Below, one piece after another: positions 1 through 42,991 of a stretch of 42,991 bases of DNA. The translations under genes and the position numbers were made by a program. A model generated the notes under the pieces. That model worked only from the letters and a program-made list of their open reading frames with translations. It did not search any database and had not been told where the DNA came from. Source of the DNA: Candidatus Levyibacteriota bacterium. GTDB lineage: Bacteria > Patescibacteriota > Microgenomatia > Levybacterales > UBA12049. The DNA lies in NCBI GenBank assembly GCA_013816255.1, contig JACDET010000007.1, forward strand, positions 1-42,991, in the 5' to 3' direction. Every line of letters begins with the position of its first letter. Position 1 is the stretch's first letter.

Positions 1-273
1 CGCCCAGTCATTCCAGACAAAGACGAGCGGTAAGATATGATTGAGTGGTAACCAGACGCTACCGAGTTGCGCGAGACCTGGTTCCTGATTATCTATGACA
101 AGACGTGCAATGTTCATATGAGACATCGCGTCGTTGTAAGTTGTGATAAGACCGCTTACATATGAGATATACCAAGCGATAATACTGAGAAGTGTAACGG
201 GGAGCAGATTTTCAAACGCAAAAAGTCTATTAAAATTTTTAAAATTAAAAATATTTGTTAATGTATCTTTCAT
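1..273 (-). CDS. N-terminal fragment (truncated by window edge) of a polytopic membrane protein of the YND-SH-IAR family (GT-C-like); third paralog in this window
   Basis: Absent from the ORF track because it runs off the window. The reverse complement of 273..1 starts with ATG and reads MKDTLTNIFNFKNF...GLITTYNDAMSHMNIARLVIDNQEPGLAQLGSVWLPLNHILPLVFVWNDWA. This is collinear with YNDARSHLDISRRV..LGSVWLPLPHLL (17077..18705) and YNDSMSHLNIARFV..LGGVWLPVPHLL (32918..35503). Confidence 0.75.
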   Translation of the reverse strand, partial: MKDTLTNIFNFKNFNRLFAFENLLPVTLLSIIAWYISYVSGLITTYNDAMSHMNIARLVIDNQEPGLAQLGSVWLPLNHILPLVFVWNDWA

Positions 274-287
274 AGATCTTTAGATAT

Positions 288-352
288 TGTCATGCTGAAC
301 TTGTTTCAGCATCTCTATTTGTATGGGATCCTGAAACAAGTTCAGGATGACA
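288..352. repeat. Two GTCAT-box hairpin elements in inverted orientation (units 288..316 and 327..352)
   Basis: Unit 1 is tGTCATgctgaa-cttgt-ttcagcATCTCT. Unit 2 is the reverse complement of tGTCATcctgaa-cttgt-ttcaggATC. Each has an 8-bp stem and a 5-nt loop. They lie between the stop of 361..2577 and the start of the next minus-strand gene. Confidence 0.7.
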
Positions 353-360
353 GTATTAAT

Positions 361-2577
361 TTAAGCTGCTGCTCCAGCAATCTGTGATTTGTTGCCTTGC
401 ACCAAACCTGTTCCTGTTGGATCATTATCGACTGTGTCCAGATGCAAACCGTGTTGTGTTTTGTGCCAGTAGTGAGGTTTGAAAACGAACTCCCAAATCG
501 CAAGCCCTGCGGCAATACTCATTCCCAACCAATAAATAGGTGTCAAAAGAGCAAATGGTACGAGTCCCCATTGTTCACGTTTGGCTGCTCCAAGCATGTA
601 GTAATACATGTAGAGGAAGTTTCCGATGAACATTGAGAAGACAGCCATATAGAAAATCGGTGCGAGATAGAGTGATTTAATGAACTCCCCTGTCCACGGT
701 GTGAATGCAAAATATGCAATCGTCATAAGCCACATGATTGGATTGATAAGCATTGAAAGAATTTTGCCTCCGATAACGAGTTGGAAGATAAAGAAATCTT
801 GTGGTCTTTTCTGCGTAAAGAATGCTTGCGGGTTACGCATATGCACGAAATATGTTTGGATATATCCTTTGATCCATCGTGAGCGTTGCTTGACCCAATT
901 GAATGTATCTGAATTAGCTTCTTCCATTGTTGTTGAGTTAATTAAAGCAGTTCTGTATCCGATCTTTGTCAAACGCATGCCAAGATCAGCATCTTCGGTT
1001 ACATTAAACGGATCCCATTTTTGCAGTCTAATGATGTCTTTTGTACGGAAATGGTTACTCGTTCCGCCCAAAGGTATTGGCGCGTGAATTGATTGCAAAC
1101 CTGACAGGACCAAATTGAACCAGAGTGAATATTCGATTGTAAACATACGAGTCAAAAGGTTTTGATCAGGATTGTAGAAGTTCAATTTCGCTTGCAAACA
1201 AATGATGTTTTTCTTCGCTTTTTTGAAGGCTAATACAGCTTTTTTGAGTTGTAACGGGTCGGGAACATCTTCCGCGTCAAAGATCACAGTGTATTCGCCA
1301 GTTGCTTTAATCAGTCCATAGTTGCACGCCTTTGGTTTGGTTTTTGGTTTTGATTCAGGGACGATAACGACATCGAAGTAGAATGGAAGATTCATCATAG
1401 CTATCTTATCGATACTTTCAGTATCTTCACTTTCCAGAAGTAGCATAACTTGTAATTTATCTTTTGGATAATCTAATTGACTCATCGCTTTCACAAATTG
1501 TGGCAATACTTCCCATTCTTTATACAGTGGGCATAGCACTGTATAGGTAGGCCATGCTGACTCAGGAATCTTATTGATACTGCGCGCTGTGATATTTATT
1601 TCCGCTTCTTTAAAGTAACTGCGATAGATTAAAAAGAAGTTAAAGAGCAAATCAGTGAAATAAACAACTGTCAAAACAGATATGAAAACAACAAGCGTTG
1701 TGTGCCAGTTGAGAACGAGTCCTAAAATGATTGCTGTTATGAGTCCACCAAGGACCGCATATTGCAATGTTGTCATGCGGGTTAACGCACTTTCACCAAT
1801 GGTAAGATTGGTGTGGTGAATGTACTCGTTGCCGCGCATGTGAAACCCTTGCCCTTTATTATCAGTATCTTTTTGTGAGAAAGGTACAATGCCGTTATCT
1901 TTAAATTTCAACGCAACTGCACTTAATCCAATTTCCAGCGATGAGCGGACAACTGCAATTTTTGAAGTACCTGCATGACGTTTTGCGAAGTCGACATCAA
2001 CACTTGCAACTGTGTATCCAGCATGTCGTGCCTTCAGTAAGAATTCGAGATCAAAGGTCCATGATGAAGGATTGAGTTCAAAATGATTAACCAAACTTTT
2101 TCTAAAGACTTTTAATCCAGACTGGACATCTTCTGAGAATCCATGGAGCAGTTTTGAGAACATATGGTGATAAACTTTACTCATCACGCGACGAAGCATT
2201 CCCGCTTCATATTTATTTCTGTTGGCAATGACGATATCAGCGCCACCATTGATCTTTGCAATCATTTCTGGAATATACTTTGGTTGGTATTGCAGATCAG
2301 CATCAATCATGCAAAGCAGTTCATACTTGGCGTACCCAAATCCTTCAAGGAGTGAATAGGCTTTTCCTTGCTTTCCCTTTTTGGTGTGGAGTTTGATTGG
2401 GTATGTCTTTGATAATTCTTTAATAATTGCAACTGTTCTATCGGTTGACCGGTCATCGACAAAAACTATCTCATATTTTTGGACACTGCCGATGAGTGCA
2501 TAGTTAATTTGCTCGACAAGCGGTCGGATATTTTTCTCCTCATTCCAAACTGGTACAATAATAGATATATTTTTCAT
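361..2577 (-). CDS. Bifunctional GT2: N-terminal polyprenyl-phosphate sugar synthase-like module (GtrB/ArnC/DPM1 type), TM helices, and a C-terminal processive GT2 synthase module
   Basis: N-terminal motifs: IIVPVWNEEKNI, VDDRSTD, IDADLQYQP. C-terminal motifs: FDAEDVPDP, FNVTEDADLG, QRSRWIKGY (D,D,D,QxxRW). The ORF-track start at 2586 is TTG. The first ATG is 2577 (MKNISIIVPV). Confidence 0.85.
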   Translation of the reverse strand: MKNISIIVPVWNEEKNIRPLVEQINYALIGSVQKYEIVFVDDRSTDRTVAIIKELSKTYPIKLHTKKGKQGKAYSLLEGFGYAKYELLCMIDADLQYQPKYIPEMIAKINGGADIVIANRNKYEAGMLRRVMSKVYHHMFSKLLHGFSEDVQSGLKVFRKSLVNHFELNPSSWTFDLEFLLKARHAGYTVASVDVDFAKRHAGTSKIAVVRSSLEIGLSAVALKFKDNGIVPFSQKDTDNKGQGFHMRGNEYIHHTNLTIGESALTRMTTLQYAVLGGLITAIILGLVLNWHTTLVVFISVLTVVYFTDLLFNFFLIYRSYFKEAEINITARSINKIPESAWPTYTVLCPLYKEWEVLPQFVKAMSQLDYPKDKLQVMLLLESEDTESIDKIAMMNLPFYFDVVIVPESKPKTKPKACNYGLIKATGEYTVIFDAEDVPDPLQLKKAVLAFKKAKKNIICLQAKLNFYNPDQNLLTRMFTIEYSLWFNLVLSGLQSIHAPIPLGGTSNHFRTKDIIRLQKWDPFNVTEDADLGMRLTKIGYRTALINSTTMEEANSDTFNWVKQRSRWIKGYIQTYFVHMRNPQAFFTQKRPQDFFIFQLVIGGKILSMLINPIMWLMTIAYFAFTPWTGEFIKSLYLAPIFYMAVFSMFIGNFLYMYYYMLGAAKREQWGLVPFALLTPIYWLGMSIAAGLAIWEFVFKPHYWHKTQHGLHLDTVDNDPTGTGLVQGNKSQIAGAAA

Positions 2578-2584
2578 TTTTAAC

Positions 2585-2615
2585 AAAAAAGCCCAACTAC
2601 ATATAATAGTCGGGC
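2585..2615 (-). terminator. Intrinsic-terminator-like hairpin plus U-run, ending 8 nt upstream of the ATG of 361..2577
   Basis: The minus strand reads GCCCGAC-tattatatgta-GTTGGGC-tttttt-gttaaaa-ATG. The stem is 7 bp including one G.U pair. Confidence 0.5.
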
Positions 2616-2647
2616 AGACATAATTAATTAAACCTAGAGTAAATATA

Positions 2648-2676
2648 TATATACACTATAGAATTACTTATGTCAA
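2648..2676 (-). promoter_or_regulatory. Sigma70-type promoter TTGACA-17-TATATA
   Basis: The minus strand reads gcTTGACAtaagtaattctatagtgTATATAt. The -35 is at 2676..2671 and the -10 at 2653..2648. Confidence 0.55.
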
Positions 2677-2778
2677 GCACTAAATATATCATTTATGCCT
2701 AAATACCATGTACTATGAGCCACTGATAGGAAATATATTTATGAGAATATCAATTTTTTTGACACAGATTATTAACTT

Positions 2779-3546
2779 GTCAGAACCAGGTTCGTACTAG
2801 CTTGAAGAACGGGGATTATACAATGAGGTGTTTGAGATTTGCTAGAGATCTTTGGTAATCGACTTGATCACGCATAAAGGATTCATATTGTTCAGGACTA
2901 GAAAAGTGACTCATAACTGATTTACAATTTATAATCTCTGTTTTCGCAAGTGGATTGAGGTACGCTCCATATGATGACCATGTATATTTCGGCAATGCAT
3001 CAATCTCCACTATATAATCAGTGACCGGATTTAAGTGAATATAGCGTGACACGTGAAGCAATTGTTCATCTGTTCCTATTCTGACAGCTTTAAACATATC
3101 TTGGAAGAGTGCCCCATGCCTACTATATTTTGTATTGAAGTATTTCGAGTAACTATGTTGAAAGTTTCTCATAAACGTCGATATCCCTTTGTCAACTTTT
3201 GACTGTAGCATAAAGTGTACATGCGTAGGCATAATGCAATAAGCGATAATTTCGACAATAGGCACTTGTTGTTTTTTAATACTTTTCATATAACTATCTT
3301 TATCCGCAAGCGCTAATCGTTTGAAATGAGAGTAACTTACTGGCATTCTTCCATATCTATAATATTGAATAAGTGCTAGTGCTCGTACATAATCATACGT
3401 AGAGGTAAAAAGAGGAATTTGTGCAACACTTCTATTAAAGACATGATACGTCTCTCCAATAGCAATAGGTATTTTACGATAAGGCATATATCTATAATAA
3501 ATAGATACATACCCGTTTGTCAAGCTAGTACGAACCTGGTTCTGAC
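2779..3546 (-). mobile_element. REPtron-like unit: RAYT gene bracketed by 35-nt inverted REP copies
   Basis: 2779..2813 is gtcagaaccaggttcgtactagcttgaagaacggg. The reverse complement of 3512..3546 is gtcagaaccaggttcgtactagcttgacaaacggg. They match at 33 of 35 positions. Confidence 0.75.
2816..3486 (-). CDS. REP-associated tyrosine transposase (RAYT; IS200-like Y1 HUH transposase, COG1943-like)
   Basis: HUH motif in IMPTHVHFML and a Tyr motif in SRYIHLNPV. The track start at 3523 is TTG and lies inside the flanking repeat. The ATG at 3486 (MPYRKIPIAIGETYHVFNR) is preferred. Confidence 0.8.
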
Positions 3547-3566
3547 AATCTAGCTAGCTACCTTTA

Positions 3567-3621
3567 TCCCCGCTCTTCTAGCTAACCTGAACCAGGTTCT
3601 GACTAGGTAGAAGTACGGGGA
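3567..3621 (+). repeat. Complete REP-B hairpin (both arms around the gaaccaggttc palindrome)
   Basis: Sequence tccccgctcttctagcta-acctgaaccaggttctgac-taggtagaagtacgggga. The outer arms are complementary at 15 of 18 positions. Confidence 0.7.
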
Positions 3622-3650
3622 GTTATTGTGAGTGTTAGAGGTTACTTCTC

Positions 3651-6293
3651 TTATTGTTTGCTTGCTAGTTTTGGTGAGCTCCAGAGATTTGGGAGGTCGT
3701 TGTTATAGAGTGCTGTGCCGAACCAGACCCAATTCTGGGTGTAATAACTCGTCGGGTCTTCCCAATAACTCCCCTCTTTATCTTCATACAACTTATTAAG
3801 AATTTTTTCTTCATAGATCTTTTTGGCATTTGTCTTATCAGTTACGACAAAGTTACCGAGGTTCGATGCGTATGCACCTGCTGCTTCATATTCTTCCCAC
3901 GGTTTTCCATCATGTGTATATGCGACGTCGATCTTTCCTTTTTCTTTCCATTCTTTGCGTATAAAATCACTCTTGGTTAAATACGCTTTTGCTCTTGGTT
4001 CTTTGAACCATTGATAGTCAAGAGCAATTCTCCACGGTGTGCGAAAAGCGTCATATGAATATTCAGTCGAGTTCAAACCTTCATCAGGTGATTTGATAAT
4101 TTTACCAGCACTATTGACTGCGCACCAGTTTGGAGCAAGTCCAACGGACGATTCTTTATCTAAATTGCTTTCACTACATGCATTGAGAACCTCATACGAT
4201 GAATTCACAACACTCAACCAATTATGTTCTGTATCGATTTCTGCAAAGATTCGGTAACTGGCCGGCATCAAATATGAAGGGTTTACGATTGCTGAGCTCT
4301 TGGCTTTTGCCCAATCTCCGGCAACCAGATAGGGTTTGCCGCGTACTACTTTTATCTCTTGATCCCAAATACCATTGATTACAGACCTTGCTTCGGCAAT
4401 ATATTGCGGGTTATTCCAGCGTTTACCAGCAAAAGCCAACGCTAGTGCGATATCCTGATCGCCATCCGTTGCTGAACTCTTATCCAGAACTCCTGGTGTG
4501 CCGCCAGCCGTCTTTCCCCATTTCCAAGAGAAAACATTACTTTCTTTTTGCATATTTCGTTTGGTGAATCCCCAAGCTCTATCAAATGTTTCTTTGTCGT
4601 TCATCCATACAGCCCGAAGCATTGCATAGGACTGTCCTTCTGACGTGGTTTGGTTACTTGCCGGATCAACGGTGTTTCCATCCTCCTCAATAAACGTCTG
4701 CTTGTATGTTTCCCATGTTGATACAAGAATTCTTCGAGAATTTTTTACTGCCCAGATTTGCACATACCATCCGTCTCCTGTGAAACTTGTAATTGGATTT
4801 GATTGTGCCAAAGCATTTCCTGTCATTGGTAACTCCCCTGTTCCCAAATCTCCTCCAATAAGTGGTGTGAAGAGAATGTAGTCGATATTGTTGTAGTCAT
4901 TATTGAGCACTTTTTCTTTGATATCACGGTCTCCATCAACTTTCCAATAATACTCTGCGTTTTTAAAATTCCCATCATTTCTAAAGTTTAGATCTAAGTA
5001 CGCATAGTTATCTATCGCAATAAATTCTGTAGGCATTTTGCGTGACAGTATCCACTCTACTGCTTCGATTTGCGCGTCAGTTACATTTGATCGATATATA
5101 TCAAACCTATCAGAACGTATCGATGATGAGAAGTCAGTAAGCGTAATTCCCATGTATCCGAGGAAGGCAAGAACTGGGAAAATAGCGTACAATTTCAACG
5201 GTACAAATTTCATCTTCCAGAAAAAGTTCGTCGCAACATAGACAACGTATGCAGTTGTCAGTGATATGAGGGGTATCAGCGGGACGATGTAGAATTCAAG
5301 AACCAAACCTCCTCTGAGTAAAAATGCCCAATAAGAAAGAGCGAAGCCACCAATGATTCTTGCCGCAACGCTTTTGATTGCGAGAAGTAATGTAATCACA
5401 GTCGAAGCAGCACCAACAAGTAAAATTGCGGGATCATCATTTTTCCAGTTGTTGGTCATTTCCCAAAAACTCGATTTGGGATTCCAAATGTCGACATTAC
5501 CTCGACTTGCTTGAAAATCTAACGTCCCCAAAAGACTGACGTGCTCATTGGTTCCACCAAGTGGCGTTCCTGCTGGAAAGAATTCACCTTTGAACATACT
5601 GAATACGAAATAGAGTGAGATGAAGCATCCCGCAATAGCAATCCATTTAATTGTTCCAAAAAGTCTATTAACTTTATGGAGTTGGCTGTACACAAGTACA
5701 GCGAGAAACGGCAAGAAAAAGATAGCAGATTCTTTACTCAATACTGCGATACCAAAACTCAATGCACTGGCAATAATCCAGCGAAGTTTTTGCTTACTGT
5801 AGAGAATAAATGCAAGCGAAATGAGTAGCCAGAAAACCATGATATTATCAAGAAGCACACGTCTTTGAAAGTAAATTGCCAGAGGAGACAGTGAGAACAT
5901 CAGAACAGAGAACGCTCCAACCATCTTTGAGCCAGTAATTTTTTTGCCCACAAAATACAAAAGGAGTGCTGAAGCAATATGCAAAATAAGCATAAGCACA
6001 CGACCCGAATTAATTGAGAATCCGAACGTAAAAAGACCTCCGGTTAACTTAAGCCAAGCCGCAATAAGAAACCAACCAATAGGTGCATGATCGTACCAAT
6101 AGGTATATGGAGCTAATTTACCTTCACTAATAATTGACCACGCTTGCGACATGTAGGTACCTTCATCAGATTCATAATATGGGTAGCCAAACATGTTATA
6201 GCCGTGCGAAACCCCAGCAACAACTAAGACTGCGATAATGATAATCCATTCAAAGGTTTTACTTTTGAAAAATTGTTTTAGTTTATGTAACAT
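3651..6293 (-). CDS. Fusion protein: N-terminal GT39/PMT-like polytopic glycosyltransferase (GT-C) plus C-terminal GH8 endoglucanase-like domain
   Basis: N-terminal YYESDEGTYMSQAW..YDHAPIGW (DE-motif loop of PMT/ArnT-like enzymes) with about 12 TM segments. C-terminal TSEGQSYAMLRAVW and SATDGDQDIALALAFAGKRW are BcsZ/GH8-type blocks. Confidence 0.8.
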   Translation of the reverse strand: MLHKLKQFFKSKTFEWIIIIAVLVVAGVSHGYNMFGYPYYESDEGTYMSQAWSIISEGKLAPYTYWYDHAPIGWFLIAAWLKLTGGLFTFGFSINSGRVLMLILHIASALLLYFVGKKITGSKMVGAFSVLMFSLSPLAIYFQRRVLLDNIMVFWLLISLAFILYSKQKLRWIIASALSFGIAVLSKESAIFFLPFLAVLVYSQLHKVNRLFGTIKWIAIAGCFISLYFVFSMFKGEFFPAGTPLGGTNEHVSLLGTLDFQASRGNVDIWNPKSSFWEMTNNWKNDDPAILLVGAASTVITLLLAIKSVAARIIGGFALSYWAFLLRGGLVLEFYIVPLIPLISLTTAYVVYVATNFFWKMKFVPLKLYAIFPVLAFLGYMGITLTDFSSSIRSDRFDIYRSNVTDAQIEAVEWILSRKMPTEFIAIDNYAYLDLNFRNDGNFKNAEYYWKVDGDRDIKEKVLNNDYNNIDYILFTPLIGGDLGTGELPMTGNALAQSNPITSFTGDGWYVQIWAVKNSRRILVSTWETYKQTFIEEDGNTVDPASNQTTSEGQSYAMLRAVWMNDKETFDRAWGFTKRNMQKESNVFSWKWGKTAGGTPGVLDKSSATDGDQDIALALAFAGKRWNNPQYIAEARSVINGIWDQEIKVVRGKPYLVAGDWAKAKSSAIVNPSYLMPASYRIFAEIDTEHNWLSVVNSSYEVLNACSESNLDKESSVGLAPNWCAVNSAGKIIKSPDEGLNSTEYSYDAFRTPWRIALDYQWFKEPRAKAYLTKSDFIRKEWKEKGKIDVAYTHDGKPWEEYEAAGAYASNLGNFVVTDKTNAKKIYEEKILNKLYEDKEGSYWEDPTSYYTQNWVWFGTALYNNDLPNLWSSPKLASKQ

Positions 6294-6356
6294 ATTATTA
6301 TTGTTCGAGCGAAGTTGAAAACCGTTTCTCGATTCACTTTGTTCACTCGAAAAGTA

Positions 6357-8570
6357 TTAATTCCCTATCTTTATATAATTTGTATTTATTGGTAAAAAAG
6401 CTTTTTCAGGTCTATGTGCATTCAGATGTAATGTTTTTTCCCAACTGCCGTTGCCTGTAATAAGTCTGAGAATTGCCCGCATCGCGCTTAATCCGAGAAT
6501 AATTTGAAATGGATAGAATGAATATAATATTTTAAATGGTAACCAGAAAGGGAAACGCATCCCATATCCTTTGGTAAATTCATACATCCCGATAGTAAAT
6601 GCAACAAGTTGTAGGAGAAGCAGCAGTAACGGAATAAATGTAATCATCGCGAAAATCACTGGTAAGTTGAGAACAAAAGCCAGAAAGATTGAGATAGGAA
6701 GCATCAGGAAAAAGAATGCTTGTAATTGTGGAACAAGTAAAATGTATCCGGCGAGAAAACGTTGTTGGAATTTTGGCAATTTTAACCACTCGCCTTTCCA
6801 AAGGATTTGTATAAAACCTTGATTCCACCTTGTGCGTTGTTTGATAAAGCTATCGAGATTATGTGGCGTTTCTTCTTGTGTTGTGTGCTTTTCATCATAG
6901 ACGACACCAATGCTTGCACCTCTTGCACTCAGTCGTATACCAATTTCTGCATCCTCTGTCAGACATGCTTCATCCCATCCACCAACTTGCCCCAACATTT
7001 TTCGTTTGAAGAAGACTGTATTTCCTCCGAGCGGGATGATGCCTTGTTTGGCAAAGTAATGCAGTGCTGATTTGAACCAGAAGAAATATTCAAGAACATT
7101 GAGCGTTGAGAACCAATTAGATTTGAAGTTCATGAGTTGCACGCCAGACTGCAAAACATCAAGATTTTTGGTAGTCATTTGCGTGTTGGCAATGTTATAG
7201 ATACTCCGGCTTGGTTGATCTTCAGCGTCAAATACCACGATGACATCTTTTGTGGCGTGCATCAGCCCAATGTTCAAACTATGTGGCTTGTTTATTGGCA
7301 TATCATTAAAGATGACCAATCGGACATTAGGTTTGTTCAGCTCTGTAATTGTTTGTTGTGCACGGGCAATTGTCCCATTATCATCTGATCGGACAATAAC
7401 CAGTGTTTCTTTCAGTCCCTCAGGATAATCAATCCCAGCAATCGCGCGAATCGTATCCCCGATGACATGTTCTTCATGTCTCACAGGCAGAAGTGCGGTA
7501 AAAGAAAATTTGGGTTTTTCATATATTTGCGGTACTTTATCTTTTTCTATTCGTTCTACGTCTTCCCAACCATACAGCATGAGAAAAATACTGAAGACAC
7601 TTTGCCAAATCATGAGAACTGAAATGGTAACTAATACCAGTATAATGAGTGTCTGATTACTTATAAATCCAGCCGTCTGGAGGTTGTACATGGCTAACGC
7701 AGCGATATTTCCGAGAGAAAATGCGGTAATTGCGACGATTGCTGCAAGAAGGGCAACTCCTCCATGCACAAGATATGGCATGCGGATTGTAAATGAATGG
7801 AAAATAAATTCTATGATATCGCGCTTACTGAGCTTGGAATTCCCGTGAATTCGATCGGTAAATTGAATTGGAATCTCTTTAATAATAGCGTTGTTCTGAA
7901 TAGCTTTATGCAGAAGATCAATTTGAAAAGCATAGCCTTTAGCTTTGAGTTTGTTAAGATGTATCCTTTTCAGAAGCGATGTTCTGATCGCGCGGAAACC
8001 ACTGGTACAGTCCTTTACGCGGCCAAGACCTGCTATATGGCGTGCAAATATATTTCCCCATTGGCTGTTAAGCTTACGGATGCGTGGCCATTTCGCGGGA
8101 ATTGATCCCCCGTCAATGTATCGTGAGCCAATCACAAAATCATTGCCTTTTTGTATTTCGTAGACAAAAAACGAGATCATTGATGGATCGTGAGAAAAAT
8201 CAGCATCCATTTCAAAGACAATATCCGCACCCATTTGCCGCATAGCATATTTGAACCCACGGATATACGCATTGCCAAGTCCAGCCTTACGACCTTTGAG
8301 TAAATGGACGTTTTTGTATTTCTTGACATATGTCTGTACAATCTGGGCTGTCCCATCAGGTGAGAAATCATCAACGACCAAAATTGATAGAATTGCGTTT
8401 TTGAGATAAATAGATTGTGTTTGGATAGCTTCGATTATTTTGCCTATATTCTCACTTTCATTATATGTAGGCACAACAATAACGACATGATCCTTCAGGA
8501 CTCCTGCCTTTGATACATTTTGCAAGCGCAGTTGATACAACTGCTTATTTTTATTTCGTAAACGGTTCAT
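6357..8570 (-). CDS. Bifunctional GT2: N-terminal DPM1/Ppm1-like polyprenyl-phosphate mannose/glucose synthase module, TM helices, and a C-terminal processive GT2 module (divergent paralog)
   Basis: N-terminal motifs: VVPTYNESENI, VVDDFSPDGT, EMDADFSHDP. C-terminal motifs: FDAEDQP, LTEDAEIG, QRTRWNQGF. ATG start at 8570. Confidence 0.85.
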   Translation of the reverse strand: MNRLRNKNKQLYQLRLQNVSKAGVLKDHVVIVVPTYNESENIGKIIEAIQTQSIYLKNAILSILVVDDFSPDGTAQIVQTYVKKYKNVHLLKGRKAGLGNAYIRGFKYAMRQMGADIVFEMDADFSHDPSMISFFVYEIQKGNDFVIGSRYIDGGSIPAKWPRIRKLNSQWGNIFARHIAGLGRVKDCTSGFRAIRTSLLKRIHLNKLKAKGYAFQIDLLHKAIQNNAIIKEIPIQFTDRIHGNSKLSKRDIIEFIFHSFTIRMPYLVHGGVALLAAIVAITAFSLGNIAALAMYNLQTAGFISNQTLIILVLVTISVLMIWQSVFSIFLMLYGWEDVERIEKDKVPQIYEKPKFSFTALLPVRHEEHVIGDTIRAIAGIDYPEGLKETLVIVRSDDNGTIARAQQTITELNKPNVRLVIFNDMPINKPHSLNIGLMHATKDVIVVFDAEDQPSRSIYNIANTQMTTKNLDVLQSGVQLMNFKSNWFSTLNVLEYFFWFKSALHYFAKQGIIPLGGNTVFFKRKMLGQVGGWDEACLTEDAEIGIRLSARGASIGVVYDEKHTTQEETPHNLDSFIKQRTRWNQGFIQILWKGEWLKLPKFQQRFLAGYILLVPQLQAFFFLMLPISIFLAFVLNLPVIFAMITFIPLLLLLLQLVAFTIGMYEFTKGYGMRFPFWLPFKILYSFYPFQIILGLSAMRAILRLITGNGSWEKTLHLNAHRPEKAFLPINTNYIKIGN

Positions 8571-8745
8571 TTTGTGCTTGAAAGAATGTAGATTTAATGG
8601 GGCAATATAAATCTATGAGCTCTAAAATATAGTACTAACGCATTTGAATACTATAAGCCAGCAAGTCGTGAGTATAGTATAGAGAGAAAGATATGTCAAG
8701 TTCTATACATATTTATAGCCCATCCATAAACATATCTCTTTAAGA

Positions 8746-8775
8746 TTGACAGCAAACGAGCGCATATGGTATACA
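8746..8775 (+). promoter_or_regulatory. Possible promoter for 8944..12414 (TTGACA-18-TATACA with an upstream TG)
   Basis: TTGACA at 8746..8751 and tgGTATACA at 8767..8775. This would give a leader of about 165 nt. Confidence 0.3.
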
Positions 8776-8943
8776 TAAAGTCTGCCTCAGTATCCGGTTT
8801 TTGTAAAGAACTGGAAAGATAAATTGCCTCTTTACTATAAGACTTTTTTATGGTACACTGCACCATATAGGATATCTTTGCTATGGGATTCATTCCATAG
8901 CACATATAAGAATCTTGTAACCATAAAACAGTATAAAATACAT

Positions 8944-11900
8944 ATGAACCTAAATATTATAAGTCGTTATTTTAAGAAAACACGTACCCGTGCTCAACGC
9001 AAGAAGAAAATGTATGAACAGATAGCACCTGTTGCAGGGTCAATGCGGGGTGCAGGAGTCCATTTCAAAAACAAAAAGTATATTACTCATACCACACTCC
9101 CCGTCTCACTTTCTGCCATACAGACATTCTCACTTTCCCAAAAGATCTTTTTTATCGCGACACCAATTCTTCTTATCGCGGCTCTTATTCTGTTCCCTTT
9201 GCCAGCAGCGCAAATGATTGTTGCTGTACTCAGTATTCTTTACCTCATTGACGCAATCTTTAATATATTTGTCGTCACAAAGAGTCTGAGTCGTGAGAAT
9301 GAAATAAATGTTACCGATGAAGAATTAAGTACGATAAATGAAAACAATTTACCAACGTATACAATATTATGTCCTTTATACAAAGAAGTGCATGTCGTCC
9401 CACAGTTTCTTGAAGGTATAGCTGCAATCGACTGGCCAAAAGATAAACTTGATGTGATGTTTCTTCTTGAAGAAGATGATGCAGAAACCATCGAAGCCTT
9501 TGGCGAAATGACGCTTCCTTTTTATGCACGAACAGTTGTCGTCCCTGATTCCCAACCAAAGACCAAACCAAAAGCGTGTAATTACGGACTATCGTATGCA
9601 ACGGGTGAATACCTCGTAATCTTTGATGCAGAAGACGTCCCGGATCCTCTGCAACTCAAAAAGGCATATCTCGGATTTAAAAAAGCTCCAGCAAATGTAA
9701 CATGTTTGCAGGCAAAACTCAGTTACTACAATGCGCGTCAAAATCTGTTGACCAGATTCTTTACAGCTGAATATGCATTGTGGTTTGATGTGACATTGCC
9801 AGGGCTGCAATCACTCAATTCAGCGCTTCCATTGGGTGGTACAAGTAATCACTTCCTCACTGAGAATTTGCGCCAACTGCAAGGTTGGGATCCATTTAAT
9901 GTGACTGAAGATGCTGACTTGGGTGTGCGCCTATTCCAAAAAGGTTACCGTACAGCGATCATCAATTCAACAACCTATGAAGAAGCAACAAGTGTCAACA
10001 AAAATTGGTTGCGCCAACGTTCACGATGGATCAAGGGATATATGCAAACGTATTTAGTGCACATGCGCAATATCCGTGACTTTATCCGTGAGAAAGGTTT
10101 ATGGCATAACTTCATCTTTCAATTAACCGTTGGAGGAAAAATCTTGTTCGTTCTCTTAAATCCGTTCATGTGGATTATCACATTCTTGTATTTCGCGGCT
10201 AATCCTCTCGTGGGTCCGGTCATGGAAGCTATCTATATAGCACCGATTTCCTACATCGCTGTGACCTCATGGATCTTTGGTAACTTCCTCTTCATGTACT
10301 GCTACATGATCGCTGTCGCCAAAAGAAAACAATGGGATATCACAAAATATATATTACTTATACCATTATATTGGTTCATGATGAGTACGGCTGCGATGAT
10401 CGCGCTTTATCAGTTGATTCTTAAACCCCACTATTGGGAAAAAACACTACACGGATTTCATCTCGGACGCAAAGAAGATGCAAAAGCCGCACCAGGTGTT
10501 ACGGTCAAGCCAGTTATTGCACCTGCATATGCTAGGTCTGCAGTCACGATGAAACTAGATAAAAAAACGCACAAATTCACAATGCCTAATCGTAAAAAGA
10601 CATTGTACGCTCTATTAAACGTCTTACCATTCATAGCAATTTTAAATATCGATTTAGTCGTTGCACGCTATTATCTTCCTATACAGGAAGCACAAACATA
10701 CTTACTTGTCTCACTTCTTGGAAAAACACTCTTTCTTGTCAGTCAAATCGGATCAAAAATACTTGCAACGTACGTAGCACGCGGAGAATCTGAACGCAAT
10801 GTCTTTTACAAAACCGTTCTTTTCACCTTCTTATTTCACTGGATGGGATACATTCTTTTGGGTCTTGAAGGAGCGTTCTTTATCCCGGCAGTATTGGGCT
10901 CAACATTTAATGCAGCGATAATTTACATGCCTTTTTATATGTTTGCTCTTCTGTGCTTTGGACTGGCTATGCGCTTTAACGCATATAACTTACAGCGCAA
11001 TAATCCTGTTTACGCCGTAGTATCACTCACGACAATATTTGCTTTCATCCCGCTTATTATGATGAATAACGATTCAGTAGCAGGCTTTGTCAGAACATTT
11101 GCCTATGTCGGTTCAATTAATCTCTTCGCGGTTGTCACGATATATATGAGCAAACCTTACATGCGCATTATGCAAAACAATGTAGGAAGCTTGCTTGCAA
11201 TCTTTGATAAGGTGCGTACGCGCAAAGTCTGGAAAGACAATCAAATGAAAATTTTGATTTTCAACTGGCGCGATACCAAACACGTTTACGCTGGAGGGGC
11301 TGAAGTCTATGTCGACGAATTATCAAAACGATGGGTAAAAAATGGTAACAAAGTAACCCTTTTCTGTGGGAACGATAATCGAAATCCTATTTATGAACAA
11401 ATACAGGGTGTTGAAATCTACCGCCGTGGTGGAACCTATACTGTATACCTGTTCGCGATTATTTACTACATGTTCAAGTTCCGTGGTAAATATGACGTTA
11501 TTATCGATTGTGAAAATGGAATTCCATTCTTTATGCCACTTTTCGCGCGTGAGCAGGTAATTCTTCTGATCCACCATGTACACCAAGATATCTTTAGAAA
11601 ATTCTTGAAATTTCCTATCAGTTTCATCGCTGAAATGCTTGAAGGAAAGCTCATGCCATTTATATATCAAAATAAAAATGTTGTGACTGTTTCAGCCTCT
11701 TCACAAAGTGATATATTTAATCTTGGATTTACGAATGCAGGCAATATAGCAATCATTCCAAATGGTGTTGATAGTGCACTATTTGTAGATTACCCAAAAA
11801 CAGAGTATCCTTCATATATCTATTTAGGGAGACTTAAAGAATACAAAAATGTTGATGTCGCAATTACAGCATTTTCTAAAGTATTGAAAATACATAAAAA

Positions 11901-12414
11901 TGCTGTATTCTCGATTGTCGGAACTGGTGAATGTTATCCAGTATTGCAGCAATTAGTCATTGATCTGGGTATTCAGGATTCTGTTATTTTCCATGGCCGA
12001 GTTTCAGAAGAAGAAAAAGCACGATTGCTCGCACAAAGTTGGGTAGCGATTCAACCGTCACAAATGGAAGGTTGGGGTATTACCGTTATTGAAGCAAATG
12101 CCGCTGGAACACCTGTTATCGCCTCCCGTGTGAATGGTTTGCAAGATTCTGTTTTGGATCAGCAGACTGGCATTCTTGTTGAGGTCGGCGATGTGGCAGG
12201 ATTTGCTATTGCAATGCGCAAGATAGTTGATGACGATCTTTTCAGAATAAATCTCGCGCATGGAGCGAAGCAATGGGCTGGTAATTTCAATTGGAACAAA
12301 AGTGCTGACGATTTTTATAAACTAATCGGAAGTAATTATGGACAACGTACAGCCAAAACAAAGTATTCAAACGTTGAGTTCTCGACACAAAAAAAGGGAG
12401 TTAAAAATCTATGA
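8944..12414 (+). CDS. Three-module fusion: processive GT2 synthase, Wzx/MOP-flippase-like C-terminal TM block, and GT4 (GT-B) glycosyltransferase
   Basis: GT2 motifs: FDAEDVPDP, FNVTEDADLG, QRSRWIKGY. The middle block has DLVVARYYLPIQEAQTYLLVSLLGK plus multiple TM segments. C-terminal KILIFNWRD..GGAEVY and EGWGITVIEANAAGTPVIAS (E-x7-E). The track start at 8824 is TTG. The ATG at 8944 (MNLNIISRYF) is preferred. Confidence 0.8.
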   Translation: MNLNIISRYFKKTRTRAQRKKKMYEQIAPVAGSMRGAGVHFKNKKYITHTTLPVSLSAIQTFSLSQKIFFIATPILLIAALILFPLPAAQMIVAVLSILYLIDAIFNIFVVTKSLSRENEINVTDEELSTINENNLPTYTILCPLYKEVHVVPQFLEGIAAIDWPKDKLDVMFLLEEDDAETIEAFGEMTLPFYARTVVVPDSQPKTKPKACNYGLSYATGEYLVIFDAEDVPDPLQLKKAYLGFKKAPANVTCLQAKLSYYNARQNLLTRFFTAEYALWFDVTLPGLQSLNSALPLGGTSNHFLTENLRQLQGWDPFNVTEDADLGVRLFQKGYRTAIINSTTYEEATSVNKNWLRQRSRWIKGYMQTYLVHMRNIRDFIREKGLWHNFIFQLTVGGKILFVLLNPFMWIITFLYFAANPLVGPVMEAIYIAPISYIAVTSWIFGNFLFMYCYMIAVAKRKQWDITKYILLIPLYWFMMSTAAMIALYQLILKPHYWEKTLHGFHLGRKEDAKAAPGVTVKPVIAPAYARSAVTMKLDKKTHKFTMPNRKKTLYALLNVLPFIAILNIDLVVARYYLPIQEAQTYLLVSLLGKTLFLVSQIGSKILATYVARGESERNVFYKTVLFTFLFHWMGYILLGLEGAFFIPAVLGSTFNAAIIYMPFYMFALLCFGLAMRFNAYNLQRNNPVYAVVSLTTIFAFIPLIMMNNDSVAGFVRTFAYVGSINLFAVVTIYMSKPYMRIMQNNVGSLLAIFDKVRTRKVWKDNQMKILIFNWRDTKHVYAGGAEVYVDELSKRWVKNGNKVTLFCGNDNRNPIYEQIQGVEIYRRGGTYTVYLFAIIYYMFKFRGKYDVIIDCENGIPFFMPLFAREQVILLIHHVHQDIFRKFLKFPISFIAEMLEGKLMPFIYQNKNVVTVSASSQSDIFNLGFTNAGNIAIIPNGVDSALFVDYPKTEYPSYIYLGRLKEYKNVDVAITAFSKVLKIHKNAVFSIVGTGECYPVLQQLVIDLGIQDSVIFHGRVSEEEKARLLAQSWVAIQPSQMEGWGITVIEANAAGTPVIASRVNGLQDSVLDQQTGILVEVGDVAGFAIAMRKIVDDDLFRINLAHGAKQWAGNFNWNKSADDFYKLIGSNYGQRTAKTKYSNVEFSTQKKGVKNL

Positions 12415-13298
12415 AAGCACAAGTGAATGTATCTATAGGAATCCCTGCATATAATGAAGGGAAAAATATTCAGCAACTCCTTATGTCGCTTCTTGCGCAA
12501 AAAGAAGATTCGATTAAGATTAAGGAAATTATCCTGCTATCTGATGGCAGTAATGACGATACGGGACAAAAAGTGAAAGCTATCAAAGACCGGAGAATTA
12601 TTTTTAAAGATGACCATAAACGTCTTGGAAAATCTGCTCGCTTGGATCAAATATTTAGATCATTTACAGGCGATGTACTCATTCTTATGGATGCTGATAT
12701 CGTCATAACTGATGCCCAATTGCTTGAAAAAACTATACTTGCCGCAAATCTTTCTCGATCAGGCATAGTGGGCATTAACGCTCTTCCACTTACTGCTGAA
12801 ACATTCTTCGAGCAAGTTATCGAAACTGGTGTGCGTATCATGAAAGATATTGCAAAAGGATGGAATAATGGAAATAATTATTTATCATTTAAAGGTTGCT
12901 TTCTGGCTCTCGATGGAAAGCTCGCAAAGGCGATTCATATACCAGCAAGTGTTGTAAATAATGATTCATATCTTTACTTTGCTGGAGTGGAGAAAAAATA
13001 TGTACCCAAATATTTATCAGATATAAGCGTTTATTACCGTTCTCCAATGAATCTTGCTGATCACATCAAACAGTCATCACGGCATCAAAACTCGCGTAAA
13101 GAACTTGAGAAATTTTTTACATTAGATTGGGACTACGAATATACAATGCCTGTTGCATTAGTAATACTGAGTATCCTAAAATCTATACTCACCCGTCCAA
13201 TATATTTCGTAGCCTATCTTGCCGTGACACTCATTGCCAAAGTCAAACGGCAAACAAATATCAAAAGCACATGGAGTGTGGCTAAGTCGACGAAGTAA
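12411..13298 (+). CDS. Non-processive GT2 family glycosyltransferase
   Basis: SIGIPAYNEGKNI, LSDGSNDDT and MDADIV motifs. ATGA overlap with the upstream stop. AAGGGAG RBS about 10 nt upstream. Confidence 0.75.
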   Translation: MKAQVNVSIGIPAYNEGKNIQQLLMSLLAQKEDSIKIKEIILLSDGSNDDTGQKVKAIKDRRIIFKDDHKRLGKSARLDQIFRSFTGDVLILMDADIVITDAQLLEKTILAANLSRSGIVGINALPLTAETFFEQVIETGVRIMKDIAKGWNNGNNYLSFKGCFLALDGKLAKAIHIPASVVNNDSYLYFAGVEKKYVPKYLSDISVYYRSPMNLADHIKQSSRHQNSRKELEKFFTLDWDYEYTMPVALVILSILKSILTRPIYFVAYLAVTLIAKVKRQTNIKSTWSVAKSTK

Positions 13299-13300
13299 TG

Positions 13301-13335
13301 TTAGTACTTAGTAGTTAGTCTTTAGTTCTTAGAAT
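13301..13335 (+). repeat. Five tandem TTAGnnn heptads directly after the stop codon
   Basis: ttagtac ttagtag ttagtct ttagttc ttagaat. Two inverted TTAG units follow at 13352..13366 (catactaagcactaa). Confidence 0.7.
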
Positions 13336-13375
13336 CAATATTTTAAACAAGCATACTAAGCACTAAATTAATATA

Positions 13376-14464
13376 ATGATTGATAAATACCAAAAACTTT
13401 CTGTCTTCCATTTCTCGTCTGAGATTAAAAAACGTCATGGTAAAAAGCATTTAAAGTGCATAATCTTTGGCAATTTCGGTGCAATGAATTTGGGAGATGA
13501 AGCAATACTTGCTGGACAAATACAGGAACTGCATAAAATCCCCAATCTGACCATTACAGTCGTCGGACGGTATCCTAAAGAAGTGCAAAGAATACATAAA
13601 GTAACAGCTTTGTCTCTTTATTCTCTCTATAAAGTTCGGAGAGAAGTCAAAAAATCGGATTTCGTTATTGTCGGCGGAGGCGGAATCATTAACAAAGTTG
13701 AACGAAGCCTGATAGGATTTTTCTATCAAATCTACATGCTCGGTGTCTTCTTTTTATTGCCAAGAATGTACAAAAAGAAAATCTATGTCCTTGGTATCGG
13801 TATATATAGCAATGCAAACAGAATCATAGTCAACATGGTTTTACCCTTTTTACGTGCAGCAACACTTTTGACGGTCAGGGATTTTCACTCACAAACCTTT
13901 CTTAAAAAGAAAAATGTGCACGCAGCTTTGTATCAAGATAATAGTTTTCTTATGGATTTGGCGACAAAACAGGATATTCTGAAGGATGCATATTTCCAGA
14001 AGCATTACCGCCCTGAGAGAATGAATATCGGCATATCTCTCGTTAAACCTGATGCAAAAAAAGATGAAAAACGCTTGAGCAAAGAAATCCTCAGCTTTAT
14101 CGGAGAGTATTATCAAAAGGCTGATTTCTGGTTTTACGCAACTGATTACAATCCTGAATACTTTAATGATGCCAAAGTTGGAAAACAACTTTATGATGAA
14201 TTAAAGAAGCAGTATACGAGTGAAATCGTCTTTCATCTCGTCCCGATGACACTTTCTCCGCAACGTTACTTCGCATCATTCAAGCTCATGCAGTTCGTTA
14301 TCGCGATGCGCTTTCATGCGGCCGTCTTTGCGTATAGAAACGACGTCCCTTTTGCTGGTATTTCTTACGACAAGAAATGCACAAGTTTTATTGAATCCGT
14401 GGGAAAAACCGCATTACAGCTCAAAACCCTCACCTGGGAGCAAATTAATAAAAACGTCTTATAG
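13376..14464 (+). CDS. Polysaccharide pyruvyl transferase family protein (CsaB/WcaK-like)
   Basis: IIFGNFGAMNLGDEAIL near the N-terminus and AMRFHAAVFA near the C-terminus. The size of about 360 aa is typical. Confidence 0.7.
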   Translation: MIDKYQKLSVFHFSSEIKKRHGKKHLKCIIFGNFGAMNLGDEAILAGQIQELHKIPNLTITVVGRYPKEVQRIHKVTALSLYSLYKVRREVKKSDFVIVGGGGIINKVERSLIGFFYQIYMLGVFFLLPRMYKKKIYVLGIGIYSNANRIIVNMVLPFLRAATLLTVRDFHSQTFLKKKNVHAALYQDNSFLMDLATKQDILKDAYFQKHYRPERMNIGISLVKPDAKKDEKRLSKEILSFIGEYYQKADFWFYATDYNPEYFNDAKVGKQLYDELKKQYTSEIVFHLVPMTLSPQRYFASFKLMQFVIAMRFHAAVFAYRNDVPFAGISYDKKCTSFIESVGKTALQLKTLTWEQINKNVL

Positions 14465-14511
14465 TTTGACATCCATCCCTTTATGTGATACAATTCTGCC
14501 AACCTATAACT

Positions 14512-15348
14512 ATGGCACGTCTACACACACAACCAACAAATAGTTTTTATGGGGCATTGACTGGAGCAAGAAAGGCTACATACCAATTGCTTGCGGCTTT
14601 TGATGCAAATGTATTGAAGCAAAAGAACCCCATCGTTATCTTCTCTTACCACAGTATCGCAAAAGATGATTGGCGATTTAGTGTCAATCCTTTGGATCTT
14701 AAAAAGCAGATCTTACACCTGCAAAAACACTATGACATCATAACGCTTAAAACAGTGGATGAGTATTTGGCAGGAAAAATTACAATAACAAAACCCTCTG
14801 CGGTTTTGACATTTGATGATGGGTATAAAGATATCCTTATTATGAAAGACTTTTTCAAAAAGCATAACATTACTCCCGTTCTTTTTGTCCTTACAAATAC
14901 CAAAAGACCAAACCTAAAAGAGCTCGGCACGAAGCGTCCATTCCTGACCAAACGAGATATGCAATCACTCATAAAAGCTGGTTGGGAAATTGGTTGCCAT
15001 AGCGCAACACACGCAAATCTTGCGACACTTTCAGATAAAGAATTGAAAGAAGAAATCGTCACATCTAAGAAATCTCTTGAAAATGATCTTGGCATTACAA
15101 TAAAGTATTTCGCGTATCCTCGTGGCAAATATAATGCAACAGTTGCACGTATGGTACAAAGGGCAAAGTATACGATGGCGTTGACGATGGATGATGGGTT
15201 TATCAATACGCAAAGTAATCGATTCACACTTCCTAGAGTTGGCGTAGACCGCACGCATACATTTGCAGAATTTGCAGCAACTTTTTCACCATCAGTTGTA
15301 CGATTACGCAAGCTTATCAAAATGAGTCCAGTTGGGAGGTATTTATGA
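14512..15348 (+). CDS. Polysaccharide deacetylase (CE4, NodB homology domain)
   Basis: TFDDGYKD, HSATHANL and YPRGKY motifs. The track start at 14485 is GTG. The first ATG is 14512 (MARLHTQ). Confidence 0.85.
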   Translation: MARLHTQPTNSFYGALTGARKATYQLLAAFDANVLKQKNPIVIFSYHSIAKDDWRFSVNPLDLKKQILHLQKHYDIITLKTVDEYLAGKITITKPSAVLTFDDGYKDILIMKDFFKKHNITPVLFVLTNTKRPNLKELGTKRPFLTKRDMQSLIKAGWEIGCHSATHANLATLSDKELKEEIVTSKKSLENDLGITIKYFAYPRGKYNATVARMVQRAKYTMALTMDDGFINTQSNRFTLPRVGVDRTHTFAEFAATFSPSVVRLRKLIKMSPVGRYL

Positions 15349-17087
15349 AAGATACATTAAAAAACTTCTTTAAAAAGGTGAAAAACACATTTGTCAAAAG
15401 TGATGATCCGGTGGCACGGCGCGCGCAAGCAAGTAAACGTTTGTACGCAAAGAGTACAAAATCACACAAAGTACACACAGAAAAAAAGCGTTCGTTTTTT
15501 GGCGTAAACAGTACCAAACTGCTCAAAATTGCAGGAAATACTCTTGTTGCTCTTTTCGTAATCATGGTTCTTATACTCTCAATCCGCGGTATCGCTGGCA
15601 ATCCTAGTCCAACTGAATTGAATCGTTTGATTTGGAAAGATAATGGACCGCTTGAATTATCACCTGAGCGTGGTCGGTACGCGCTTATGTATGCACTAGC
15701 TGAGGAAAAATCATTTTCATTTTCGCCCGATCTAGCTCGTTTCGCGGCCCCTGACGTCGCGTTCACTGATGGAAAATATGTTTCACTTTTTGCACCTGCT
15801 GTGTCTTTTCTTGTGATCCCTGGATACTTCATCGGCAAATATTTCGGTCTTGCGCAGGTTGGAAGTTACGCTGTAATTGCACTATTTGCACTTGCTAACC
15901 TCTATCTCATCCGCGCAATTGCGATTAGGATAGGTGCACATCCGATAGCTGCAACGATTGCTGGAGTAGCATTTTTATTCGCAACACCGGCTTTTGCGTA
16001 TGCAGTCACGTTATACCAGCATCATATCTCAACCTTTCTGATTCTCATGGGTATTTATCTTCTGATCCGCTTCAATTCGATCTGGTCACTTATGGGTATA
16101 TGGCTTCTCTGTGCACTATCGATTTCTGTCGATTATCCTAATTTCTTTATGATGCTTCCTATCGGCATCGCGGCACTTGGAAAAGTATTTATAGCCAAAC
16201 GTGCCGAGGGCAAAATTACCTTTACCGTTCCAATTTTACGTGTACTTTCGGTCGCTGTTATGGTGATTCCATTGGCATTCTTCTTATGGTTCAACTCTAT
16301 GTCGTACGGCAATCCGCTGCAGCTCTCAGGAACGATTGAACGCGCAATTGAAGTACGGACAGACGGTTCTCCGATTTTGGAGAGTGAAAAAATTATTGCT
16401 GATAAAAAAGCAAAAGGTGAAGAAATACCTCAAGGAACCTATGACAAGAACGTTCTTAATTTCTTTCAAAGTCGTTTATTATTGAATGGTTTGTATTCGC
16501 ATTTCGTTTCTCCTGACCGTGGATTACTTGCATTTACACCCGTTATGCTCTTTGGTATCGCTGGTATGGTATGGGCAATTAAGAAACGGGTAAAACACAC
16601 AAGCTTGTTTGTCGCGATCATTGGGTTTAATATCCTCTTATACTCTATGTGGTCTGATCCATATGGTGGATGGGCTTTCGGATCACGTTACCTTATCCCG
16701 GCATACGCTCTGCTTGCGGTGTTTATTGCGTATCTTCTGACCCGCTTGCACAAATATTCTTTGTTCCTGCTGTTCTTCTTTATGGTTATGAGTTACTCTG
16801 TGGCAGTCAATACACTTGGTGCAGTCACAACCAACCGTAATCCACCAATGGTCGAGGCAGTAGGGCTTTCGGAGATAACCGGTCGTGAAGAATTGTATAC
16901 CTATATGCGTAACGTAAGTCAGTTGAATAATAATATCTCAAAATCATACGTGTTTGAAGCATATGTCGCAAACAAAATAACAGCGTGGCAATATTATATA
17001 TTCCTCACGAGCTTTATCGTGATCGTGTCAGCATTTATACTCATGACTTTGCGAATCGTACCGAAAGGGGAACAACATGCACTTTAA
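15345..17087 (+). CDS. Polytopic GT-C-type glycosyltransferase (ArnT/PMT-like, GT39/GT83-like)
   Basis: About 12 predicted TM helices. First-loop block LSPERGRYALMYALAEEKSF. GGGAGG RBS. ATGA overlap with the CE4 stop. Confidence 0.6.
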   Translation: MKDTLKNFFKKVKNTFVKSDDPVARRAQASKRLYAKSTKSHKVHTEKKRSFFGVNSTKLLKIAGNTLVALFVIMVLILSIRGIAGNPSPTELNRLIWKDNGPLELSPERGRYALMYALAEEKSFSFSPDLARFAAPDVAFTDGKYVSLFAPAVSFLVIPGYFIGKYFGLAQVGSYAVIALFALANLYLIRAIAIRIGAHPIAATIAGVAFLFATPAFAYAVTLYQHHISTFLILMGIYLLIRFNSIWSLMGIWLLCALSISVDYPNFFMMLPIGIAALGKVFIAKRAEGKITFTVPILRVLSVAVMVIPLAFFLWFNSMSYGNPLQLSGTIERAIEVRTDGSPILESEKIIADKKAKGEEIPQGTYDKNVLNFFQSRLLLNGLYSHFVSPDRGLLAFTPVMLFGIAGMVWAIKKRVKHTSLFVAIIGFNILLYSMWSDPYGGWAFGSRYLIPAYALLAVFIAYLLTRLHKYSLFLLFFFMVMSYSVAVNTLGAVTTNRNPPMVEAVGLSEITGREELYTYMRNVSQLNNNISKSYVFEAYVANKITAWQYYIFLTSFIVIVSAFILMTLRIVPKGEQHAL

Positions 17088-18705
17088 CCTACGATCACTT
17101 ACTATGCAGTTTTCTTTCGATGAAAAAATCGTTGCAAAGATGAAAGCCTTTTTCGAAAAACGGGCAAAAGTTATCTTGTTCTTCTTTCTTTCAATGGTTT
17201 CGATTGCGTACTTTTTGTATTATCTCTCTAATGGTTTGGGTGTCGCGTACAACGACGCCAGATCTCATTTGGACATTTCCCGTCGTGTGGTTGAGAATTT
17301 GACGCCTGGTTTTGCACAACTCGGAAGTGTCTGGCTACCGCTCCCCCATCTTTTGGCAACGCTGACGGTTTGGAATGATTTCATGTGGCATTCAGGTTTG
17401 TCGGGCGCTATCCAATCGATGGTCGCATATGTGGCGACAGGTATATTGATCTTCAGCTTTTTGAAAATACTTGGGGTTGGGATGTTCGGGCGTATCGTGG
17501 GCGTAATGGTCTTTGCATTTAACCTCAATATCCTGTACATGCAATCAACAGCCATGACTGAACTTTTACTTATCGGTACGATGATGGCCGGGACATATCA
17601 GCTCTTAATGTGGCACAAAGAAGAAACAATGGTGCGGCTTTTGCAGGCTGGATTCTGGGTGATGCTTGCGACGCTTATCCGCTATGATGGCTGGTTCCTG
17701 CTCGCTTTTGCTTTTGCGTTGATCTTTATTCATTCGATACGAAAGTTCGGCTATAAAACAACTGAAGGAATTCTCGTACTCTTTACAACGCTTGCGTCTT
17801 TCGGAATCGTGCTTTGGTTATTGTGGAATCTGATGATTTTCAAAGATCCACTCTACTTTGCTTTCGGACCATACTCAGCAAACGCACAACAATCACAACT
17901 TGAAGCGGCCGGTGTGCTCGAAACTAAACGTAATCTTCCATTCTCACTCCAAACGTATATTTACGCTATGATTTATAATTCTGGATTTTTCACTTTTATT
18001 CTTGGCATTATCGGTATGGCGATGTTCTGGTTTGATAAAAAGATCAAAGGTGAAATGCGTATTGCGGCGATTGCCTTGATGGCGCCGTTCTTTTTCAATA
18101 TCGTCGCACTATTTCTTGGTCACTCAGTACTCTTTGTCCAAGGCTTGCATGGAAATTCATGGTTCAATGTGCGCTATGGTTTGATGATGGTACCAACAAT
18201 TGCGATCTTCGTGGGTTATCTCGTCCATAGACTAAAATCAATTAGAATTGCTGTCGTGGCACTGCTTCTCTTTGTGTCATTCTTTACCTTCACCAATACT
18301 GATGCAGTGACAATTGATGATGCGGTTGTCGGTGCAAGTGGTAAAAATGTACAAGAAGTGAGTGGCTGGTTGATGGACAATGCGAAAGATAAAGAAGGCT
18401 ATGTCCTTATCTCAGCTGCATCTCATGACGCAATCATCTTTTCATCTCAAATGCAGATGAAACGCTTTATCCATGAAGGTACGGGAGAATATTGGGACCA
18501 AGCACTTACCAATCCAACTAAATGGGCAAGGTGGATTATCCTGCGTACAAATGATCAAAATGATTCGACATTCCGTGAATTGCAGGATAACAAACAGTTC
18601 AAGAATAATTATACAAAAGTGAAGACATTACCATTTGCAGATATTTACGAAATCAAACCTGAATTCGTCAAAGATCTCAGGACACAACCGACGTTGGAAT
18701 TGTAA
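17077..18705 (+). CDS. Polytopic membrane protein of the YND-SH-IAR family (putative GT-C-like), stand-alone paralog
   Basis: YNDARSHLDISRRVVENLTPGFAQLGSVWLPLPHLL, LIRYDGWF, GPYSANAQQSQLEA and WFNVRYG are all collinear with the N-terminal ~500 aa of 32918..35503. There is an 11-nt overlap with the upstream gene. Confidence 0.7.
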   Translation: MHFNLRSLTMQFSFDEKIVAKMKAFFEKRAKVILFFFLSMVSIAYFLYYLSNGLGVAYNDARSHLDISRRVVENLTPGFAQLGSVWLPLPHLLATLTVWNDFMWHSGLSGAIQSMVAYVATGILIFSFLKILGVGMFGRIVGVMVFAFNLNILYMQSTAMTELLLIGTMMAGTYQLLMWHKEETMVRLLQAGFWVMLATLIRYDGWFLLAFAFALIFIHSIRKFGYKTTEGILVLFTTLASFGIVLWLLWNLMIFKDPLYFAFGPYSANAQQSQLEAAGVLETKRNLPFSLQTYIYAMIYNSGFFTFILGIIGMAMFWFDKKIKGEMRIAAIALMAPFFFNIVALFLGHSVLFVQGLHGNSWFNVRYGLMMVPTIAIFVGYLVHRLKSIRIAVVALLLFVSFFTFTNTDAVTIDDAVVGASGKNVQEVSGWLMDNAKDKEGYVLISAASHDAIIFSSQMQMKRFIHEGTGEYWDQALTNPTKWARWIILRTNDQNDSTFRELQDNKQFKNNYTKVKTLPFADIYEIKPEFVKDLRTQPTLEL

Positions 18706-18719
18706 GCGATTTTAAAATC

Positions 18720-18809
18720 CGTCATCCTGCTTGCCCGCCTCTGGAGGGGCGGCGTCCAGGATCTCTCATGCTACACCGGCAACTGATTCTGGACCCCGCC
18801 AGAATGACG
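18720..18809. repeat. Two GTCAT-box hairpin elements in inverted orientation (18720..18766 and 18785..18809)
   Basis: First unit: cGTCATcctg-cttgcccgcctctggaggggcggcgt-ccaggATCTCT. Second unit: gattctgg-accccg-ccagaATGACg. Confidence 0.7.
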
Positions 18810-18873
18810 AAAAGTAACTATCCCTGTGTTTTATATGAATTTCGATCCGTTATTGAGTATAATGATATGAGTG

Positions 18874-19860
18874 ATGAAATTTACAAAGATAGAAGTTGTT
18901 GTTCTCCTCAGCCTGTTCGTTCTCGGTGCAGTAGCAACGCTTGTTTTTACACAACAAACAGGTATGCAGGAAGAGAAGCGTAAGCATTGGAAATTCCAAT
19001 CAATTGATACGATGAAAAACTCCCGCGACCTCGCACGTGAAGAGCTGCTCGATCCAAATTTCCCTAAAGAGATTGAAAAGCAAATCGCAGATATCGCAGC
19101 AACTGGTGCGACACACGTCGCTATCGGTACACCGTATGATGACGAATTTTTGCCTGTAATCAAGCTCTGGACACGTACAGCGCGGCAGCACGATCTCAAA
19201 GTCTGGTTCAGAGGTAATTGGTCAGGTTGGGAAGAATGGTTTGGATACAAACGGATAGACGAACGGAAACATACTGAAAATACGCGGCAATTCATCCTCA
19301 ATAATAGTAACCTTTTCGAAGACGGAGATATTTTCACCTCATGCCCTGAATGTGAGAACGGTGCAGGAGTTGAACTTGGCAATAATTTTTCCATCATTGA
19401 GTACCGCAAATTCTTGATTGAAGAATATACGGTGACCAAGGGAGCTTTTGCTGAAATTGATAAAGATGTCACGGCAAATTATTATTCAATGAACTTGGAT
19501 ATTGCTAAAAGCGTCATGGACCGTGACACGACAAGATCGCTTGATGGTGTCGTCGCGATTGATCATTATGTCAATTCACCACAGCAATTGGCTGATGATA
19601 TTGTCGAGATCGCAGAACTAAGTGGCGGACAAGTTGTCCTGGGAGAATTAGGTGCACCAATCCCGGATATCCATGGTCCAATGAACGAAGAAGCACAAGC
19701 TGAATGGCTCACTGAGTCTCTCCGCCTTGTCTCCGAACTGCGTGAAGTCGAAGGGTTAAATTATTGGGTAAACAAAGATGGCTCAACCGCTCTTTGGAGA
19801 GTCAATGGCACACCAAAGCCAGCAGTGAATGTGATTACACAGTATTTTGGGGGGAAATAA
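18874..19860 (+). CDS. Membrane-anchored extracytoplasmic protein, possibly a TIM-barrel glycoside-hydrolase-like enzyme
   Basis: N-terminal signal anchor MKFTKIEVVVLLSLFVLGAVATLVF. Blocks GATHVAIGTPYDD, KVWFRGNWSGWEEWFG, SCPECENG and VVLGELGAP alternate like the strand ends of a barrel hydrolase. No family could be assigned by eye. Confidence 0.4.
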   Translation: MKFTKIEVVVLLSLFVLGAVATLVFTQQTGMQEEKRKHWKFQSIDTMKNSRDLAREELLDPNFPKEIEKQIADIAATGATHVAIGTPYDDEFLPVIKLWTRTARQHDLKVWFRGNWSGWEEWFGYKRIDERKHTENTRQFILNNSNLFEDGDIFTSCPECENGAGVELGNNFSIIEYRKFLIEEYTVTKGAFAEIDKDVTANYYSMNLDIAKSVMDRDTTRSLDGVVAIDHYVNSPQQLADDIVEIAELSGGQVVLGELGAPIPDIHGPMNEEAQAEWLTESLRLVSELREVEGLNYWVNKDGSTALWRVNGTPKPAVNVITQYFGGK

Positions 19861-19870
19861 CCCGTTTCTT

Positions 19871-20286
19871 GTACTTTGTGCCGACAAAGTACCAAAGCTC
19901 TCAGTCGGGTATTGCGCTCGCTAAAAAATATTCTTCCATTCGCTATCACTCGGACTGCGCTCCGCTCCGCCTTTTCAGTTATTCCTTCTACGCCAAGGCT
20001 TCGTAGGACCGCTCATTACAGAATATTTTTCTTAACTGTGCGACCCCATGAAATGGGTAGTGCCCTTGTGGCGCTCATAATCGACTGACTAAAATAAATT
20101 ATTAATAATAAAAGTATACGTTGGTAGCGTTGAACAAAGGGCGTGAAGCAATTATGGAATGAGTCGTCAGGGGGACCGCCGGCCTTGTGCCGGAGAGGGC
20201 AACGTTTCCCCCGACAAGCGAATGGAATAATTGTAACCCGACTTCACGAGCGGACAGAGTTTTGGTACTTTTGCGGCCAAAAGTAC
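19871..20286. repeat. 416-bp imperfect inverted repeat (diverged palindrome) in an intergenic region
   Basis: 19871..19901 matches the reverse complement of 20256..20286 at 26 of 31 positions. Further collinear arm blocks are gtcgggt (19904..19910) with acccgac (20236..20242), and ttccattcgct (19934..19944) with agcgaatggaa (20217..20227). The centre near 20090..20120 is AT-rich. Confidence 0.65.
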
Positions 20287-20390
20287 AGATGAATAATCTA
20301 TATTAATATTTAAAATTAATCAATATAACACAAATATATCCATATCTAGCCTCGCATGTGAACTAATTAGAGTAATATAGTATTTCCCTA

Positions 20391-20419
20391 TTGACAGTCC
20401 TATAATGTCGTGATACAAT
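20391..20419 (+). promoter_or_regulatory. Strong sigma70-type promoter TTGACA-17-TACAAT with extended -10 (TGa)
   Basis: TTGACA at 20391..20396 and tgaTACAAT at 20411..20419, 50 nt upstream of the ATG at 20470. Confidence 0.6.
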
Positions 20420-20469
20420 CCTCTTTACAATATATATGGGACGCATTAATCGTCTCAAAATATTATACT

Positions 20470-21102
20470 ATGAATAACAAATCACTTATCGCATCACTAA
20501 CCGGAGTAGCACTGTTTCTCGGAACAATCACACCCGCACAGGCGTACAATATGCCTGAATTCGGTTCATGTTTGAATCCCCAATGGTCAAAAACACAAGA
20601 AAACAAAGGATCAGATCATGGTGTTATCGGAGTCGGCACATATGCTGGAACAGATACTATATACGAATCAAATGGTAATGTTTTGCAATGTCTTACAACT
20701 GATACAGGAACAGGCTATCAAACAAACTGGCTGAAAGCGACAAATCTTTCAACAGATGAAATGAAAGAACTTGAATCAAAAGGGTGGATCTATGTCGCTC
20801 ACGGTGAAGACTGGGGTCTAGAAAAATGCGTGTACATGGCAAAGAACGGAGATTACACATCAGCAGCTACATCTACTCCAACACCAGTAGCATCACCAGA
20901 TGTTACACCAACACCAGCAATTGGAGGCTCAGATTCCACACCAACAACTAGTGAAAGTGCTAGTACTTCAGAAACACAAACATCAGTGCCGGTTCTCGGT
21001 GGATTAGCACCAACAGGAAACGCGCTGACGATCTACCTTGCAATACTTGCAGGAATAGCTTCAATCAGTACAGGAATCGTTCTACGCAAGTTCAGTAAAT
21101 AA
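20470..21102 (+). CDS. Sortase-anchored surface protein (LAPTG sorting signal) with a Thr/Pro/Ser-rich stalk
   Basis: Signal peptide MNNKSLIASLTGVALFLGTITPAQA. Stalk TSTPTPVASPDVTPTPAIGGSDSTPTTSESASTSETQTS. C-terminal LAPTG, a hydrophobic helix, then RKFSK. The track start at 20410 is GTG and lies inside the promoter. Confidence 0.8.
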   Translation: MNNKSLIASLTGVALFLGTITPAQAYNMPEFGSCLNPQWSKTQENKGSDHGVIGVGTYAGTDTIYESNGNVLQCLTTDTGTGYQTNWLKATNLSTDEMKELESKGWIYVAHGEDWGLEKCVYMAKNGDYTSAATSTPTPVASPDVTPTPAIGGSDSTPTTSESASTSETQTSVPVLGGLAPTGNALTIYLAILAGIASISTGIVLRKFSK

Positions 21103-21118
21103 TATTGCTCTTCCTCCT

Positions 21119-21655
21119 ATGAAATTTCTCTCCATTTTCTTTTTCATCATTGGTCTTCTTTCATTGGCACTTGGTGGTTCTGAATTATATCTGCGGGAAA
21201 ATCCAAGCCGTTTGGCTTTTGATAATTATACCTACGCGGTGGGAATGCCTAGCGCTCATAAAAATATACCTGTCAGAATTACAATTGATGCACTTGCGAT
21301 TGATGCGCCGGTATCCCCTGTCGTTGTAGAAAATAACAAATGGCCTGTTACCGGTAAAGCAGCTTCATATCTTGCGGCATCTCCTATTCCGGGAGAAGCA
21401 GGAAACAGCATTATCTATGCTCACAATTGGAAGAATCTCTTCGCAAATTTGACAAATGCGCAAACCGGCGAAGAAGTTGTAATAACCTTTGCTGATGGGA
21501 GTAAAAAAACATTTGTCATCTCGTCAACGAGCACCGTCACACCTGACACATCATCTATTCTCGCCAATGCAAATGACACAAGAATCACACTCTACACCTG
21601 CACAGGATTTCTCGACACCAACCGCTTCGTAGCAGTTGCCACAGTAACAAATTAA
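21119..21655 (+). CDS. Sortase family transpeptidase
   Basis: N-terminal TM segment. SIIYAHNW (His), ITLYTCTG (TLxTC Cys), RFVAVA (Arg). Confidence 0.85.
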   Translation: MKFLSIFFFIIGLLSLALGGSELYLRENPSRLAFDNYTYAVGMPSAHKNIPVRITIDALAIDAPVSPVVVENNKWPVTGKAASYLAASPIPGEAGNSIIYAHNWKNLFANLTNAQTGEEVVITFADGSKKTFVISSTSTVTPDTSSILANANDTRITLYTCTGFLDTNRFVAVATVTN

Positions 21656-21679
21656 TAAACTAAAAATATCTTTCACAAT

Positions 21680-21716
21680 AAAAGCCCCACATATGTAGGG
21701 CTTTTATTGTTTTTGT
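21680..21716. terminator. Bidirectional intrinsic terminator between convergent genes
   Basis: aaaagccc-cacatatgta-gggcttttattgttttt. The stem is 8 bp with an extendable palindromic loop, and there are T-runs on both strands. Confidence 0.7.
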
Positions 21717-21730
21717 TATTGGTCACGCAC

Positions 21731-22327
21731 TTATCGCAAGAGGTTTGATCCTGCTTGGTTGTTGAGTGCTACGTCTGCATTTGCAGACCCTGTGATGATA
21801 ACGACATCACTGCCTGTGTTGAATCCGGCGTAGTTATTACCTGTTGTCAGATTATTGTAGACACTGTTCATAAACCGGTTTTCACTGTACTGTTTGTACG
21901 TTTCTCGGTCCATGCTACTGATATCGACATTTGCATCTGAGAAGGCTCCATTACTGCCTATACCGACACCTGCTGTGCCATTACTGCAGCCATTGACGCC
22001 GCTGAGCTGATTGACACCAGCTGCGTTTGCAATTTCTGTGTTTGATGACGCGTCACCTGTGATGATAGTCACACTACCACCTGTATTAAAGCTAGCATTG
22101 TTCCCTCCGGTATACGCGAGATTACGGATATCGTTTTCTATATCTGTATTGTTGCGTTGTGCAATATCGGTACTGCATTCGTTACTGACATTGACATCAC
22201 TTGATGAGAATGCTCCATTTCCGTTAGCGTCGACCGCTGTTTGCGCAAATGTTTGTGTAACTGAACCGGCAGCGAGTAACGCACCTGTTGCAATTCCAAT
22301 TGTTAATTTTTTCATTAAACTATTCAT
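21731..22327 (-). CDS. Secreted protein built from two ~90-aa internal repeats, function unknown
   Basis: Signal peptide MNSLMKKLTIGIATGALLAAGSVTQTFAQ. Repeats pair NGNGAFSSSDVNVSN..TGGNNASFNTGGSVTIITGDASSNTEIANAAGVNQL with GSNGAFSDANVDISS..TTGNNYAGFNTGSDVVIITGSANADVALNNQAGSNLL. Confidence 0.7.
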   Translation of the reverse strand: MNSLMKKLTIGIATGALLAAGSVTQTFAQTAVDANGNGAFSSSDVNVSNECSTDIAQRNNTDIENDIRNLAYTGGNNASFNTGGSVTIITGDASSNTEIANAAGVNQLSGVNGCSNGTAGVGIGSNGAFSDANVDISSMDRETYKQYSENRFMNSVYNNLTTGNNYAGFNTGSDVVIITGSANADVALNNQAGSNLLR

Positions 22328-22595
22328 TGTTATTATTCACCCCCCCTCCGAAAAATAAACTTAAAACGTAAAATGTAAAACAAAAGTAACTATTACTTTT
22401 CAGTTTTTAGTTTTACGTTTAAGCTTTTTCCAACTATACATTTGTACGATAACCGAGTAAGGTGGATGAAAGATACGGACAATAATTAGGTAAGAGGAGT
22501 AGATCAATTAGCCCTTCTAGCCAGCCAAAGTAGAGCTTTTTGAGTAGTATATATAATTAGTGCGTTTAATGAAGTGGGTTATGTATACACTCATC

Positions 22596-22625
22596 TTGAC
22601 AAAATGCACATTTAAATGTACATTT
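22596..22625 (+). promoter_or_regulatory. TA-module promoter with two abutting 12-mer operator-like sites
   Basis: TTGACA at 22596..22601, a 17-nt spacer, then TACATT at 22619..22624. aaatgcacattt (22602..22613) is followed directly by the perfect palindrome aaatgtacattt (22614..22625). Confidence 0.55.
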
Positions 22626-22633
22626 GTATTGGT

Positions 22634-22903
22634 ATGGATCATATAAGTACAACCAATTTACGGACACAATCATCAAAGCTTGTTGCGACATTAAAAAAAG
22701 GTGGAGTTGTTTCTCTTATCCACCAGTCAAAAGTTATTGGCGTGATAAAACCAAAAAAAGAAGTAAAAGTTATCACAGCAACTGACATTGAAGAATTAAA
22801 AAAACTTGCCAAAGAACAAGATTTGCCAAAAATTTCCTACGATGAAAGAGAAAAAATATATAGAAAGCATCTTCTCGACAAATATGGCAAAGATATTTCT
22901 TGA
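22634..22903 (+). CDS. Type II antitoxin (Phd/YefM-like N-terminus)
   Basis: MDHISTTNLRTQSSKLVATLKKGGVVSLIHQSKVIGVIKP. It overlaps the PIN toxin gene by 20 nt. The ATG at 22616 lies inside the operator/-10, so 22634 is preferred. Confidence 0.6.
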   Translation: MDHISTTNLRTQSSKLVATLKKGGVVSLIHQSKVIGVIKPKKEVKVITATDIEELKKLAKEQDLPKISYDEREKIYRKHLLDKYGKDIS

Positions 22904-23252
22904 TACTAACTACTTCATTGATGCAATCCATAGAAAACCTGAGATTGAAATTCTTGAGTTTTATGTTAACAATAGTATTTATATATCCCCTCTTTCAATC
23001 CATATATATTGTTATGTATTTAAAATAAAAATTCCCAATGATAAATTGATTGTACAGAAAGCAAAATTTCAAATAGTAGAATTTACTGAAGATATCGCTG
23101 ATAGAGCTTTGCAGGGTCCAACGAATGATTATGAAGACAATGTGCAACTCCATAGTGCAGCAGACGCAGAATGTGATTTATTCTTAACAGAAGATAAAGC
23201 ATTACTCGCTATGAAATTCTTCGGTAAGGTTACGATAGATCAAAAGATATAA
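22884..23252 (+). CDS. vapC: PIN-domain toxin (VapC family)
   Basis: MAKIFLDTNYFIDA (first acidic residue) and ECDLFLTEDKALL (C-terminal acidic residue). About 122 aa. The longer track ORF from 22806 overlaps the antitoxin in another frame. Confidence 0.75.
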   Translation: MAKIFLDTNYFIDAIHRKPEIEILEFYVNNSIYISPLSIHIYCYVFKIKIPNDKLIVQKAKFQIVEFTEDIADRALQGPTNDYEDNVQLHSAADAECDLFLTEDKALLAMKFFGKVTIDQKI

Positions 23253-23258
23253 CGTACG

Positions 23259-24299
23259 TTACTTATCTAAATATGGAGATTGTACATAGTATTCATTTTG
23301 CATAATGTATTCTTTTGCCACAGCTTCATAGTTAAGACCTGAACCCAATGAGAAATCTGAATCGTTAAAGTCTTGGTTGAAGAAGATGACTGCTTTGATG
23401 TTTGGATATTTTGGAAGCGTCGCGAGCGCTTCTTTGAACCATGCCGCTTTATCGCCACCTTTACTCACAGATGCTGTTTCGGCAAGCATGATTGGTTTAC
23501 CCGTGATACTGAGGACATCATATGGTTCTTTAATAATTTCCTCAAAGCTTTTCCACGTTGTTTCGCTGTTTGATGCTCCCCAATTAAATCCACTGAATCC
23601 TACCCAATCGACGTATGCACTACCAGGGTAATAATCCAAGATTGATGCTGTGCTGCCCGTATTGTCTGTATTGTTTGGTGACCATAACCACACGACATTT
23701 GTGGCGCCTTCTTCTTCAAAGATATCATGGACATAGATCCACATCGCTTTATAATCTTCAGGCGTATTCCCATTGGCGTTCCCCCACGGATACCAATTCC
23801 CATTCATTTCGTGCGCAAAACGCAGATAGAATGGCTTTTTATAACGAGCTGCGTCGCGTGCCCATTCGCGTATAAATGGATCGTACTTACCTGAAGTTAT
23901 CGCTTGTGGCGTGTATTCTGTTGTATTCGTTTTGGTATCTGTTTGGGCGTTCCATGGTTCCCATGTCACAATCGGTATGACGCCGTTATGAGTAAGTCTA
24001 TCCATATATCGGTAATCCAATGTACCCTTACTGCCCCAATCCTGGTAATACATCGCAAGTGACGGGCTTTCATCAGTTGCTACATGGGTTTCTACCTTCT
24101 CCGGATGTATATTGTACGTCTCCTGATAATATCCATAATAGATCCCGTTACTTGGTACCAAATTTTCCGGTAATACTGTTTGTTTTACAGGTGCCGCAAT
24201 TACCGATACTGACGTACCAGCTACACCACCCGCGAACGCCGCAATCATCGGTATGAGAATGAGCAAAATTGTTATGTATGTTTTTTGTATAGTGTTCAT
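23259..24299 (-). CDS. Membrane-anchored GH26 family glycoside hydrolase (mannanase/lichenase-type)
   Basis: FYLRFAHEMNGNWYPWG (acid/base Glu block) and KPIMLAETAS (nucleophile block). N-terminal TM anchor. ATGA overlap with the upstream GT2. Confidence 0.8.
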   Translation of the reverse strand: MNTIQKTYITILLILIPMIAAFAGGVAGTSVSVIAAPVKQTVLPENLVPSNGIYYGYYQETYNIHPEKVETHVATDESPSLAMYYQDWGSKGTLDYRYMDRLTHNGVIPIVTWEPWNAQTDTKTNTTEYTPQAITSGKYDPFIREWARDAARYKKPFYLRFAHEMNGNWYPWGNANGNTPEDYKAMWIYVHDIFEEEGATNVVWLWSPNNTDNTGSTASILDYYPGSAYVDWVGFSGFNWGASNSETTWKSFEEIIKEPYDVLSITGKPIMLAETASVSKGGDKAAWFKEALATLPKYPNIKAVIFFNQDFNDSDFSLGSGLNYEAVAKEYIMQNEYYVQSPYLDK

Positions 24300-25900
24300 A
24301 GTTTTACGTAATATTTCTTTGGTGCTTTTTGCTTTGACAGGAGTAATTCAAAGTTTATATTTTTCACCATGTATGACCATTGAAATATCGCATACAGGAG
24401 TTGCACAAAGACTGTGACAAAGATACTGGAAAGTACGATGATCGATGCGTAATCCAATTCTATTTTTCCAATGTACGCGATCACATATGCCAACCATGCG
24501 TATGCAACCAGATACACTGTCGAAGCCAAAGTCACGAGCACATAACTCAATGAGACTGCGCCACTACTGCCTGTCGGTTTCCACTCATCCTTTTTCCCAA
24601 GTGCCAATGAAAGGAGTATATAGCTGTATGCCCACGTGACCGAGATAAAGGCAAGGATTGTACCCAATTTGGCCTTTGGAAAGACATACACAGACAGCAG
24701 TATAAGAGAGATAACAAGAGACGGCAGATAGTATAAGCCTACCCACATATCATGCATACCATTACCGTTTGCCAAAAGATAGATATTCATAAACGGGAGC
24801 AGTAACAGTACAGGATTTGAAATATAGAAAAAGAATCCTGACACAAATGGCAATTTACTTTTGAGTGGTACCTTGGATGTCCAGAAATCGCGACTTGTCA
24901 AAAGACTCATGCTCCCAGCACACCAACGGATTTGCTGTTTGAAAAAGCTATATTGATCAGTCGGACAAATACCTTTGGCTAAGATCAACGGCACATAAGT
25001 TATCTTCCAGCCTTTGGCGAGAAGCTTGAAGCCGGTCATGATATCTTCTGAATGTTCAATCTGCACAGTTCCACCTATCGAATCAAGAGCCGTTCTTCTA
25101 TAAATTGCATTGGACCCGACACAGATACTTCCGTTCACACGACCCCATGCGTTCTGGATGATTTTGTAAAAGTATACTTGGATATTCCCCGCGCCATATT
25201 GCAACGGTGAAGCGTTGTGCATCTTTTTATCGGTATCAAAATATTGTGGTGATTGGATGATACCGGAATTTGCGTCACTCATATAGGGAAGCAGTTCAAG
25301 GATAAAGTCACGGTGCGGTCTGAAGTCAGCATCGAATATGATGATAAATTCACCTTTGGTCATACTCATGCCATATTTCAAATTACCCGCCTTTTTCATC
25401 TCTCCCCGATTCGGACGCACGAGATAATTGAAGCCAAACGTTGCTGCGAGCTTTTTTGCAGCACTACTCTCTTTATCATCAAGGACCGTGATAGTAACTG
25501 TTTCTCCATGTCTGTCCTGTAAATCTTTGACCCCTTCCCAGGTATTACGCAAGATATGGACATCTTCCCCACAGATTGGCAAAAGGATATCAATTGTTGG
25601 TGTTACAAACCGCTCTTTCCAGAAGCTTCGGATGAAGGTCTGATGTTTGGAGACATCAAAGTTCTTAAAGAACATATTGATCATCGAAGAAAAGCTCAGA
25701 TATGTGGCGAGGAAAAGAAAGATTGCGCCAAATGGAAGAAGGACATATACTTGATATTGGTATGTCAGATAAAATCCGTAAAGGACCGACACCCAAGCTG
25801 CGACACTCAGAAAGCTAAGTATCTTATACATGACAGAGACTCTCTGTGTATAGAGATATTTTTCGGCGTATGCAACTATTGGTAAAAGTGTATTATTCAT
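24296..25900 (-). CDS. BcsA/CesA-like processive GT2 beta-glycan synthase (no PilZ domain)
   Basis: Motifs LDDKES, KKAGNLKYG, FDADFRP, IQSPQYF, CVGSNAIYRRTAL, HSEDIMTG, QQIRWCAGS. TM helices on both sides of the catalytic domain. Confidence 0.85.
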   Translation of the reverse strand: MNNTLLPIVAYAEKYLYTQRVSVMYKILSFLSVAAWVSVLYGFYLTYQYQVYVLLPFGAIFLFLATYLSFSSMINMFFKNFDVSKHQTFIRSFWKERFVTPTIDILLPICGEDVHILRNTWEGVKDLQDRHGETVTITVLDDKESSAAKKLAATFGFNYLVRPNRGEMKKAGNLKYGMSMTKGEFIIIFDADFRPHRDFILELLPYMSDANSGIIQSPQYFDTDKKMHNASPLQYGAGNIQVYFYKIIQNAWGRVNGSICVGSNAIYRRTALDSIGGTVQIEHSEDIMTGFKLLAKGWKITYVPLILAKGICPTDQYSFFKQQIRWCAGSMSLLTSRDFWTSKVPLKSKLPFVSGFFFYISNPVLLLLPFMNIYLLANGNGMHDMWVGLYYLPSLVISLILLSVYVFPKAKLGTILAFISVTWAYSYILLSLALGKKDEWKPTGSSGAVSLSYVLVTLASTVYLVAYAWLAYVIAYIGKIELDYASIIVLSSIFVTVFVQLLYAIFQWSYMVKNINFELLLSKQKAPKKYYVKL

Positions 25901-25915
25901 AACCTTATAGTAATT

Positions 25916-25944
25916 ATTATAGGTCTTTATAACGTGTTTGTCAA
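25916..25944 (-). promoter_or_regulatory. Perfect consensus sigma70 promoter TTGACA-17-TATAAT
   Basis: The minus strand reads cTTGACAaacacgttataaagaccTATAATaattactataaggttATG. The -10 ends 15 nt from the start codon. Confidence 0.65.
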
Positions 25945-25980
25945 GAGGCTGTAGTCATTCGTTAAATACCACTAAAAACC

Positions 25981-26023
25981 CGTCATTCTGGCTTGCCTGC
26001 CCGCCTATGGAGGGCCCAGAATC
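25981..26023 (+). repeat. GTCAT-box hairpin element
   Basis: cGTCATtctgg-cttgcctgcccgcctatggagggc-ccagaATC. The interior is similar to the unit at 18720..18766. Confidence 0.7.
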
Positions 26024-26461
26024 AGTCTGCTGTTTAAACAAATATAGAGTAACCTAAATAGTTGTAATATCATTGTATTATGGGCTATTATAAATTATGG
26101 TTTTTTATGGCAAAAAATCATATTACTACAGATTTCGCTCGTTTTCAGGCAACTTGGTCCAGGTTGGTATCAAGCGCACCATCGCCGTCCTGACCAGTCG
26201 AATCCAAAGACGTTTTTACAAGCCTCCTCTCATTCTTCCCCGAAGTCCCCAAGCTGCAAAAGACTGCAGCGCTCATTTCGATGAACTGGACTATTTTGGT
26301 GGATTTAGAGGGCAGGGTAACCAATGTGCTCCATGATGGAAAGCTAGATGTATCCGAGTACAACAACCAAGGAGTAATCCTCACCGGCACCCACTCCCCC
26401 TGTGCTGGGACAATGACACTAGATGATCCGAGGAACATCACGACAACAGATTAGCTAGTCT

Positions 26462-26496
26462 TGTCATTGCGAGGAGGAACGACGAAGCAATCTCTA
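26462..26496 (+). repeat. GTCAT-box hairpin element
   Basis: tGTCATtgc-gaggaggaacgacgaa-gcaATCTCT, directly downstream of the GH81 gene stop. Confidence 0.65.
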
Positions 26497-26527
26497 CTAG
26501 TAAATTCAAAGAGTTTTAAAACACGTA

Positions 26528-28534
26528 CTAATTACTATTCGTAGACACCATATGGAGAAGTAATGACTTTGGCATTCTATCATTTGGTTTTAGATTCTTT
26601 GGAATATCTTTAATTGCCACATCCTTATGATAGGATTTAAAGACCAAGAAGAATTCAGCCCACTCTTCTGTCAGACTTCCATCAGCATTGATAAAATCTT
26701 TTTCGTACGCATCAAAGTTAGGAACAGCAGCCAAGTAATCTGATGCGGGTGTTATTGGTAATAATTGTATACCGTAAATCATATTAGTTTCTTTACTAAA
26801 CCAAGTCGCAAAATCAACTTTCCCACCCCATACGATTGATGCAATCTTATACTTATATGGCTCTTTGTATATATCTGCTGTGTCAAACCAGTAATACATT
26901 GTAGAAACAACTTCAGTGTTATAAAGATATAAGCCTGTATTTTGCAATGCTACGTCATTGGTTTGTTTTCCCCAAAGATAAATACTGTACCATGCATTAA
27001 TTGCTTCAGAAGTTGACTCCTGATTGTTGCCATCGCTTGCATCACCATAACCATCTGCCCATGAATGTCCTTCATACGTATCAAAGTTTCTTATATATGG
27101 ATATTCATCAGACGACCTATCGGTATTTGCAATATCATTTACCATTGCACCGACATTCTCTTCTATAGTGCCTTTTTCTTTCACATCTTCACCCAACAGG
27201 ATTGCCCCCATTCTGATGTAGTATCCATAATGAAAGTGATGATCATTGAGTTCATCATTACCGAATTCTGGTTTTAGTGAAACGAAACTATATTTTGCAT
27301 TATCATACTTGTAATACTTTAAACTGTCGGTAAAGATTGGGGTGACGTATGATACAAGTTTTTGTTTTTCTTGTGTTAAGCCATACACTTCTGCTAATTG
27401 AATCAATGATGTCACTTTCCCAAACCATGTTCCAAGAAAATAATTTTTACTGTCAGGCGCTTTTTCTTTTAATTGTTGTTCAATATCTTTTTTCAACTGA
27501 GCTTTAATTTCTGATTCGTTCGTTGTGGCTTTGATAAACGTTTGGTTTGGAATAATTGCCGGAATAGATGTTGTAAATGCATTCAAAGCAACAAGCTTTG
27601 CTTTCCCCCGAAGAGTAGTATATTCACCAATTGGTGTAACTTTATTTATTAGATTATCAAATTGATGTGGTAATAACGTCGTCAAAACTTTGTCATTATT
27701 TGTACTATCAAATGTGTACGTTGTATTAAGTTCCTTACTGTTTATTTCCTGACTTACTGAAGTATTAGTAACTTCAGTATTTGCGTATTGTAAAAACGTA
27801 TCTATATTTTCTGGTTTATCTACCAAAGAAACAACTATTTTTTTGGGTTGCACAATATCAATACCTTTGGATGAATATTTTATTTCGCGCTCTTGATCAA
27901 GTGACACCAAATAATATTTTTTATCCATTCGCAAAACTATATTTTTTGTTTTTGTATTTTTTGATTCTTTTGTAAGTTCGTTGGGTTGGTAAAACTTTAT
28001 TGCATTTTTACTGGTAATCTTTATGTTTGATTCTGTGTTTGCATTGATCACAAATGAGGGAGCACCATGCATGAGATTGACACTAAACTCATCATTTTTA
28101 ACTGATTTTAATTGCAACTGCACATTCCAATCACCAATTGCAGCTATCTTTGGTCTGTTGATATTACTTTCAAAACCAATCAGTATATCTTCAGTAAATG
28201 GTGCAAAAACTGTTTTGGCTGATGATGTAATTTCAGGATACGAAACACTTAATCCATTTTTTTCTATCTTATACGCAAGTGGATATGCATACATTGGATT
28301 TGATGGAAAACTTTTATAGATGGTACTATACCATTGGTTGGAGTGAATTGGGTTCAGAGAATGTGACGATGCAGTAACTGATTCTTTTTCGGTTTGTGGT
28401 TTGTTTGTAAACGATCCTTGAACAATTGCTTTTTCTTGCATAGCATTATTTAATAACACAATAGATAGTACTATTCCAGTTACTCCAATTAAAATAAAGC
28501 TTAAAAGTTTAGGTTTACTATTAGTCATGTGCAT
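26528..28534 (-). CDS. Membrane-anchored GH81 endo-beta-1,3-glucanase
   Basis: NDHHFHYGYYIRMGAIL, FDTYEGHSWADG and DGNNQESTSEAINAWY (E-x3-E catalytic pair spacing). N-terminal TM anchor. The ATG at 28534 gives a TAATG overlap with the upstream stop. The track start at 28561 is an alternative. Confidence 0.85.
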   Translation of the reverse strand: MHMTNSKPKLLSFILIGVTGIVLSIVLLNNAMQEKAIVQGSFTNKPQTEKESVTASSHSLNPIHSNQWYSTIYKSFPSNPMYAYPLAYKIEKNGLSVSYPEITSSAKTVFAPFTEDILIGFESNINRPKIAAIGDWNVQLQLKSVKNDEFSVNLMHGAPSFVINANTESNIKITSKNAIKFYQPNELTKESKNTKTKNIVLRMDKKYYLVSLDQEREIKYSSKGIDIVQPKKIVVSLVDKPENIDTFLQYANTEVTNTSVSQEINSKELNTTYTFDSTNNDKVLTTLLPHQFDNLINKVTPIGEYTTLRGKAKLVALNAFTTSIPAIIPNQTFIKATTNESEIKAQLKKDIEQQLKEKAPDSKNYFLGTWFGKVTSLIQLAEVYGLTQEKQKLVSYVTPIFTDSLKYYKYDNAKYSFVSLKPEFGNDELNDHHFHYGYYIRMGAILLGEDVKEKGTIEENVGAMVNDIANTDRSSDEYPYIRNFDTYEGHSWADGYGDASDGNNQESTSEAINAWYSIYLWGKQTNDVALQNTGLYLYNTEVVSTMYYWFDTADIYKEPYKYKIASIVWGGKVDFATWFSKETNMIYGIQLLPITPASDYLAAVPNFDAYEKDFINADGSLTEEWAEFFLVFKSYHKDVAIKDIPKNLKPNDRMPKSLLLHMVSTNSN

Positions 28535-29304
28535 TAATCTACGGAGAGTATTTTTGACCAAACGCCATTGATTACATCAAAAGGTTTGCTCGTAAATTCT
28601 TTCTTCTCATCAAGAAGAAGAGTCATTTCTTCATTATGAAGGAGGTTCTCACCATCATCTTTATTTTTTAACGTGAAAAACACACCAATCTTACTTTCTT
28701 TATCATCAGGATTAATTTTTTTGTCCGGGCTAAGATTTGAGAAATTTAGTTCGACAAATTGGCTGAGTCTTTCACTATATGCAGTAATAGAATCGAGATT
28801 CATTACTTGTTTATACTCTTGATCTGAAAGTTCAATATAAAACCTTGTATCTTCATTTGTATAAATTGTATAGAGCCTATCGGATGGATTTACTGTTTCA
28901 CCTTCAGAATAATTTACTTCAGAAACATAGCCAGATACTGGGGAAACAATTTCTAATTGCTGTGCTGCTTGTGATGCAACTGCGAGTTCTGTTTTTGCAG
29001 ATAGATTGTTGGTAGCAGCTGATAACACTTTTATTTTGCTATCTAATTCTGGATTGATTAATTCTACGATCTTGTCACCTTCTTTTACTTTTTCGCCTTC
29101 GTTAAAATATATTTTTGAAACATTACCTCTTGCTTCAGCAATAATGATTGAATCTTTCTTATCAATTGTTCCAACAATAACTCCAGTAGCATTATTATAA
29201 TCTGTCATTTTCTTTGACAAAGCATATGTGGAAATCCCAAAAGCCACAATCACAACGAGTGCAATAATTGAGATATTTAATAATGTAACAACAAATTTAC
29301 TCAT
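28534..29304 (-). CDS. HlyD-like membrane-fusion/adaptor protein
   Basis: Single N-terminal TM segment. GNVSKIYFNEGEKVKEGDKIVEL, a short helical hairpin, then IVSPVSGYVSEVNYSEGETVNPSDRLYTIY (split lipoyl-like motif). The ATG at 29304 forms an ATGA overlap with the upstream stop. Confidence 0.7.
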   Translation of the reverse strand: MSKFVVTLLNISIIALVVIVAFGISTYALSKKMTDYNNATGVIVGTIDKKDSIIIAEARGNVSKIYFNEGEKVKEGDKIVELINPELDSKIKVLSAATNNLSAKTELAVASQAAQQLEIVSPVSGYVSEVNYSEGETVNPSDRLYTIYTNEDTRFYIELSDQEYKQVMNLDSITAYSERLSQFVELNFSNLSPDKKINPDDKESKIGVFFTLKNKDDGENLLHNEEMTLLLDEKKEFTSKPFDVINGVWSKILSVD

Positions 29305-30788
29305 GACTTTTTTGATACTCCGTGAAATATAAAAAGGAACAGAACATAAGAATTTAGTAGAACCCAAAATGTACTTACGGCTGTTGTCACTACATCATTA
29401 GGGTTATACCATCCTACCACAACAGCAAGAATTGACAAAACTATTATTAACACATGCGGCCAAATATCACTCATCAGTAAATAAACACTTTTACTTTTTG
29501 ATTCAGTTGCTACCCATTTGTAGTTATTTTTTAGAGCTACAGAAACGAATGCTTTCAAGTATGGAGCAAAACTTGCAGCAGATGTACTTATCGTTGACAT
29601 CTTTATCGTTCCAAGCAAAAACCATGGCAAGAAGTAGACAGTTATAAAGTATGGGATGTAATGAATAAACCAATTATTACTATTAGTAATATCCATAGGA
29701 TGTAAGCCGAAGAGTAAATAAATAATTGGGAACAATAGAAAAATTAATACTGTGAACGCACTGAAGTAATGTATGTTTGAGAAAAAATACTGTAGCCGTT
29801 GATCTAGAGTAAGCTCTTTAATAAATAAGGGATTGTGTGTAAAAAACAGTGAAAATCCTCCTCTACTCCATCTATTTTGTTGTCTAAAGAATGATCCAAT
29901 TGTTTCTGGTGCGACACCTTCTGCCAAGATCTTATTATAAAATATTGTTTCCCATCCTTTCTCATGCAAGAGAATTGACGTCCATATATCTTCTGAGTGA
30001 TCACGTAATGCAACTCCTCCGATGTCAGTTAACGCAGACCTTCTATAAATCATGTTCGTTCCAACACAAAAAGCTGAATTATAACTATTCTTTGCAGGTT
30101 GTACATATTTATAAAATATGTCTTGGGCTTGTGCTGTACCAGATGCAATATAATTATCTGTATTGATAAAATGCTGTGGTGTTTGGACAAGTCCGACTTT
30201 TTCATTTTCGAAAAATGGTAAGAGCTCAGTAATAAAGTTTTTCTTTGGTACATGATCAGCGTCAAATACTGCTACATACGTTCCTTTGCAGAACTGTAAT
30301 CCATGATTGAGATTACCTGACTTTGCATGTCTTTTATTTTCTTTTGGCCTGGAGATGTAATGAGCTCCATGTTTTTCAGCCAATGCTTTTACTTCATCTG
30401 AATGTCCATCGTCCAAGATATAGGTTTTATGTGGATAGTCCATTGCTATAACATTAATGAGCGTTTTCTCAACAACTTTAATTGCTTCATTTGCTACAGG
30501 CATCAACACATCTACAGTTGGCTTTTTACTTTTTACCCAAGCATCTCGATAGCTGTAATCTTTTTTGAAATGTTGTGGTTGGAAAAGATCAAGTAAGATT
30601 GTTAACCAAAGAGCTGAAACGATAGAAATAGCAATGATATCTCCAGTTAACTGAAAAGCATATAAGAAGAGATTTCCTGCATTTGCAGGATTGAATACAT
30701 AGGTAGCGTAGAATAAAATTGTAAAAGGAGAAACAATAATAAATAATAATGCGGAGTTAGGTATGTAGTGTGTTTTAATTGACTTCAT
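29301..30788 (-). CDS. BcsA/CrdS-like processive GT2 beta-glucan synthase (no PilZ domain)
   Basis: Motifs LDDGHSD, HAKSGNLNHG, FDADHVP, VQTPQHF, CVGTNMIYRRSAL, HSEDIWTS, RQQNRWSRGG. The ATG at 30788 (MKSIKTHY) is preceded by AAAGGAG 5 nt upstream. The track start at 30818 is less likely. Confidence 0.85.
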   Translation of the reverse strand: MKSIKTHYIPNSALLFIIVSPFTILFYATYVFNPANAGNLFLYAFQLTGDIIAISIVSALWLTILLDLFQPQHFKKDYSYRDAWVKSKKPTVDVLMPVANEAIKVVEKTLINVIAMDYPHKTYILDDGHSDEVKALAEKHGAHYISRPKENKRHAKSGNLNHGLQFCKGTYVAVFDADHVPKKNFITELLPFFENEKVGLVQTPQHFINTDNYIASGTAQAQDIFYKYVQPAKNSYNSAFCVGTNMIYRRSALTDIGGVALRDHSEDIWTSILLHEKGWETIFYNKILAEGVAPETIGSFFRQQNRWSRGGFSLFFTHNPLFIKELTLDQRLQYFFSNIHYFSAFTVLIFLLFPIIYLLFGLHPMDITNSNNWFIHYIPYFITVYFLPWFLLGTIKMSTISTSAASFAPYLKAFVSVALKNNYKWVATESKSKSVYLLMSDIWPHVLIIVLSILAVVVGWYNPNDVVTTAVSTFWVLLNSYVLFLFIFHGVSKKS

Positions 30789-32766
30789 GCTTCTCCTTTC
30801 TACCGACCTTTTCAACAAGTCTATATATTAGTAGTGATGCGCCGGTAAAAAATATTAAGAATAAAGATACATAATGACTGATCGGCCACGTATGCTTCAA
30901 CACGAGTGTCCCGCCATTTGTATCTCTGACATCGACCAACATGAAGTTGGGTCCAAATGATGAGACTGAGACTTCTTTATCGTTGATATATGCTCTCCAC
31001 TGCGGATCATAACTTTCATTAACGAATAAATATGGTAACGTATTACCCGATGGGATTGCAACATTAACTTGATCATTTGAAGGATAAATAACATTTACAG
31101 GTTTACCAGACTGTTTAAATTCAGACATATATGTATTGACTAACTCGTCTAGTTGTTTTTGATCTTTGTTACTGAGAATATCTACTTCTTTTGGGAAATG
31201 TGGGAGTTTTAACGAGTTTTCATTAACAAGAAAAGCATTGGTAATTTCCCAGTTCATTTTTATATAATTAAAATCTTCATATTTTCCTTCAATTAGTTTA
31301 ACCTGTTTAATATTTTCTTTATTGTTTTCTATAAATGATTTACCAAGTAAATTGTCATTATTTAATAAAATATATTTTGTACCTGTTAATTTTAAGTAAT
31401 TATTTATAGTCTCTGTTGAAGATAAGGTTAAATTTTGCTCTTGGTTTGTATAAAGTAAATGCTGAGTTAGTCTCTGAGCAACTGAATTAGGTTCTAAATG
31501 CGCCATATAAGAGTAAGGAGAACTAACATCAGAATCAGCATAATAACTTGAAGATCCAATGTATGGACTCCATACTTTACCTTCCGTGAATGGTTCAGGA
31601 ATGTTATGTTCATAAACAGACTTGATCGGATCATTGACTTGATATTGGGGAGTAGGCGAATAAATTGTGGCATACCAAAGATTATCTACAAAAGCGATTG
31701 TCAAAAATAATATTAGTACCAATTTAACTATTAGAATCTTTGACTTAACTATGTATTCAATTAAAGATGCAATCACAAATAGCATACTAATACCAATGAA
31801 GAAAACACCTCTTGGAAATTGAGTTTGTGATATAAAATGTGGAAGCTCAAATTGTACTCCAACTATGACGAGTAATAAGTAAAGAGATGCAAAGATATAT
31901 AATACTTTCCCCCAACTTAAATTAGCTGTATTTTTAAAGAGAACAAGTATAGTAGTTGCAAATAACAATAATATAGTTAAATTTAATCCGTAAAATTCAT
32001 ATGTCTGTAAAGCAAGAGCCAAAAACTCTCTCGTTGAATAATAACTATGAGGAAAAGTATAGTTGCTTACTTGAAGTAACGGTAACCAAAATAACGATGA
32101 GGTAGCTAAAATTATTAAAAACTCAATTAATATACTTTTAGATAAAACTGTTTTATTTGAAAGAATATTTCCTAAAAGCCATAATGCAATTAATGAGAGG
32201 CCTAAGATTGGATGTATGTAGAATGATAATCCAATACTGTACACAAAGAATAAACTTATTTTATTGTTATAATATAAAATCCATAAATATATAAATAGAG
32301 GAGAAAATGTAAAAGCAAACATCAATGAATATTCATTAACTCCTTGCCAAAATTGAGCAATACTTAAAGACAATAATGAAATTACGAATGCTGTAAATGT
32401 TCCAAAATTTAATAAGCGCATTATTATGTAAATAAATACTCTTAATAGTACAAATTGAGCTACTGTAAGATAAATCATCGCAGTAGTAATAGATAATCCA
32501 AATGCTTTAACTACAAATAATGTAATTATGTGTGGTACAAATTGGTAAGAGTTCCAAATTGAAATTCCATTTGACCAGTTGTGTATCCATGAAGTGTATC
32601 CGTATTGATCTAAAATCTGTATTCTAAATGCATGCGCCATCCAGTCTTCGTATCCAGGGCTTAAAATTTCACCTTGCAAAAGAAAAGCAGAGATTGAGAA
32701 GGATATGATGATGAGGACAGCAACGAGAAAGATATCTAACAGATATTTTTTAATTATACTTGACAT
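30775..32766 (-). CDS. Large polytopic membrane protein with a C-terminal extracytoplasmic domain (possible GT-C/YfhO-like), function unknown
   Basis: About 13 TM segments in the first ~380 aa. The first loop has GYEDWMAHAFRI (D-x3-H-x2-R). The C-terminal ~280 aa are soluble, with a final TM segment. Confidence 0.45.
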   Translation of the reverse strand: MSSIIKKYLLDIFLVAVLIIISFSISAFLLQGEILSPGYEDWMAHAFRIQILDQYGYTSWIHNWSNGISIWNSYQFVPHIITLFVVKAFGLSITTAMIYLTVAQFVLLRVFIYIIMRLLNFGTFTAFVISLLSLSIAQFWQGVNEYSLMFAFTFSPLFIYLWILYYNNKISLFFVYSIGLSFYIHPILGLSLIALWLLGNILSNKTVLSKSILIEFLIILATSSLFWLPLLQVSNYTFPHSYYSTREFLALALQTYEFYGLNLTILLLFATTILVLFKNTANLSWGKVLYIFASLYLLLVIVGVQFELPHFISQTQFPRGVFFIGISMLFVIASLIEYIVKSKILIVKLVLILFLTIAFVDNLWYATIYSPTPQYQVNDPIKSVYEHNIPEPFTEGKVWSPYIGSSSYYADSDVSSPYSYMAHLEPNSVAQRLTQHLLYTNQEQNLTLSSTETINNYLKLTGTKYILLNNDNLLGKSFIENNKENIKQVKLIEGKYEDFNYIKMNWEITNAFLVNENSLKLPHFPKEVDILSNKDQKQLDELVNTYMSEFKQSGKPVNVIYPSNDQVNVAIPSGNTLPYLFVNESYDPQWRAYINDKEVSVSSFGPNFMLVDVRDTNGGTLVLKHTWPISHYVSLFLIFFTGASLLIYRLVEKVGRKEKHEVN

Positions 32767-32812
32767 AAGGCAGACTTTTATAAACTTTAGTTCACTTAAT
32801 TAACCACAGACT

Positions 32813-32865
32813 CTAGCATATCAAATTACTACTAAATATACTAATCTATAACATGCTTGAGGCTA
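32813..32865 (-). promoter_or_regulatory. Copy A of a conserved 53-nt upstream block (promoter/leader-like)
   Basis: Identical to 37042..37094 at 48 of 53 positions. It lies 47 nt upstream of the ATG of 30775..32766. Weaker similarity continues to about 32907. Confidence 0.5.
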
Positions 32866-32917
32866 AAGTGTCTAGAGGGGTGATAGTTATATAATAATTT
32901 ATGAGAATTTTCTTCAT

Positions 32918-35503
32918 CTAGCGTATGACAGCATTTAAATCGTCTAGATTGTATTTTCCACGACTGTCACCTTTTGGAGAGAAGCCGAAGGAATTGTCTT
33001 CTTTGATTGACCAATTCCATACCATGCTTCCACTATATCCCATGTTTCTAGCAGAGGACGAAATGTCTTGTAATGTTTCGAGTGGTTCTTTGCCGTATGG
33101 TTTGGTGTTTTTGGACACGCCGAATTCCTGAAGTAAAAGAGGTTTGCCTGCCCTGTCAGCAATACCTTTTTGTGTTGTCAGAAATGTCTTTACAGATGCA
33201 GGAGATGTGAATAATAACTTCTCCTTATCATACAAGTATACATGGACAGAACAGATATCGATATTTGGCTCGGCACATAACAGAGTATGACCCTCGTTGG
33301 TATTTGAACTTGTTCTTTCCGTACCGATAGTAAGCATATGTACATTATCAAGCGTACGAATGTATGTCGTCATCTCACCTAACCATGGCTTGATGACTGA
33401 TTTATCCTTTCCATCGATACGAGGTTCATTCATAATATCCCAGGCAAGTATTGCGGTCTCCTGCGCATATGTTTTGTGGGTTAGTGTATTTTGTCTTGTC
33501 ATAACATGATTTATATAATTTTTAAATAATGCTTTTGCTGCTTTATCAGTATAAAATGCATCTGTTTTACCCTTTGGGTTTTTTCCTATCCATCTGAGAT
33601 ATTGTTCTTTCCCGCCGTATTCAGGCCAGTTATTGATCAACACGGGAATTACCTTCATATCATATTGTTTGGCAAGTGCAAAAATAAGATCTGTGTTTTG
33701 CAATCTTTCTTCATTGAAGCTTCCAGCTGTTGGTTGAAAACTGTCTTTCGTCCCTTCTCCAAAAAACCAAAACCGCACAGTATTGACACCTGCCATGTGA
33801 AGATCATCAAATGTACTTCGTATCTCATCCTCACTTCTATATGCCAAATCGTACGAGTTAACGCCTTTAATAACAAAATCTTCTTCGCCAAAAACAATTT
33901 TTTTCTCCTCAATCCCAAGCACATAATCCCCCCGTTCTTTTAATGTAAAGATAAAAGCGTGATTTCCAGCATAGACTTGTTTATATTTTTTAAGAAACTT
34001 TTTTTTATCTTCTTTTAACGTATGATTGTACACTGATTCTCCTGTATCGCCATTGGCCATGACGACCCATTTGACGTGTTTTTCAGGGGCATCGAGGGTC
34101 TCTGCCCACATGTCACTCGCACCCTCATGAACAAATTGTTTTAACGGATGACCGCTGACAAAAGCAACTGAATTAAAAAATGAAGTTGATAAGAGAATCT
34201 TCTCATCATCCTTGACACGGTTTTTGAGCTCGCGGCCGATATCATAATTATCAAACGAACTTGAACCAATTGTTCCGTCAATAACATTGATCAAACTATG
34301 TTGTGACATGACAAAGGTTTGTATGACGATAAGTGCTACAACACCGACAGCCGCAGTTCTATGCACGCTTGCAAGCACTCCAACAAAAACAGCCACAAAT
34401 GGGAGCGCATAGATACCGTAGCGCACATTAAACCATTGTGCAGAAGGATTATTTGCTGTGTCCAAACCTAATTCAGGAACAGTAATAACCGAAAAACCGA
34501 GATATAAAGCAAGTATATTAAAAAATATCGGAGTAAATAAAAATGCAGTAATTAAAAATTTAAAAAGATTTTCTTTTGTCTTAGTAATAAAAAAATAGGA
34601 GAGTGAACCAATTATGCCAACGAACAGCATAAGTATACCGATATTACCTACCATTGAGTACCAATAGGCTTTTATTGCAATGAGTATATTATGTTTGGTA
34701 ACGAGTCCTGATTGTGCTTCAAGATTACTTTGTTGCGAATGTGCTGAATACGGGCCTGTGGCAAAATAAATGATATTATCAAAAATAAGATAATTCCACA
34801 AAAGCCAGATAGCTATCCCAAAGATCACAGGAAACGCAAAAACAGTTGTCTTTGCAGCGGCTTCTGAAAAAGCTCTCTTTTTATAAAACCACTCATAGGA
34901 CATAATCAATATCCCTTCACAGACCACAACGAACCATCCATCATAGCGGGTGAGCACTTGTAATGCGCCGAATAATCCAAGCAGTAACAGATATTTTGGA
35001 TTATCTTTTACGACATAGGCTGTAAAAGCCAAAGCAGATAATACAAAGAATGAAACATAAAGTGATTCGGTAAGCGGAGTTGCTTGTAAGTATAATATGT
35101 TTAGGTTAAGCGCAAAAGCTGCTGCGCCGATCATTGAGGCCCAAAAATTACTTGTGATGTACTGTACTATTTTAAAGACACTCAACGTCGCAACAACATA
35201 CCCAATCATCGAGAAAAGACTCCCAGCAAATCCACTATGCCATGACCAATTATCCCAGATCAATGTCATCGCAAGCAGATGTGGGACAGGAAGCCAGACT
35301 CCTCCGAGTTGCGAAAAACCTGGTTGGATATTATCAGTAACAAATCTGGCAATGTTCAAATGTGACATCGAATCGTTATACGTAATTGCTAGACCATTAA
35401 GATAATAATAATACCAAGATAAACCACTCAAGCATATAACGGTAAGTATTCCTACATACGTTAGAACTCGTTTTAAAAATTTTATTGTCAATACATTTTT
35501 CAT
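32918..35503 (-). CDS. Fusion protein: YND-SH-IAR family polytopic membrane domain (GT-C-like) plus C-terminal GH5 glycoside hydrolase (mannanase/cellulase-type)
   Basis: The N-terminal ~500 aa are collinear with 17077..18705. C-terminal ILAWDIMNEPR (acid/base) and PLLLQEFGV (nucleophile). Confidence 0.8.
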   Translation of the reverse strand: MKNVLTIKFLKRVLTYVGILTVICLSGLSWYYYYLNGLAITYNDSMSHLNIARFVTDNIQPGFSQLGGVWLPVPHLLAMTLIWDNWSWHSGFAGSLFSMIGYVVATLSVFKIVQYITSNFWASMIGAAAFALNLNILYLQATPLTESLYVSFFVLSALAFTAYVVKDNPKYLLLLGLFGALQVLTRYDGWFVVVCEGILIMSYEWFYKKRAFSEAAAKTTVFAFPVIFGIAIWLLWNYLIFDNIIYFATGPYSAHSQQSNLEAQSGLVTKHNILIAIKAYWYSMVGNIGILMLFVGIIGSLSYFFITKTKENLFKFLITAFLFTPIFFNILALYLGFSVITVPELGLDTANNPSAQWFNVRYGIYALPFVAVFVGVLASVHRTAAVGVVALIVIQTFVMSQHSLINVIDGTIGSSSFDNYDIGRELKNRVKDDEKILLSTSFFNSVAFVSGHPLKQFVHEGASDMWAETLDAPEKHVKWVVMANGDTGESVYNHTLKEDKKKFLKKYKQVYAGNHAFIFTLKERGDYVLGIEEKKIVFGEEDFVIKGVNSYDLAYRSEDEIRSTFDDLHMAGVNTVRFWFFGEGTKDSFQPTAGSFNEERLQNTDLIFALAKQYDMKVIPVLINNWPEYGGKEQYLRWIGKNPKGKTDAFYTDKAAKALFKNYINHVMTRQNTLTHKTYAQETAILAWDIMNEPRIDGKDKSVIKPWLGEMTTYIRTLDNVHMLTIGTERTSSNTNEGHTLLCAEPNIDICSVHVYLYDKEKLLFTSPASVKTFLTTQKGIADRAGKPLLLQEFGVSKNTKPYGKEPLETLQDISSSARNMGYSGSMVWNWSIKEDNSFGFSPKGDSRGKYNLDDLNAVIR

Positions 35504-35505
35504 AG

Positions 35506-37014
35506 TTAGGTTATTGCTCCTTTGGGAATTGCGTTTTGATCAAGATGCAATCCATGCTTGGTTTTACGCCACATGTGCGGCCTCTGTATCAAATCAATGA
35601 GTGCGATAATTGCACTAATACTGATCATCAACCAATACACCGGCGCCAAAAAACTGACGAGAATCAAACTCCATTGCCTCCTTTTTAAAGCACCCATCAT
35701 GTAAAAATAAATATATAAAAAATTCCCTGCAAAAAGACAAATAATTCCGAGGTAAAAAATAAATGAAGGGAAAAGAGATTCAATAAATGCACCTGATTGT
35801 CCTCTGAATGCGAAGTACACGAGTGTCAGTATCCACATGAATGGATTGACGAACATCGAAAGCACTTTGCCTCCGATGATAATTTGAAATGTCAAAATAT
35901 GAGGGTTTAGAGGATTTAAAAAATAACTGTCCATGCCCCGCATATGCACAAGATATGTTTGCATATATCCCTTGATCCAACGAGAGCGCTGTTGGAACCA
36001 ATTCATCAGATCACTATTGGCTTCCTCAAGCGTGGTCGAATCCAAAATTGCAGTCTTGTAACCATTCTTGAATAATCTCATTCCTAAATCTGCATCTTCT
36101 GTAACATTAAAAGGATCCCATCCATTAAGTTTTTGTAAATCGCTAATTCTGAAGTGATTTGATGTGCCACCTAGAGGTATCGGTGCATTAATCGATTGCA
36201 ATCCTGGAAGAATGAGGTCAAACCAGAGGGAATATTCAACTGAAAATAAGCGGGTCAAGATATTCTGATTGGGGTTATAAAAATTAAGCTTTGCTTGTAT
36301 ACACACAATGTCACGCGGCAACGTGTGAAACGCAATGAGGACCTTTTTTAATTGCTGTGGATCTGGCACATCTTCAGCATCATAAATGACTGCGACATCT
36401 CCTTTTACTTTACCTAATGCATAATTAAGTGCTTTTGGTTTTGTTTTGGGAAATGAGTGAGGAACCACAAGTATTGAAAAATACTCAGGGAGGTTTTGTT
36501 TGTTCGCTCGTTCTATTGTTTCTTTATCATCTTCTTCGAGTAATAACACAGCCTTTAATCTGTCTTTGGGATAATCTAACGCTTGTATAGCTTTCACAAA
36601 CTGTGGCAATATTTCCCATTCTTTATAGAGTGGACAAAGAACCACATATATTGGTAATTGGTATGCATGCAGTGCAGCAATATGTTTGTTCGCTATTTTT
36701 ATTTCAGGATTTACCGTAAAACTCCGTATCATCAAAAAGAGATTAAAGAGTAAATCAATAAAGTAAAAAATCGTCAGTGCACTGACCGTCACAATGAGCG
36801 TCGTGTGCCAATTTGTCGTGATTGTGTAGATATACGCGGTTACAAGAATAATGAGTACAACAAATTGGAGAAGACTAAATCGTACAAGAGCAGTATTCTT
36901 CCAATGTAAAGATGTGTGCGGTACAAATTTTTTCCCTTTGTAATGGAATCCTTTTCCTTCAATTTTTTCTTGTTCAATTGAGAAGGCTTCAATTTTCTCG
37001 TTGAAGTTAAACAT
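35506..37014 (-). CDS. Processive GT2 synthase (stand-alone member of the QRSRW-KGY subfamily)
   Basis: Motifs YDAEDVPDP, FNVTEDADLG, QRSRWIKGY. The track start at 37029 is TTG. The first ATG is 37014 (MFNFNEKIEAF). Confidence 0.85.
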   Translation of the reverse strand: MFNFNEKIEAFSIEQEKIEGKGFHYKGKKFVPHTSLHWKNTALVRFSLLQFVVLIILVTAYIYTITTNWHTTLIVTVSALTIFYFIDLLFNLFLMIRSFTVNPEIKIANKHIAALHAYQLPIYVVLCPLYKEWEILPQFVKAIQALDYPKDRLKAVLLLEEDDKETIERANKQNLPEYFSILVVPHSFPKTKPKALNYALGKVKGDVAVIYDAEDVPDPQQLKKVLIAFHTLPRDIVCIQAKLNFYNPNQNILTRLFSVEYSLWFDLILPGLQSINAPIPLGGTSNHFRISDLQKLNGWDPFNVTEDADLGMRLFKNGYKTAILDSTTLEEANSDLMNWFQQRSRWIKGYMQTYLVHMRGMDSYFLNPLNPHILTFQIIIGGKVLSMFVNPFMWILTLVYFAFRGQSGAFIESLFPSFIFYLGIICLFAGNFLYIYFYMMGALKRRQWSLILVSFLAPVYWLMISISAIIALIDLIQRPHMWRKTKHGLHLDQNAIPKGAIT

Positions 37015-37041
37015 CAGCAGCAAATACAAACGTATCGACGG

Positions 37042-37094
37042 CTAGCATATCAAATTATCACTAAATATACTAATCTGTAACATGCTCAAGGCTA
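37042..37094 (-). promoter_or_regulatory. Copy B of the conserved 53-nt upstream block
   Basis: Matches 32813..32865 at 48 of 53 positions. It lies immediately upstream of 35506..37014. Confidence 0.5.
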
Positions 37095-37171
37095 TTCTAG
37101 CTACAATGGTTATAGTTATGTAATGTTATACAAGAATACTATGAACACATAACGTATGCGATGGTATATAC

Positions 37172-37206
37172 CAGAACCAGGTTCGTACTAGGTAGACAAG
37201 CGGGGA
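37172..37206 (+). repeat. REP-B copy (right half)
   Basis: cagaaccaggttcgtactaggtagacaagcgggga. Confidence 0.7.
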
Positions 37207-37211
37207 TTCGA

Positions 37212-37220
37212 TGGTAGAAT
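37212..37220 (+). promoter_or_regulatory. Extended -10 element TGgTAGAAT ending 6 nt before the xseA ATG (possible leaderless transcript)
   Basis: atGGTAGAATgggattATG. A TAGACA -35-like hexamer at 37193..37198 lies inside the REP-B copy, with a 16-nt spacer. Confidence 0.4.
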
Positions 37221-37226
37221 GGGATT

Positions 37227-38558
37227 ATGAATCCTACACTTACATTCACCGTCTCCGAATATATCGCTACACTCAATGCTGCACTCAAAACGCTTGAAGC
37301 GCATGTCGTTGGTGAAGTCATCAAGGTTATCGTTTCGTCCCGTGGCCATGTCTATTTCACACTCAAAGATCGCGACCAGGATGCGGTGATCGATTGTGTC
37401 ATGTGGGGGTATAACTATAAAGTGAATGGTGTGCAATTGGAGACCGGAATGGAAGTGCAAATTGGAGGTTCGTCGCAGATGTATGCTCCGACTGGACGGA
37501 TCAGCTTTCATACCAAAACCCTTGCGCTTGTCGGTGAAGGGGCATTGAAAAAGGCATATGAGAAGTTGAAAAAAGAACTTGCAAGCCAAGGCTTGCTCGC
37601 TGAGGAACGCAAACGCCCTCTCCCCGCTTTCCCCAACCACATCGGTATCATAACCTCGCGACAAGGCGCTGTCATCCATGACTTTTCCAATAACCTCGGC
37701 ACCTGGGGATTTGCGCTCAAATTTGTCGATTCACGCGTCGAAGGCAAAGAAGCGCTTTTTGATCTGTTGCAAGCCATGAAAACGCTCCGAAAACAAAACC
37801 TCGATGTCCTCGTCATCATGCGTGGTGGCGGCTCGATGCAATCACTTGCAGCTTTTGATAACGAGTCTGTTGTCCGTGCAATTGCTGATTTCCCCGTCCC
37901 AGTCATCGCGGCGATCGGTCACCATCAGGATGTCCCACTTGCCGCCCTCGTCGCCGATCATGCTCCGTCCACACCCACGGCCGCGGCCCATTTGGTAAGT
38001 AGCTCATGGGACCAGGCTGAGAAAACACTCACAGCAAGTACCCAAACAATCTTCACAAAATACCGTGAACGCACACACCAGATCGCGCTTACACTCCAGT
38101 TGCGCCGTGAATCAATTGCTGAGAAATTCTCAGAATTTATCAAGATCTTTACCCAAGCCTCCGCTCATATCAGAAGGGCCATCACACGGCTTGAAGAAAC
38201 AACACAATTTCACCATGCATCCGTCGCTTCAACAGGAGCGCATCTGACAAATGGCTACAGTAAAGCATTGCTTGCCACGCAACACAATACAGATCTGCTT
38301 TGGCATGAGCGCATCAAACGTTCATTCATCGTCATCCAAAGCGCACAGTCCACAACTCTTGCGCATTGCGAACAAATCATCACACTCAACAACCCTTTAC
38401 GTCTGTTACAACACGGCTACAGCATCCTCAAAAACGGTGGTAAACTTGTAAAACACACAGAAGATGTTACAATTGGAGACAGTATACAAGTCCTCGTCGC
38501 AGATGGGATAATCCATTCAAAAGTGACGGACACAAAACGTACCAAACACACAACATAA
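37227..38558 (+). CDS. xseA: Exodeoxyribonuclease VII large subunit
   Basis: TVSEYIATLNAAL..GEV, GHVYFTLKD, IGIITSRQGAVIHDF, VLVIMRGGGS. About 440 aa. It is followed by the small subunit. Confidence 0.9.
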   Translation: MNPTLTFTVSEYIATLNAALKTLEAHVVGEVIKVIVSSRGHVYFTLKDRDQDAVIDCVMWGYNYKVNGVQLETGMEVQIGGSSQMYAPTGRISFHTKTLALVGEGALKKAYEKLKKELASQGLLAEERKRPLPAFPNHIGIITSRQGAVIHDFSNNLGTWGFALKFVDSRVEGKEALFDLLQAMKTLRKQNLDVLVIMRGGGSMQSLAAFDNESVVRAIADFPVPVIAAIGHHQDVPLAALVADHAPSTPTAAAHLVSSSWDQAEKTLTASTQTIFTKYRERTHQIALTLQLRRESIAEKFSEFIKIFTQASAHIRRAITRLEETTQFHHASVASTGAHLTNGYSKALLATQHNTDLLWHERIKRSFIVIQSAQSTTLAHCEQIITLNNPLRLLQHGYSILKNGGKLVKHTEDVTIGDSIQVLVADGIIHSKVTDTKRTKHTT

Positions 38559-38845
38559 TGGATAAAAAAACCAATCTCAGCCAAAATCTCACCAAACTCT
38601 CAGACATCGCGGCATGGTTTGATGAGCAAGCAACAGTTGACGTCGAAGAAGGCCTCGTCAAAGTCAAAGAAGCCGCCATCCTGATCAAAGAAAGCAAACT
38701 CCGGTTGAAAGCGATTGAGAATGAATTTGAGGAAATCAAAAAAGATATTGATACAGAAAGCGATCCAACTGATGCTTCAGAACCAACCAAAGAAGAACCA
38801 AAAAAAGAAACCACCCAACCCACCATCGACGAAATCCCTTTCTAA
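38558..38845 (+). CDS. xseB: Exodeoxyribonuclease VII small subunit
   Basis: TAATG overlap with xseA. Helical 95-aa protein reading LSDIAAWFDEQATVDVEEGLVKVKEAAILIKESKLRLKAIENEFEEI. Confidence 0.8.
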   Translation: MDKKTNLSQNLTKLSDIAAWFDEQATVDVEEGLVKVKEAAILIKESKLRLKAIENEFEEIKKDIDTESDPTDASEPTKEEPKKETTQPTIDEIPF

Positions 38846-38873
38846 AATCTAACTCCACTGTTATACTATATAT

Positions 38874-39251
38874 ATGAGTTTATTAGGTGGCATTCTCGGA
38901 CATGCAAGTGCTGTGACACAGGAGGAGATTGAAAAAGATGTCTCACCTGTGCTTATTGATAAAGAGCAAATTGAACACGCATACAAATTGGTTCGTGACC
39001 TTTTTATTTTTACCGATAAAAGACTGATTCTTCTGGACAAACAAGGTATTACGGGCAATAAGAGAGAATACTTTTCAATCCCTTACAAACACATAAGCCA
39101 TTTCAGCATTGAGACATCAGGTCATTTTGATATGGATTCCGAACTACGGATTTGGCTTATCGGTCACACAGTCCCTTTCAAGAAAGAATTCAAAAAAGGA
39201 GCCAATATAGAAGAAGTCCAAAAAACCCTCGCGACATATATCTTAAAATAA
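38874..39251 (+). CDS. Bacterial PH-domain protein (bPH_1/DUF1696-like)
   Basis: LIDKEQIEHAYKLVRDLFIFTDKRLILLDKQGITGNKREYFSIPYKHISHFSIETSG. Confidence 0.65.
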   Translation: MSLLGGILGHASAVTQEEIEKDVSPVLIDKEQIEHAYKLVRDLFIFTDKRLILLDKQGITGNKREYFSIPYKHISHFSIETSGHFDMDSELRIWLIGHTVPFKKEFKKGANIEEVQKTLATYILK

Positions 39252-39276
39252 GAATTTTCTAGCTTTCAAGTTGGAG

Positions 39277-40053
39277 TCAGATTAAAACCGCAAATTGAGA
39301 CTGAACCAACCACACAATAATACTGTAGACGAAATAGAATAGCTGATACCTCCCAATTGGAATTTGTTTTGTTTTGTATTTAAAATGAAAATAGACGAGT
39401 ATAAAAATAAGCGGGAAAAAGAGAAAGAATAGTTGATTGTAGAGGACGATAGTTGTTATCCATGCCACGGCAAAAAGAATGCTTAAGATATATTCTGAAA
39501 CTTTTTGTCGTTGTATATGCCTCTTATAAAATGCTGTACTCAAAGCACCAAGAGATGCAGACATAATGATTAAAGACGCGGGAACAGATAATGGCGGAAA
39601 GTGCAATAATAAAGCCACATAATAAAATTTAATCGCGTAAATAATAAAAATAATAATTAAATTCAGATAGGGACGATTTCTTAATCTGAAGGGTTCGACA
39701 CTATAGAGGATATTACACGCGTACATTATAAGAAGTAGCATTACAGACCGCGGATCGATCCAATACGAAAGCCCAACACCAATACTTATTGCGGTGCATG
39801 CAATTATCCAAAAAAGGCGCGCTCTCTTAATATGTGTGTAGAGGTTGGATTTTTTATGTTTGGTGTCTTCATGCCGATCTATATAATCATTCAAAAAATA
39901 TATTGGAGCATAACCAATAAAGTATGCTATGAGTCCGAGAAGGAGTTGCTGTAGTGAAATCTGATGGCCTGCGATAAAGAAAATAGCAAAATAGAGCCCA
40001 AAATAAAGATAAATATTTCTCGATAAATGACTGACGAATTTAATTTCTTTCAC
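39277..40053 (-). CDS. UbiA-superfamily prenyltransferase-like membrane protein (short, atypical)
   Basis: NDYIDRHED (NDxxDxxxD) follows the second TM segment. About 8 TM segments. GTG start with no in-frame ATG nearby. Confidence 0.55.
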   Translation of the reverse strand: MKEIKFVSHLSRNIYLYFGLYFAIFFIAGHQISLQQLLLGLIAYFIGYAPIYFLNDYIDRHEDTKHKKSNLYTHIKRARLFWIIACTAISIGVGLSYWIDPRSVMLLLIMYACNILYSVEPFRLRNRPYLNLIIIFIIYAIKFYYVALLLHFPPLSVPASLIIMSASLGALSTAFYKRHIQRQKVSEYILSILFAVAWITTIVLYNQLFFLFFPLIFILVYFHFKYKTKQIPIGRYQLFYFVYSIIVWLVQSQFAVLI

Positions 40054-40072
40054 GATAGTAATTAGTACTATA

Positions 40073-40081
40073 ATTATACCA
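40073..40081 (-). promoter_or_regulatory. Extended -10 element TGgTATAAT
   Basis: The minus strand reads catGGTATAATtatagtactaattactatcGTG. It abuts the REP-B copy. Confidence 0.45.
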
Positions 40082-40092
40082 TGATTTCCAAC

Positions 40093-40127
40093 CAGAACCA
40101 GGTTCTGACTAGGTAGACGAGTCGGGA
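40093..40127 (+). repeat. REP-B copy (right half)
   Basis: cagaaccaggttctgactaggtagacgagtcggga. Confidence 0.7.
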
Positions 40128-40156
40128 ATTAATCCATACTTGGAGTGGGATACAGA

Positions 40157-40789
40157 TTAACGGGAAGAACCGCTATTGTCCGCGAATATGACCAAACGTT
40201 TCGTATAGCTTTTCTTCGCTTCGTCCCATACACCATCGCAGGTAATCAGATTCACATGAGCACTATCGCTTTGACTGAAGACATCTTCTGCATACCCGGG
40301 ATCGTAGAGTCTGCTCTTTCTGACAATAAAAGTAATCATAACGCCTCTATCATCTTCTACGTAAAACCTATCTCCTTCTTTCAGCTTGTACAAATCTACA
40401 AAAACACCAGCTTTTCCATCCACGCCAGAAACATGCCCAGATATAACTGCACTTCCCCGCTCACCCGGCCGCGGTCCGAGAGCGAACCATCCTGCATCCA
40501 ACGTGTCCGTCGGGACTTCCATATCACCCGTTGCAGTGACACCAACATTTTCAATGTTCGTATCAACATTGATCTTTGGAATTTTAATACGCACTGGAAA
40601 ACCTGGTTTTTCAGTTTGTGTACCTTTTGCTATTTTTTGTTTTGCATTAAACGTATTTGTCACGTTATTCTGTTCTATATGGACTAGAGAGATAGCGCTG
40701 GCAACAAGGATAAAGAGGCATAGTACATAAAGTACATGTACCAATTGAAATTTTCTATGAGGTTTCACTGAACGTTTGTAGGCTTTCAC
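40157..40789 (-). CDS. Sortase (class F-like)
   Basis: TM anchor. LDAGWF, PGERGSAVISGHV (His), VNLITCDG (Cys), KRLVIFA (Arg). The GTG start overlaps the upstream TAG by 1 nt. Confidence 0.85.
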   Translation of the reverse strand: MKAYKRSVKPHRKFQLVHVLYVLCLFILVASAISLVHIEQNNVTNTFNAKQKIAKGTQTEKPGFPVRIKIPKINVDTNIENVGVTATGDMEVPTDTLDAGWFALGPRPGERGSAVISGHVSGVDGKAGVFVDLYKLKEGDRFYVEDDRGVMITFIVRKSRLYDPGYAEDVFSQSDSAHVNLITCDGVWDEAKKSYTKRLVIFADNSGSSR

Positions 40790-42036
40790 TATTTGACTGA
40801 TCCGCTTTGCTTCCTATACAAGTATGTGAAGAGTATTGCTGCTCCGAAAATGCCTCCTACGGGCAAATACCATTGTGAACTGTCTCCTTTGGATGCAGCC
40901 ATTCCGGTGTTTGGTAAACCAGGTCCTCCGACAAATTTCGACTCGCCATAGACACCAATCGCGCAATCATTTCTAGCAGCTACCTGAATCCAGATGGGTT
41001 GATTCGCTGGAAGATTATTAATCGTTGTCGAGAAACCTGTCACGTTTGTATTGTAGAGCCAATTGCCATTGGTGAGACCATAGCGGACGTTGAAATTGTT
41101 TATTCCGGCATATGGTCCCCATTTGAGAGAAATACTTGTAGGACTCACTCTTCTTGATTCGAGAATGATTGGGATGGTGTTGATAGGAGCGGAGGTACAA
41201 ACTCCACCCGTTGATGGAGCGCTGGATACCGAGCTTGACGTATTGGTGGCAGCACATGATTGCTTTATGACGGTGGTATTGTTCAACGTCACAGCTCCAT
41301 CTCGTGCAAGTAATCGTCCATTGACAGTCGAAGTGCCATTATCAGTAATTGATGTTAATGCAAAGAGATTACCTACTAGTGTCGTGGAGGTGCCAAGTGT
41401 AGCGGATGATCCGACTTGCCAGTAGACGTTGCAGGCTTGCGCTCCATTGGTCAGAACAACCCGGCTTGAAGAAGCGGTAATCAAGGTAGATGCCATTTTA
41501 AAGATAAAGACTGAATCGGAATTTCCCTGTCCATCAAGTGTCACAGTCCCGGTTAGATCAAACGTTCCAGCGGCTGAATCATAAACGCCATCGGTCAATG
41601 TAGCTCCTCCAAGCTGTGTTGCTATCGTTGCCGTGGTCGGTCTGTTTGCGGCGTCATTATATGCTGTAACCAGATCGTTTTTGGCAGTAATCAATAACCC
41701 GGCGTTTGATTGAAGACATGCTGTGCTCCCTCCGCCTCCACCGACGTAACCGCCATTGGTGTCATAGATTGTCCCAGTCATTTCACTACATGTTAAACCT
41801 GTTATCGAAGCGCCGCCTGTAGGACTCAAACCCACATCGCCAATAACAACCGATGTTCCTGTATCAGAGATGCCGGATCCTGCGAGAACTGCAAAGTTAT
41901 CTGCACTCAACAGACTGATTCTGGCTTGTGCTGCTTCAACTTGTGTGGGCGACATATAAATGAGTGTGACAAACATTAGAAGAGGGATAAATATAAGGAG
42001 GGACTGAATAATTTGTATCTTACGCAAGAATTTCAT
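40789..42036 (-). CDS. Surface protein: DUF3494 (ice-binding-like beta-solenoid) domain, FN3-like domain and LPNTG sorting signal
   Basis: Signal peptide. NFAVLAGSGISDTGTSVVIGDVGLSPTGGASITG. FN3-like segment PTSISLKWGPYAGINNFNVRYG..IWIQVAARND. C-terminal LPNTG, a hydrophobic helix, then YRKQSGSVK. Confidence 0.8.
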   Translation of the reverse strand: MKFLRKIQIIQSLLIFIPLLMFVTLIYMSPTQVEAAQARISLLSADNFAVLAGSGISDTGTSVVIGDVGLSPTGGASITGLTCSEMTGTIYDTNGGYVGGGGGSTACLQSNAGLLITAKNDLVTAYNDAANRPTTATIATQLGGATLTDGVYDSAAGTFDLTGTVTLDGQGNSDSVFIFKMASTLITASSSRVVLTNGAQACNVYWQVGSSATLGTSTTLVGNLFALTSITDNGTSTVNGRLLARDGAVTLNNTTVIKQSCAATNTSSSVSSAPSTGGVCTSAPINTIPIILESRRVSPTSISLKWGPYAGINNFNVRYGLTNGNWLYNTNVTGFSTTINNLPANQPIWIQVAARNDCAIGVYGESKFVGGPGLPNTGMAASKGDSSQWYLPVGGIFGAAILFTYLYRKQSGSVK

Positions 42037-42185
42037 ATATTGCTGTTCTCACTACATTCTATGCTTTCGGTCGGTGTTCCACGGATACAAACTGTCAATC
42101 AAATGGTACATAAATGTAACCTGTATCTATCAAAACAGCTCTATATTGATATGTCAACAACGAACATGTGTTTTTAACCGCATTG

Positions 42186-42224
42186 AAAATAAAAACGCCC
42201 CACCCGGACTAAATCGAGTTGGGC
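42186..42224 (-). terminator. Possible intrinsic terminator on the minus strand
   Basis: The minus strand reads GCCCAACtcgatttagtccGGGTGGGGCgtttttatttt. The stem is imperfect and GC-rich, followed by a U-run. No obvious upstream minus-strand gene. Confidence 0.3.
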
Positions 42225-42274
42225 AATGGGAAATACGCATAAGGGGTTGCCTTACTGATTAAGCGTATTTGTTG

Positions 42275-42310
42275 CACGAACCTGGTTCGTGCTAGGTAGA
42301 CGAGTCGGGA
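42275..42310 (+). repeat. REP-B copy (right half)
   Basis: cacgaacctggttcgtgctaggtagacgagtcggga. The 17-nt head is a perfect palindrome apart from its central base. Confidence 0.7.
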
Positions 42311-42329
42311 GTGTGTGCTTATTTTCTCC

Positions 42330-42338
42330 TGCTATAAT
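42330..42338 (+). promoter_or_regulatory. Extended -10 promoter TGcTATAAT
   Basis: ctccTGCTATAATga, 53 nt upstream of the ABC transporter ATG. Confidence 0.5.
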
Positions 42339-42391
42339 GATCCAGTACAAACTATGAATCATAAAAATGCATTCAATGAGGAGAATACTCT

Positions 42392-42991
42392 ATGAATCCT
42401 AAAGGTAATGGACTTGGGCGGTCTATGCGGTCGTTCACACAAGATGATTCGGTCAAAAATAGGAAGATTTCCTCAGGGACGAAGAAGCGGATACTTGCTT
42501 TTGCAGCTCCATATAAAAAGCTGCTTATCTTCTTTTTTCTCATGGTGATTCTTTCGGCCGCAATTGGCGCTGTCAATCCGCTGATCTTTCGTGAGATTAT
42601 CAACAAAGGAATCCTCGGACAAAACGCAAATATCGTCATCCAATTTGCCCTCATTATCGCAGGACTGGCTGTCGTTGATGCAATCACATCTCTTATCCAA
42701 CGCTACTTTTCCTCCCGCATCGGTGAAGGACTTATTTATGATATGCGCACCCAAGTCTTTGCCCATATCCAGAAAATGCCGATTGCTTTCTATATGCGGA
42801 CCCAAACAGGCTCTCTCGTCAGTAGGCTTGATAATGATGTGCAAGGAGCGCAACAAGCTTTCACAAGTGTCCTCTCAACAGTAGTTGGCAATGTCATCAG
42901 TGTGATTCTTGTGCTGATCGCGATGTTCATATTATCTTGGCAACTGACACTTGTTTCACTTCTGATGCTTCCCCTCTTTGTTCTCCCCGCC
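42392..42991 (+). CDS. ABC exporter, fused permease/ATPase type (MsbA-like); only the N-terminal TMD is present (truncated by window edge)
   Basis: Absent from the ORF track because it is open-ended. GAGGAG RBS 8 nt upstream. MNPKGNGLGRSMRSF..FAAPYKKLLIFFFLMVILSAAIGAVNPLIFREII..FYMRTQTGSLVSRLDNDVQGAQQAF is a typical type-1 ABC exporter TMD. Confidence 0.8.
   Translation, partial: MNPKGNGLGRSMRSFTQDDSVKNRKISSGTKKRILAFAAPYKKLLIFFFLMVILSAAIGAVNPLIFREIINKGILGQNANIVIQFALIIAGLAVVDAITSLIQRYFSSRIGEGLIYDMRTQVFAHIQKMPIAFYMRTQTGSLVSRLDNDVQGAQQAFTSVLSTVVGNVISVILVLIAMFILSWQLTLVSLLMLPLFVLPA

What the first reader, a model, noticed from the sequence alone, without database searches (positions are those of the whole stretch)
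1..37029. Very dense modular glycan factory: six processive GT2 synthase modules, each next to its own hydrolase and/or GT-C membrane partner
Within 37 kb I count:
- Six modules with the D,D,D,QxxRW signature of processive beta-glycan synthases: the C-termini of 361..2577 and 6357..8570, the N-terminus of 8944..12414, and 24296..25900, 29301..30788 and 35506..37014.
- Five to six GT-C-type polytopic proteins.
- Four glycoside-hydrolase families recognisable by catalytic motifs (GH8, GH26, GH81, GH5).
- A CE4 deacetylase, a pyruvyl transferase, a GT4 and a HlyD-like adaptor.

The synthase-plus-cognate-hydrolase logic of BcsA/BcsZ appears to be repeated with four different hydrolase families. 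Several partners are physically fused. A single small-genome-style locus predicted to make several distinct beta-glycans, with polyprenyl-phosphate-sugar supply and GT-C transfer built in, is not an arrangement I recognise from characterised systems.
Basis: partly seen in the sequence, partly recalled or inferred. Interest (0 to 1): 0.8.

Follow-up and report, generated by a model that had tools for sequence, protein, structure and literature searches.

The report
Patescibacterial cell-envelope beta-glycan synthesis island
A small-genome, uncultured (Patescibacteria) bacterium packs six membrane sugar-polymer synthases into 37 kb, each in a conserved operon with a matching polymer-cutting enzyme and/or a lipid-sugar-using transferase; the parts are known kinds, but the way they are combined and fused has not been studied.

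Summary
Seventeen genes (about 30 of 37 kb) encode glycan enzymes. They include:
- six GT2 modules with intact D / DxD / (T/S)ED / Q(Q/R)xRW motifs and flanking TM helices;
- six GT-C proteins, plus a seventh cut by the left window edge;
- catalytically intact GH8, GH26, GH81 and GH5 domains;
- CE4, CsaB, GT4 and a HlyD-like adaptor.

The source is a Patescibacteria (Microgenomates-type) genome. The pairings are conserved operons at 30-50% identity:
- GT2 → GT-C~GH8;
- GT2 → GT-C~GH5;
- GT-C – BcsA-like – HlyD – GH81 (same order in every locus with enough sequence);
- BcsA-like → GH26 (41 of 80 loci, many phyla).

Two synthases carry an N-terminal domain closest to dolichol-phosphate-mannose synthase, ArnC and GtrB.

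The nearest solved hydrolases are BcsZ, a GH26 lichenase, GH81 β-1,3-glucanases and GH5 β-mannanases. This suggests four different β-glycans.

Best reading: synthase-dependent secretion modules combined with "three-component" extracytoplasmic glycosylation. Each component logic is known (Bcs, Xcs, Ccs, GtrB/GT-C). The fused combination is uncharacterised but widespread, so this is a new variant of a known kind. Products and processivity are inferred only.

The parts
1..261 (-). 5' part (about 87 codons) of a further family-Y GT-C gene, cut by the window edge. It is the downstream partner of 361-2586 (module M1).
   Evidence: tblastn: aa 1-87 of the 32918-35503 protein match nt 261-1 at 45% identity, E 1e-26. 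L008 and L009 show the same gene order, GtrB-like~GT2 followed by GT-C~GH5.
361..2586 (-). M1: two-domain GT2. An N-terminal polyprenyl-phosphate glycosyltransferase (DPMS/ArnC/GtrB-like, aa about 1-230) and TM helices are fused to a family-A synthase-type GT2 (QRSRW at aa 567) with C-terminal TM helices.
   Evidence: Pfam, NCBIfam, PDB 5mlz DPMS at 8e-26, motif alignment, TM prediction.
3651..6293 (-). M2: GT-C (PMT_2/GT39-like, aa about 1-390) fused through a small alpha/beta domain to a BcsZ-like GH8 endoglucanase (aa about 519-880).
   Evidence: PMT_2 6e-12 and GH8 4e-48. BcsZ NF008305 2.4e-39. Invariant D43-E44 and near-invariant E41 just after TM1; near-invariant E552, D610, D612, D614 in the GH8 domain. 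AF2 pLDDT 92.5; Foldseek finds BcsZ at TM 0.82-0.85 and STT3/AglB for the N-domain. More than 1000 homologues.
6357..8570 (-). M2: DPMS-like polyprenyl-phosphate glycosyltransferase domain fused to a family-B synthase-type GT2 (QRTRW at aa 578). This is the conserved upstream partner of GT-C~GH8.
   Evidence: Pfam and NCBIfam. PDB 5mlz 3e-32. BcsA 1.6e-8 for the C-terminal domain. Orthologues lie directly upstream of GT-C~GH8 in L003, L005, L006 and L105.
8824..12414 (+). M3: family-A synthase-type GT2 (QRSRW at aa 398), extra TM helices and a C-terminal GT4 (GT-B) domain. The start codon is uncertain. Similarity to the 1377-aa homologue in L003 begins at nt 9001, and that homologue's DPMS-like N-domain is missing here.
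   Evidence: Pfam, paralogy at 48-53% to the other family-A modules, comparison with L003.
12411..13298 (+). M3: small GT2 with a C-terminal TM hairpin. A possible GtrB-type polyprenyl-phosphate glycosyltransferase (tentative).
   Evidence: Glycos_transf_2 2.9e-21. Weak best PDB hits to ArnC, DPMS and GtrB (4e-6 to 5e-4). TM segments at aa 246-276. Conserved in the same position in L003 and L010-L013.
13376..14464 (+). M3: CsaB-type polysaccharide pyruvyl transferase.
   Evidence: PS_pyruv_trans 5e-28. TIGR03609 CsaB 2.9e-40, below that model's cut-off.
14485..15348 (+). M3: CE4 polysaccharide deacetylase.
   Evidence: Polysacc_deac_1 1.2e-21. Weak PgaB, PdaB and IcaB hits.
15345..17087 (+). 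M3: polytopic GT-C-like protein, family X.
   Evidence: hhalign to the GT-C domain of the GH8 fusion: probability 95%, E 4.5e-8; to family Y: 92%. NCBIfam LA_3751/2 putative GT 2.7e-13. Conserved next to family Y in L010-L012.
17077..18705 (+). M3: polytopic GT-C-like protein, family Y (stand-alone, no hydrolase domain).
   Evidence: 35% identity over 475 aa to the N-terminal domain of 32918-35503. hhalign of family Y against the PMT_2-type domain: probability 94%. Stand-alone homologues of about 530 aa carry PF13231.
18871..19860 (+). Conserved membrane-anchored or exported protein of 329 aa, function unknown. It travels with the M3 genes and the sortase in relatives.
   Evidence: No Pfam or PDB sequence match. 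50% identical homologue in L012; a 320-aa gene with no Pfam hit sits at the equivalent position in L010, though tblastn found no match there.
23259..24299 (-). M4: membrane-anchored GH26, closest to the C. thermocellum GH26 beta-1,3-1,4-glucanase (lichenase) module.
   Evidence: GH26 1.7e-16. PDB 'Endoglucanase H' 2bv9 9.6e-42 against about 1e-11 for mannanases. HEMNGNWY and LAETAS motifs. 576 relatives found.
24296..25900 (-). M4: BcsA-like synthase (family C1, QQIRW), no PilZ domain. Its stop overlaps the GH26 start by 4 nt.
   Evidence: CelA TIGR03030 2.2e-40. PDB BcsA 3.5e-28. A BcsA-like GT2 lies next to the GH26 homologue in 41 of 80 loci.
26528..28561 (-). M5: membrane-anchored GH81 (family of endo-beta-1,3-glucanases).
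   Evidence: Glyco_hydro81C 3e-51. D440, E515 and E519 conserved in at least 95% of 41 homologues. 495 homologues.
28534..29367 (-). M5: HlyD-like membrane-fusion/adaptor protein.
   Evidence: HlyD_D23 and HlyD_3. RND_mfp TIGR01730 1.3e-16. Conserved position in the operon.
29301..30818 (-). M5: BcsA-like synthase (family C2, QQNRW), no PilZ domain. This is the closest of the six to cellulose synthase.
   Evidence: CelA 6.8e-82, 275.6 bits against a cut-off of 699. PDB BcsA 2e-52.
30775..32766 (-). M5: 663-aa GT-C-fold protein (YfhO-like). First gene of the operon.
   Evidence: No Pfam hit itself. 2 of 61 family members hit Pfam YfhO. AF2 pLDDT 92.8. The top 24 Foldseek PDB matches are all GT-C enzymes, with PglB at 1.9e-7. 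Only 142 cluster representatives among 1.84e9 proteins.
32918..35503 (-). M6: family-Y GT-C domain fused to a GH5 domain closest to endo-beta-1,4-mannanases.
   Evidence: Cellulase (GH5) 6.5e-17; PMT_2 at 23.7 bits, below cut-off. Homologues carry PF13231 and PF26410 GH5_mannosidase. The best 16 of 17 PDB hits are mannanases or mannosidases, 3e-36 to about 1e-12. N692-E693, E793, H754 and Y756 conserved in at least 95% of 26 homologues.
35506..37029 (-). M6: family-A synthase-type GT2 (QRSRW at aa 347). It ends 2 nt before the GT-C~GH5 gene.
   Evidence: Pfam. CelA 1.5e-21. PDB BcsA 1e-9. 56% identical to the C-terminal half of 361-2586. A GT2 lies upstream of GT-C~GH5 in L008, L009 and L107.

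Best explanation
The window is chromosomal DNA of a Patescibacteria (CPR, Microgenomates-type) bacterium. It carries an island of six operon-like modules that build extracytoplasmic beta-glycans of the cell envelope.

Proposed mechanism for each module:
1. A membrane-embedded synthase-type GT2, with its cytoplasmic GT-A domain (D, DxD, (T/S)ED, Q(Q/R)xRW) and its own TM helices, polymerises a nucleotide sugar and pushes the chain through the membrane, as BcsA does.
2. A membrane-tethered endo-glycanase of matching specificity trims or releases the chain outside the cell, as BcsZ does.
3. In most modules a GT-C-fold transferase sits in the same operon, and in three cases it is fused to the hydrolase. 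I propose that this GT-C takes a sugar from a polyprenyl-phosphate-sugar and adds it to the emerging chain outside the membrane. This is the 'three-component' glycosylation logic.
4. The polyprenyl-phosphate-sugar is made by the DPMS/GtrB-like GT2 domain fused to the N-terminus of two of the synthases, and possibly also by the small GT2 at 12411-13298.

Likely backbones, judged from the nearest characterised hydrolases:
- M2: beta-1,4-glucan.
- M4: mixed beta-1,3/1,4-glucan.
- M5: beta-1,3-glucan, with a HlyD-like adaptor.
- M6, and probably M1: beta-1,4-mannan.
- M3: a pyruvylated, partly deacetylated wall polymer (GT2~GT4, CsaB, CE4, two GT-C proteins).

Shown: the domain families, intact catalytic motifs, folds and conserved operon structure. 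Inferred: processivity, sugar identity, the acceptor of the GT-C enzymes, and how the lipid-linked sugar is flipped.
For: Domain families and motifs.

BcsA relationship.

DPMS/ArnC/GtrB relationship of the N-terminal GT2 domains.

GT-C status:
- Pfam PMT_2 above its cut-off.
- Invariant D43-E44 (near-invariant E41) after TM1.
- hhalign probabilities of 92-95% linking families X and Y.
- The AF2 model of the 663-aa protein, with only GT-C enzymes among its 24 best PDB matches, and Pfam YfhO hits in two family members.

Hydrolases:
- Catalytic residues conserved or present.
- Nearest solved structures are BcsZ, the GH26 module of C. thermocellum endoglucanase H and GH5 endo-mannanases.
- Pfam GH81 C-terminal domain at 3e-51.

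Operon conservation at 30-77% identity.

Gene spacing: gaps or overlaps of a few nucleotides inside modules.

Monoderm-type envelope context: two sortases, each next to a substrate with an LAPTG or LPNTG sorting signal.

Precedents:
- Cyanobacterial XcsA-HlyD-endoglucanase operons (PMC12430437).
- CcsA with the GH5 hydrolase CcsZ (PMC7710045).
- GT-A / flippase / GT-C glycosylation systems (PMC8035078 and PMC11127046; PMC13390465).
Against: - No biochemical data exist for any of these proteins.
- None of the six GT2 modules reaches the curated NCBIfam score of any characterised synthase. The best is 275.6 bits against 699 for CelA.
- Families A and B are only distantly related to BcsA (E 1e-8 to 1e-9), so they could be non-processive.
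- No GtrA-type flippase gene is present in the window.
- There is no BcsB and no PilZ domain, and no riboswitch of any kind (no Rfam match).
- Some modules and some relatives lack the DPMS-like domain: 35506-37029, 8824-12414, and the 420-aa GT2 in L006. The lipid-sugar supply is therefore not obligatorily in cis.
- Inferring the polymer from the hydrolase family is indirect.
Confidence: 0.6

Rival explanations
1. Prime, elongate, ligate. The DPMS-like domain does not supply side-chain sugars. Instead it makes a polyprenyl-phosphate-sugar primer. The fused synthase elongates this primer processively and exports it. This resembles synthase-dependent O-antigen synthesis and the archaeal AglJ/AglB pathway, which uses monophosphate carriers (my knowledge). 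The GT-C then transfers the whole chain en bloc to a wall, lipid or protein acceptor, and the fused hydrolase sets chain length.
For: - The lipid-phosphate glycosyltransferase is physically fused to the synthase in 361-2586, in 6357-8570 and in many relatives. Such a fusion is most easily explained if the first product is the substrate of the second domain.
- AglJ is among the NCBIfam hits of the N-terminal domains (about 6e-20).
- The best structural matches of the 663-aa GT-C include the oligosaccharyltransferases PglB, STT3 and AglB, which transfer glycans en bloc.
Against: - Several modules work without a fused DPMS-like domain.
- BcsA-type enzymes need no lipid primer (established knowledge).
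- Sequence-level hits of the fused GT-C domains are to PMT_2/ArnT-like families, which transfer single sugars from monophosphate carriers.
- The M5 operon has no lipid-phosphate GT at all.
Confidence: 0.2
2. Lipoglycan or glycolipid pathway. The QxxRW GT2s of families A and B are short-range or glycolipid glycosyltransferases. The GT-C enzymes are the real polymerases and build a membrane-anchored lipoglycan from polyprenyl-phosphate-sugar outside the cell, as in mycobacterial lipomannan and arabinan synthesis. The hydrolases remodel the product.
For: - DPMS-like plus GT-C is the hallmark pairing of such pathways (my knowledge). The structural matches include AftD, AftA, AftB and EmbB.
- Families A and B hit Glyco_transf_21 and are only remotely BcsA-like.
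Against: - All six GT2 modules keep the full synthase signature, with TM helices on both sides of the catalytic domain.
- Two of them are clear BcsA relatives, at 2e-52 and 3.5e-28.
- Endo-acting hydrolases closest to BcsZ, a lichenase and mannanases imply long beta-linked chains of the type made by GT2 synthases.
Confidence: 0.1
3. Catabolic or host-attack reading. The hydrolases are there to digest polysaccharides of a host or of the environment. The polytopic N-terminal domains are only membrane anchors, and the neighbouring GT2 genes are functionally unrelated.
For: - Patescibacteria are thought to be epibionts that depend on other cells (background in PMC8080830, listed).
- GH5, GH8, GH26 and GH81 are best known as degradative enzymes.
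Against: - The GT2-hydrolase adjacency, often with overlapping stop and start codons, is kept across lineages at 30-50% identity.
- The GT-C domains keep an invariant acidic motif and about 60 invariant positions overall, which is not expected of a mere anchor.
- The GH8 domain is structurally closest to the biosynthetic BcsZ group.
Confidence: 0.07
4. Assembly artefact. The dense arrangement is a chimera of metagenome fragments from different organisms.
For: - The window comes from a metagenome.
- G+C drops to 0.32-0.34 between 28 and 34 kb, against 0.37-0.44 elsewhere.
Against: - An independent 15-kb NCBI contig (L001) carries an identical 534-aa GT2 protein. Its called genes match window 21.1-35.3 kb in order, size and Pfam content.
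- L003, from a 1.3-Mb contig, is syntenic with window 3.6-17 kb.
- Several modules also lie together in L010-L013.
Confidence: 0.03

Closest known systems
Bcs cellulose secretion system (BcsA synthase with the BcsZ GH8 endoglucanase)
   Same: - A membrane GT2 with D, DxD, TED and QxxRW motifs is encoded next to a GH8 endo-beta-1,4-glucanase.
- The GH8 domain of 3651-6293 superposes on E. coli BcsZ at TM 0.85 and rmsd 2.7 Å.
- 29301-30818 matches BcsA at 2e-52.
   Different: - There is no BcsB, BcsC or PilZ domain.
- The GT2 next to the GH8 gene belongs to family B, which is only remotely BcsA-like (1.6e-8), and it carries a DPMS-like N-domain.
- The GH8 domain is fused to a GT-C transferase instead of being a free periplasmic protein.
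Cyanobacterial Xcs system (XcsA cellulose synthase, XcsB HlyD-like protein, XcsC endoglucanase; PMC12430437). S. meliloti BgsB/BgsA is similar (my knowledge).
   Same: A BcsA-like synthase, a HlyD-like membrane-fusion protein and a glycanase are encoded in one operon (window 26528-30818).
   Different: - The synthase has no PilZ domain.
- The hydrolase is a GH81 (beta-1,3-glucanase family), not a cellulase.
- A GT-C gene heads the operon.
- The host has sortases and cell-wall sorting signals and no detectable TolC-type partner in the window.
Clostridial CcsABZ cellulose synthase with the GH5 hydrolase CcsZ (PMC7710045)
   Same: A synthase-dependent system of a Gram-positive-type cell in which the cognate hydrolase is a GH5 rather than a GH8.
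   Different: - Here the GH5 domain is closest to beta-mannanases.
- It is fused to a GT-C domain.
- The partner GT2 is family A, often with a DPMS-like domain. No CcsB/BcsB-like gene is present.
Three-component extracytoplasmic glycosylation (GtrB/CsbB/ArnC-type GT2, GtrA-type flippase, GT-C such as GtrC, YfhO or ArnT; PMC8035078, PMC11127046)
   Same: - DPMS/ArnC/GtrB-like GT2 domains are present.
- GT-C proteins of PMT_2-like and YfhO-like types are encoded beside them.
   Different: - No GtrA-type flippase gene was found.
- The lipid-phosphate GT is fused to a synthase-type GT2, and the GT-C is fused to an endo-glycanase.
- The presumed acceptor is a synthase-made polymer, not a Und-PP-assembled glycan or a teichoic acid.
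PNAG systems (PgaC/IcaA synthase with the CE4 deacetylase PgaB/IcaB)
   Same: - Module M3 couples a synthase-type GT2 with a CE4 deacetylase.
- PgaC_IcaA is among the best NCBIfam hits of the family A and B proteins, although part of this score comes from the N-terminal GT2 domain.
   Different: - Scores are far below the equivalog cut-off (100 against 422 bits).
- M3 additionally has GT4, CsaB and two GT-C proteins.
- There is no PgaD/IcaD and no GH153 domain.

Membership tests
Synthase-type (processive) membrane GT2, BcsA/PgaC/NodC/HAS class | GT-A domain with D, DxD, (T/S)ED and Q(Q/R)xRW motifs | tested here: met
   All six modules keep all four motifs in register. Pfam Glyco_tranf_2_3 / Glyco_trans_2_3 match at E 1e-12 to 1e-35.
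Synthase-type (processive) membrane GT2, BcsA/PgaC/NodC/HAS class | TM helices before and after the catalytic domain that form a glycan channel | tested here: inconclusive
   Hydropathy predicts 1-3 segments before and 2-6 after each catalytic domain. No structure of the GT2 modules was predicted, so the existence of a channel is not shown.
Synthase-type (processive) membrane GT2, BcsA/PgaC/NodC/HAS class | Processive polymer synthesis coupled to translocation | not testable with these tools
   This needs an in vitro assay in proteoliposomes.
BcsA cellulose synthase (equivalog) | Score above the curated TIGR03030 / NF008558 cut-offs | tested here: not met
   The best score is 275.6 bits for 29301-30818, against cut-offs of 699 and 992 bits. 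The other modules score 50-138 bits.
BcsA cellulose synthase (equivalog) | C-terminal PilZ domain and a BcsB partner | tested here: not met
   No PilZ or BcsB Pfam hit on any window ORF of at least 100 aa. The proteins are only 505-534 aa long.
Xcs-type tripartite system (synthase, HlyD-like protein, glycanase) | BcsA-like, HlyD-like and glycoside hydrolase genes in one operon | tested here: met
   Window 26528-30818. The order is conserved in L011, L012, L094-L098 and L100.
Xcs-type tripartite system (synthase, HlyD-like protein, glycanase) | PilZ on the synthase, a cellulase-type hydrolase and a TolC-like outer channel | tested here: not met
   There is no PilZ domain, the hydrolase is a GH81, and no TolC/OEP hit occurs in the window.
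GT-C fold glycosyltransferases | Polytopic N-terminal domain with a GT-C family profile match or a GT-C fold | tested here: met
   - 3651-6293: PMT_2 at 46.5 bits against a cut-off of 26.1, plus STT3/AglB structural matches.
- 30775-32766: the top 24 Foldseek matches are all GT-C enzymes.
- Families X and Y: hhalign probability 92-95%.
GT-C fold glycosyltransferases | Conserved acidic residue(s) in the first extracytoplasmic loop | tested here: met
   - GH8 fusion: D43-E44 invariant in 62 of 62 sequences.
- Family Y: D44 in 40 of 40 and D57 in 38 of 40.
- 663-aa family: Y39 and D41 at 90% or more.
That these residues lie on the outer face is assumed from GT-C topology and was not tested.
GT-C fold glycosyltransferases | Use of a polyprenyl-phosphate-linked sugar donor | not testable with these tools
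   This is inferred from the family and from the co-encoded DPMS-like domains.
Polyisoprenyl-phosphate glycosyltransferases (DPMS/GtrB/ArnC) | GT-A domain most similar to DPMS, ArnC or GtrB, followed by TM helices | tested here: met
   - 361-2586 N-domain: 5mlz 8e-26, ArnC 1e-17, GtrB 3e-13.
- 6357-8570 N-domain: 5mlz 3e-32.
- TM segments follow at about aa 272-326.
- For 12411-13298 the match is only weak.
Three-component glycosylation system | A GtrA-type small flippase encoded with the GT-A and GT-C genes | tested here: not met
   No GtrA Pfam hit. No unassigned ORF with three or more TM segments lies inside 1-37029. A flippase may be encoded elsewhere in the genome.
GH8 / GH5 / GH26 / GH81 glycoside hydrolases | Family profile match above the gathering score, with catalytic residues present | tested here: met
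   Pfam scores against cut-offs: 164.6/24, 62.3/23.5, 61/20.2 and 175.1/25.6 bits. Catalytic residues: E552 with the ATDGDQD motif (GH8); N692-E693 and E793 (GH5); HEMNG and AETA (GH26); D440, E515 and E519 (GH81).

The most novel reading that the evidence does not exclude
The two-gene unit [DPMS-like GT ~ synthase GT2] + [GT-C ~ endo-glycanase], and the four-gene unit [GT-C – BcsA-like – HlyD – GH81], could represent a distinct and undescribed route of glycan assembly. In this route a synthase-extruded beta-glycan would be branched, or ligated to the wall, outside the cell by a GT-C whose lipid-linked donor is made by a domain fused to the synthase itself. Such compact machines might make the main non-peptidoglycan wall polymers of Microgenomates-type Patescibacteria.
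Probability: 0.3. Interest if true: 0.75.

Novelty: new variant of a known kind. Interest (0 to 1): 0.6.

Why it matters
Patescibacteria make up a large share of bacterial diversity. They have genomes of about 1-1.5 Mb and are almost entirely uncultured, and the chemistry of their envelope is essentially unknown. This genome spends about 30 kb on six synthase modules. That is roughly 2% of a genome of the size of its relatives, whose contigs are 1.3-1.45 Mb. The modules are conserved across the group, which argues that secreted or wall-bound beta-glycans are central to the biology of these cells, for example in attachment to hosts, protection or wall structure.

The conserved fusions (lipid-phosphate GT~synthase and GT-C~hydrolase) give concrete, testable two-protein units for heterologous expression. 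They would also extend the catalogue of synthase-dependent systems beyond Bcs, Pga, Pel and alginate. Finally, the wide cross-phylum pairing of a BcsA-like GT2 with a lichenase-like GH26 points to an unstudied family of mixed-linkage glucan synthases.

Tried and rejected
- Rfam scan of the whole window found nothing, so no riboswitch of any kind is present.
- tRNA scan found none.
- Pfam at E ≤ 10 gave nothing for the 663-aa, 580-aa and 542-aa membrane proteins. These were resolved only by hhalign and by structure prediction with fold search.
- hhalign of the 663-aa family against the other GT-C families gave probabilities of about 1%. It is a separate, YfhO-like lineage.
- The 329-aa protein (18871-19860) has no Pfam or PDB sequence match and remains of unknown function.
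- No remnant of an upstream GH26 gene, nor of a DPMS-like domain upstream of 8824, was found in the intergenic regions.
- A search with the 61-sequence alignment in metagenome contigs failed for lack of conserved stretches. It was repeated with 10 sequences.
- Literature searches for Patescibacteria or Microgenomates together with cellulose synthase, GT39, or GT-C/hydrolase fusions found no paper describing these modules.
- The promoter and terminator scan showed no enrichment over shuffles.
- The UbiA-family gene at 39277-40053 could not be assigned to the polyprenyl-phosphate phosphoribosyltransferases.
NCBIfam scores were used as a proxy.

Full report
**1. What is in the window**

ORF listing and Pfam/NCBIfam scans show that 17 genes between nt 1 and 37029, about 30.0 of 37.0 kb, encode glycan-active proteins. 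There are no tRNA genes and no Rfam matches. G+C is 0.32-0.44.

Homologues of the window proteins are named by their sources as Candidatus Roizman-, Woese-, Pace-, Blackburn- and Levyibacteria or 'Patescibacteria group bacterium'. The source is therefore a Patescibacteria (CPR) genome of the Microgenomates type.

An independent NCBI metagenome contig (L001, 15 kb) carries an identical 534-aa GT2 protein. Its called genes match window 21.1-35.3 kb in order, size and Pfam content. A 1.3-Mb contig (L003) is syntenic with window 3.6-17 kb. The arrangement is therefore not an assembly chimera.

**2. The six GT2 modules**

In a MAFFT alignment they line up with the upstream D, DxD (DAED in four modules, DAD in two) and (T/S)ED motifs. 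Hydrophobic segments lie on both sides of each catalytic domain.

The modules fall into three families:
- **Family A:** the C-terminal half of 361-2586, the N-terminal part of 8824-12414, and 35506-37029. They are 48-56% identical to each other.
- **Family B:** the C-terminal half of 6357-8570, 26-29% identical to family A.
- **Family C:** 24296-25900 and 29301-30818, 35% identical to each other.

Only family C is close to cellulose synthase. It matches PDB BcsA at 3.5e-28 and 2e-52, and CelA TIGR03030 at 138 and 276 bits. Families A and B match BcsA only at 1e-9 and 1.6e-8.

None of the six reaches the curated cut-off of any characterised synthase model. None has a PilZ domain, and there is no BcsB gene. 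They are members of the synthase-type GT2 class but not equivalogs of any known enzyme. Processivity is inferred.

**3. Lipid-phosphate-sugar supply**

The N-terminal GT2 domains of 361-2586 and 6357-8570 are followed by TM segments. Their best solved relatives are:
- Pyrococcus furiosus dolichol-phosphate-mannose synthase, at 8e-26 and 3e-32;
- then ArnC;
- and, for 361-2586 only, GtrB.

NCBIfam agrees, with hits to ArnC, PgfS, AglJ, PpgS and dolichyl-phosphate hexose transferase. These enzymes are all polyisoprenyl-phosphate glycosyltransferases.

The small GT2 at 12411-13298, which has a C-terminal TM hairpin, resembles the same group only weakly.

The L003 homologue of 8824-12414 is 1377 aa and carries such a domain. 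The window copy lacks it, and similarity starts at nt 9001.

**4. GT-C proteins**

- **3651-6293:** passes the Pfam PMT_2 threshold. Its family keeps an invariant D43-E44 pair, with E41 nearly invariant, immediately after TM1, along with about 55 other invariant positions.
- **32918-35503 (N-terminal domain):** 35% identical to the stand-alone protein 17077-18705 (family Y).
- **Families Y and X (15345-17087):** linked to the PMT_2-type domain by hhalign at 92-95% probability.
- **30775-32766 (663 aa):** has no profile hit and belongs to a small family of 142 cluster representatives among 1.84e9 proteins. Two of 61 members hit Pfam YfhO. An AlphaFold2 model built on 61 sequences has pLDDT 92.8. 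Its 24 best Foldseek matches in the PDB are all GT-C enzymes: PglB at 1.9e-7, then AftD, STT3, ALG12, DPY19, AglB, AftA, EmbB, ArnT, Pmt4, ALG9, AftB and ALG3.
- **nt 261-1, minus strand:** encodes the first 87 residues of yet another family-Y protein, directly downstream of 361-2586.

**5. Hydrolases**

All four families pass the Pfam thresholds, and their catalytic residues are present.

| Module | Hydrolase | Nearest characterised relatives | Evidence |
|---|---|---|---|
| M2 | GH8 domain | BcsZ-type endo-beta-1,4-glucanases, TM 0.82-0.85, rmsd 2.7 Å (model pLDDT 92.5) | |
| M4 | GH26 | GH26 module of C. thermocellum 'endoglucanase H' at 9.6e-42, against about 1e-11 for mannanases. I know this module as the lichenase CtLic26A (Taylor et al. 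2005, cited in PMC13390465). | |
| M5 | GH81 | The family of endo-beta-1,3-glucanases (established knowledge) | |
| M6 | GH5 domain | Endo-beta-1,4-mannanases at 3e-36 to 1e-20, with only a 0.003 hit to a cellulase | |

This is the basis for proposing four different backbones: beta-1,4-glucan, mixed beta-1,3/1,4-glucan, beta-1,3-glucan and beta-1,4-mannan. The proposal is an inference from hydrolase similarity only.

**6. Modules and their conservation**

- **M1:** 361-2586, followed by GT-C family Y (cut by the window edge).
- **M2:** 6357-8570, followed by GT-C~GH8 (3651-6293).
- **M3:** 8824-12414 (GT2A~TM~GT4), small GT2, CsaB, CE4, GT-C X, GT-C Y, followed by a conserved 329-aa protein, a sortase substrate and a sortase.
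- **M4:** 24296-25900, followed by GH26.
- **M5:** GT-C (663 aa), BcsA-like, HlyD-like, GH81.
- **M6:** 35506-37029, followed by GT-C~GH5.

Genes inside each module are separated by at most 77 nt, and by at most 20 nt or an overlap in most cases.

The adjacencies are conserved:
- **M2.** The GT-C~GH8 fusion has more than 1000 homologues, with full-length fusions at 42-84% identity. A family-B GT2 of 420-741 aa lies directly upstream in every locus examined: L003/L004, L005 (Roizmanbacteria, CP065004), L006/L007 (Woesebacteria) and L105/L106.
- **M6 and M1.** The GT-C~GH5 fusion has 823 homologues. A GT2 lies directly upstream in L008, L009 and L107. In L010 a family-X GT-C intervenes.
- **M5.** The four-gene order is the same in L011/L100, L012 and L094-L098, that is, in every locus with enough sequence.
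- **M4.** The GH26 protein has 576 relatives in GTDB genomes from many phyla. Of the 80 best loci, 41 have a BcsA-like GT2 within 4 kb, and in 27 it lies directly upstream. All eight loci labelled Patescibacteria, candidate Microgenomates phyla or unclassified 'bacterium' have it, in the order GH26 – GT2 – GH26.
- **M3.** Its gene set recurs in L003 and L010-L013, and different modules also lie side by side there.

**7. Mechanism**

The best-supported reading combines two established logics. Both are background from the literature, not findings made here.

The first is synthase-dependent secretion with a cognate glycanase. Examples are BcsA/BcsZ, the clostridial CcsA with the GH5 CcsZ (PMC7710045), and cyanobacterial XcsA – HlyD-like XcsB – endoglucanase XcsC (PMC12430437).

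The second is three-component extracytoplasmic glycosylation. A GtrB/DPMS-type GT-A charges polyprenyl phosphate, and a GT-C transfers the sugar outside the membrane (PMC8035078, PMC11127046, PMC13390465).

Here the two are physically merged: lipid-phosphate GT~synthase, and GT-C~hydrolase. I propose that the synthase extrudes the backbone, the GT-C decorates it from a lipid-linked donor, and the tethered hydrolase trims it.

What remains open:
- Whether the GT-C instead ligates a lipid-primed chain en bloc (rival 1).
- Whether the GT-C is itself the polymerase (rival 2).
- No GtrA-type flippase gene is present in the window.

**8. Novelty**

Every component family and each pairwise logic is known. 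The fused, recurrent combination in Patescibacteria is uncharacterised. Databases name these proteins only generically, and full-text searches found no description of them. I classify it as a new variant of a known kind.

The locus is remarkable for its density but not unique, because the modules are widespread in the group.

Noticed in passing
window 2816-3523 (-): A Y1 (IS200/RAYT-like) tyrosine transposase gene (Y1_Tnp 7e-12; REP-associated tyrosine transposase 4.5e-14) sits between module M2 and module M1. The syntenic relative L003 has no M1 at this place. The transposase may mark a rearrangement that brought M1 next to M2.
   Followed up: partly
window 8824-9001 compared with L003:3207-7337: The close relative's orthologue of 8824-12414 is 1377 aa and begins with a DPMS-like GT2 domain. 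The window copy lacks that domain, and no remnant lies in the 253-nt upstream gap. This looks like a domain loss or gain between close relatives.
   Followed up: partly
window 20410-21655 (+) and 40157-42036 (-): Two sortase genes each sit next to a likely substrate with a C-terminal sorting signal. The 230-aa protein ends LAPTG, a TM helix and RKFSK. The 415-aa ice-binding-like protein has LPNTG followed by a TM helix. This fits a Gram-positive-type wall.
   Followed up: partly
window 18871-19860 (+): A membrane-anchored 329-aa protein with no Pfam or PDB sequence match is conserved next to the GT-C pair and sortase in L012 (50% identity). A 320-aa gene without Pfam hits sits at the equivalent position in L010. 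It may be a further glycan-active enzyme.
   Followed up: partly
window 22616-23252 (+): A PIN-domain gene is preceded by an overlapping 95-codon ORF with a faint Phd/YefM-like match. This is a probable VapBC-type toxin-antitoxin pair lying between M3 and M4.
   Followed up: no
window 25916-25944 (-): A perfect sigma-70 consensus (TTGACA, 17 nt, TATAAT; 12 of 12 positions) lies 16 nt upstream of the start of the BcsA-like gene 24296-25900, inside the 627-nt gap. Overall, promoter-like sites are not enriched over shuffles.
   Followed up: no
L014-L019, L035, L036: In other Patescibacteria the GH26 module has two GH26 paralogues flanking the BcsA-like GT2 (GH26 – GT2 – GH26). The window has only the downstream GH26 and no remnant of the upstream one.
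   Followed up: partly
L020-L093 (GTDB genomes): The lichenase-like GH26 paired with a BcsA-like GT2 occurs far outside Patescibacteria, in genomes labelled Coriobacteriia, Thermoleophilia, Bipolaricaulota, delta-proteobacteria and Planctomycetales (41 of 80 loci). This is a widespread and apparently unstudied two-gene module.
   Followed up: partly
window 28001-34000: G+C falls to 0.32-0.34 over the M5 operon and part of M6, against 0.37-0.44 elsewhere. This could hint at a different evolutionary origin for these modules.
   Followed up: no
window 39277-40053 (-) and 42380-42991 (+): A UbiA-family prenyltransferase (Pfam 4e-11; no specific NCBIfam assignment) and the start of an ABC-exporter membrane domain (ABC_membrane 1e-30, cut by the window edge) lie just outside the finding. 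Either could bear on lipid-linked sugar metabolism or export, but no link was shown.
   Followed up: partly

What the first reader, a model, noticed from the sequence alone, without database searches (positions are those of the whole stretch)
361..8570. Two tandem fusions of a polyprenyl-phosphate-sugar-synthase-like GT2 to a processive GT2 synthase, each followed by a GT-C membrane protein
Proteins 361..2577 and 6357..8570 both begin with a GtrB/ArnC/DPM1-type module (IDADLQYQP; EMDADFSHDP). Enzymes of this type make polyprenyl-P-hexose. After several TM helices both proteins end with a QxxRW processive synthase.

The next gene downstream is in both cases a GT-C-type membrane protein (1..273 fragment; 3651..6293). 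GT-C enzymes use polyprenyl-P-sugar donors on the outer face of the membrane.

This suggests a self-contained circuit:
- the synthase extrudes a backbone;
- the fused N-domain makes the lipid-linked donor;
- the GT-C partner decorates or anchors the polymer outside the cell.

I am not aware of a characterised enzyme with this domain fusion.
Basis: partly seen in the sequence, partly recalled or inferred. Interest (0 to 1): 0.72.

Follow-up and report, generated by a model that had tools for sequence, protein, structure and literature searches.

The report
Lipid-sugar synthase fused to polysaccharide synthase
Two genes in this uncultured (Patescibacteria-type) bacterium each join an enzyme that loads a sugar onto a membrane lipid carrier to a cellulose-synthase-like polymer pump, and each is followed by an outward-facing transferase that uses such lipid-sugars; this wiring is widespread but has not been studied experimentally.

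Summary
ORFs 361..2586(-) and 6357..8570(-) are uninterrupted two-GT2 proteins. Each N-half is a DPMS/GtrB/ArnC-type polyprenyl-phosphate glycosyltransferase with its donor, metal and acceptor-phosphate residues conserved. Each C-half is a BcsA/HAS-like membrane synthase with invariant DxD, TED and QxxRW motifs.

The 1..273 fragment is the start of a second GT-C.

The fusions are not rare. More than 100 clusters at 90% identity exist for each type, all in Patescibacteria.

The conserved core is synthase plus GT-C, adjacent in 61 of 69 loci, including cultured Ktedonobacter. The lipid-sugar synthase is an add-on that can be fused, fused together with a GtrA-type domain, or encoded as separate genes.

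Best reading: a synthase-dependent beta-glycan machine with a built-in three-component (Gtr-like) extracytoplasmic glycosylation branch. This is inferred from gene context, not shown. I found no paper describing it. I rate it a new variant of known kinds, with moderately high interest.

The parts
361..2586 (-). Fusion protein A. The ORF runs from TTG 2586. Databases call ATG 2577, giving 738 aa (P0001).
   Evidence: AF2 model: pLDDT 87.4, pTM 0.83.
1900..2577 (-). A, residues 1-226: GtrB/ArnC/DPMS-type polyprenyl-phosphate glycosyltransferase domain. It comprises a GT-A fold plus two interface-helix equivalents (H127-144, H209-226) and has no TM domain of its own.
   Evidence: PfDPMS 5mlz E 6.6e-26 by sequence. 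Foldseek rmsd 2.6 A over 239 columns; ArnC rmsd 2.7 A. E13, D42, D92, D94, Q96, R120, R129 and R200 are invariant; S133 and K206 are at least 90% conserved.
1612..1899 (-). A, residues 227-322: conserved linker (consensus ..KGxGFHYKGxEFxHHT..) plus a hydrophobic hairpin (274-316). This region belongs to the synthase module.
   Evidence: Standalone A_C-type paralogues match from A residue 291 onward, after about 70-130 residues of their own. The linker resemblance in paralogue D was judged by eye from the translation.
364..1611 (-). A, residues 323-738: membrane-embedded GT2 synthase module. It comprises a GT-A domain, interface helices and three C-terminal TM helices.
   Evidence: Invariant D434xED437, T527ED529 and Q564RxRW568. 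Best Foldseek hit is E. coli BcsA 9b8v_E, E 3.5e-17, rmsd 5.4 A over 447 columns. TIGR03030 CelA E 1.2e-22, below its cutoff.
1..273 (-). First 91 residues of the GT-C gene that follows A, cut off by the window end.
   Evidence: 69% identical to the N-terminus of the 539-aa PMT_2 protein after the orthologue in L003. The family has an invariant first-loop Asp (YxDA) across 28 sequences.
6357..8570 (-). Fusion protein B (737 aa, P0121).
   Evidence: AF2 model: pLDDT 90.0, pTM 0.62.
7782..8570 (-). B, residues 1-263: DPM1/DPMS-type domain (dolichyl- or polyprenyl-phosphate mannose synthase signature).
   Evidence: PfDPMS 5mlz E 1e-31. It is the top Foldseek hit, at 30% identity. All PfDPMS functional residues map to conserved positions: E38, D68, D122, D124, H127, R150, R165, S169, R240, K246 (PMC5526996).
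7563..7781 (-). B, residues 264-336: two TM helices (H266-299, H305-336) joining the two cytoplasmic GT-A domains.
6360..7562 (-). B, residues 337-737: BcsA/PgaC-like membrane GT2 synthase module.
   Evidence: Invariant D448AED451, T538ED540 and Q578RxRW582. BcsA E 1.2e-8 by sequence. Foldseek hits: BcsA 4p00, PcManGT 6yv7 (TMt 0.74), Cv-HAS (TMt 0.6).
4794..6293 (-). GT-C module (residues 1-500) of the gene following B; PMT_2/PMT-like, multi-TM.
   Evidence: Pfam PMT_2 46.5 bits against a cutoff of 26.1. In the first-loop xDEG motif, E44 is 100% and G45 is 96% conserved. R98, R144, E237 and D455 are 100% conserved over 65 homologues.
3654..4736 (-). GH8 endoglucanase-type domain (residues 520-880) fused to the outer end of that GT-C.
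   Evidence: Pfam GH8 E 4e-48. BcsZ model E 2.4e-39, below its cutoff. CelA 1cem E 3.7e-31. The catalytic Glu (the E/Q difference between 1cem and 1kwf) and the YD Asp both align with identical residues.
2816..3523 (-). Y1_Tnp / REP-associated-tyrosine-transposase-like gene lying between the two units. It is not part of the system.
   Evidence: PF01797 E 7e-12. NF047646 scores 52.6 bits, below its cutoff of 80.
8671..8699 (-). Promoter-like site (11 of 12 matches) upstream of B.
   Evidence: This is a consensus match only.
2591..2615 (-). Terminator-like hairpin (10-bp stem plus T run) between the transposase-like gene and A.
   Evidence: This is a consensus match only.

Best explanation
Each fusion is a bifunctional inner-membrane enzyme belonging to a synthase-dependent polysaccharide system that carries its own Gtr-like 'three-component' glycosylation branch.

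**Proposed steps**
1. The C-terminal BcsA/HAS-like GT2 polymerises a beta-linked glycan from a nucleotide sugar and passes it across the membrane. For the B type the product is most likely a beta-1,4-glucan or cellulose-like chain.
2. On the same cytoplasmic face, the N-terminal DPMS/GtrB-like GT2 charges polyprenyl phosphate with one sugar. For B, whose signature is DPM1-like, this is probably mannose from GDP-mannose.
3. The lipid-sugar is flipped to the outer leaflet by an unidentified route.
4. The GT-C encoded next door uses the lipid-sugar outside the membrane to add that sugar to the emerging polymer. The polymer is held or trimmed by the GH8 domain fused to the GT-C (GH5 in a paralogue).

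**What is shown**
- Domain identities.
- Conservation of catalytic residues in all four modules.
- A predicted topology that puts both GT-A domains on one side of the membrane.
- Tight and phylogenetically wide gene linkage.

**What is inferred**
- The sugar identities.
- Processivity of the synthase.
- That the GT-C acceptor is the polymer.
For: **N-domains**
- Best sequence and fold matches are PfDPMS, ArnC and GtrB.
- The donor/metal motif, the acceptor-phosphate triad (PfDPMS Arg117/Arg131/Ser135) and the A-loop Arg/Lys all map to invariant or at least 90%-conserved positions in 72-73 homologues (residue roles from PMC5526996).
- PfDPMS lacking its TM domain is still active and membrane-bound. 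A fused catalytic domain without a GtrA-like TM domain is therefore plausible.

**Synthase halves**
- DxD, TED and QxxRW are invariant.
- The fold matches BcsA and HAS.

**Linkage**
- The B-type synthase is directly followed by GT-C in 61 of 69 loci across Patescibacteria and Chloroflexota, and 28 of those carry a fused GH8.
- The operon reads DPM1-like, GtrA_DPMS_TM, synthase, GT-C in L123 and L139.
- GtrA-family genes lie beside the synthase in L152, L032 and L129, and L100 is a DPMS-like + GtrA_DPMS_TM + synthase fusion.
- L022 carries GtrB-like + LAB_N + two GT-C genes beside an A-type fusion.

**GT-C and GH domains**
- GT-C first-loop acidic residues are invariant.
- The GH8 catalytic residues are conserved, and its best matches are endo-beta-1,4-glucanases including CMCax and BcsZ.
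- Ktedonobacter racemifer has the synthase and GT-C next to a GH5 cellulase with a CBM3 cellulose-binding module.

**Precedent**
- A membrane enzyme that modifies nascent cellulose from a lipid-derived donor is already known: BcsG (PMC8892547).
Against: - There is no biochemical or genetic evidence for any member.
- Pfam scans of most of the window's larger ORFs found no flippase-type gene.
- The synthase has only about 2+3 TM helices. Normalised to the target, its best TM-score is to the small PcManGT (0.74), so a polymer-conducting channel is not established.
- GT-C linkage is independent of the fusion. Most Chloroflexota loci lack a nearby DPMS-like gene.
- Half of the A-type fusions pair with an unidentified TM module plus GT4 rather than a GT-C. 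Of 35 A-type fusions, 11 have a GT-C directly adjacent, 18 have one within 6.5 kb, and 17 have none within reach.
- Neighbouring hydrolases vary between lineages (GH8, GH5-CBM3, GH18, GH113), so the polymer may differ.
- pTM for B is only 0.62, so the relative placement of its domains is uncertain.
Confidence: 0.5

Rival explanations
1. Lipid-primed synthesis. The N-domain makes polyprenyl-P-sugar, and the fused synthase extends it as a primer, so the polymer is lipid-linked. The GT-C then transfers the chain en bloc to a wall or protein acceptor, or the fused GH8 cuts it from the lipid. GH8 would play the role proposed for the KORRIGAN cellulase.
For: - Physical fusion of the lipid-sugar synthase to the synthase gives 1:1 stoichiometry. 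pTM is 0.83 for A.
- The strict synthase-GT-C-GH linkage fits a donor that is the synthase product itself. That would also explain why Chloroflexota keep the GT-C without a linked DPMS gene.
- Lipid-linked primers for cellulose synthesis have been proposed before: Matthysse 1995 and the cotton CesA sitosterol-glucoside/KORRIGAN model, both as summarised in PMC8892547.
Against: - To my knowledge (recalled, not checked here), bacterial GT-C enzymes that use polyprenyl-monophosphate donors transfer single sugars.
- The recurring GtrA-type module fits flipping of a lipid-monosaccharide.
- From my own knowledge, BcsA and HAS need no lipid primer.
- Under this model the N-domain should be obligatory, yet many orthologous synthases lack it.
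Confidence: 0.15
2. Lipid-linked glycan assembly rather than polymer secretion. The C-half is a non-processive PcManGT-like membrane GT that, together with the DPMS-like domain (AglJ-like), builds a short polyprenyl-P-linked glycan. The A-type relatives add GT4 and a flippase-like module. The GT-C acts as an oligosaccharyl- or glycosyl-transferase onto protein or wall, as in archaeal Agl pathways.
For: - High target-normalised TM-scores to PcManGT: 0.74 and 0.69.
- AglJ model hits at E 6e-20 and 6e-19.
- A-type fusions extend to DPMS-like + GT2 + TM module + GT4 proteins of about 1550 aa.
- One member of that TM module hits the MOP-flippase family Polysacc_synt_3 at E 2e-5.
- Sortases and surface-protein genes are nearby.
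Against: - Three of the other four synthase paralogues in the window have a polysaccharide hydrolase beside them (GH26, GH81) or fused to the adjacent GT-C (GH5), and B has GH8. This is the hallmark of synthase-dependent polymer systems (PMC8892547).
- QxxRW and TED are invariant.
- The fold also matches BcsA over 447 columns.
Confidence: 0.1
3. The DPM1-like domain plus the PMT-like GT-C form a protein O-mannosylation system, like Ppm1/Pmt of actinomycetes. It is co-located with, but mechanistically independent of, the polysaccharide synthase. Its substrates would be secreted or sortase-anchored proteins, perhaps including the GH8 domain itself.
For: - B's N-domain has the full DPMS signature, including the guanine-binding Asp.
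- The GT-C matches the Pfam PMT and PMT_2 families.
- From my own knowledge, mycobacterial Ppm1 is likewise a Ppm synthase fused to another membrane enzyme domain.
Against: - Adjacency of this GT-C to this synthase in 61 of 69 loci across two phyla is hard to explain without a shared substrate.
- So are its repeated fusions to glycan-binding hydrolase domains, GH8 and GH5.
Confidence: 0.12
4. Dual-GT copolymerase. The two GT2 domains add two different sugars alternately to one chain, as in K4CP chondroitin polymerase or class II hyaluronan/heparosan synthases.
For: - Two GT-A domains sit in one chain.
- K4CP and PmHS2 appear among the Foldseek hits, with low TM-scores of 0.2-0.35.
Against: - The N-domain belongs to the polyprenyl-phosphate GT subfamily and keeps the acceptor-phosphate-binding residues.
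- It is absent from many orthologous synthases that keep the same partners, which does not fit an obligatory co-polymerase.
Confidence: 0.03

Closest known systems
Three-component extracytoplasmic glycosylation systems (GtrA/GtrB/Gtr-GT-C of Shigella and Salmonella; CsbB/GtcA/YfhO; GacI-L; pentofuranose systems)
   Same: A GT2 charges polyprenyl phosphate with one sugar, a small flippase exports it, and a GT-C adds the sugar outside the membrane (PMC11127046). Here a GtrB/DPMS-type domain and a GT-C are present. GtrA-family modules occur in relatives.
   Different: The paper read here describes these systems for Wzx/Wzy- and ABC-transporter-dependent O-antigens. Their use on teichoic acids and secondary wall polysaccharides is described in PMC13390465. 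Here the lipid-sugar synthase is covalently fused to a synthase-type GT2, the GT-C is fused to a glycoside hydrolase, and this window has no recognisable flippase.
Bacterial cellulose synthase systems (BcsA with BcsZ GH8 and the BcsG pEtN transferase)
   Same: The catalytic subunit is a membrane GT2 with D, DxD, TED and QxxRW motifs. There is a cognate GH8 endoglucanase outside the membrane. In E. coli, BcsG modifies the nascent chain from a lipid-derived donor (PMC8892547). BcsA is the best fold match for A.
   Different: No PilZ domain or other Bcs-family model was detected in the fusions or the window ORFs scanned. There are far fewer TM helices. All scores fall below the NCBIfam CelA, BcsA and BcsZ cutoffs. 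GH8 is fused to a GT-C, and the modifying donor would be a polyprenyl-P-sugar.
Dolichyl-/polyprenyl-phosphate mannose synthase (PfDPMS, DPM1, mycobacterial Ppm1) with PMT-type GT-C mannosyltransferases
   Same: B's N-domain carries the DADxSH motif, the Arg/Arg/Ser acceptor-phosphate triad and the A-loop Arg/Lys of bona fide DPMS. The partner GT-C hits the Pfam PMT and PMT_2 families. From my own knowledge, Ppm1 is a precedent for fusing a Ppm synthase to another membrane enzyme.
   Different: The fusion partner here is a polysaccharide synthase. The GtrA-like TM domain of PfDPMS is missing in A and B. PfDPMS Lys178 is not conserved: it aligns with Ala in B and Thr in A. The acceptor of the GT-C is unknown.
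PcManGT of Pyrobaculum calidifontis (PDB 6yv7), a small membrane GT2 mannosyltransferase
   Same: It gives the highest target-normalised structural similarity to the C-halves, TMt 0.74 and 0.69.
   Different: Sequence similarity is marginal (E about 1e-5). From memory, PcManGT has no N-terminal TM hairpin and is thought to be non-processive. Here hydrolase partners point to a polymer.
Two-domain GT2 polymerases (K4CP, PmHAS, PmHS2)
   Same: Two GT-A domains in one polypeptide.
   Different: Those are soluble or peripheral enzymes in which both domains extend the same chain. Here the domains are separated by TM helices, and the N-domain is of the lipid-phosphate-acceptor type.

Membership tests
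Polyprenyl-phosphate glycosyltransferases of GT2 (DPMS/DPM1, GtrB, ArnC) | GT-A fold with the DAD(L/F)(Q/S)(H/Y) donor/metal motif and the upstream nucleotide-binding Asp. | tested here: met
   In A, D42, D92, D94 and Q96 are invariant. In B, D68, D122, D124, S126 and H127 are at least 90% conserved. They align with PfDPMS Asp39, Asp89, Asp91, Gln93 and His94.
Polyprenyl-phosphate glycosyltransferases of GT2 (DPMS/DPM1, GtrB, ArnC) | Acceptor-phosphate-binding residues (PfDPMS Arg117, Arg131, Ser135), described as 'conserved in bona fide DPMSs'. | tested here: met
   They map to R150/R165/S169 in B and R120/R129/S133 in A. All are invariant or at least 90% conserved. Residue roles come from PMC5526996.
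Polyprenyl-phosphate glycosyltransferases of GT2 (DPMS/DPM1, GtrB, ArnC) | Acceptor loop with Arg202 and Lys208 (R-x-x-G-x-S-K), plus two amphipathic interface helices. | tested here: met
   R240/K246 in B and R200/K206 in A. Model helices H163-179 and H249-263 (B) and H127-144 and H209-226 (A) lie at the corresponding positions. Foldseek gives rmsd 2.6 A to 5mlz over 239 columns. Amphipathicity was not measured.
Polyprenyl-phosphate glycosyltransferases of GT2 (DPMS/DPM1, GtrB, ArnC) | Its own C-terminal TM domain (four GtrA-like helices in PfDPMS; two in GtrB and ArnC). | tested here: not met
   No PF04138 hit in A or B. Only the hairpin shared with the synthase follows the domain. The TM domain is dispensable for PfDPMS activity. 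It is present in the related fusion L100.
Polyprenyl-phosphate glycosyltransferases of GT2 (DPMS/DPM1, GtrB, ArnC) | Forms polyprenyl-P-sugar from a nucleotide sugar and polyprenyl phosphate. | not testable with these tools
   Requires an enzyme assay.
Membrane-integrated processive GT2 synthases (BcsA, HAS, PgaC/IcaA, NodC/chitin synthase type) | D, DxD, TED and QxxRW catalytic motifs. | tested here: met
   A has D434xED437, T527ED529 and Q564RxRW568. B has D448AED451, T538ED540 and Q578RxRW582. All are invariant.
Membrane-integrated processive GT2 synthases (BcsA, HAS, PgaC/IcaA, NodC/chitin synthase type) | Interface helices plus a TM bundle that forms a polymer channel above the active site. 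| tested here: inconclusive
   The fold matches BcsA (E 3.5e-17, 447 columns), HAS and PcManGT. Only about 2+3 TM helices are predicted. Model coordinates could not be inspected for a channel.
Membrane-integrated processive GT2 synthases (BcsA, HAS, PgaC/IcaA, NodC/chitin synthase type) | Membership of a named equivalog (CelA/BcsA, PgaC). | tested here: not met
   TIGR03030 scores 79.8 bits against a cutoff of 699. TIGR03937 scores about 100 bits against 422. Similarity is at superfamily level only. No PilZ domain was found.
Membrane-integrated processive GT2 synthases (BcsA, HAS, PgaC/IcaA, NodC/chitin synthase type) | A cognate extracytoplasmic glycoside hydrolase or lyase encoded with the synthase. 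| tested here: met
   For B, GH8 is in the next gene. An A-type paralogue pairs with GH5, and other paralogues pair with GH26 and GH81. Hydrolases are a hallmark of these systems according to PMC8892547. Fusion A itself has no hydrolase within the window.
Three-component (Gtr-type) extracytoplasmic glycosylation system | A polyprenyl-P-sugar synthase, a flippase and a GT-C encoded together. | tested here: inconclusive
   The synthase domain and the GT-C are present. Pfam scans of most of the window's larger ORFs found no GtrA, LAB_N, LPG_synthase_TM or MOP protein. GtrA-family modules are present in L123, L139, L152, L032, L129 and L100.
GT-C glycosyltransferases (PMT_2/PMT, ArnT-like) | Multi-TM N-terminal module with a conserved acidic motif in the first extracytoplasmic loop. 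| tested here: met
   For 3651..6293, PMT_2 scores 46.5 bits against a cutoff of 26.1. In its xDEG motif, E44 is 100% conserved over 65 sequences. The A-partner family scores PMT_2 28.2 bits against 26.1 and has an invariant Asp in YxDA over 28 sequences. The fold was not modelled.
GH8 / BcsZ-type endoglucanase | GH8 domain with the catalytic Glu (proton donor) and Asp (base). | tested here: met
   PF01270 E 4e-48. The Glu in SEGQSY aligns with the residue that differs between CelA 1cem (E) and the 1kwf mutant (Q). The YD Asp aligns with the CelA KYD Asp; its role as catalytic base is from memory. The BcsZ equivalog cutoff is not reached: 135 bits against 299.

The most novel reading that the evidence does not exclude
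The fused lipid-sugar synthase supplies a polyprenyl-phosphate-sugar primer that the attached cellulose-synthase-like domain elongates. The polysaccharide would then be made as a lipid-linked chain. The GT-C would act as an en-bloc glycan transferase (ligase) to the wall or a protein, and the fused GH8 would be the primer-releasing or trimming enzyme. This would be a living example of the long-disputed lipid-primed model of cellulose synthesis (Matthysse 1995; the sitosterol-glucoside/KORRIGAN model).
Probability: 0.15. Interest if true: 0.85.

Novelty: new variant of a known kind. Interest (0 to 1): 0.6.

Why it matters
- **A missing combination.** In the literature I could reach, three-component lipid-sugar glycosylation is documented for Wzy-dependent and ABC-transporter-dependent glycans and for teichoic acids, but not for synthase-dependent polymers. 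These fusions and operons are gene-fusion and gene-order evidence that such a combination exists. They occur widely in Patescibacteria, whose cell-surface chemistry is largely unknown, and the core pair also occurs in Chloroflexota.
- **Experimental access.** The synthase plus GT-C core is present in cultured Ktedonobacter and Ktedonospora, so the question can be tested directly.
- **Metabolic inference.** GH8, GH5, GH26 and GH81 genes in these genomes sit beside membrane synthases, or are fused to the GT-C next to one. They may therefore be biosynthetic (BcsZ-like) rather than catabolic. In PMC6031116, for example, cellulose- and beta-1,3-glucan-hydrolysing genes of a Saccharibacterium are read as substrate-degrading capacity.
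- **An old question.** If the lipid-primer reading were right, it would revive a long-standing open question about how cellulose synthesis is initiated.

Tried and rejected
1. **Frameshift or misassembly.** Rejected. The ORFs are uninterrupted and more than 100 full-length homologues exist per type.
2. **Literature searches.** Eight searches were run; six were aimed at this fusion or module and found no description of it. The library is incomplete, so absence is not proof.
3. **Flippase search in the window.** Pfam on most of the window's larger ORFs found none.
4. **Identity of the TM module ('D_mid')** that links the synthase to GT4 in 8824..12414 and in the 1550-aa fusions.
   - No Pfam hit for the window copy.
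   - One of 20 homologues hits Polysacc_synt_3 at E 2e-5.
   - A PDB profile search gave only spurious GPCR matches.
   - jackhmmer from LPG_synthase_TM seeds did not reach it.
   - It remains unresolved.
5. **Junction-spanning search of 1.84 billion representatives** (B residues 100-400).
   - Only a handful of 50%-identity representatives span the junction.
   - Most of the 135 hits at E<=1e-30 are standalone DPMS-like proteins of 230-400 aa.
   - The B-type fusion is therefore a compact family. This search was not a good way to count fusions.
6. **Dual-GT copolymerase and 'GT-C is only a membrane anchor for GH8'.** Both rejected. The N-domain is optional and retains the acceptor-phosphate residues, and the GT-C acidic and Arg residues are invariant.
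7. **The JGI name 'glycosyltransferase XagB'**. I treated it as an uninformative database label; this was not checked further.
8. **Inter-domain geometry.** Model coordinates and PAE were not available, so the distance between active sites could not be measured.

Full report

Yes. The minus strand carries uninterrupted ORFs at 361..2586 (741 aa from TTG; 738 aa from ATG 2577) and 6357..8570 (737 aa). The quoted motifs IDADLQYQP/QRSRW and EMDADFSHDP/QRTRW are present. I call these proteins A and B.

Pfam finds two distinct GT2 domains in each protein. The N-terminal one is PF00535. The C-terminal one matches PF13641 and PF13632.

NCBIfam and PDB sequence searches place the N-halves with polyprenyl-phosphate glycosyltransferases. 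Matches include P. furiosus DPMS 5mlz (E 3e-25 for A, 1e-31 for B), ArnC, GtrB/sll0501, AglJ, PgfS and PpgS. The same searches place the C-halves with BcsA/CelA, PgaC and PcManGT.

The fusion is not an artefact. The top 120 database clusters for A are all near full length at 54-77% identity. Most of the top 120 for B are too, at 43-76% identity. Where named, the sources are Patescibacteria: Levy-, Gottesman-, Roizman-, Magasanik-, Pace- and Parcubacteria, and Saccharimonadia.

The gene after B, 3651..6293(-), is a GT-C (PMT_2 E 6e-12, PMT E 3e-9).

The 91-residue fragment 1..273(-) has no Pfam hit of its own. It is 69% identical to the start of a 539-aa PMT_2 protein that follows the 77%-identical orthologue of A in L003.

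The two units are not a conserved tandem. A Y1-transposase-like gene (2816..3523) and a terminator-like hairpin (2591..2615) lie between them. In close relatives, B has other neighbours.

**2. Anatomy**

AlphaFold2 models built on alignments of 72-73 sequences are confident. A has pLDDT 87.4 and pTM 0.83. B has pLDDT 90.0 and pTM 0.62.

Foldseek against the PDB splits each model in two:
- The N-half matches PfDPMS (A: rmsd 2.6 A over 239 columns, 30% identity), ArnC and GtrB.
- The C-half matches BcsA (A: E 3.5e-17, 447 columns), hyaluronan synthases and PcManGT (TMt 0.74 for B, 0.69 for A).

Using the HMMER alignments to 5mlz and the residue roles given in PMC5526996, the PfDPMS functional residues map as follows:

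| PfDPMS | B | A |
|---|---|---|
| Glu12 | E38 | E13 |
| Asp39 | D68 | D42 |
| Asp89 | D122 | D92 |
| Asp91 | D124 | D94 |
| Gln93 | S126 | Q96 |
| His94 | H127 | Y97 (not conserved) |
| Arg117 | R150 | R120 |
| Arg131 | R165 | R129 |
| Ser135 | S169 | S133 |
| Arg202 | R240 | R200 |
| Lys208 | K246 | K206 |

- From memory, the Ser at the Gln93 position in B is what eukaryotic DPM1 also has.
- All mapped positions are invariant or at least 90% conserved in the family alignments.
- Only PfDPMS Lys178 is not conserved in either protein.

Neither N-domain has a TM domain of its own. That domain is dispensable for PfDPMS activity and membrane binding.

Two hydrophobic helices separate the two GT-A domains. 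Both nucleotide-sugar-using domains can therefore face the cytoplasm. This is inference from the helix count, not a measured topology.

The synthase halves keep invariant DxD, TED and QxxRW motifs. About three further TM helices follow the catalytic domain.

The GT-C partner of B has a first-loop xDEG motif in which E44 is 100% conserved. R98, R144, E237 and D455 are also invariant over 65 homologues. The GT-C family that partners A has an invariant Asp in a YxDA motif.

The catalytic Glu and Asp of the GH8 domain align with those of C. thermocellum CelA. The Glu is pinpointed by the E/Q difference between 1cem and the 1kwf mutant. Its best sequence matches are endo-beta-1,4-glucanases, including CMCax and BcsZ. 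These rank ahead of chitosanases and xylanases.

**3. Comparative genomics: the main new evidence**

I fetched 150 loci from GTDB species representatives, called ORFs, and classified them with phmmer seeds taken from the window.

*B type*
- Of 69 complete B_C-type synthase genes, 61 are followed directly by the same GT-C family. In 28 of these the GT-C carries a fused GH8.
- This holds in Patescibacteria and in Chloroflexota. The Chloroflexota include the cultured Ktedonobacter racemifer, K. robiniae and Ktedonospora formicarum, and also Roseiflexaceae.
- Only 25 of the 69 carry the fused DPM1-like N-domain. These are mainly Patescibacteria.
- Elsewhere the synthase stands alone, or carries extracellular-type N-terminal extensions: LysM, VWA, SH3b and Big_7.
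- In L123 and L139 the same parts are separate genes in the order DPM1-like GT2, GtrA_DPMS_TM (E 3e-24 and 4e-27), synthase, GT-C.
- In L152, L032 and L129 a GtrA-family gene lies beside the synthase. In L100 a DPMS-like domain, a GtrA_DPMS_TM domain and the synthase form one 861-aa protein.
- In K. racemifer the pair is flanked by a GH5 cellulase with a CBM3 cellulose-binding module.

*A type*
- Of 35 fused genes, 11 are followed directly by a GT-C, and 18 have one within 6.5 kb.
- Most of the rest are fused to, or followed by, an unidentified six-TM module plus a GT4. This gives proteins of up to about 1550-1680 aa.
- L022 adds a GtrB-like gene, a LAB_N gene and two GT-C genes. L043 and L006 add LPG_synthase_TM proteins.

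*The window as a whole*

The window is an island of such modules.

| Coordinates | Content |
|---|---|
| 8824..12414 (+) | A_C-type synthase + TM module + GT4 |
| 35506..37029 (-) | A_C-type synthase |
| 32918..35503 (-) | GT-C + GH5, following that synthase |
| 29301..30818 (-) | GT2 synthase |
| 28534..29367 (-) | HlyD-like protein |
| 26528..28561 (-) | GH81 |
| 24296..25900 (-) | GT2 synthase |
| 23259..24299 (-) | GH26 |

**4. How it most likely works**

The pattern has four elements:
- a lipid-sugar synthase fused to the synthase;
- a GT-C fused to a polymer-binding hydrolase;
- the two genes adjacent;
- a GtrA-type module appearing in unfused or differently fused relatives.

The most economical reading is a synthase-dependent beta-glycan system with a built-in three-component glycosylation branch. 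The steps would be:
1. The C-half polymerises and exports the chain.
2. The N-half makes polyprenyl-P-sugar. For B this is probably P-mannose from GDP-mannose, given the complete DPMS signature including the guanine-binding Asp.
3. The GT-C uses that donor outside the membrane on the nascent chain, which its fused GH8 or GH5 domain binds and trims.

Two precedents exist. One is the Gtr-type three-component systems (PMC11127046). The other is BcsG, a membrane enzyme associated with BcsA that decorates nascent cellulose from a lipid-derived donor (PMC8892547).

What is shown:
- the domain identities;
- residue conservation in all four modules;
- the gene linkage.

What is inferred:
- processivity of the synthase;
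- the sugar identities;
- that the polymer is the GT-C acceptor;
- the route by which the lipid-sugar is flipped.

I put this reading at about 0.5.

**5. Rivals**

- **(a) Lipid-primed synthesis (0.15).** The GT-C would be an en-bloc transferase and GH8 the primer-releasing enzyme. This fits the 1:1 fusion and the retention of the GT-C without a linked DPMS gene in Chloroflexota. It also echoes older lipid-primer proposals summarised in PMC8892547. Against it are the known single-sugar chemistry of bacterial polyprenyl-monophosphate GT-C enzymes (recalled, not checked here), the GtrA association, and the optional N-domain.
- **(b) Assembly of a short lipid-linked glycan by a non-processive PcManGT-like C-half, as in archaeal Agl pathways (0.1).** It is supported by the PcManGT similarity, the GT4 fusions and a weak MOP-flippase hint. 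Against it, B and three of the other four synthase paralogues in the window have a hydrolase beside them or fused to the adjacent GT-C.
- **(c) An independent Ppm1/Pmt-like protein O-mannosylation system (0.12).** Against it are the strict adjacency to the synthase and the repeated GH fusions.
- **(d) A dual-GT copolymerase (0.03).** Against it are the lipid-phosphate-type N-domain and its dispensability.

**6. Comparison with known systems, and novelty**

By sequence signatures the N-domains are members of the polyprenyl-phosphate GT family, minus its TM domain. The C-halves belong to the BcsA/HAS/PgaC superfamily but reach no named equivalog. No PilZ domain was detected. A polymer channel could not be verified.

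The three-component definition is only partly met in this window, because no flippase was found.

Eight literature searches were run; six targeted this fusion or the synthase plus GT-C(+GH) module and none found a description of it. The library is incomplete, so this is not proof of absence.

A junction-spanning search of 1.84 billion representatives shows that the B-type fusion collapses to a handful of 50%-identity clusters. Its N-domain is up to 59% identical to standalone DPMS-like proteins.

I classify the finding as a new variant of known kinds. The architecture is common, conserved and uncharacterised. It combines two well-known pathways in a way I did not find documented.

**7. Verdict**

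The pathway logic is strengthened by synteny and alternative fusions. Rarity is refuted. 'Self-contained' is not met. The GH8 domain was missed. The acceptor remains open.
- Interest is 0.6.

Noticed in passing
window 32918..37029 (-): A standalone A_C-type synthase (35506..37029, 507 aa) is followed by an 861-aa GT-C fused to a GH5 cellulase-family domain (32918..35503); the two ORFs as listed abut at 35503/35506. This is a second GT-C + glycoside-hydrolase fusion in the same window.
   Followed up: partly
window 8824..12414 (+) and L010, L012, L017, L023, L024, L027, L032, L045, L048, L050: A synthase module is joined to an unidentified six-TM module and a GT4 domain. In relatives the DPMS-like domain is added too, giving single proteins of about 1550-1680 aa. 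The TM module has no Pfam hit in the window copy. One of 20 homologues hits Polysacc_synt_3 (MOP flippase) at E 2e-5.
   Followed up: partly
window 26528..30818 (-): A further membrane GT2 synthase (29301..30818) is followed by a HlyD-like protein (28534..29367) and a GH81 endo-beta-1,3-glucanase-family protein (26528..28561). This looks like a beta-1,3-glucan synthase/hydrolase module.
   Followed up: no
window 23259..25900 (-): A GT2 synthase with a weak Cellulose_synt match (24296..25900) is followed by a GH26 (mannanase-family) protein (23259..24299). L003 has a GT2 + GH26 fusion of 878 aa.
   Followed up: no
window 12411..18705 (+): Downstream of the synthase-GT4 gene lie a GT2, a polysaccharide pyruvyl transferase, a polysaccharide deacetylase, an unknown 580-aa protein, and a 542-aa GT-C paralogue (17077..18705). 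The paralogue has no Pfam hit but matches the A-partner GT-C family at E 5e-90.
   Followed up: partly
window 2816..3523 (-): A Y1_Tnp / REP-associated-tyrosine-transposase-like gene (235 aa) lies between the two glycan units. It scores below the NCBIfam cutoff (52.6 bits against 80). I did not look for flanking REP-like repeats.
   Followed up: no
window 39277..42036 (-) and 21119..21655 (+): A UbiA-family prenyltransferase (258 aa, E 4e-11), two sortases, and an Ice-binding-like surface protein (415 aa). UbiA-type enzymes start the pentofuranose three-component systems described in PMC11127046. Any link to the GT-C genes here is untested.
   Followed up: no
L101, L106, L132, L091 (Chloroflexota): B_C-type synthases carry N-terminal extensions of 480-680 aa with LysM, VWA, SH3b and Big_7 domains, which are extracellular-type. 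In L091 an FHA domain precedes the DPMS-like domain. The extracellular-type extensions imply an N-out topology for the standalone synthase. That fits the extra TM helix seen in fusion B.
   Followed up: partly
L082, L101, L126 and relatives: The hydrolase next to the synthase/GT-C pair varies by lineage: GH8 fused, GH5+CBM3, GH18, GH113, GH44/39-like. The polymer or its decoration may therefore differ between lineages.
   Followed up: no
Record titles of L006, L008, L009, L015, L019, L074, L080 and others: Many contigs that carry these Patescibacteria-type fusions are titled 'uncultured Gammaproteobacteria', 'Pseudomonadales' or 'Bdellovibrionales' (TPA co-assembly MAGs). This is at odds with every other carrier and suggests mislabelled records.
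   Followed up: no

What the first reader, a model, noticed from the sequence alone, without database searches (positions are those of the whole stretch)
3651..6293. GT39/PMT-like membrane glycosyltransferase fused to a GH8 endoglucanase domain
The first ~520 aa form a PMT/ArnT-type GT-C domain (YYESDEGTY loop, about 12 TM segments). The last ~350 aa carry the GH8 catalytic blocks TSEGQSYAML and SATDGDQDIALALAFAGKRW, which resemble BcsZ.

One polypeptide would therefore combine a lipid-linked-sugar transferase with a beta-glucan hydrolase on the extracytoplasmic face. This implies coupled trimming and decoration, or transglycosylation, of a nascent glycan. The protein lies directly downstream of a synthase fusion, separated by 63 nt.
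Basis: partly seen in the sequence, partly recalled or inferred. Interest (0 to 1): 0.62.

Follow-up and report, generated by a model that had tools for sequence, protein, structure and literature searches.

The report
Membrane sugar-transferase fused to glucanase
This gene encodes one protein that joins a membrane-embedded, lipid-sugar-using glycosyltransferase to an outward-facing GH8 glycan-cutting enzyme. It always sits just after a cellulose-synthase-like gene, which points to an undescribed way of making, decorating and trimming a surface polysaccharide in uncultured and some cultured bacteria.

Summary
ORF 3651..6293 (-) encodes an 880-aa protein with three parts:
- an 11-helix GT-C membrane glycosyltransferase (aa 1-388);
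- its α/β outer domain (aa 389-518);
- a complete GH8 (α/α)6 domain (aa 519-880) that keeps the CelA/BcsZ catalytic Glu552, Asp612 and Asp748.

Predicted topology is N-in/C-out, so the GH8 domain lies outside the cell.

The gene lies 63 nt downstream of a fusion of a DPMS-like polyprenyl-phosphate-sugar synthase to a BcsA-like processive synthase.

The fusion is a conserved family, with hundreds of members in Patescibacteria, Chloroflexota, Dormibacterota and Actinomycetota. In 68 of 79 loci the same synthase lies directly upstream.

The five functions (lipid-sugar synthase, GtrA flippase, synthase, GT-C, GH8) are fused or split in different combinations. In cultured Microbacteriaceae all five are separate neighbouring genes.

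Best reading: this is the extracytoplasmic partner of a synthase-dependent β-glycan pathway. The GT-C domain adds sugars from a lipid-linked donor and the GH8 domain trims the chain.

The protein is not a GT39/PMT member (no MIR domain) and not a BcsZ equivalog. The polymer is unknown. No publication on this architecture was found. I rate it a new variant of known kinds and of moderate to high interest.

The parts
3651..6293 (-). Whole gene: 880-aa GT-C + α/β domain + GH8 fusion protein (P0001)
   Evidence: ORF list and translation. Pfam domains. AlphaFold2 model with pLDDT 90.8 and pTM 0.83.
5130..6293 (-). GT-C membrane domain, aa 1-388, 11 TM helices, N-terminus cytoplasmic
   Evidence: Helices in the models. 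Positive-inside count across 44 homologues: 14.7 K/R in 52 cytoplasmic-loop residues against 9.8 in 137 outer-loop residues. In the Foldseek search of the aa 1-519 model, all top 47 hits are GT-C enzymes.
6162..6167 (-). Asp43-Glu44 in the first outer loop, the presumed catalytic or metal-binding acidic pair of the GT-C domain
   Evidence: Invariant in 44/44 and 63/63 sequences across four phyla. Codons checked.
4740..5129 (-). α/β extracytoplasmic domain of the GT-C enzyme, aa 389-518
   Evidence: Secondary structure in the models. Present in stand-alone GT-C relatives that lack GH8.
3654..4739 (-). GH8 (α/α)6 domain, aa 519-880
   Evidence: Pfam PF01270, E 4e-48. PDB sequence match to CelA 1cem, E 1e-30. 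Foldseek matches to BcsZ 3qxq/9b87 and 4q2b with TM 0.82-0.85.
4638..4640 (-). Glu552, the predicted GH8 proton donor
   Evidence: Aligns with CelA Glu95. The E95Q mutant entry 1kwf shows Q at this column. Codon checked.
4458..4466 (-). Asp610-Gly-Asp612 of the GH8 signature block (positions the sugar at subsite -1)
   Evidence: Aligns with 'TDAD' of CelA. D612 is invariant in 44/44.
4050..4052 (-). Asp748, the predicted GH8 general base (GH8a position)
   Evidence: YSYDAFR aligns with YKYDATR of CelA (Asp278). The role of this position is described in PMC5407803. In the family it is D in 23/44 and N in 20/44.
6294..6356 (-). 63-nt intergenic spacer with no terminator-like hairpin
6357..8570 (-). 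Upstream partner gene (P0002, 737 aa): polyprenyl-phosphate-sugar synthase-like GT2 fused through 2 TM helices to a processive GT2 synthase
   Evidence: Pfam and NCBIfam. In the PDB search, aa 29-262 match P. furiosus DPMS 5mlz (E 1e-31) and aa 320-659 match BcsA (E 1e-8). Motifs DAED448, TED538 and QRTRW578 are present.
8671..8699 (-). Promoter-like site (11 of 12 consensus positions) upstream of the two-gene unit
   Evidence: This is a consensus match only.

Best explanation
The protein is the extracytoplasmic, bifunctional partner of the synthase encoded just upstream. Together the two polypeptides would form a compact synthase-dependent polysaccharide machine.

**Proposed steps**
1. *Donor synthesis (inferred).* The N-terminal DPMS-like GT2 domain of the upstream protein loads a sugar onto polyprenyl phosphate in the cytoplasm.
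2. *Flipping (inferred).* The lipid-sugar is flipped outward by a GtrA-type protein. This is fused or adjacent in many relatives. In this genome the only one found is on another contig.
3. *Polymerisation (inferred).* The C-terminal BcsA-like GT2 domain polymerises and translocates a β-linked glycan.
4. *Decoration (inferred).* The 11-TM GT-C domain has its invariant Asp43-Glu44, Asp68-His69, Arg144-Arg145, Asp149 and Lys187-Glu188 on the outer face. It takes the sugar from the lipid carrier and adds it to the emerging chain as a side branch.
5. *Trimming.* The GH8 domain is tethered directly above the membrane. It binds the same chain and cleaves it, playing a BcsZ-like role in release, length control or quality control.

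**Shown:** the architecture, the intact catalytic residues, the predicted outward topology, and the conserved synteny and domain fusions.

**Inferred:** the donor sugar, the acceptor, the polymer (a β-1,4-glucan or a GlcNAc/GlcN-containing β-glycan) and the order of events.
For: **Domains and residues**
- Domain matches.
- GH8 Glu552, Asp612 and Asp748 align with the CelA catalytic residues.
- The fold is BcsZ-like.
- The GT-C fold is confirmed, and its acidic and basic residues are invariant in 63 sequences from four phyla.

**Topology**
- The N-in/C-out, 11-TM topology comes from two high-confidence models.
- A family-wide positive-inside bias agrees with it.

**Synteny**
- A P0002-like synthase lies directly upstream in 68 of 79 loci. 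Gaps are mostly -4 to +5 nt.

**Variable fusions of the same five functions**
- GT2N+synthase (this window, L001, L003, L005 and others).
- GtrA+synthase (L037).
- GT2N+GtrA+synthase (L050).
- Synthase+GT-C+GH8 in one 1331-aa protein, P0198.
- All separate in Frigoribacterium: synthase, GtrA, GT-C, GH8 and GT2N are neighbouring genes.

**Other support**
- The orthologous GT-C is fused to a GH3 domain instead of GH8 in L051, L063 and L065.
- A distant GT-C is fused to GH5 after another synthase in the same window.
- The upstream N-domain matches DPMS (E 1e-31) and the C-domain matches BcsA.
- Glycan hydrolases are a regular part of synthase-dependent systems (review PMC8892547).
- The three-component GT-A/GtrA/GT-C glycosylation scheme is established (summarised in PMC13390465).
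Against: - Nothing here has been tested biochemically or genetically.
- No GtrA gene lies in this window. 32 of 68 loci show no lipid-sugar synthase within 6 kb, so the donor supply is not always local.
- No synthase-dependent polymer is known to be branched by a GT-C enzyme, so the acceptor is a guess.
- The GH8 catalytic residues are not universally kept. The base Asp748 is Asn in about a fifth to a half of relatives, depending on the set, and Glu552 is replaced in about 10 of 51. Hydrolysis therefore cannot be the indispensable function of the domain across the family.
- The cues to the polymer conflict. GH8 best matches cellulases. The synthase scores best against PgaC/IcaA in NCBIfam. The GH3 domains fused to orthologues look like NagZ.
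Confidence: 0.55

Rival explanations
1. Lipid-primed or en-bloc transfer model. The polyprenyl-phosphate-sugar made by the upstream N-domain would prime or carry the growing chain. The GT-C domain would act like an oligosaccharyltransferase or ligase and move a lipid-linked glycan onto a wall, protein or glycan acceptor. The GH8 domain would cleave the chain from its primer or act as a transglycosylase.
For: - The best fold matches of the GT-C part are oligosaccharyltransferases that transfer en bloc (AglB, STT3).
- The lipid-sugar synthase and the polymer synthase are physically fused.
- Half of close relatives carry Asn at the GH8 general-base position. From my own knowledge, this kind of change favours synthesis over hydrolysis in engineered GH8 enzymes. 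The PDB holds Rex D263 mutants.
- From my own knowledge, lipid-linked intermediates with an endoglucanase acting as a transferase were proposed for Agrobacterium cellulose (Matthysse et al. 1995).
Against: - BcsA-type synthases are known to elongate without a lipid primer (my own knowledge).
- The upstream N-domain is of the DPMS/GtrB/ArnC type, which makes monosaccharide donors.
- GtrA-type flippases, which co-occur with the module, handle monosaccharide-phosphate lipids (PMC13390465).
- The window's own GH8 domain keeps the Asp base.
Confidence: 0.1
2. The GT-C domain glycosylates a protein or lipid, in the manner of PMT or ArnT, rather than the polymer. The GH8 domain and the synthase would then be functionally separate neighbours.
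For: - Pfam assigns the domain to the PMT/PMT_2 families.
- Actinobacterial clusters include a sortase and a DUF4397 protein between the GT-C and GH8 genes. These could be a surface-protein substrate.
Against: - The covalent fusion to a glycan-binding GH8 domain is conserved.
- Orthologues are fused to GH3.
- The tight, often overlapping junction with the synthase gene in 68 of 79 loci is hard to explain if the glycan is not the substrate.
- There is no MIR domain.
- The sortase and DUF4397 genes are confined to a few actinobacterial loci.
Confidence: 0.1
3. In the family as a whole, the GH8 domain is mainly a non-hydrolytic glycan-binding module that presents the acceptor chain to the GT-C active site. 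This would resemble the carbohydrate-binding C-terminal domains of Emb and AftD arabinosyltransferases. Hydrolysis would be secondary or lost.
For: - Glu552 is replaced by R, S, Q, A, K or L in about 10 of 51 GH8 domains, and Asp748 is replaced in about 19.
- A related GH8 domain serves as the outer domain of a Ser/Thr kinase (P0248), a typical sensor position.
Against: - This window's protein, and 30 of 51 relatives, keep the complete catalytic set.
- Stand-alone GH8 genes accompany the split clusters.
Confidence: 0.15
4. The protein is a membrane-anchored cellulase or chitosanase for feeding on environmental polysaccharide, and the GT-C part serves only as an anchor.
For: - The source is a soil metagenome.
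- GH8 genes in such genomes are routinely counted as degradative capacity in metagenome surveys (papers listed).
Against: - A mere anchor would not keep about 17 invariant charged and aromatic residues on its outer face across four phyla.
- The synteny with the synthase and with lipid-sugar and flippase genes would be unexplained.
- Catalytic residues are lost in many members.
Confidence: 0.05

Closest known systems
Bacterial cellulose synthase core BcsA with the GH8 endoglucanase BcsZ (and the membrane-tethered GH5 CcsZ of clostridia)
   Same: - A processive GT2 synthase with D, DxD, TED and QxxRW motifs is encoded next to a GH8 (α/α)6 endoglucanase-type enzyme that acts outside the cytoplasm.
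- The GH8 fold matches BcsZ at TM 0.82-0.85.
- Hydrolases tethered to the membrane beside the synthase are known from CcsZ (PMC8892547).
   Different: - No BcsB, BcsC or PilZ domain was detected by Pfam in the two proteins.
- The BcsZ equivalog score is 135 bits against a cut-off of 299.
- The synthase is only remotely BcsA-like (E 1e-8) and is fused to a lipid-sugar synthase.
- The hydrolase is fused to a complete GT-C glycosyltransferase, which no Bcs system has.
Three-component transmembrane glycosylation systems (GtrB/GtrA/GtrC; CsbB/GtcA/YfhO; GacI/GacL; ArnC/ArnT)
   Same: - A GT2 polyprenyl-phosphate-sugar synthase, a GtrA-type flippase and a polytopic GT-C transferase with an outward-facing active site are encoded together in relatives.
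- The scheme is described in PMC13390465.
   Different: - The known systems decorate O-antigen, teichoic acids, rhamnopolysaccharide or lipid A, which are made by other routes.
- Here the set is welded to a synthase-dependent polymerase and a glycoside hydrolase.
- The GT-C is not YfhO or GtrC. It is only 11-15% identical to any solved GT-C.
Protein O-mannosyltransferases (GT39) paired with dolichol/polyprenol-phosphate-mannose synthase
   Same: - The protein matches Pfam PMT/PMT_2 and has a Asp-Glu pair in loop 1.
- The upstream N-domain's best solved relative is a DPMS.
   Different: - There is no MIR domain and no PMT_4TMC domain.
- Yeast Pmt1/2/4 align over only about 270 columns.
- The C-terminal domain is a GH8.
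- The genomic partner is a polysaccharide synthase.
Mycobacterial Emb/AftD arabinosyltransferases (GT-C enzymes with C-terminal carbohydrate-binding domains)
   Same: - A GT-C membrane enzyme uses a polyprenyl-phosphate monosaccharide donor and carries an extracytoplasmic glycan-binding domain that holds the polysaccharide acceptor.
- These enzymes appear among the fold matches.
   Different: - Their outer domains are non-catalytic CBM-like modules.
- Here the appended module is a glycoside hydrolase with intact catalytic residues.

Membership tests
Glycoside hydrolase family 8 (GH8) | Match to the family profile above the curated threshold | tested here: met
   PF01270 scores 164.6 bits against a cut-off of 24, covering aa 520-834.
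Glycoside hydrolase family 8 (GH8) | (α/α)6 barrel fold | tested here: met
   AlphaFold2 model with pLDDT above 90 over the domain. Foldseek TM (target-normalised) is 0.78-0.85 to BcsZ, CMCax, CelA and 4q2b.
Glycoside hydrolase family 8 (GH8) | Catalytic proton-donor Glu, the conserved Asp of the signature block, and the general-base Asp at the CelA Asp278 position (GH8a) | tested here: met
   Glu552, Asp610/612 and Asp748 align with the CelA residues. Roles are as described in PMC5407803. Not all family members keep them.
BcsZ (cellulose synthase complex endoglucanase, NCBIfam NF008305 equivalog) | Score at or above the curated equivalog cut-off | tested here: not met
   135.3 bits against a cut-off of 299.
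BcsZ (cellulose synthase complex endoglucanase) | Encoded with BcsA and BcsB(/BcsC) of a bcs operon | tested here: not met
   The upstream gene is only remotely BcsA-like. No Pfam family for BcsB, BcsC or PilZ was reported for the tested ORFs of the window.
GT-C fold glycosyltransferases | Polytopic membrane fold of the GT-C type with an extracytoplasmic soluble domain | tested here: met
   Model of aa 1-519 with pLDDT 93.5 and pTM 0.94. The top 47 Foldseek hits are all GT-C enzymes: AglB, STT3, ArnT, Pmt4, ALG9/12, PglB, AftB and Emb.
GT-C fold glycosyltransferases | Conserved acidic residue(s) in the first extracytoplasmic loop | tested here: met
   Asp43-Glu44 are invariant in 63/63 sequences. 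They lie in the loop after TM1 on the predicted outer side.
GT-C fold glycosyltransferases | Transfer from a polyprenyl-phosphate-linked donor | not testable with these tools
   There is only contextual support: DPMS-like and GtrA-type genes or domains are fused or adjacent in relatives.
GT39 protein O-mannosyltransferases (PMT) | Luminal MIR domain between TM7 and TM8, and the C-terminal PMT_4TMC module | tested here: not met
   Pfam reports only PMT_2 and the N-terminal part of PMT (profile positions 80-225 of 245), with no MIR and no PMT_4TMC. The loop between TM7 and TM8 is 53 aa.
GT39 protein O-mannosyltransferases (PMT) | Closest structural relatives are PMTs | tested here: inconclusive
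   C. thermophilum Pmt4 ranks 10th (TMq 0.51). Yeast Pmt1/2/4 align over about 270 columns only. AglB, STT3 and ArnT rank higher. All are at 11-15% identity.
Three-component (GtrB/GtrA/GT-C) glycosylation systems | A GT2 polyprenyl-phosphate-sugar synthase encoded with the GT-C | tested here: met
   The upstream protein's aa 29-262 match DPMS 5mlz (E 1e-31) and ArnC. This domain is fused or adjacent in 36 of 68 loci.
Three-component (GtrB/GtrA/GT-C) glycosylation systems | A GtrA-type flippase encoded with them | tested here: inconclusive
   None is present in the ORFs tested in this window. One GtrA domain exists elsewhere in the roughly 80%-complete genome (contig 6). GtrA is present in about 25 of 80 related loci, sometimes fused to the synthase.

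The most novel reading that the evidence does not exclude
The two-gene unit may be a self-contained machine of a kind not yet described. In this reading a BcsA-like synthase works with lipid-linked sugar chemistry. The GT-C domain acts as a ligase or primer-handling transferase, and the GH8 domain acts as a primer-cleaving or transglycosylating enzyme. That would revive, for these bacteria, the old idea of lipid-linked intermediates in β-glucan synthesis. A less radical version is that this is the first synthase-dependent polysaccharide whose side branches are added outside the cell by a GT-C enzyme.
Probability: 0.12. Interest if true: 0.85.

Novelty: new variant of a known kind. Interest (0 to 1): 0.62.

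Why it matters
**Two paradigms joined.** The module would link two textbook routes that are normally separate. One is synthase-dependent secretion of a homopolymer. The other is extracytoplasmic glycosylation from lipid-linked monosaccharides. This gives a simple two-protein route to a branched or trimmed surface glycan in bacteria with very small genomes.

**Caution for metagenome surveys.** GH8, GH5 and GH3 genes of Patescibacteria are often counted as 'cellulose degradation potential'. Here they are tied to biosynthesis.

**Experimentally approachable.** The same module occurs, split into separate genes, in cultured Microbacteriaceae and Arthrobacter. It occurs fused in Marisediminicola senii. 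The hypothesis can therefore be tested by ordinary genetics and carbohydrate analysis.

Tried and rejected
- **PDB sequence searches for the GT-C part.** Searches with the single sequence and with the 44-sequence profile found no GT-C entry, only GH8 entries. The fold had to be classified by structure prediction.
- **Full-length Foldseek.** This search was dominated by GH8 hits, so I predicted and searched a second model of aa 1-519.
- **Comparison with the GH5 fusion.** The GT-C of this protein and that of the GH5 fusion in the same window show only a marginal relationship (BLASTP E 0.034; hhalign probability 16%). They are not recent duplicates.
- **RNA and tRNA scans.** No tRNA and no Rfam family was found in the window.
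- **Literature.** Searches for the GT-C+GH8 combination, for GH8 in Patescibacteria, and for cellulose synthase in Microgenomates or CPR found no description of this architecture. DUF4397 has no informative literature.
- **Sequencing runs.** Only the source soil metagenome holds the stretch. No RNA run was found, so I could not check transcription.
- **Interdomain geometry.** I therefore could not measure where the GH8 cleft lies relative to the GT-C active site.
- **Feeding-enzyme reading.** Rejected as unlikely (see rival explanations).
Full report
**1. The observation**

The window has one ORF with no internal stop at 3651..6293 on the minus strand, encoding 880 aa. Pfam finds two kinds of domain:
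- PMT_2 at aa 68-225 (E 6e-12) and PMT at aa 92-226 (E 3e-9);
- Glyco_hydro_8 at aa 520-834 (E 4e-48, 164.6 bits against a cut-off of 24).

The next gene upstream (6357..8570, minus strand) ends 63 nt before the start codon. The spacer has no terminator-like hairpin. An 11-of-12 promoter-like site lies upstream of the first gene, so a two-gene transcription unit is plausible. I could not check this, because no RNA data exist for this soil-metagenome organism.

**2. Anatomy of the protein**

An AlphaFold2 model built on 44 homologues is confident (pLDDT 90.8, pTM 0.83). A second model of aa 1-519, built on 63 sequences from fetched loci, is better still (pLDDT 93.5, pTM 0.94).

Both models show 11 long membrane helices:
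- TM1 at aa 13-31;
- TM2 to TM7 between aa 93 and 234;
- TM8 to TM11 between aa 288 and 388.

There are also two large loops, at aa 32-92 and 235-287. After the membrane part comes an α/β domain (aa 389-518) and then an (α/α)6 barrel (aa 519-865).

Across the 44 homologues, the loops assigned to the cytoplasm hold 14.7 Lys/Arg in 52 residues and almost no acidic residues. The loops assigned to the outside hold 9.8 Lys/Arg in 137 residues and are net negative. This supports an N-in/C-out topology, which places both the α/β domain and the GH8 domain outside the cell.

**3. The GH8 domain**

- The best solved sequence relative is C. thermocellum CelA (E 1e-30), followed by BcsZ-type enzymes.
- By fold, the closest are P. 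putida 4q2b and E. coli BcsZ, with target-normalised TM of 0.82-0.85.
- Glu552 sits in the column where the CelA E95Q mutant entry carries Gln.
- Asp610 and Asp612 align with the signature 'TDAD'.
- Asp748 (YSYDAFR) aligns with CelA Asp278 (YKYDATR).
- These are the proton donor, the subsite -1 Asp and the GH8a-type general base, as described in PMC5407803.

The second refutation test, missing catalytic residues, is thus also not met for this protein.

In the wider family the picture is looser. The base position is Asp in 23 and Asn in 20 of 44 close relatives. Among 51 GH8 domains from species-level representative genomes, 30 keep the full set, 9 have only the Asp-to-Asn change, and about 10 have lost the Glu.

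The NCBIfam BcsZ equivalog model scores 135 bits against a cut-off of 299. The domain is therefore GH8, and BcsZ-like in fold, but not a BcsZ orthologue.

**4. The GT-C domain**

No solved GT-C is detectable by sequence, even with a profile. By fold, the top 47 matches of the aa 1-519 model are all GT-C enzymes: AglB, STT3, ArnT, C. thermophilum Pmt4, ALG12/9/3, PglB, DPY19, AftB/A/D and EmbA-C. TM scores are 0.5-0.6 and identities 11-15%.

Yeast Pmt1/2/4 align over only about 270 columns. The protein has no MIR domain and no PMT_4TMC module. It is therefore a distant ArnT/PMT/OST-like GT-C, not a GT39 member.

In 63 sequences from four phyla the invariant residues are Asp43, Glu44, Tyr47, Tyr63, Tyr67, Asp68, His69, Arg98, Arg144, Lys187, Glu237, Arg264, Trp283, Tyr335 and Asp455. 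By the predicted topology nearly all of them lie on the outer face. This is what an active lipid-donor transferase should show, and it argues against a mere membrane anchor.

**5. The upstream partner**

The upstream protein (737 aa) has three parts:
- an N-terminal GT2 domain, whose best solved relative is the dolichol-phosphate-mannose synthase of P. furiosus (E 1e-31), followed by ArnC;
- two TM helices;
- a processive GT2 domain, whose best solved relative is BcsA (E 1e-8), with DAED, TED and QRTRW motifs.

Its best NCBIfam family is PgaC/IcaA, far below that model's cut-off.

**6. Relatives and context**

The word-indexed search returned more than 600 hits. The best 120 are nearly all full-length proteins of 820-890 aa carrying both domain types, and the named ones come from Patescibacteria lineages. 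The exhaustive search of cluster representatives gave 834 hits below 1e-30. These include more than 100 full-length fusions down to 31% identity, stand-alone GT-C proteins that match aa 10-516, and GH8 domains with other N-termini.

A scan of one genome per species gave 598 confirmed loci; the best 80 were fetched. The full fusion occurs in:
- many Patescibacteria lineages;
- Chloroflexota (L030, L032, L037, L062);
- a Dormibacterota MAG (L029);
- the cultured actinobacterium Marisediminicola senii (L067).

Within Patescibacteria the fusion is sporadic. Only 5 of 300 evenly drawn genomes carry it.

Mapping the five domain types on all loci with phmmer gave these results:
- A homologue of the upstream synthase domain lies directly before the GT-C gene in 68 of 79 cases with enough flank. 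Gaps are mostly -4 to +5 nt.
- Most exceptions are second tandem copies of the fusion gene.
- The lipid-sugar synthase domain is fused to the synthase in 18 loci, a separate neighbour in 18, and not seen within 6 kb in 32.
- GtrA-type flippase domains occur in about 25 loci. They are fused to the synthase in L037 and sit between the two GT2 domains in L050, both confirmed by Pfam.

In Frigoribacterium the gene order is: synthase-like, GtrA, synthase, GT-C, DUF4397, GH8, sortase, GT2N. Plantibacter, Curtobacterium and Arthrobacter ruber have similar arrangements.

One database protein of 1331 aa joins the synthase, GT-C and GH8 domains in a single chain (P0198). This is a single gene prediction that I could not verify.

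Orthologous GT-C domains carry a GH3 domain instead of GH8 in L051, L063 and L065. That GH3 domain is nearer to NagZ than to BglX.

This variable pattern of fusion and fission of the same five functions is the main argument that they act in one pathway.

**7. The same theme elsewhere in this genome**

The window holds further synthase-then-hydrolase pairs:
- a GT2 synthase followed by a distant GT-C fused to GH5;
- a GT2 synthase, a HlyD-like protein and a GH81 enzyme;
- a GT2 synthase followed by GH26;
- a second DPMS-like/synthase fusion at 361..2586.

Two stand-alone GH8 genes on other contigs each sit next to a cellulose-synthase-like GT2. The only GtrA domain found in this roughly 80%-complete genome is fused to a GT2 next to another PMT_2 protein on contig 6.

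Earlier notes of this scan describe some of these neighbours. I used them only as pointers and re-derived the domain content myself.

**8. Mechanism**

The most economical reading combines two established schemes.
- Synthase-dependent systems regularly include a hydrolase that acts on the nascent chain. Its proposed roles are release, length control and relief of abortive secretion (PMC8892547).
- Three-component systems use a GT2 lipid-sugar synthase, a GtrA flippase and a GT-C transferase to add single sugars to glycopolymers outside the membrane (PMC13390465).

Here both sets are welded together. I therefore propose that the GT-C domain branches the chain that emerges from the BcsA-like domain, using the lipid-sugar made by the DPMS-like domain. 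The tethered GH8 domain would bind and cut the same chain.

Everything beyond architecture, residues, predicted topology and synteny is inference. My confidence is about 0.55.

The polymer is unresolved. The GH8 and BcsA affinities point to a β-1,4-glucan. The PgaC-like score of the synthase and the NagZ-like GH3 domains in orthologues point to a HexNAc-containing β-glycan. GH8 also includes chitosanases (1v5c and 7cju among the hits).

**9. Rivals**

- A lipid-primed or en-bloc-transfer mechanism, with GH8 as primer-cleaving enzyme or transglycosylase (0.10).
- A protein or lipid acceptor for the GT-C domain (0.10).
- A mainly non-catalytic, acceptor-presenting role for the GH8 domain (0.15 for the family, less for this protein).
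- A degradative enzyme on a membrane anchor (0.05).

The evidence for and against each rival is given in the Rival explanations section.

**10. Novelty**

I found no paper that describes a GT-C/GH8 fusion or a synthase coupled to a GT-C enzyme. Database names for family members are only 'glycosyl hydrolase family 8' or 'glycosyltransferase family 39 protein'. The parts belong to known families and the logic combines known schemes, so I rate this a new variant of a known kind, with interest 0.62.

The module is widespread and conserved, and it occurs in cultured Actinomycetota. It is therefore directly testable.

Noticed in passing
window 32918-35503 (-) with 35506-37029 (-): A second GT-C/hydrolase fusion: an 861-aa protein with a weak PMT_2 match and a GH5 (Cellulase) domain, 2 nt downstream of a 507-aa GT2 synthase. 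Its GT-C part is only marginally related to the one studied here (BLASTP E 0.034; hhalign probability 16%).
   Followed up: partly
window 26528-32766 (-): A run of four genes: a 663-aa polytopic protein with no Pfam match, a 505-aa GT2 synthase, a 277-aa HlyD-like protein, and a 677-aa protein with a GH81 C-terminal domain. This may be a β-1,3-glucan-type module.
   Followed up: no
window 23259-25900 (-): A 534-aa GT2 synthase (weak Cellulose_synt match) overlaps by 4 nt with a 346-aa GH26 protein. This is another synthase-hydrolase pair.
   Followed up: no
window 361-2586 (-): A second fusion of a DPMS-like GT2 to a processive GT2 synthase (741 aa). It is 25% identical to the one upstream of the finding and is followed by a gene cut off at the window edge (1-273).
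   Followed up: partly
window 2816-3523 (-): A REP-associated tyrosine transposase (RAYT)-like ORF (Y1_Tnp E 7e-12; NCBIfam REP_Tyr_transpos 52.6 bits, below the cut-off of 80). It sits between the GT-C/GH8 gene and the second synthase fusion.
   Followed up: no
window 8824-15348 (+): A divergent cluster: a 1196-aa protein with GT2-synthase-like and GT4 domains, a GT2, a polysaccharide pyruvyl transferase and a CE4 polysaccharide deacetylase. The close relative L003 has the same divergent arrangement.
   Followed up: no
own genome, contigs C51 (L085) and C19 (L086): Two stand-alone GH8 genes (419 and 390 aa), each 46% identical to the fused GH8 domain. Each lies immediately before a cellulose-synthase-like GT2 gene.
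   Followed up: partly
own genome, contig C6 (L084): A classical pair: a GT2+GtrA_DPMS_TM fusion (400 aa) followed by a PMT_2 GT-C protein, next to a GDP-mannose 4,6-dehydratase fragment. This is the only GtrA domain found in the genome.
   Followed up: partly
P0248 (816 aa): A Ser/Thr protein kinase domain fused to a GH8 domain closely related to the one studied here (47% identity). This suggests GH8 can serve as an extracellular glycan-sensing module.
   Followed up: no
P0233, P0252 and L046:4304-6586: Orthologous GT-C proteins without GH8 carry an N-terminal DUF4388 (PatA-like receiver-type) domain, mostly in Chloroflexota-type loci.
   Followed up: no
L019, L025, L042 (and L023): Tandem duplicates of the whole GT-C/GH8 fusion gene lie behind a single synthase gene. 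In L025 one of the two copies has lost the catalytic Glu. In L023 the fusion has lost the Glu and is followed by a second GH8 protein that keeps it.
   Followed up: partly
L076, L078, L079, L080, L083: In Microbacteriaceae and Arthrobacter, a DUF4397 protein and a sortase are conserved between the GT-C, GH8 and GT2N genes. This hints at a wall-anchored protein component.
   Followed up: partly
L006, L007, L010, L014, L016, L018, L020, L022 and others: Many 'TPA_asm' MAG records that carry typical Patescibacteria-like fusion genes are titled 'uncultured Gammaproteobacteria', 'Pseudomonadales' or 'Bdellovibrionales'. These labels look unreliable.
   Followed up: no
window 40789-42036 (-): A 415-aa protein with a strong Ice_binding-like domain match (E 2e-56).
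   Followed up: no

What the first reader, a model, noticed from the sequence alone, without database searches (positions are those of the whole stretch)
26528..30788. Translationally coupled GT2 synthase, HlyD-like adaptor and GH81 glucanase: candidate beta-1,3-glucan synthesis and export module
Three genes are joined by an ATGA overlap (29301..29304) and a TAATG overlap (28532..28536):
- a BcsA/CrdS-like synthase without a PilZ domain;
- a single-TM membrane-fusion (HlyD-like) protein;
- an anchored GH81 enzyme.

The only activity known for GH81 is endo-beta-1,3-glucanase, and the family is mostly eukaryotic. By the BcsA/BcsZ analogy, the hydrolase suggests that the synthase makes a curdlan-like beta-1,3-glucan.

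A synthase working with a HlyD-like adaptor has been described for cyanobacterial cellulose synthesis. I know of no example with GH81 or in a presumably monoderm cell.
Basis: partly seen in the sequence, partly recalled or inferred. Interest (0 to 1): 0.72.

Follow-up and report, generated by a model that had tools for sequence, protein, structure and literature searches.

The report
Conserved glucan synthase–adaptor–GH81 glucanase operon
A small operon in an uncultured Patescibacteria genome joins a cellulose-synthase-like enzyme, a stripped-down "membrane fusion" adaptor and an anchored beta-1,3-glucanase; the same trio recurs in Actinobacteria and one Chloroflexi-labelled genome, so it is probably an undescribed machine for making and trimming a beta-1,3-type glucan on cells without an outer membrane.

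Summary
On the minus strand, a BcsA-type GT2 synthase without PilZ (29301-30788), a single-TM HlyD/MFP-like protein (28534-29304) and an N-terminally anchored GH81 (26528-28534) are joined by ATGA and TAATG overlaps.

It encodes a 663-aa polytopic membrane protein with no Pfam match and a GT-C-like predicted fold (30775-32766), and it overlaps the synthase start by 14 nt.

The organism is a CPR/Patescibacteria bacterium. All four genes are syntenic in the 8 distinct CPR-type loci examined.

The three-gene core, again with overlapping stop/start codons, also occurs in Actinobacteria, including cultured Microlunatus kandeliicorticis DSM 100723, and in a Ktedonobacteraceae-labelled MAG.

- **GH81:** all 15 synthase-linked GH81s form one clade (NJ bootstrap 200/200), apart from 71 stand-alone bacterial GH81s. 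The catalytic D/E/E residues are intact.
- **Synthase:** it has every processive-synthase motif but groups with neither CrdS, BgsA nor BcsA.
- **Adaptor:** it has almost no alpha-hairpin.

The best reading is a synthase-dependent beta-1,3-containing glucan secretion and trimming module. It is a monoderm variant of the cyanobacterial XcsABC and rhizobial BgsBA systems. The product has not been shown. I found no published description. I rate it a new variant of a known kind, interest about 0.6.

The parts
30775..32766 (-). 663-aa polytopic membrane protein (about 12 TM segments, an extracytoplasmic domain around residues 370-625, and a C-terminal TM). GT-C-like fold. It is the fourth, upstream gene of the operon and is found only in the CPR-type loci.
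   Evidence: No Pfam or NCBIfam hit. The AF2 model has pLDDT 70 and pTM 0.73. The Foldseek PDB matches ranked 1-14 are all GT-C enzymes: PglB 3rce at E 4.5e-4, then AftD, STT3, DPY19 and ALG9. D41 in 'GYxDW', just after TM1, is invariant. The family is small: 194 representatives out of 1.84 billion. A homologue sits directly upstream of the synthase in L001, L003, L005, L006 and L008-L011.
29301..30788 (-). 495-aa BcsA-type processive GT2 synthase without a PilZ or other C-terminal regulatory domain.
   Evidence: Pfam GT2 families at E about 1e-23. Best PDB match is BcsA, 2e-52, over residues 85-484. NCBIfam CelA scores 275.7 bits against a cut-off of 699.1. Motifs present: LDDG 125-128, KSG 156-158, DAD 176-178, QTPQ 202-205, FCVGT 240-244, SED 265-267, QQNRW 303-307. 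TM segments lie at the N- and C-termini. It is 32% identical (227 bits) to S. meliloti BgsA. Orthologues of 48-73% identity are common in CPR.
28534..29304 (-). 256-aa minimal membrane-fusion (HlyD-like) protein: N-terminal TM, a split barrel-sandwich (lipoyl-like) domain with only about 36 residues between its halves, and a beta-barrel domain.
   Evidence: HlyD_D23 46.5 bits and HlyD_3 41.8 bits. TIGR01730 RND_mfp scores 61 bits, below its cut-off of 94.9. A family profile hits MacA 4dk1 at 8.8e-11, plus LipC, EmrA and AcrA. The barrel-sandwich halves are at residues 60-82 and 119-138; in LipC they are about 165 residues apart. TM at residues 4-22.
26528..28534 (-). 668-aa GH81 endo-beta-1,3-glucanase homologue with an N-terminal TM helix (signal anchor or uncleaved signal peptide) and no CBM.
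   Evidence: Glyco_hydro81C at 3e-51. Full-length match to C. thermocellum GH81 6fop at 2.2e-69 (residues 56-662), and to B. halodurans BhGH81 at 8.9e-40. NDHHFHYGY 430-438 and QESTSE 505-510 are present. D431, E506 and E510 are invariant in 86/86 bacterial GH81s aligned. TM at residues 10-28.
30775..30798 (-). Junction between the GT-C-like gene and the synthase: a 14-nt overlap (ATGAAGTCAATTAA) with an AAGGAG Shine-Dalgarno sequence at 30798-30793.
   Evidence: Read directly from the sequence.
29301..29304 (-). ATGA overlap of the synthase stop and the adaptor start.
28532..28536 (-). TAATG overlap of the adaptor stop and the GH81 start.

Best explanation
This is a four-gene, translationally coupled operon of a Patescibacteria (CPR) bacterium. 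Its three-gene core (processive GT2 synthase, hairpin-poor membrane-fusion protein, anchored GH81) is a conserved cassette of monoderm-type lineages.

**Proposed mechanism**
1. The synthase polymerises a glucan from a nucleotide sugar on the cytoplasmic face and threads it through its own TM channel. This is inferred from BcsA homology and intact D, DxD, (S/T)ED and QxxRW motifs.
2. The single-TM adaptor oligomerises on the outer face around the channel exit. There it stabilises the synthase or guides the chain through the wall zone. It would fill the place that BcsB, or XcsB/BgsB plus TolC, hold in diderms. With almost no alpha-hairpin it cannot, and need not, dock to an outer-membrane channel. 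This step is inferred.
3. The membrane-anchored GH81 cuts beta-1,3-glucosidic bonds of the emerging polymer, for release, length control, unjamming or later re-mobilisation. It would be the counterpart of BcsZ/XcsC. Because endo-beta-1,3-glucanase is the only activity known for GH81, the product most likely contains beta-1,3 linkages and is curdlan-like. This step is inferred.
4. In CPR only, a GT-C-like membrane protein translated just ahead of the synthase probably modifies or attaches the glucan on the outer face. This is speculative.

**What is shown**
- Gene structure and coupling.
- Domain identities and intact catalytic residues.
- Conserved synteny.
- A dedicated GH81 clade.
For: **Coupling and domains**
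- Overlaps and domain assignments.

**Synteny in CPR-type loci**
- The four-gene order is kept in all 8 distinct CPR-type loci examined (L001, L003, L005, L006, L008-L011), at 48-63% synthase identity.

**The three-gene core outside CPR**
- It recurs with stop/start overlaps in Microlunatus kandeliicorticis (L053), in Microbacteriaceae and Nocardioidaceae MAGs (L058, L075), and on two long actinobacterial metagenome contigs (L087, L088).
- It also occurs in a Ktedonobacteraceae-labelled MAG (L007).
- No transporter partner (ABC, RND or MFS) for the adaptor is seen next to it in the loci with gene tables.

**GH81**
- The 15 synthase-linked GH81s are monophyletic against 71 stand-alone bacterial GH81s, 200/200 NJ bootstraps.
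- The catalytic triad is intact.

**Synthase and adaptor**
- Synthase motifs are intact.
- The adaptor profile matches MacA, LipC, EmrA and AcrA, with the two barrel-sandwich halves nearly contiguous.

**Precedents for synthase plus MFP, with or without a glucanase**
- BgsB-BgsA.
- Cyanobacterial XcsA-XcsB-XcsC operons.

**Gram-positive context**
- Gram-positive Cellulomonas makes and re-mobilises curdlan. It has GH81 and CrdS-like GT2s, and no assigned genes.
- A sortase gene in the window fits a monoderm envelope.
Against: - No product chemistry exists.
- In NJ trees the synthase clade does not join CrdS (0/500). It groups instead with the GH26-linked synthase of the same window (370/500), so linkage specificity cannot be read from phylogeny.
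- At the 33 subfamily-discriminating positions of Oehme et al. 2019, the window enzyme matches CrdS at 11, BgsA at 10 and BcsA at 9. This gives no assignment.
- The CrdS-like FCVGT motif is weakened as evidence, because the GH26-linked paralogue has ICVGS.
- Pairwise, BgsA (a mixed-linkage synthase) is the best-scoring characterised relative, at 227 bits.
- The oligomeric state and role of the adaptor are untested. Its single-sequence AF2 model failed, with pLDDT 42.6.
- The GT-C assignment rests on TM-scores of 0.35-0.47.
- Several CPR-type loci carry record titles of Gammaproteobacteria or Bdellovibrionales MAGs, and I could not verify these.
- I could not show that the cassette is present in Cellulomonas.
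Confidence: 0.62

Rival explanations
1. The machine has the same architecture but makes a different polymer. The synthase would produce a mixed-linkage beta-1,3/1,4-glucan (as BgsA or RiGT2 do), cellulose or another beta-glycan. The cassette-specific GH81 clade would then have an altered or broadened specificity matched to that polymer.
For: - BgsA is the best-scoring characterised relative (227 bits, against 177 for RsBcsA and 152 for CrdS), and it is also the one that pairs with an HlyD protein.
- Discriminating residues are split evenly between subfamilies.
- The cassette GH81s are a separate, divergent clade, only 25-32% identical to stand-alone GH81s, so neofunctionalisation is conceivable.
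- A Gram-positive GT2 that makes mixed-linkage glucan is known.
Against: - All GH81 catalytic and substrate-cleft signature motifs are conserved (NDHHFHYGY, YEGHSWADG, QESxSE).
- From established CAZy knowledge, no GH81 activity other than endo-beta-1,3-glucanase is known.
- The synthase does not cluster with BgsA (0/500).
- It lacks BgsA's C-terminal c-di-GMP-binding extension, ending at residue 495.
Confidence: 0.22
2. In CPR the glucan is not a released exopolysaccharide. It is a cell-bound envelope or attachment polymer. The GT-C-like protein would transfer or anchor the nascent chain (or decorate it from a polyprenyl-phosphate sugar) on the outer face, and GH81 would act as a remodelling or transglycosylating enzyme. 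This would parallel the neighbouring GT2 plus GT-C-GH5 and GT-C-GH8 gene sets.
For: - The GT-C-like gene is translationally coupled to the synthase in all CPR-type loci.
- Its fold matches are all GT-C enzymes, and an Asp after TM1 is invariant.
- The window holds two GT-C(PMT_2)-glycoside hydrolase fusions next to GT2 synthases.
- Further GT-C paralogues neighbour the module in L001 and L003.
- A sortase and other wall genes lie nearby.
Against: - The GT-C-like gene is absent from the actinobacterial and Ktedonobacteraceae cassettes, so it is not needed for the core function.
- The fold match is of moderate quality (TM-score 0.35-0.47).
- There is no significant profile similarity to the PMT_2 domains in the window (E 0.16-0.21).
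- No donor-forming polyprenyl-phosphate glycosyltransferase was identified.
Confidence: 0.12
3. The genes are only neighbours. GH81 is a foraging laminarinase, the HlyD-like protein belongs to an efflux or secretion pump encoded elsewhere, and the synthase makes an unrelated polymer.
For: - Most bacterial GH81s (at least 65 of the 80 best loci from the genome scan) have no synthase nearby and are presumably degradative.
- MFPs normally serve transporters.
Against: - Overlapping stop/start codons are kept in three phyla.
- The synthase-linked GH81s form a 200/200-supported clade.
- No pump gene is adjacent in any locus with a gene table.
- The adaptor lacks the hairpin used for docking.
Confidence: 0.04

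Closest known systems
Cyanobacterial XcsA-XcsB-XcsC (+TolC) extracellular cellulose system (Maeda et al. 2018; reviewed in PMC12430437)
   Same: [quoted passage not shown] There is no BcsB.
   Different: - XcsA carries a PilZ domain and makes beta-1,4-glucan.
- XcsC is an endo-beta-1,4-glucanase, not GH81.
- XcsB is proposed to bridge to a TolC-like outer-membrane channel.
- Here there is no PilZ, the hydrolase is GH81, the adaptor has almost no hairpin, and the hosts are monoderm-type.
- CPR add a GT-C-like fourth gene.
Rhizobial BgsB-BgsA (+TolC) mixed-linkage beta-glucan system (Perez-Mendoza et al. 2015; PMC13438883)
   Same: - A GT2 synthase without PilZ is paired and translationally overlapped with an HlyD-family adaptor.
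- BgsA is the best-scoring characterised relative of the window synthase, at 32% identity and 227 bits.
   Different: - The gene order is reversed (adaptor first).
- BgsB is 410 aa with a long coiled-coil insert and shows no significant pairwise similarity to the window adaptor (E 0.02).
- BgsA has a C-terminal c-di-GMP-binding domain.
- The bgs operon has no hydrolase gene.
- TolC is required.
- The synthase clades are separate.
Agrobacterium curdlan system CrdA-CrdS-CrdC
   Same: - The predicted product class is linear beta-1,3-glucan.
- The synthase is a BcsA-like GT2 lacking PilZ.
- It shares the xCVGT variant of the FFCGS motif.
   Different: - The window synthase is not in the CrdS clade (0/500).
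- It matches only 11 of 33 discriminating positions.
- No CrdA/CrdC-type partners are annotated here.
- The crd cluster has neither an MFP nor a GH81.
BcsA-BcsB-BcsZ bacterial cellulose synthase
   Same: - The processive GT2 core has D, DxD, TED-like and QxxRW motifs and its own TM channel.
- A dedicated endoglucanase is encoded with the synthase.
- A single-TM extracytoplasmic partner is present.
   Different: - There is no PilZ, BcsB or BcsC.
- The synthase scores 275.7 bits against the 699.1-bit cut-off of the CelA equivalog model.
- The hydrolase is GH81 rather than GH8.
Gram-positive GT2 beta-glucan synthases (Clostridial CcsA/CcsZ; Romboutsia RiGT2)
   Same: The hosts are monoderm, the synthases are BcsA-like without BcsB, and for Ccs a cognate hydrolase is present.
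   Different: Those systems have no MFP. Their hydrolase is GH5 (CcsZ) or absent. Their products are cellulose-like or mixed-linkage glucan.
Characterised bacterial GH81 laminarinases (C. thermocellum CtLam81A 6FOP; B. halodurans BhGH81 5T49)
   Same: The match is full-length with the same catalytic D/E/E residues.
   Different: Those enzymes are secreted and degradative, often with CBMs or dockerins. The cassette GH81s are a separate clade, membrane-anchored, without a CBM, and always next to a synthase.

Membership tests
CAZy GH81 (endo-beta-1,3-glucanase) | GH81 catalytic (alpha/alpha)6 domain detectable by the family model, with full-length similarity to solved GH81 structures | tested here: met
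   Glyco_hydro81C scores 175.2 bits against a cut-off of 25.6. 6fop matches at 2.2e-69 over residues 56-662.
CAZy GH81 (endo-beta-1,3-glucanase) | Catalytic Asp and two Glu residues (NDHH... and QESxSE motifs) | tested here: met
   D431, E506 and E510 are present. They are invariant in 4/4 cassette GH81s and in 86/86 bacterial GH81s aligned.
CAZy GH81 (endo-beta-1,3-glucanase) | Hydrolysis of beta-1,3-glucan (laminarin or curdlan) | not testable with these tools
   This needs an enzyme assay.
Processive BcsA-type GT2 polysaccharide synthases | D, DxD, (T/S)ED and QxxRW signature, plus KAG and QTPH/Q motifs | tested here: met
   LDDG 125-128, KSG 156-158, DAD 176-178, QTPQ 202-205, SED 265-267, QQNRW 303-307.
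Processive BcsA-type GT2 polysaccharide synthases | Integral TM channel flanking the GT domain | tested here: met
   Hydropathy shows N-terminal TM segments (residues 14-69) and C-terminal TM segments (residues 335-488). The alignment to BcsA extends through TM3-TM8.
Cellulose synthase BcsA proper | C-terminal PilZ domain, a BcsB partner, and a score above the equivalog cut-off | tested here: not met
   No PilZ hit, and the protein ends at residue 495. TIGR03030 scores 275.7 bits against 699.1. No BcsB homologue is in the window. The grouping with BcsA has NJ support of 0/500.
Curdlan synthase CrdS subfamily | Clade membership and CrdS-specific residues (Oehme et al. 2019, S8 Table) | tested here: not met
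   The grouping linked+CrdS is recovered in 0/500 replicates. 11 of 33 positions match, against 26 of 33 for CrdS itself. The CrdS reference sequence came from an OCR copy with small errors.
Curdlan synthase CrdS subfamily | Adjacent crdA and crdC genes | not tested
   I had no CrdA or CrdC reference sequences. All neighbours have other assignments.
BgsBA mixed-linkage glucan system | GT2 synthase adjacent to an HlyD-family adaptor | tested here: met
   Window. Reference locus L086.
BgsBA mixed-linkage glucan system | BgsA clade membership and a C-terminal c-di-GMP-binding domain; a long-hairpin BgsB | tested here: not met
   The grouping linked+BgsA is recovered in 0/500 replicates. There is no C-terminal extension. 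The adaptor against BgsB gives E 0.02.
Membrane fusion protein (HlyD/RND_mfp) family | Barrel-sandwich (lipoyl-like) domain plus beta-barrel domain, with an N-terminal membrane anchor | tested here: met
   HlyD_D23 46.5 bits (cut-off 30) and HlyD_3 41.8 bits (cut-off 22.2). The family profile hits MacA at 8.8e-11, plus LipC and EmrA. TM at residues 4-22.
Membrane fusion protein (HlyD/RND_mfp) family | Long alpha-helical hairpin for docking to an outer-membrane factor, and a score above the subfamily cut-off | tested here: not met
   Only about 36 residues separate the barrel-sandwich halves (82 to 119). In LipC the gap is about 165 residues. TIGR01730 scores 61 bits against 94.9.
Xcs-type tripartite synthase secretion system | Synthase, HlyD-like protein and endoglucanase encoded together | tested here: met
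   comparison.
Xcs-type tripartite synthase secretion system | TolC-like outer-membrane exit duct | not testable with these tools
   Only a 43-kb window is available. No TolC-like gene is in it. CPR are regarded as lacking an outer membrane (established knowledge).
GT-C fold glycosyltransferases (for the 663-aa protein) | GT-C membrane fold | tested here: inconclusive
   The Foldseek matches ranked 1-14 are all GT-C enzymes, but the best E-value is 4.5e-4 and TM-scores are 0.35-0.47. The model has pLDDT 70. No Pfam hit. hhalign against the window's PMT_2 domains is not significant.
GT-C fold glycosyltransferases (for the 663-aa protein) | Conserved acidic residue in the first extracytoplasmic loop | tested here: met
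   D41 in GY(E/x)DW, about 10 residues after TM1, is invariant in 7/7 sequences.

The most novel reading that the evidence does not exclude
The cassette is the long-missing genetic basis of curdlan-type beta-1,3-glucan production in monoderm bacteria. It would be a distinct class of synthase-dependent secretion system. In it, a hairpin-less membrane-fusion protein acts directly as the extracytoplasmic partner of a polysaccharide synthase, with no outer-membrane duct. A dedicated GH81 lineage has co-evolved with the synthase. In CPR bacteria a novel GT-C-like enzyme couples the glucan to the cell surface. This would give these ultra-small episymbionts a glucan-based envelope or attachment matrix.
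Probability: 0.3. Interest if true: 0.78.

Novelty: new variant of a known kind. Interest (0 to 1): 0.6.

Why it matters
**An open gap.** Synthase-dependent exopolysaccharide systems are well described in diderms (Bcs, Pga, Alg, Pel, Crd, Bgs, Xcs). How monoderms export and process such polymers is poorly known. The genes for Gram-positive curdlan (Cellulomonas) have not been assigned in the papers I found.

**What the cassette offers**
- A concrete, testable candidate that exists in a cultured actinobacterium, Microlunatus kandeliicorticis DSM 100723.
- A minimal model for what a membrane-fusion protein does when there is no outer membrane.
- A GH81 lineage with a biosynthetic rather than degradative role.
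- A route to heterologous beta-1,3-glucan production with three genes.

**For CPR biology.** The module sits in an island of synthase-hydrolase pairs. This suggests that these reduced genomes invest heavily in surface beta-glycans, which bears on how they attach to hosts.

Tried and rejected
1. **Linking the cassette to Cellulomonas flavigena, a known curdlan producer.** The third and last homologue search used actinobacterial synthases. Among its best 120 hits, the few that carried a name were Propionibacteriaceae, Microlunatus or Friedmanniella, and none was Cellulomonas. The link remains untested.
2. **Assigning linkage specificity from the synthase sequence.**
   - Pairwise scores were not decisive.
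   - The 33 discriminating positions were split evenly.
   - The NJ tree placed the synthase in none of the three characterised clades.
   - The FCVGT motif looked CrdS-like, but the GH26-linked paralogue has ICVGS, so I do not rely on it.
3. **Structure of the adaptor.** The single-sequence AF2 model failed (pLDDT 42.6). I used a profile-against-PDB search instead.
4. **Sequence link between the 663-aa protein and PMT_2/GT-C domains in the window.** hhalign gave E 0.16-0.21, not significant. A deep HMM search found only its own small family.
5. **RNA and signal elements.**
   - No Rfam family and no tRNA were found in the window.
   - Promoter-like and terminator-like sites were no more frequent than in shuffled sequence.
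6. **Literature.** No paper joins GH81 with HlyD, CPR or Patescibacteria in a biosynthetic context.
7. **The 'mere neighbours' idea.** Rejected on conserved coupling and GH81 monophyly.

Full report
**Observation.** The minus strand between 26528 and 32766 carries four consecutive ORFs.

- A 495-aa GT2 synthase from the ATG at 30788 to 29301.
- A 256-aa HlyD-like protein, 29304 to 28534.
- A 668-aa GH81, 28534 to 26528.

The junctions read ATGA (29304-29301) and TAATG (28536-28532), exactly as reported.

Pfam assigns each protein as follows:
- Synthase: GT2 families at E about 1e-23, with no PilZ.
- Adaptor: HlyD_D23 (46.5 bits) and HlyD_3 (41.8 bits).
- GH81: Glyco_hydro81C (175 bits).

Hydropathy shows one N-terminal TM helix in the adaptor and one in GH81. 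The synthase has TM segments on both sides of its GT domain.

Its stop codon lies 14 nt inside the synthase ORF, and an AAGGAG Shine-Dalgarno sequence sits 5 nt upstream of the synthase ATG. All four genes are therefore translationally coupled.

**Organism and context.**
- Synthase homologues of 48-73% identity are numerous. Most of those that carry a name are called Parcubacteria, Patescibacteria or Moranbacteria, so the window comes from a CPR bacterium.
- A sortase gene (21119-21655) fits a monoderm-type envelope.
- The window as a whole is a glycan island with repeated synthase-hydrolase pairings:
  - GT2 24296-25900 overlapping a GH26 gene, 23259-24299.
  - GT2 35506-37029 followed by a GT-C(PMT_2)-GH5 fusion, 32918-35503.
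  - A GT-C(PMT_2)-GH8 fusion, 3651-6293, between two double-GT2 proteins.
- There is no tRNA gene and no Rfam match.

**Conservation of the module.**
- Gene tables around three divergent synthase orthologues (L001, L003, L005; 51-62% identity) show the same order: a 670-714-aa protein with no Pfam hit, the synthase, a barrel-sandwich/HlyD-like protein of about 260 aa, then GH81. In L005 the GH81 gene is inverted but still adjacent.
- A pattern scan of one genome per prokaryotic species for GH81 found at least 592 bacterial loci. GH81 is therefore not mainly eukaryotic in genome data.
- I searched the 80 best of those loci with tblastn for the other module proteins:
  - Five CPR-type loci (L006, L008-L011) carried all four genes.
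  - L007, a Ktedonobacteraceae-labelled MAG, carried synthase, adaptor and GH81.
  - Three Actinobacteria carried the synthase just upstream of GH81: Microlunatus kandeliicorticis DSM 100723 (L053), a Microbacteriaceae MAG (L058) and a Nocardioidaceae MAG (L075).
  - The other 71 had GH81 alone.
- Pfam confirmed that the 233-245-aa middle proteins of L053 and L007 are HlyD-like. Gene ends overlap in L053 (6994/6991 and 7728/7725) and at the adaptor-GH81 junction of L007.
- Two long actinobacterial metagenome contigs show the same three-gene operon with overlaps, and nothing else is conserved around it (L087, L088). In a third, L089, the GH81 gene is split.
The GT-C-like gene is a CPR addition.

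**GH81.**
- The protein aligns over its full length with Clostridium thermocellum GH81 (6fop, 2.2e-69) and with Bacillus halodurans BhGH81.
- The signature motifs NDHHFHYGY (430-438), YEGHSWADG (487-495) and QESTSE (505-510) are present.
- D431, E506 and E510 are invariant in all 86 bacterial GH81s I aligned.
- In a neighbour-joining tree of those 86 sequences, the 15 synthase-linked GH81s from all three groups form one clade, separate from every stand-alone GH81. Bootstrap support is 200/200.
- This is the strongest single result. The hydrolase of the cassette is a dedicated lineage, which fits one origin for the cassette followed by vertical and horizontal spread. It argues against chance adjacency.
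- One caveat is that the 80 loci were chosen by similarity to a CPR-based query.

**Synthase.**
- The best solved relative is BcsA (2e-52), but only over the GT and TM core.
- The CelA equivalog model scores 275.7 bits against a cut-off of 699.1.
- All processive-synthase motifs are present.
- The best hits among plasmid and chromid records are Sinorhizobium BgsA (32% identity, 227 bits). Its neighbour is the HlyD protein BgsB.
- I took RsBcsA, CrdS and BgsA sequences and the table of 33 subfamily-discriminating positions from Oehme et al. 2019. The reference sequences are an OCR copy, and I repaired them at universally conserved motifs.
  - The window enzyme matches CrdS at 11 positions, BgsA at 10 and BcsA at 9.
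  - In NJ bootstraps the three proteobacterial references group together (361/500).
  - The GH81-linked synthases group with the window's GH26-linked GT2 (370/500).
  - They never group with CrdS, BgsA or BcsA alone (0/500 each).
Positive placement with curdlan synthases fails as well.
- Within this monoderm clade, the associated hydrolase is the best available predictor of the product.

**Adaptor.**
- A profile of six CPR adaptors matches MacA (8.8e-11), the type I secretion MFP LipC, EmrA, MexC-like and AcrA.
- The two halves of the barrel-sandwich domain (residues 60-82 and 119-138) are about 36 residues apart. In LipC the gap is about 165 residues, and BgsB has a comparably long insert.
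- In the Ktedonobacteraceae-labelled protein the linker is shorter still.
- The protein is thus a minimal MFP: anchor, barrel-sandwich domain and beta-barrel, without the hairpin that docks to TolC-type channels.
- No ABC, RND or MFS gene accompanies it in any locus with a gene table.
- The single-sequence AF2 model was unusable (pLDDT 42.6).

**The 663-aa protein.**
- It has no Pfam or NCBIfam hit.
- The word-based search found 7 homologues. The exhaustive HMM search found only 194 cluster representatives in 1.84 billion.
- An AF2 model from the 7-sequence alignment reached pLDDT 70 and pTM 0.73.
- The Foldseek PDB matches ranked 1-14 are all GT-C glycosyltransferases (PglB, AftD, STT3, DPY19, ALG9), with best E 4.5e-4 and TM-scores of 0.35-0.47.
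- An invariant Asp (D41, GYxDW) follows TM1, where GT-C enzymes carry their catalytic acid.
- Profile comparison with the PMT_2 domains in the window was not significant.
- I regard it as GT-C-like with moderate confidence, and its role as open.

**Mechanism.** Shown so far are the coupling, the domain identities, the intact catalytic residues, the conserved synteny and the dedicated GH81 clade. The rest is inferred:
1. The synthase polymerises and translocates a glucan.
2. The adaptor forms an extracytoplasmic collar or partner at the channel exit. It takes the place of BcsB or of XcsB/BgsB plus TolC.
3. The anchored GH81 trims, releases or later re-mobilises the chain, as BcsZ/XcsC do for cellulose.
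4. Because GH81 is known only as an endo-beta-1,3-glucanase, the polymer most likely contains beta-1,3 bonds.

Cellulomonas flavigena, a Gram-positive bacterium, makes curdlan and re-consumes it. Cellulomonads have GH81 and CrdS-like GT2s, and no assigned genes. I could not test whether they carry this cassette.

The main rival keeps the same machine but has it make a mixed-linkage or other beta-glucan.

**Comparison with known systems.** The three-part architecture (synthase, HlyD-like protein, endoglucanase) is already described for cyanobacterial XcsABC operons. Synthase plus HlyD is described for BgsBA with TolC. The following are new here:
- The GH81 partner, and so the likely beta-1,3 product.
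- The hairpin-poor adaptor.
- The absence of PilZ or any other c-di-GMP module.
- Occurrence in monoderm-type lineages.
- The GT-C-like fourth gene in CPR.

Literature searches joining GH81 with HlyD, CPR or Patescibacteria found nothing relevant. The library covers open-access papers only.

**Verdict.** The product and the adaptor's role remain inferred. This is a new variant of a known kind of system. Interest is 0.6, and confidence in the stated mechanism is about 0.6.

Noticed in passing
window 23259-25944 (-): A second synthase-hydrolase pair: a BcsA-like GT2 (24296-25900, 534 aa) overlaps by ATGA an N-terminally anchored GH26 (23259-24299). A perfect TTGACA-17-TATAAT promoter-like site lies at 25944-25916, just upstream. 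In NJ trees this GT2 groups with the GH81-linked synthases (370/500). GH26 enzymes are mostly beta-mannanases, so this may be a beta-mannan or other beta-glycan module.
   Followed up: partly
window 32918-37029 (-): A GT2 synthase-like protein (35506-37029) is followed after 2 nt by an 861-aa fusion of a GT-C (PMT_2-like) membrane domain with a GH5 'cellulase' domain (32918-35503). This lies directly upstream of the four-gene module.
   Followed up: partly
window 361-8570 (-): An 880-aa fusion of a GT-C (PMT/PMT_2) domain with GH8 (3651-6293) is flanked by two proteins of about 740 aa, each with two GT2 domains (361-2586 and 6357-8570). An IS200-like transposase gene lies at 2816-3523. Fusing a GT-C domain to a glycoside hydrolase is unusual, and it occurs twice in this window.
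   Followed up: no
window 15345-18705 (+); L003 4832-7898; L001 16715-19958: Two polytopic membrane proteins without a Pfam hit (580 and 542 aa) have homologues right next to the GH81 module in other CPR loci. The 542-aa protein is a paralogue (35% identity) of the GT-C domain of the GT-C-GH5 fusion.
   Followed up: partly
window 26528-32766: The four-gene module has 32.3% G+C, against 39.0% for the whole window and 37-49% for neighbouring genes. This may be a sign of horizontal acquisition, or of the composition of membrane-protein genes.
   Followed up: partly
L006, L008, L009, L010 (record titles): Loci with the complete CPR-type four-gene module carry NCBI titles of 'uncultured Gammaproteobacteria' or 'Bdellovibrionales' MAGs. 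Some synthase homologues are named Sulfotelmatobacter, Methylomirabilota or Undibacterium. These are probably mislabelled or contaminated bins, but if they are genuine the module also occurs in diderms.
   Followed up: no
L053 5024-9818 (Microlunatus kandeliicorticis DSM 100723, NZ_JACGWT010000001.1): A cultured actinobacterium carries the three-gene cassette with overlapping gene ends. Close relatives are very abundant in metagenomes, with clusters of 140-203 member sequences. In L087 a two-component system (HisKA_3 sensor plus GerE-type regulator) sits directly upstream.
   Followed up: partly
L089 9658-11640: In one actinobacterial metagenome contig the GH81 gene of the cassette is split into two short ORFs (248 and 307 aa). 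This is either a pseudogene or an assembly error.
   Followed up: no
window 40789-42036 (-), 8824-14464 (+): The window also encodes an Ice-binding-like domain protein (415 aa), a 1196-aa GT2+GT4 fusion, a polysaccharide pyruvyl transferase and a polysaccharide deacetylase. This reinforces the view that the region is a surface-glycan island.
   Followed up: no
window 30626-30640 of the synthase gene (residues 240-244, FCVGT): All GH81-linked synthases carry FCVGT(N) in place of BcsA's FFCGS acceptor-site motif. This matches CrdS at the discriminating positions 317, 318 and 320. The GH26-linked paralogue has ICVGS, so the motif alone does not predict linkage.
   Followed up: yes
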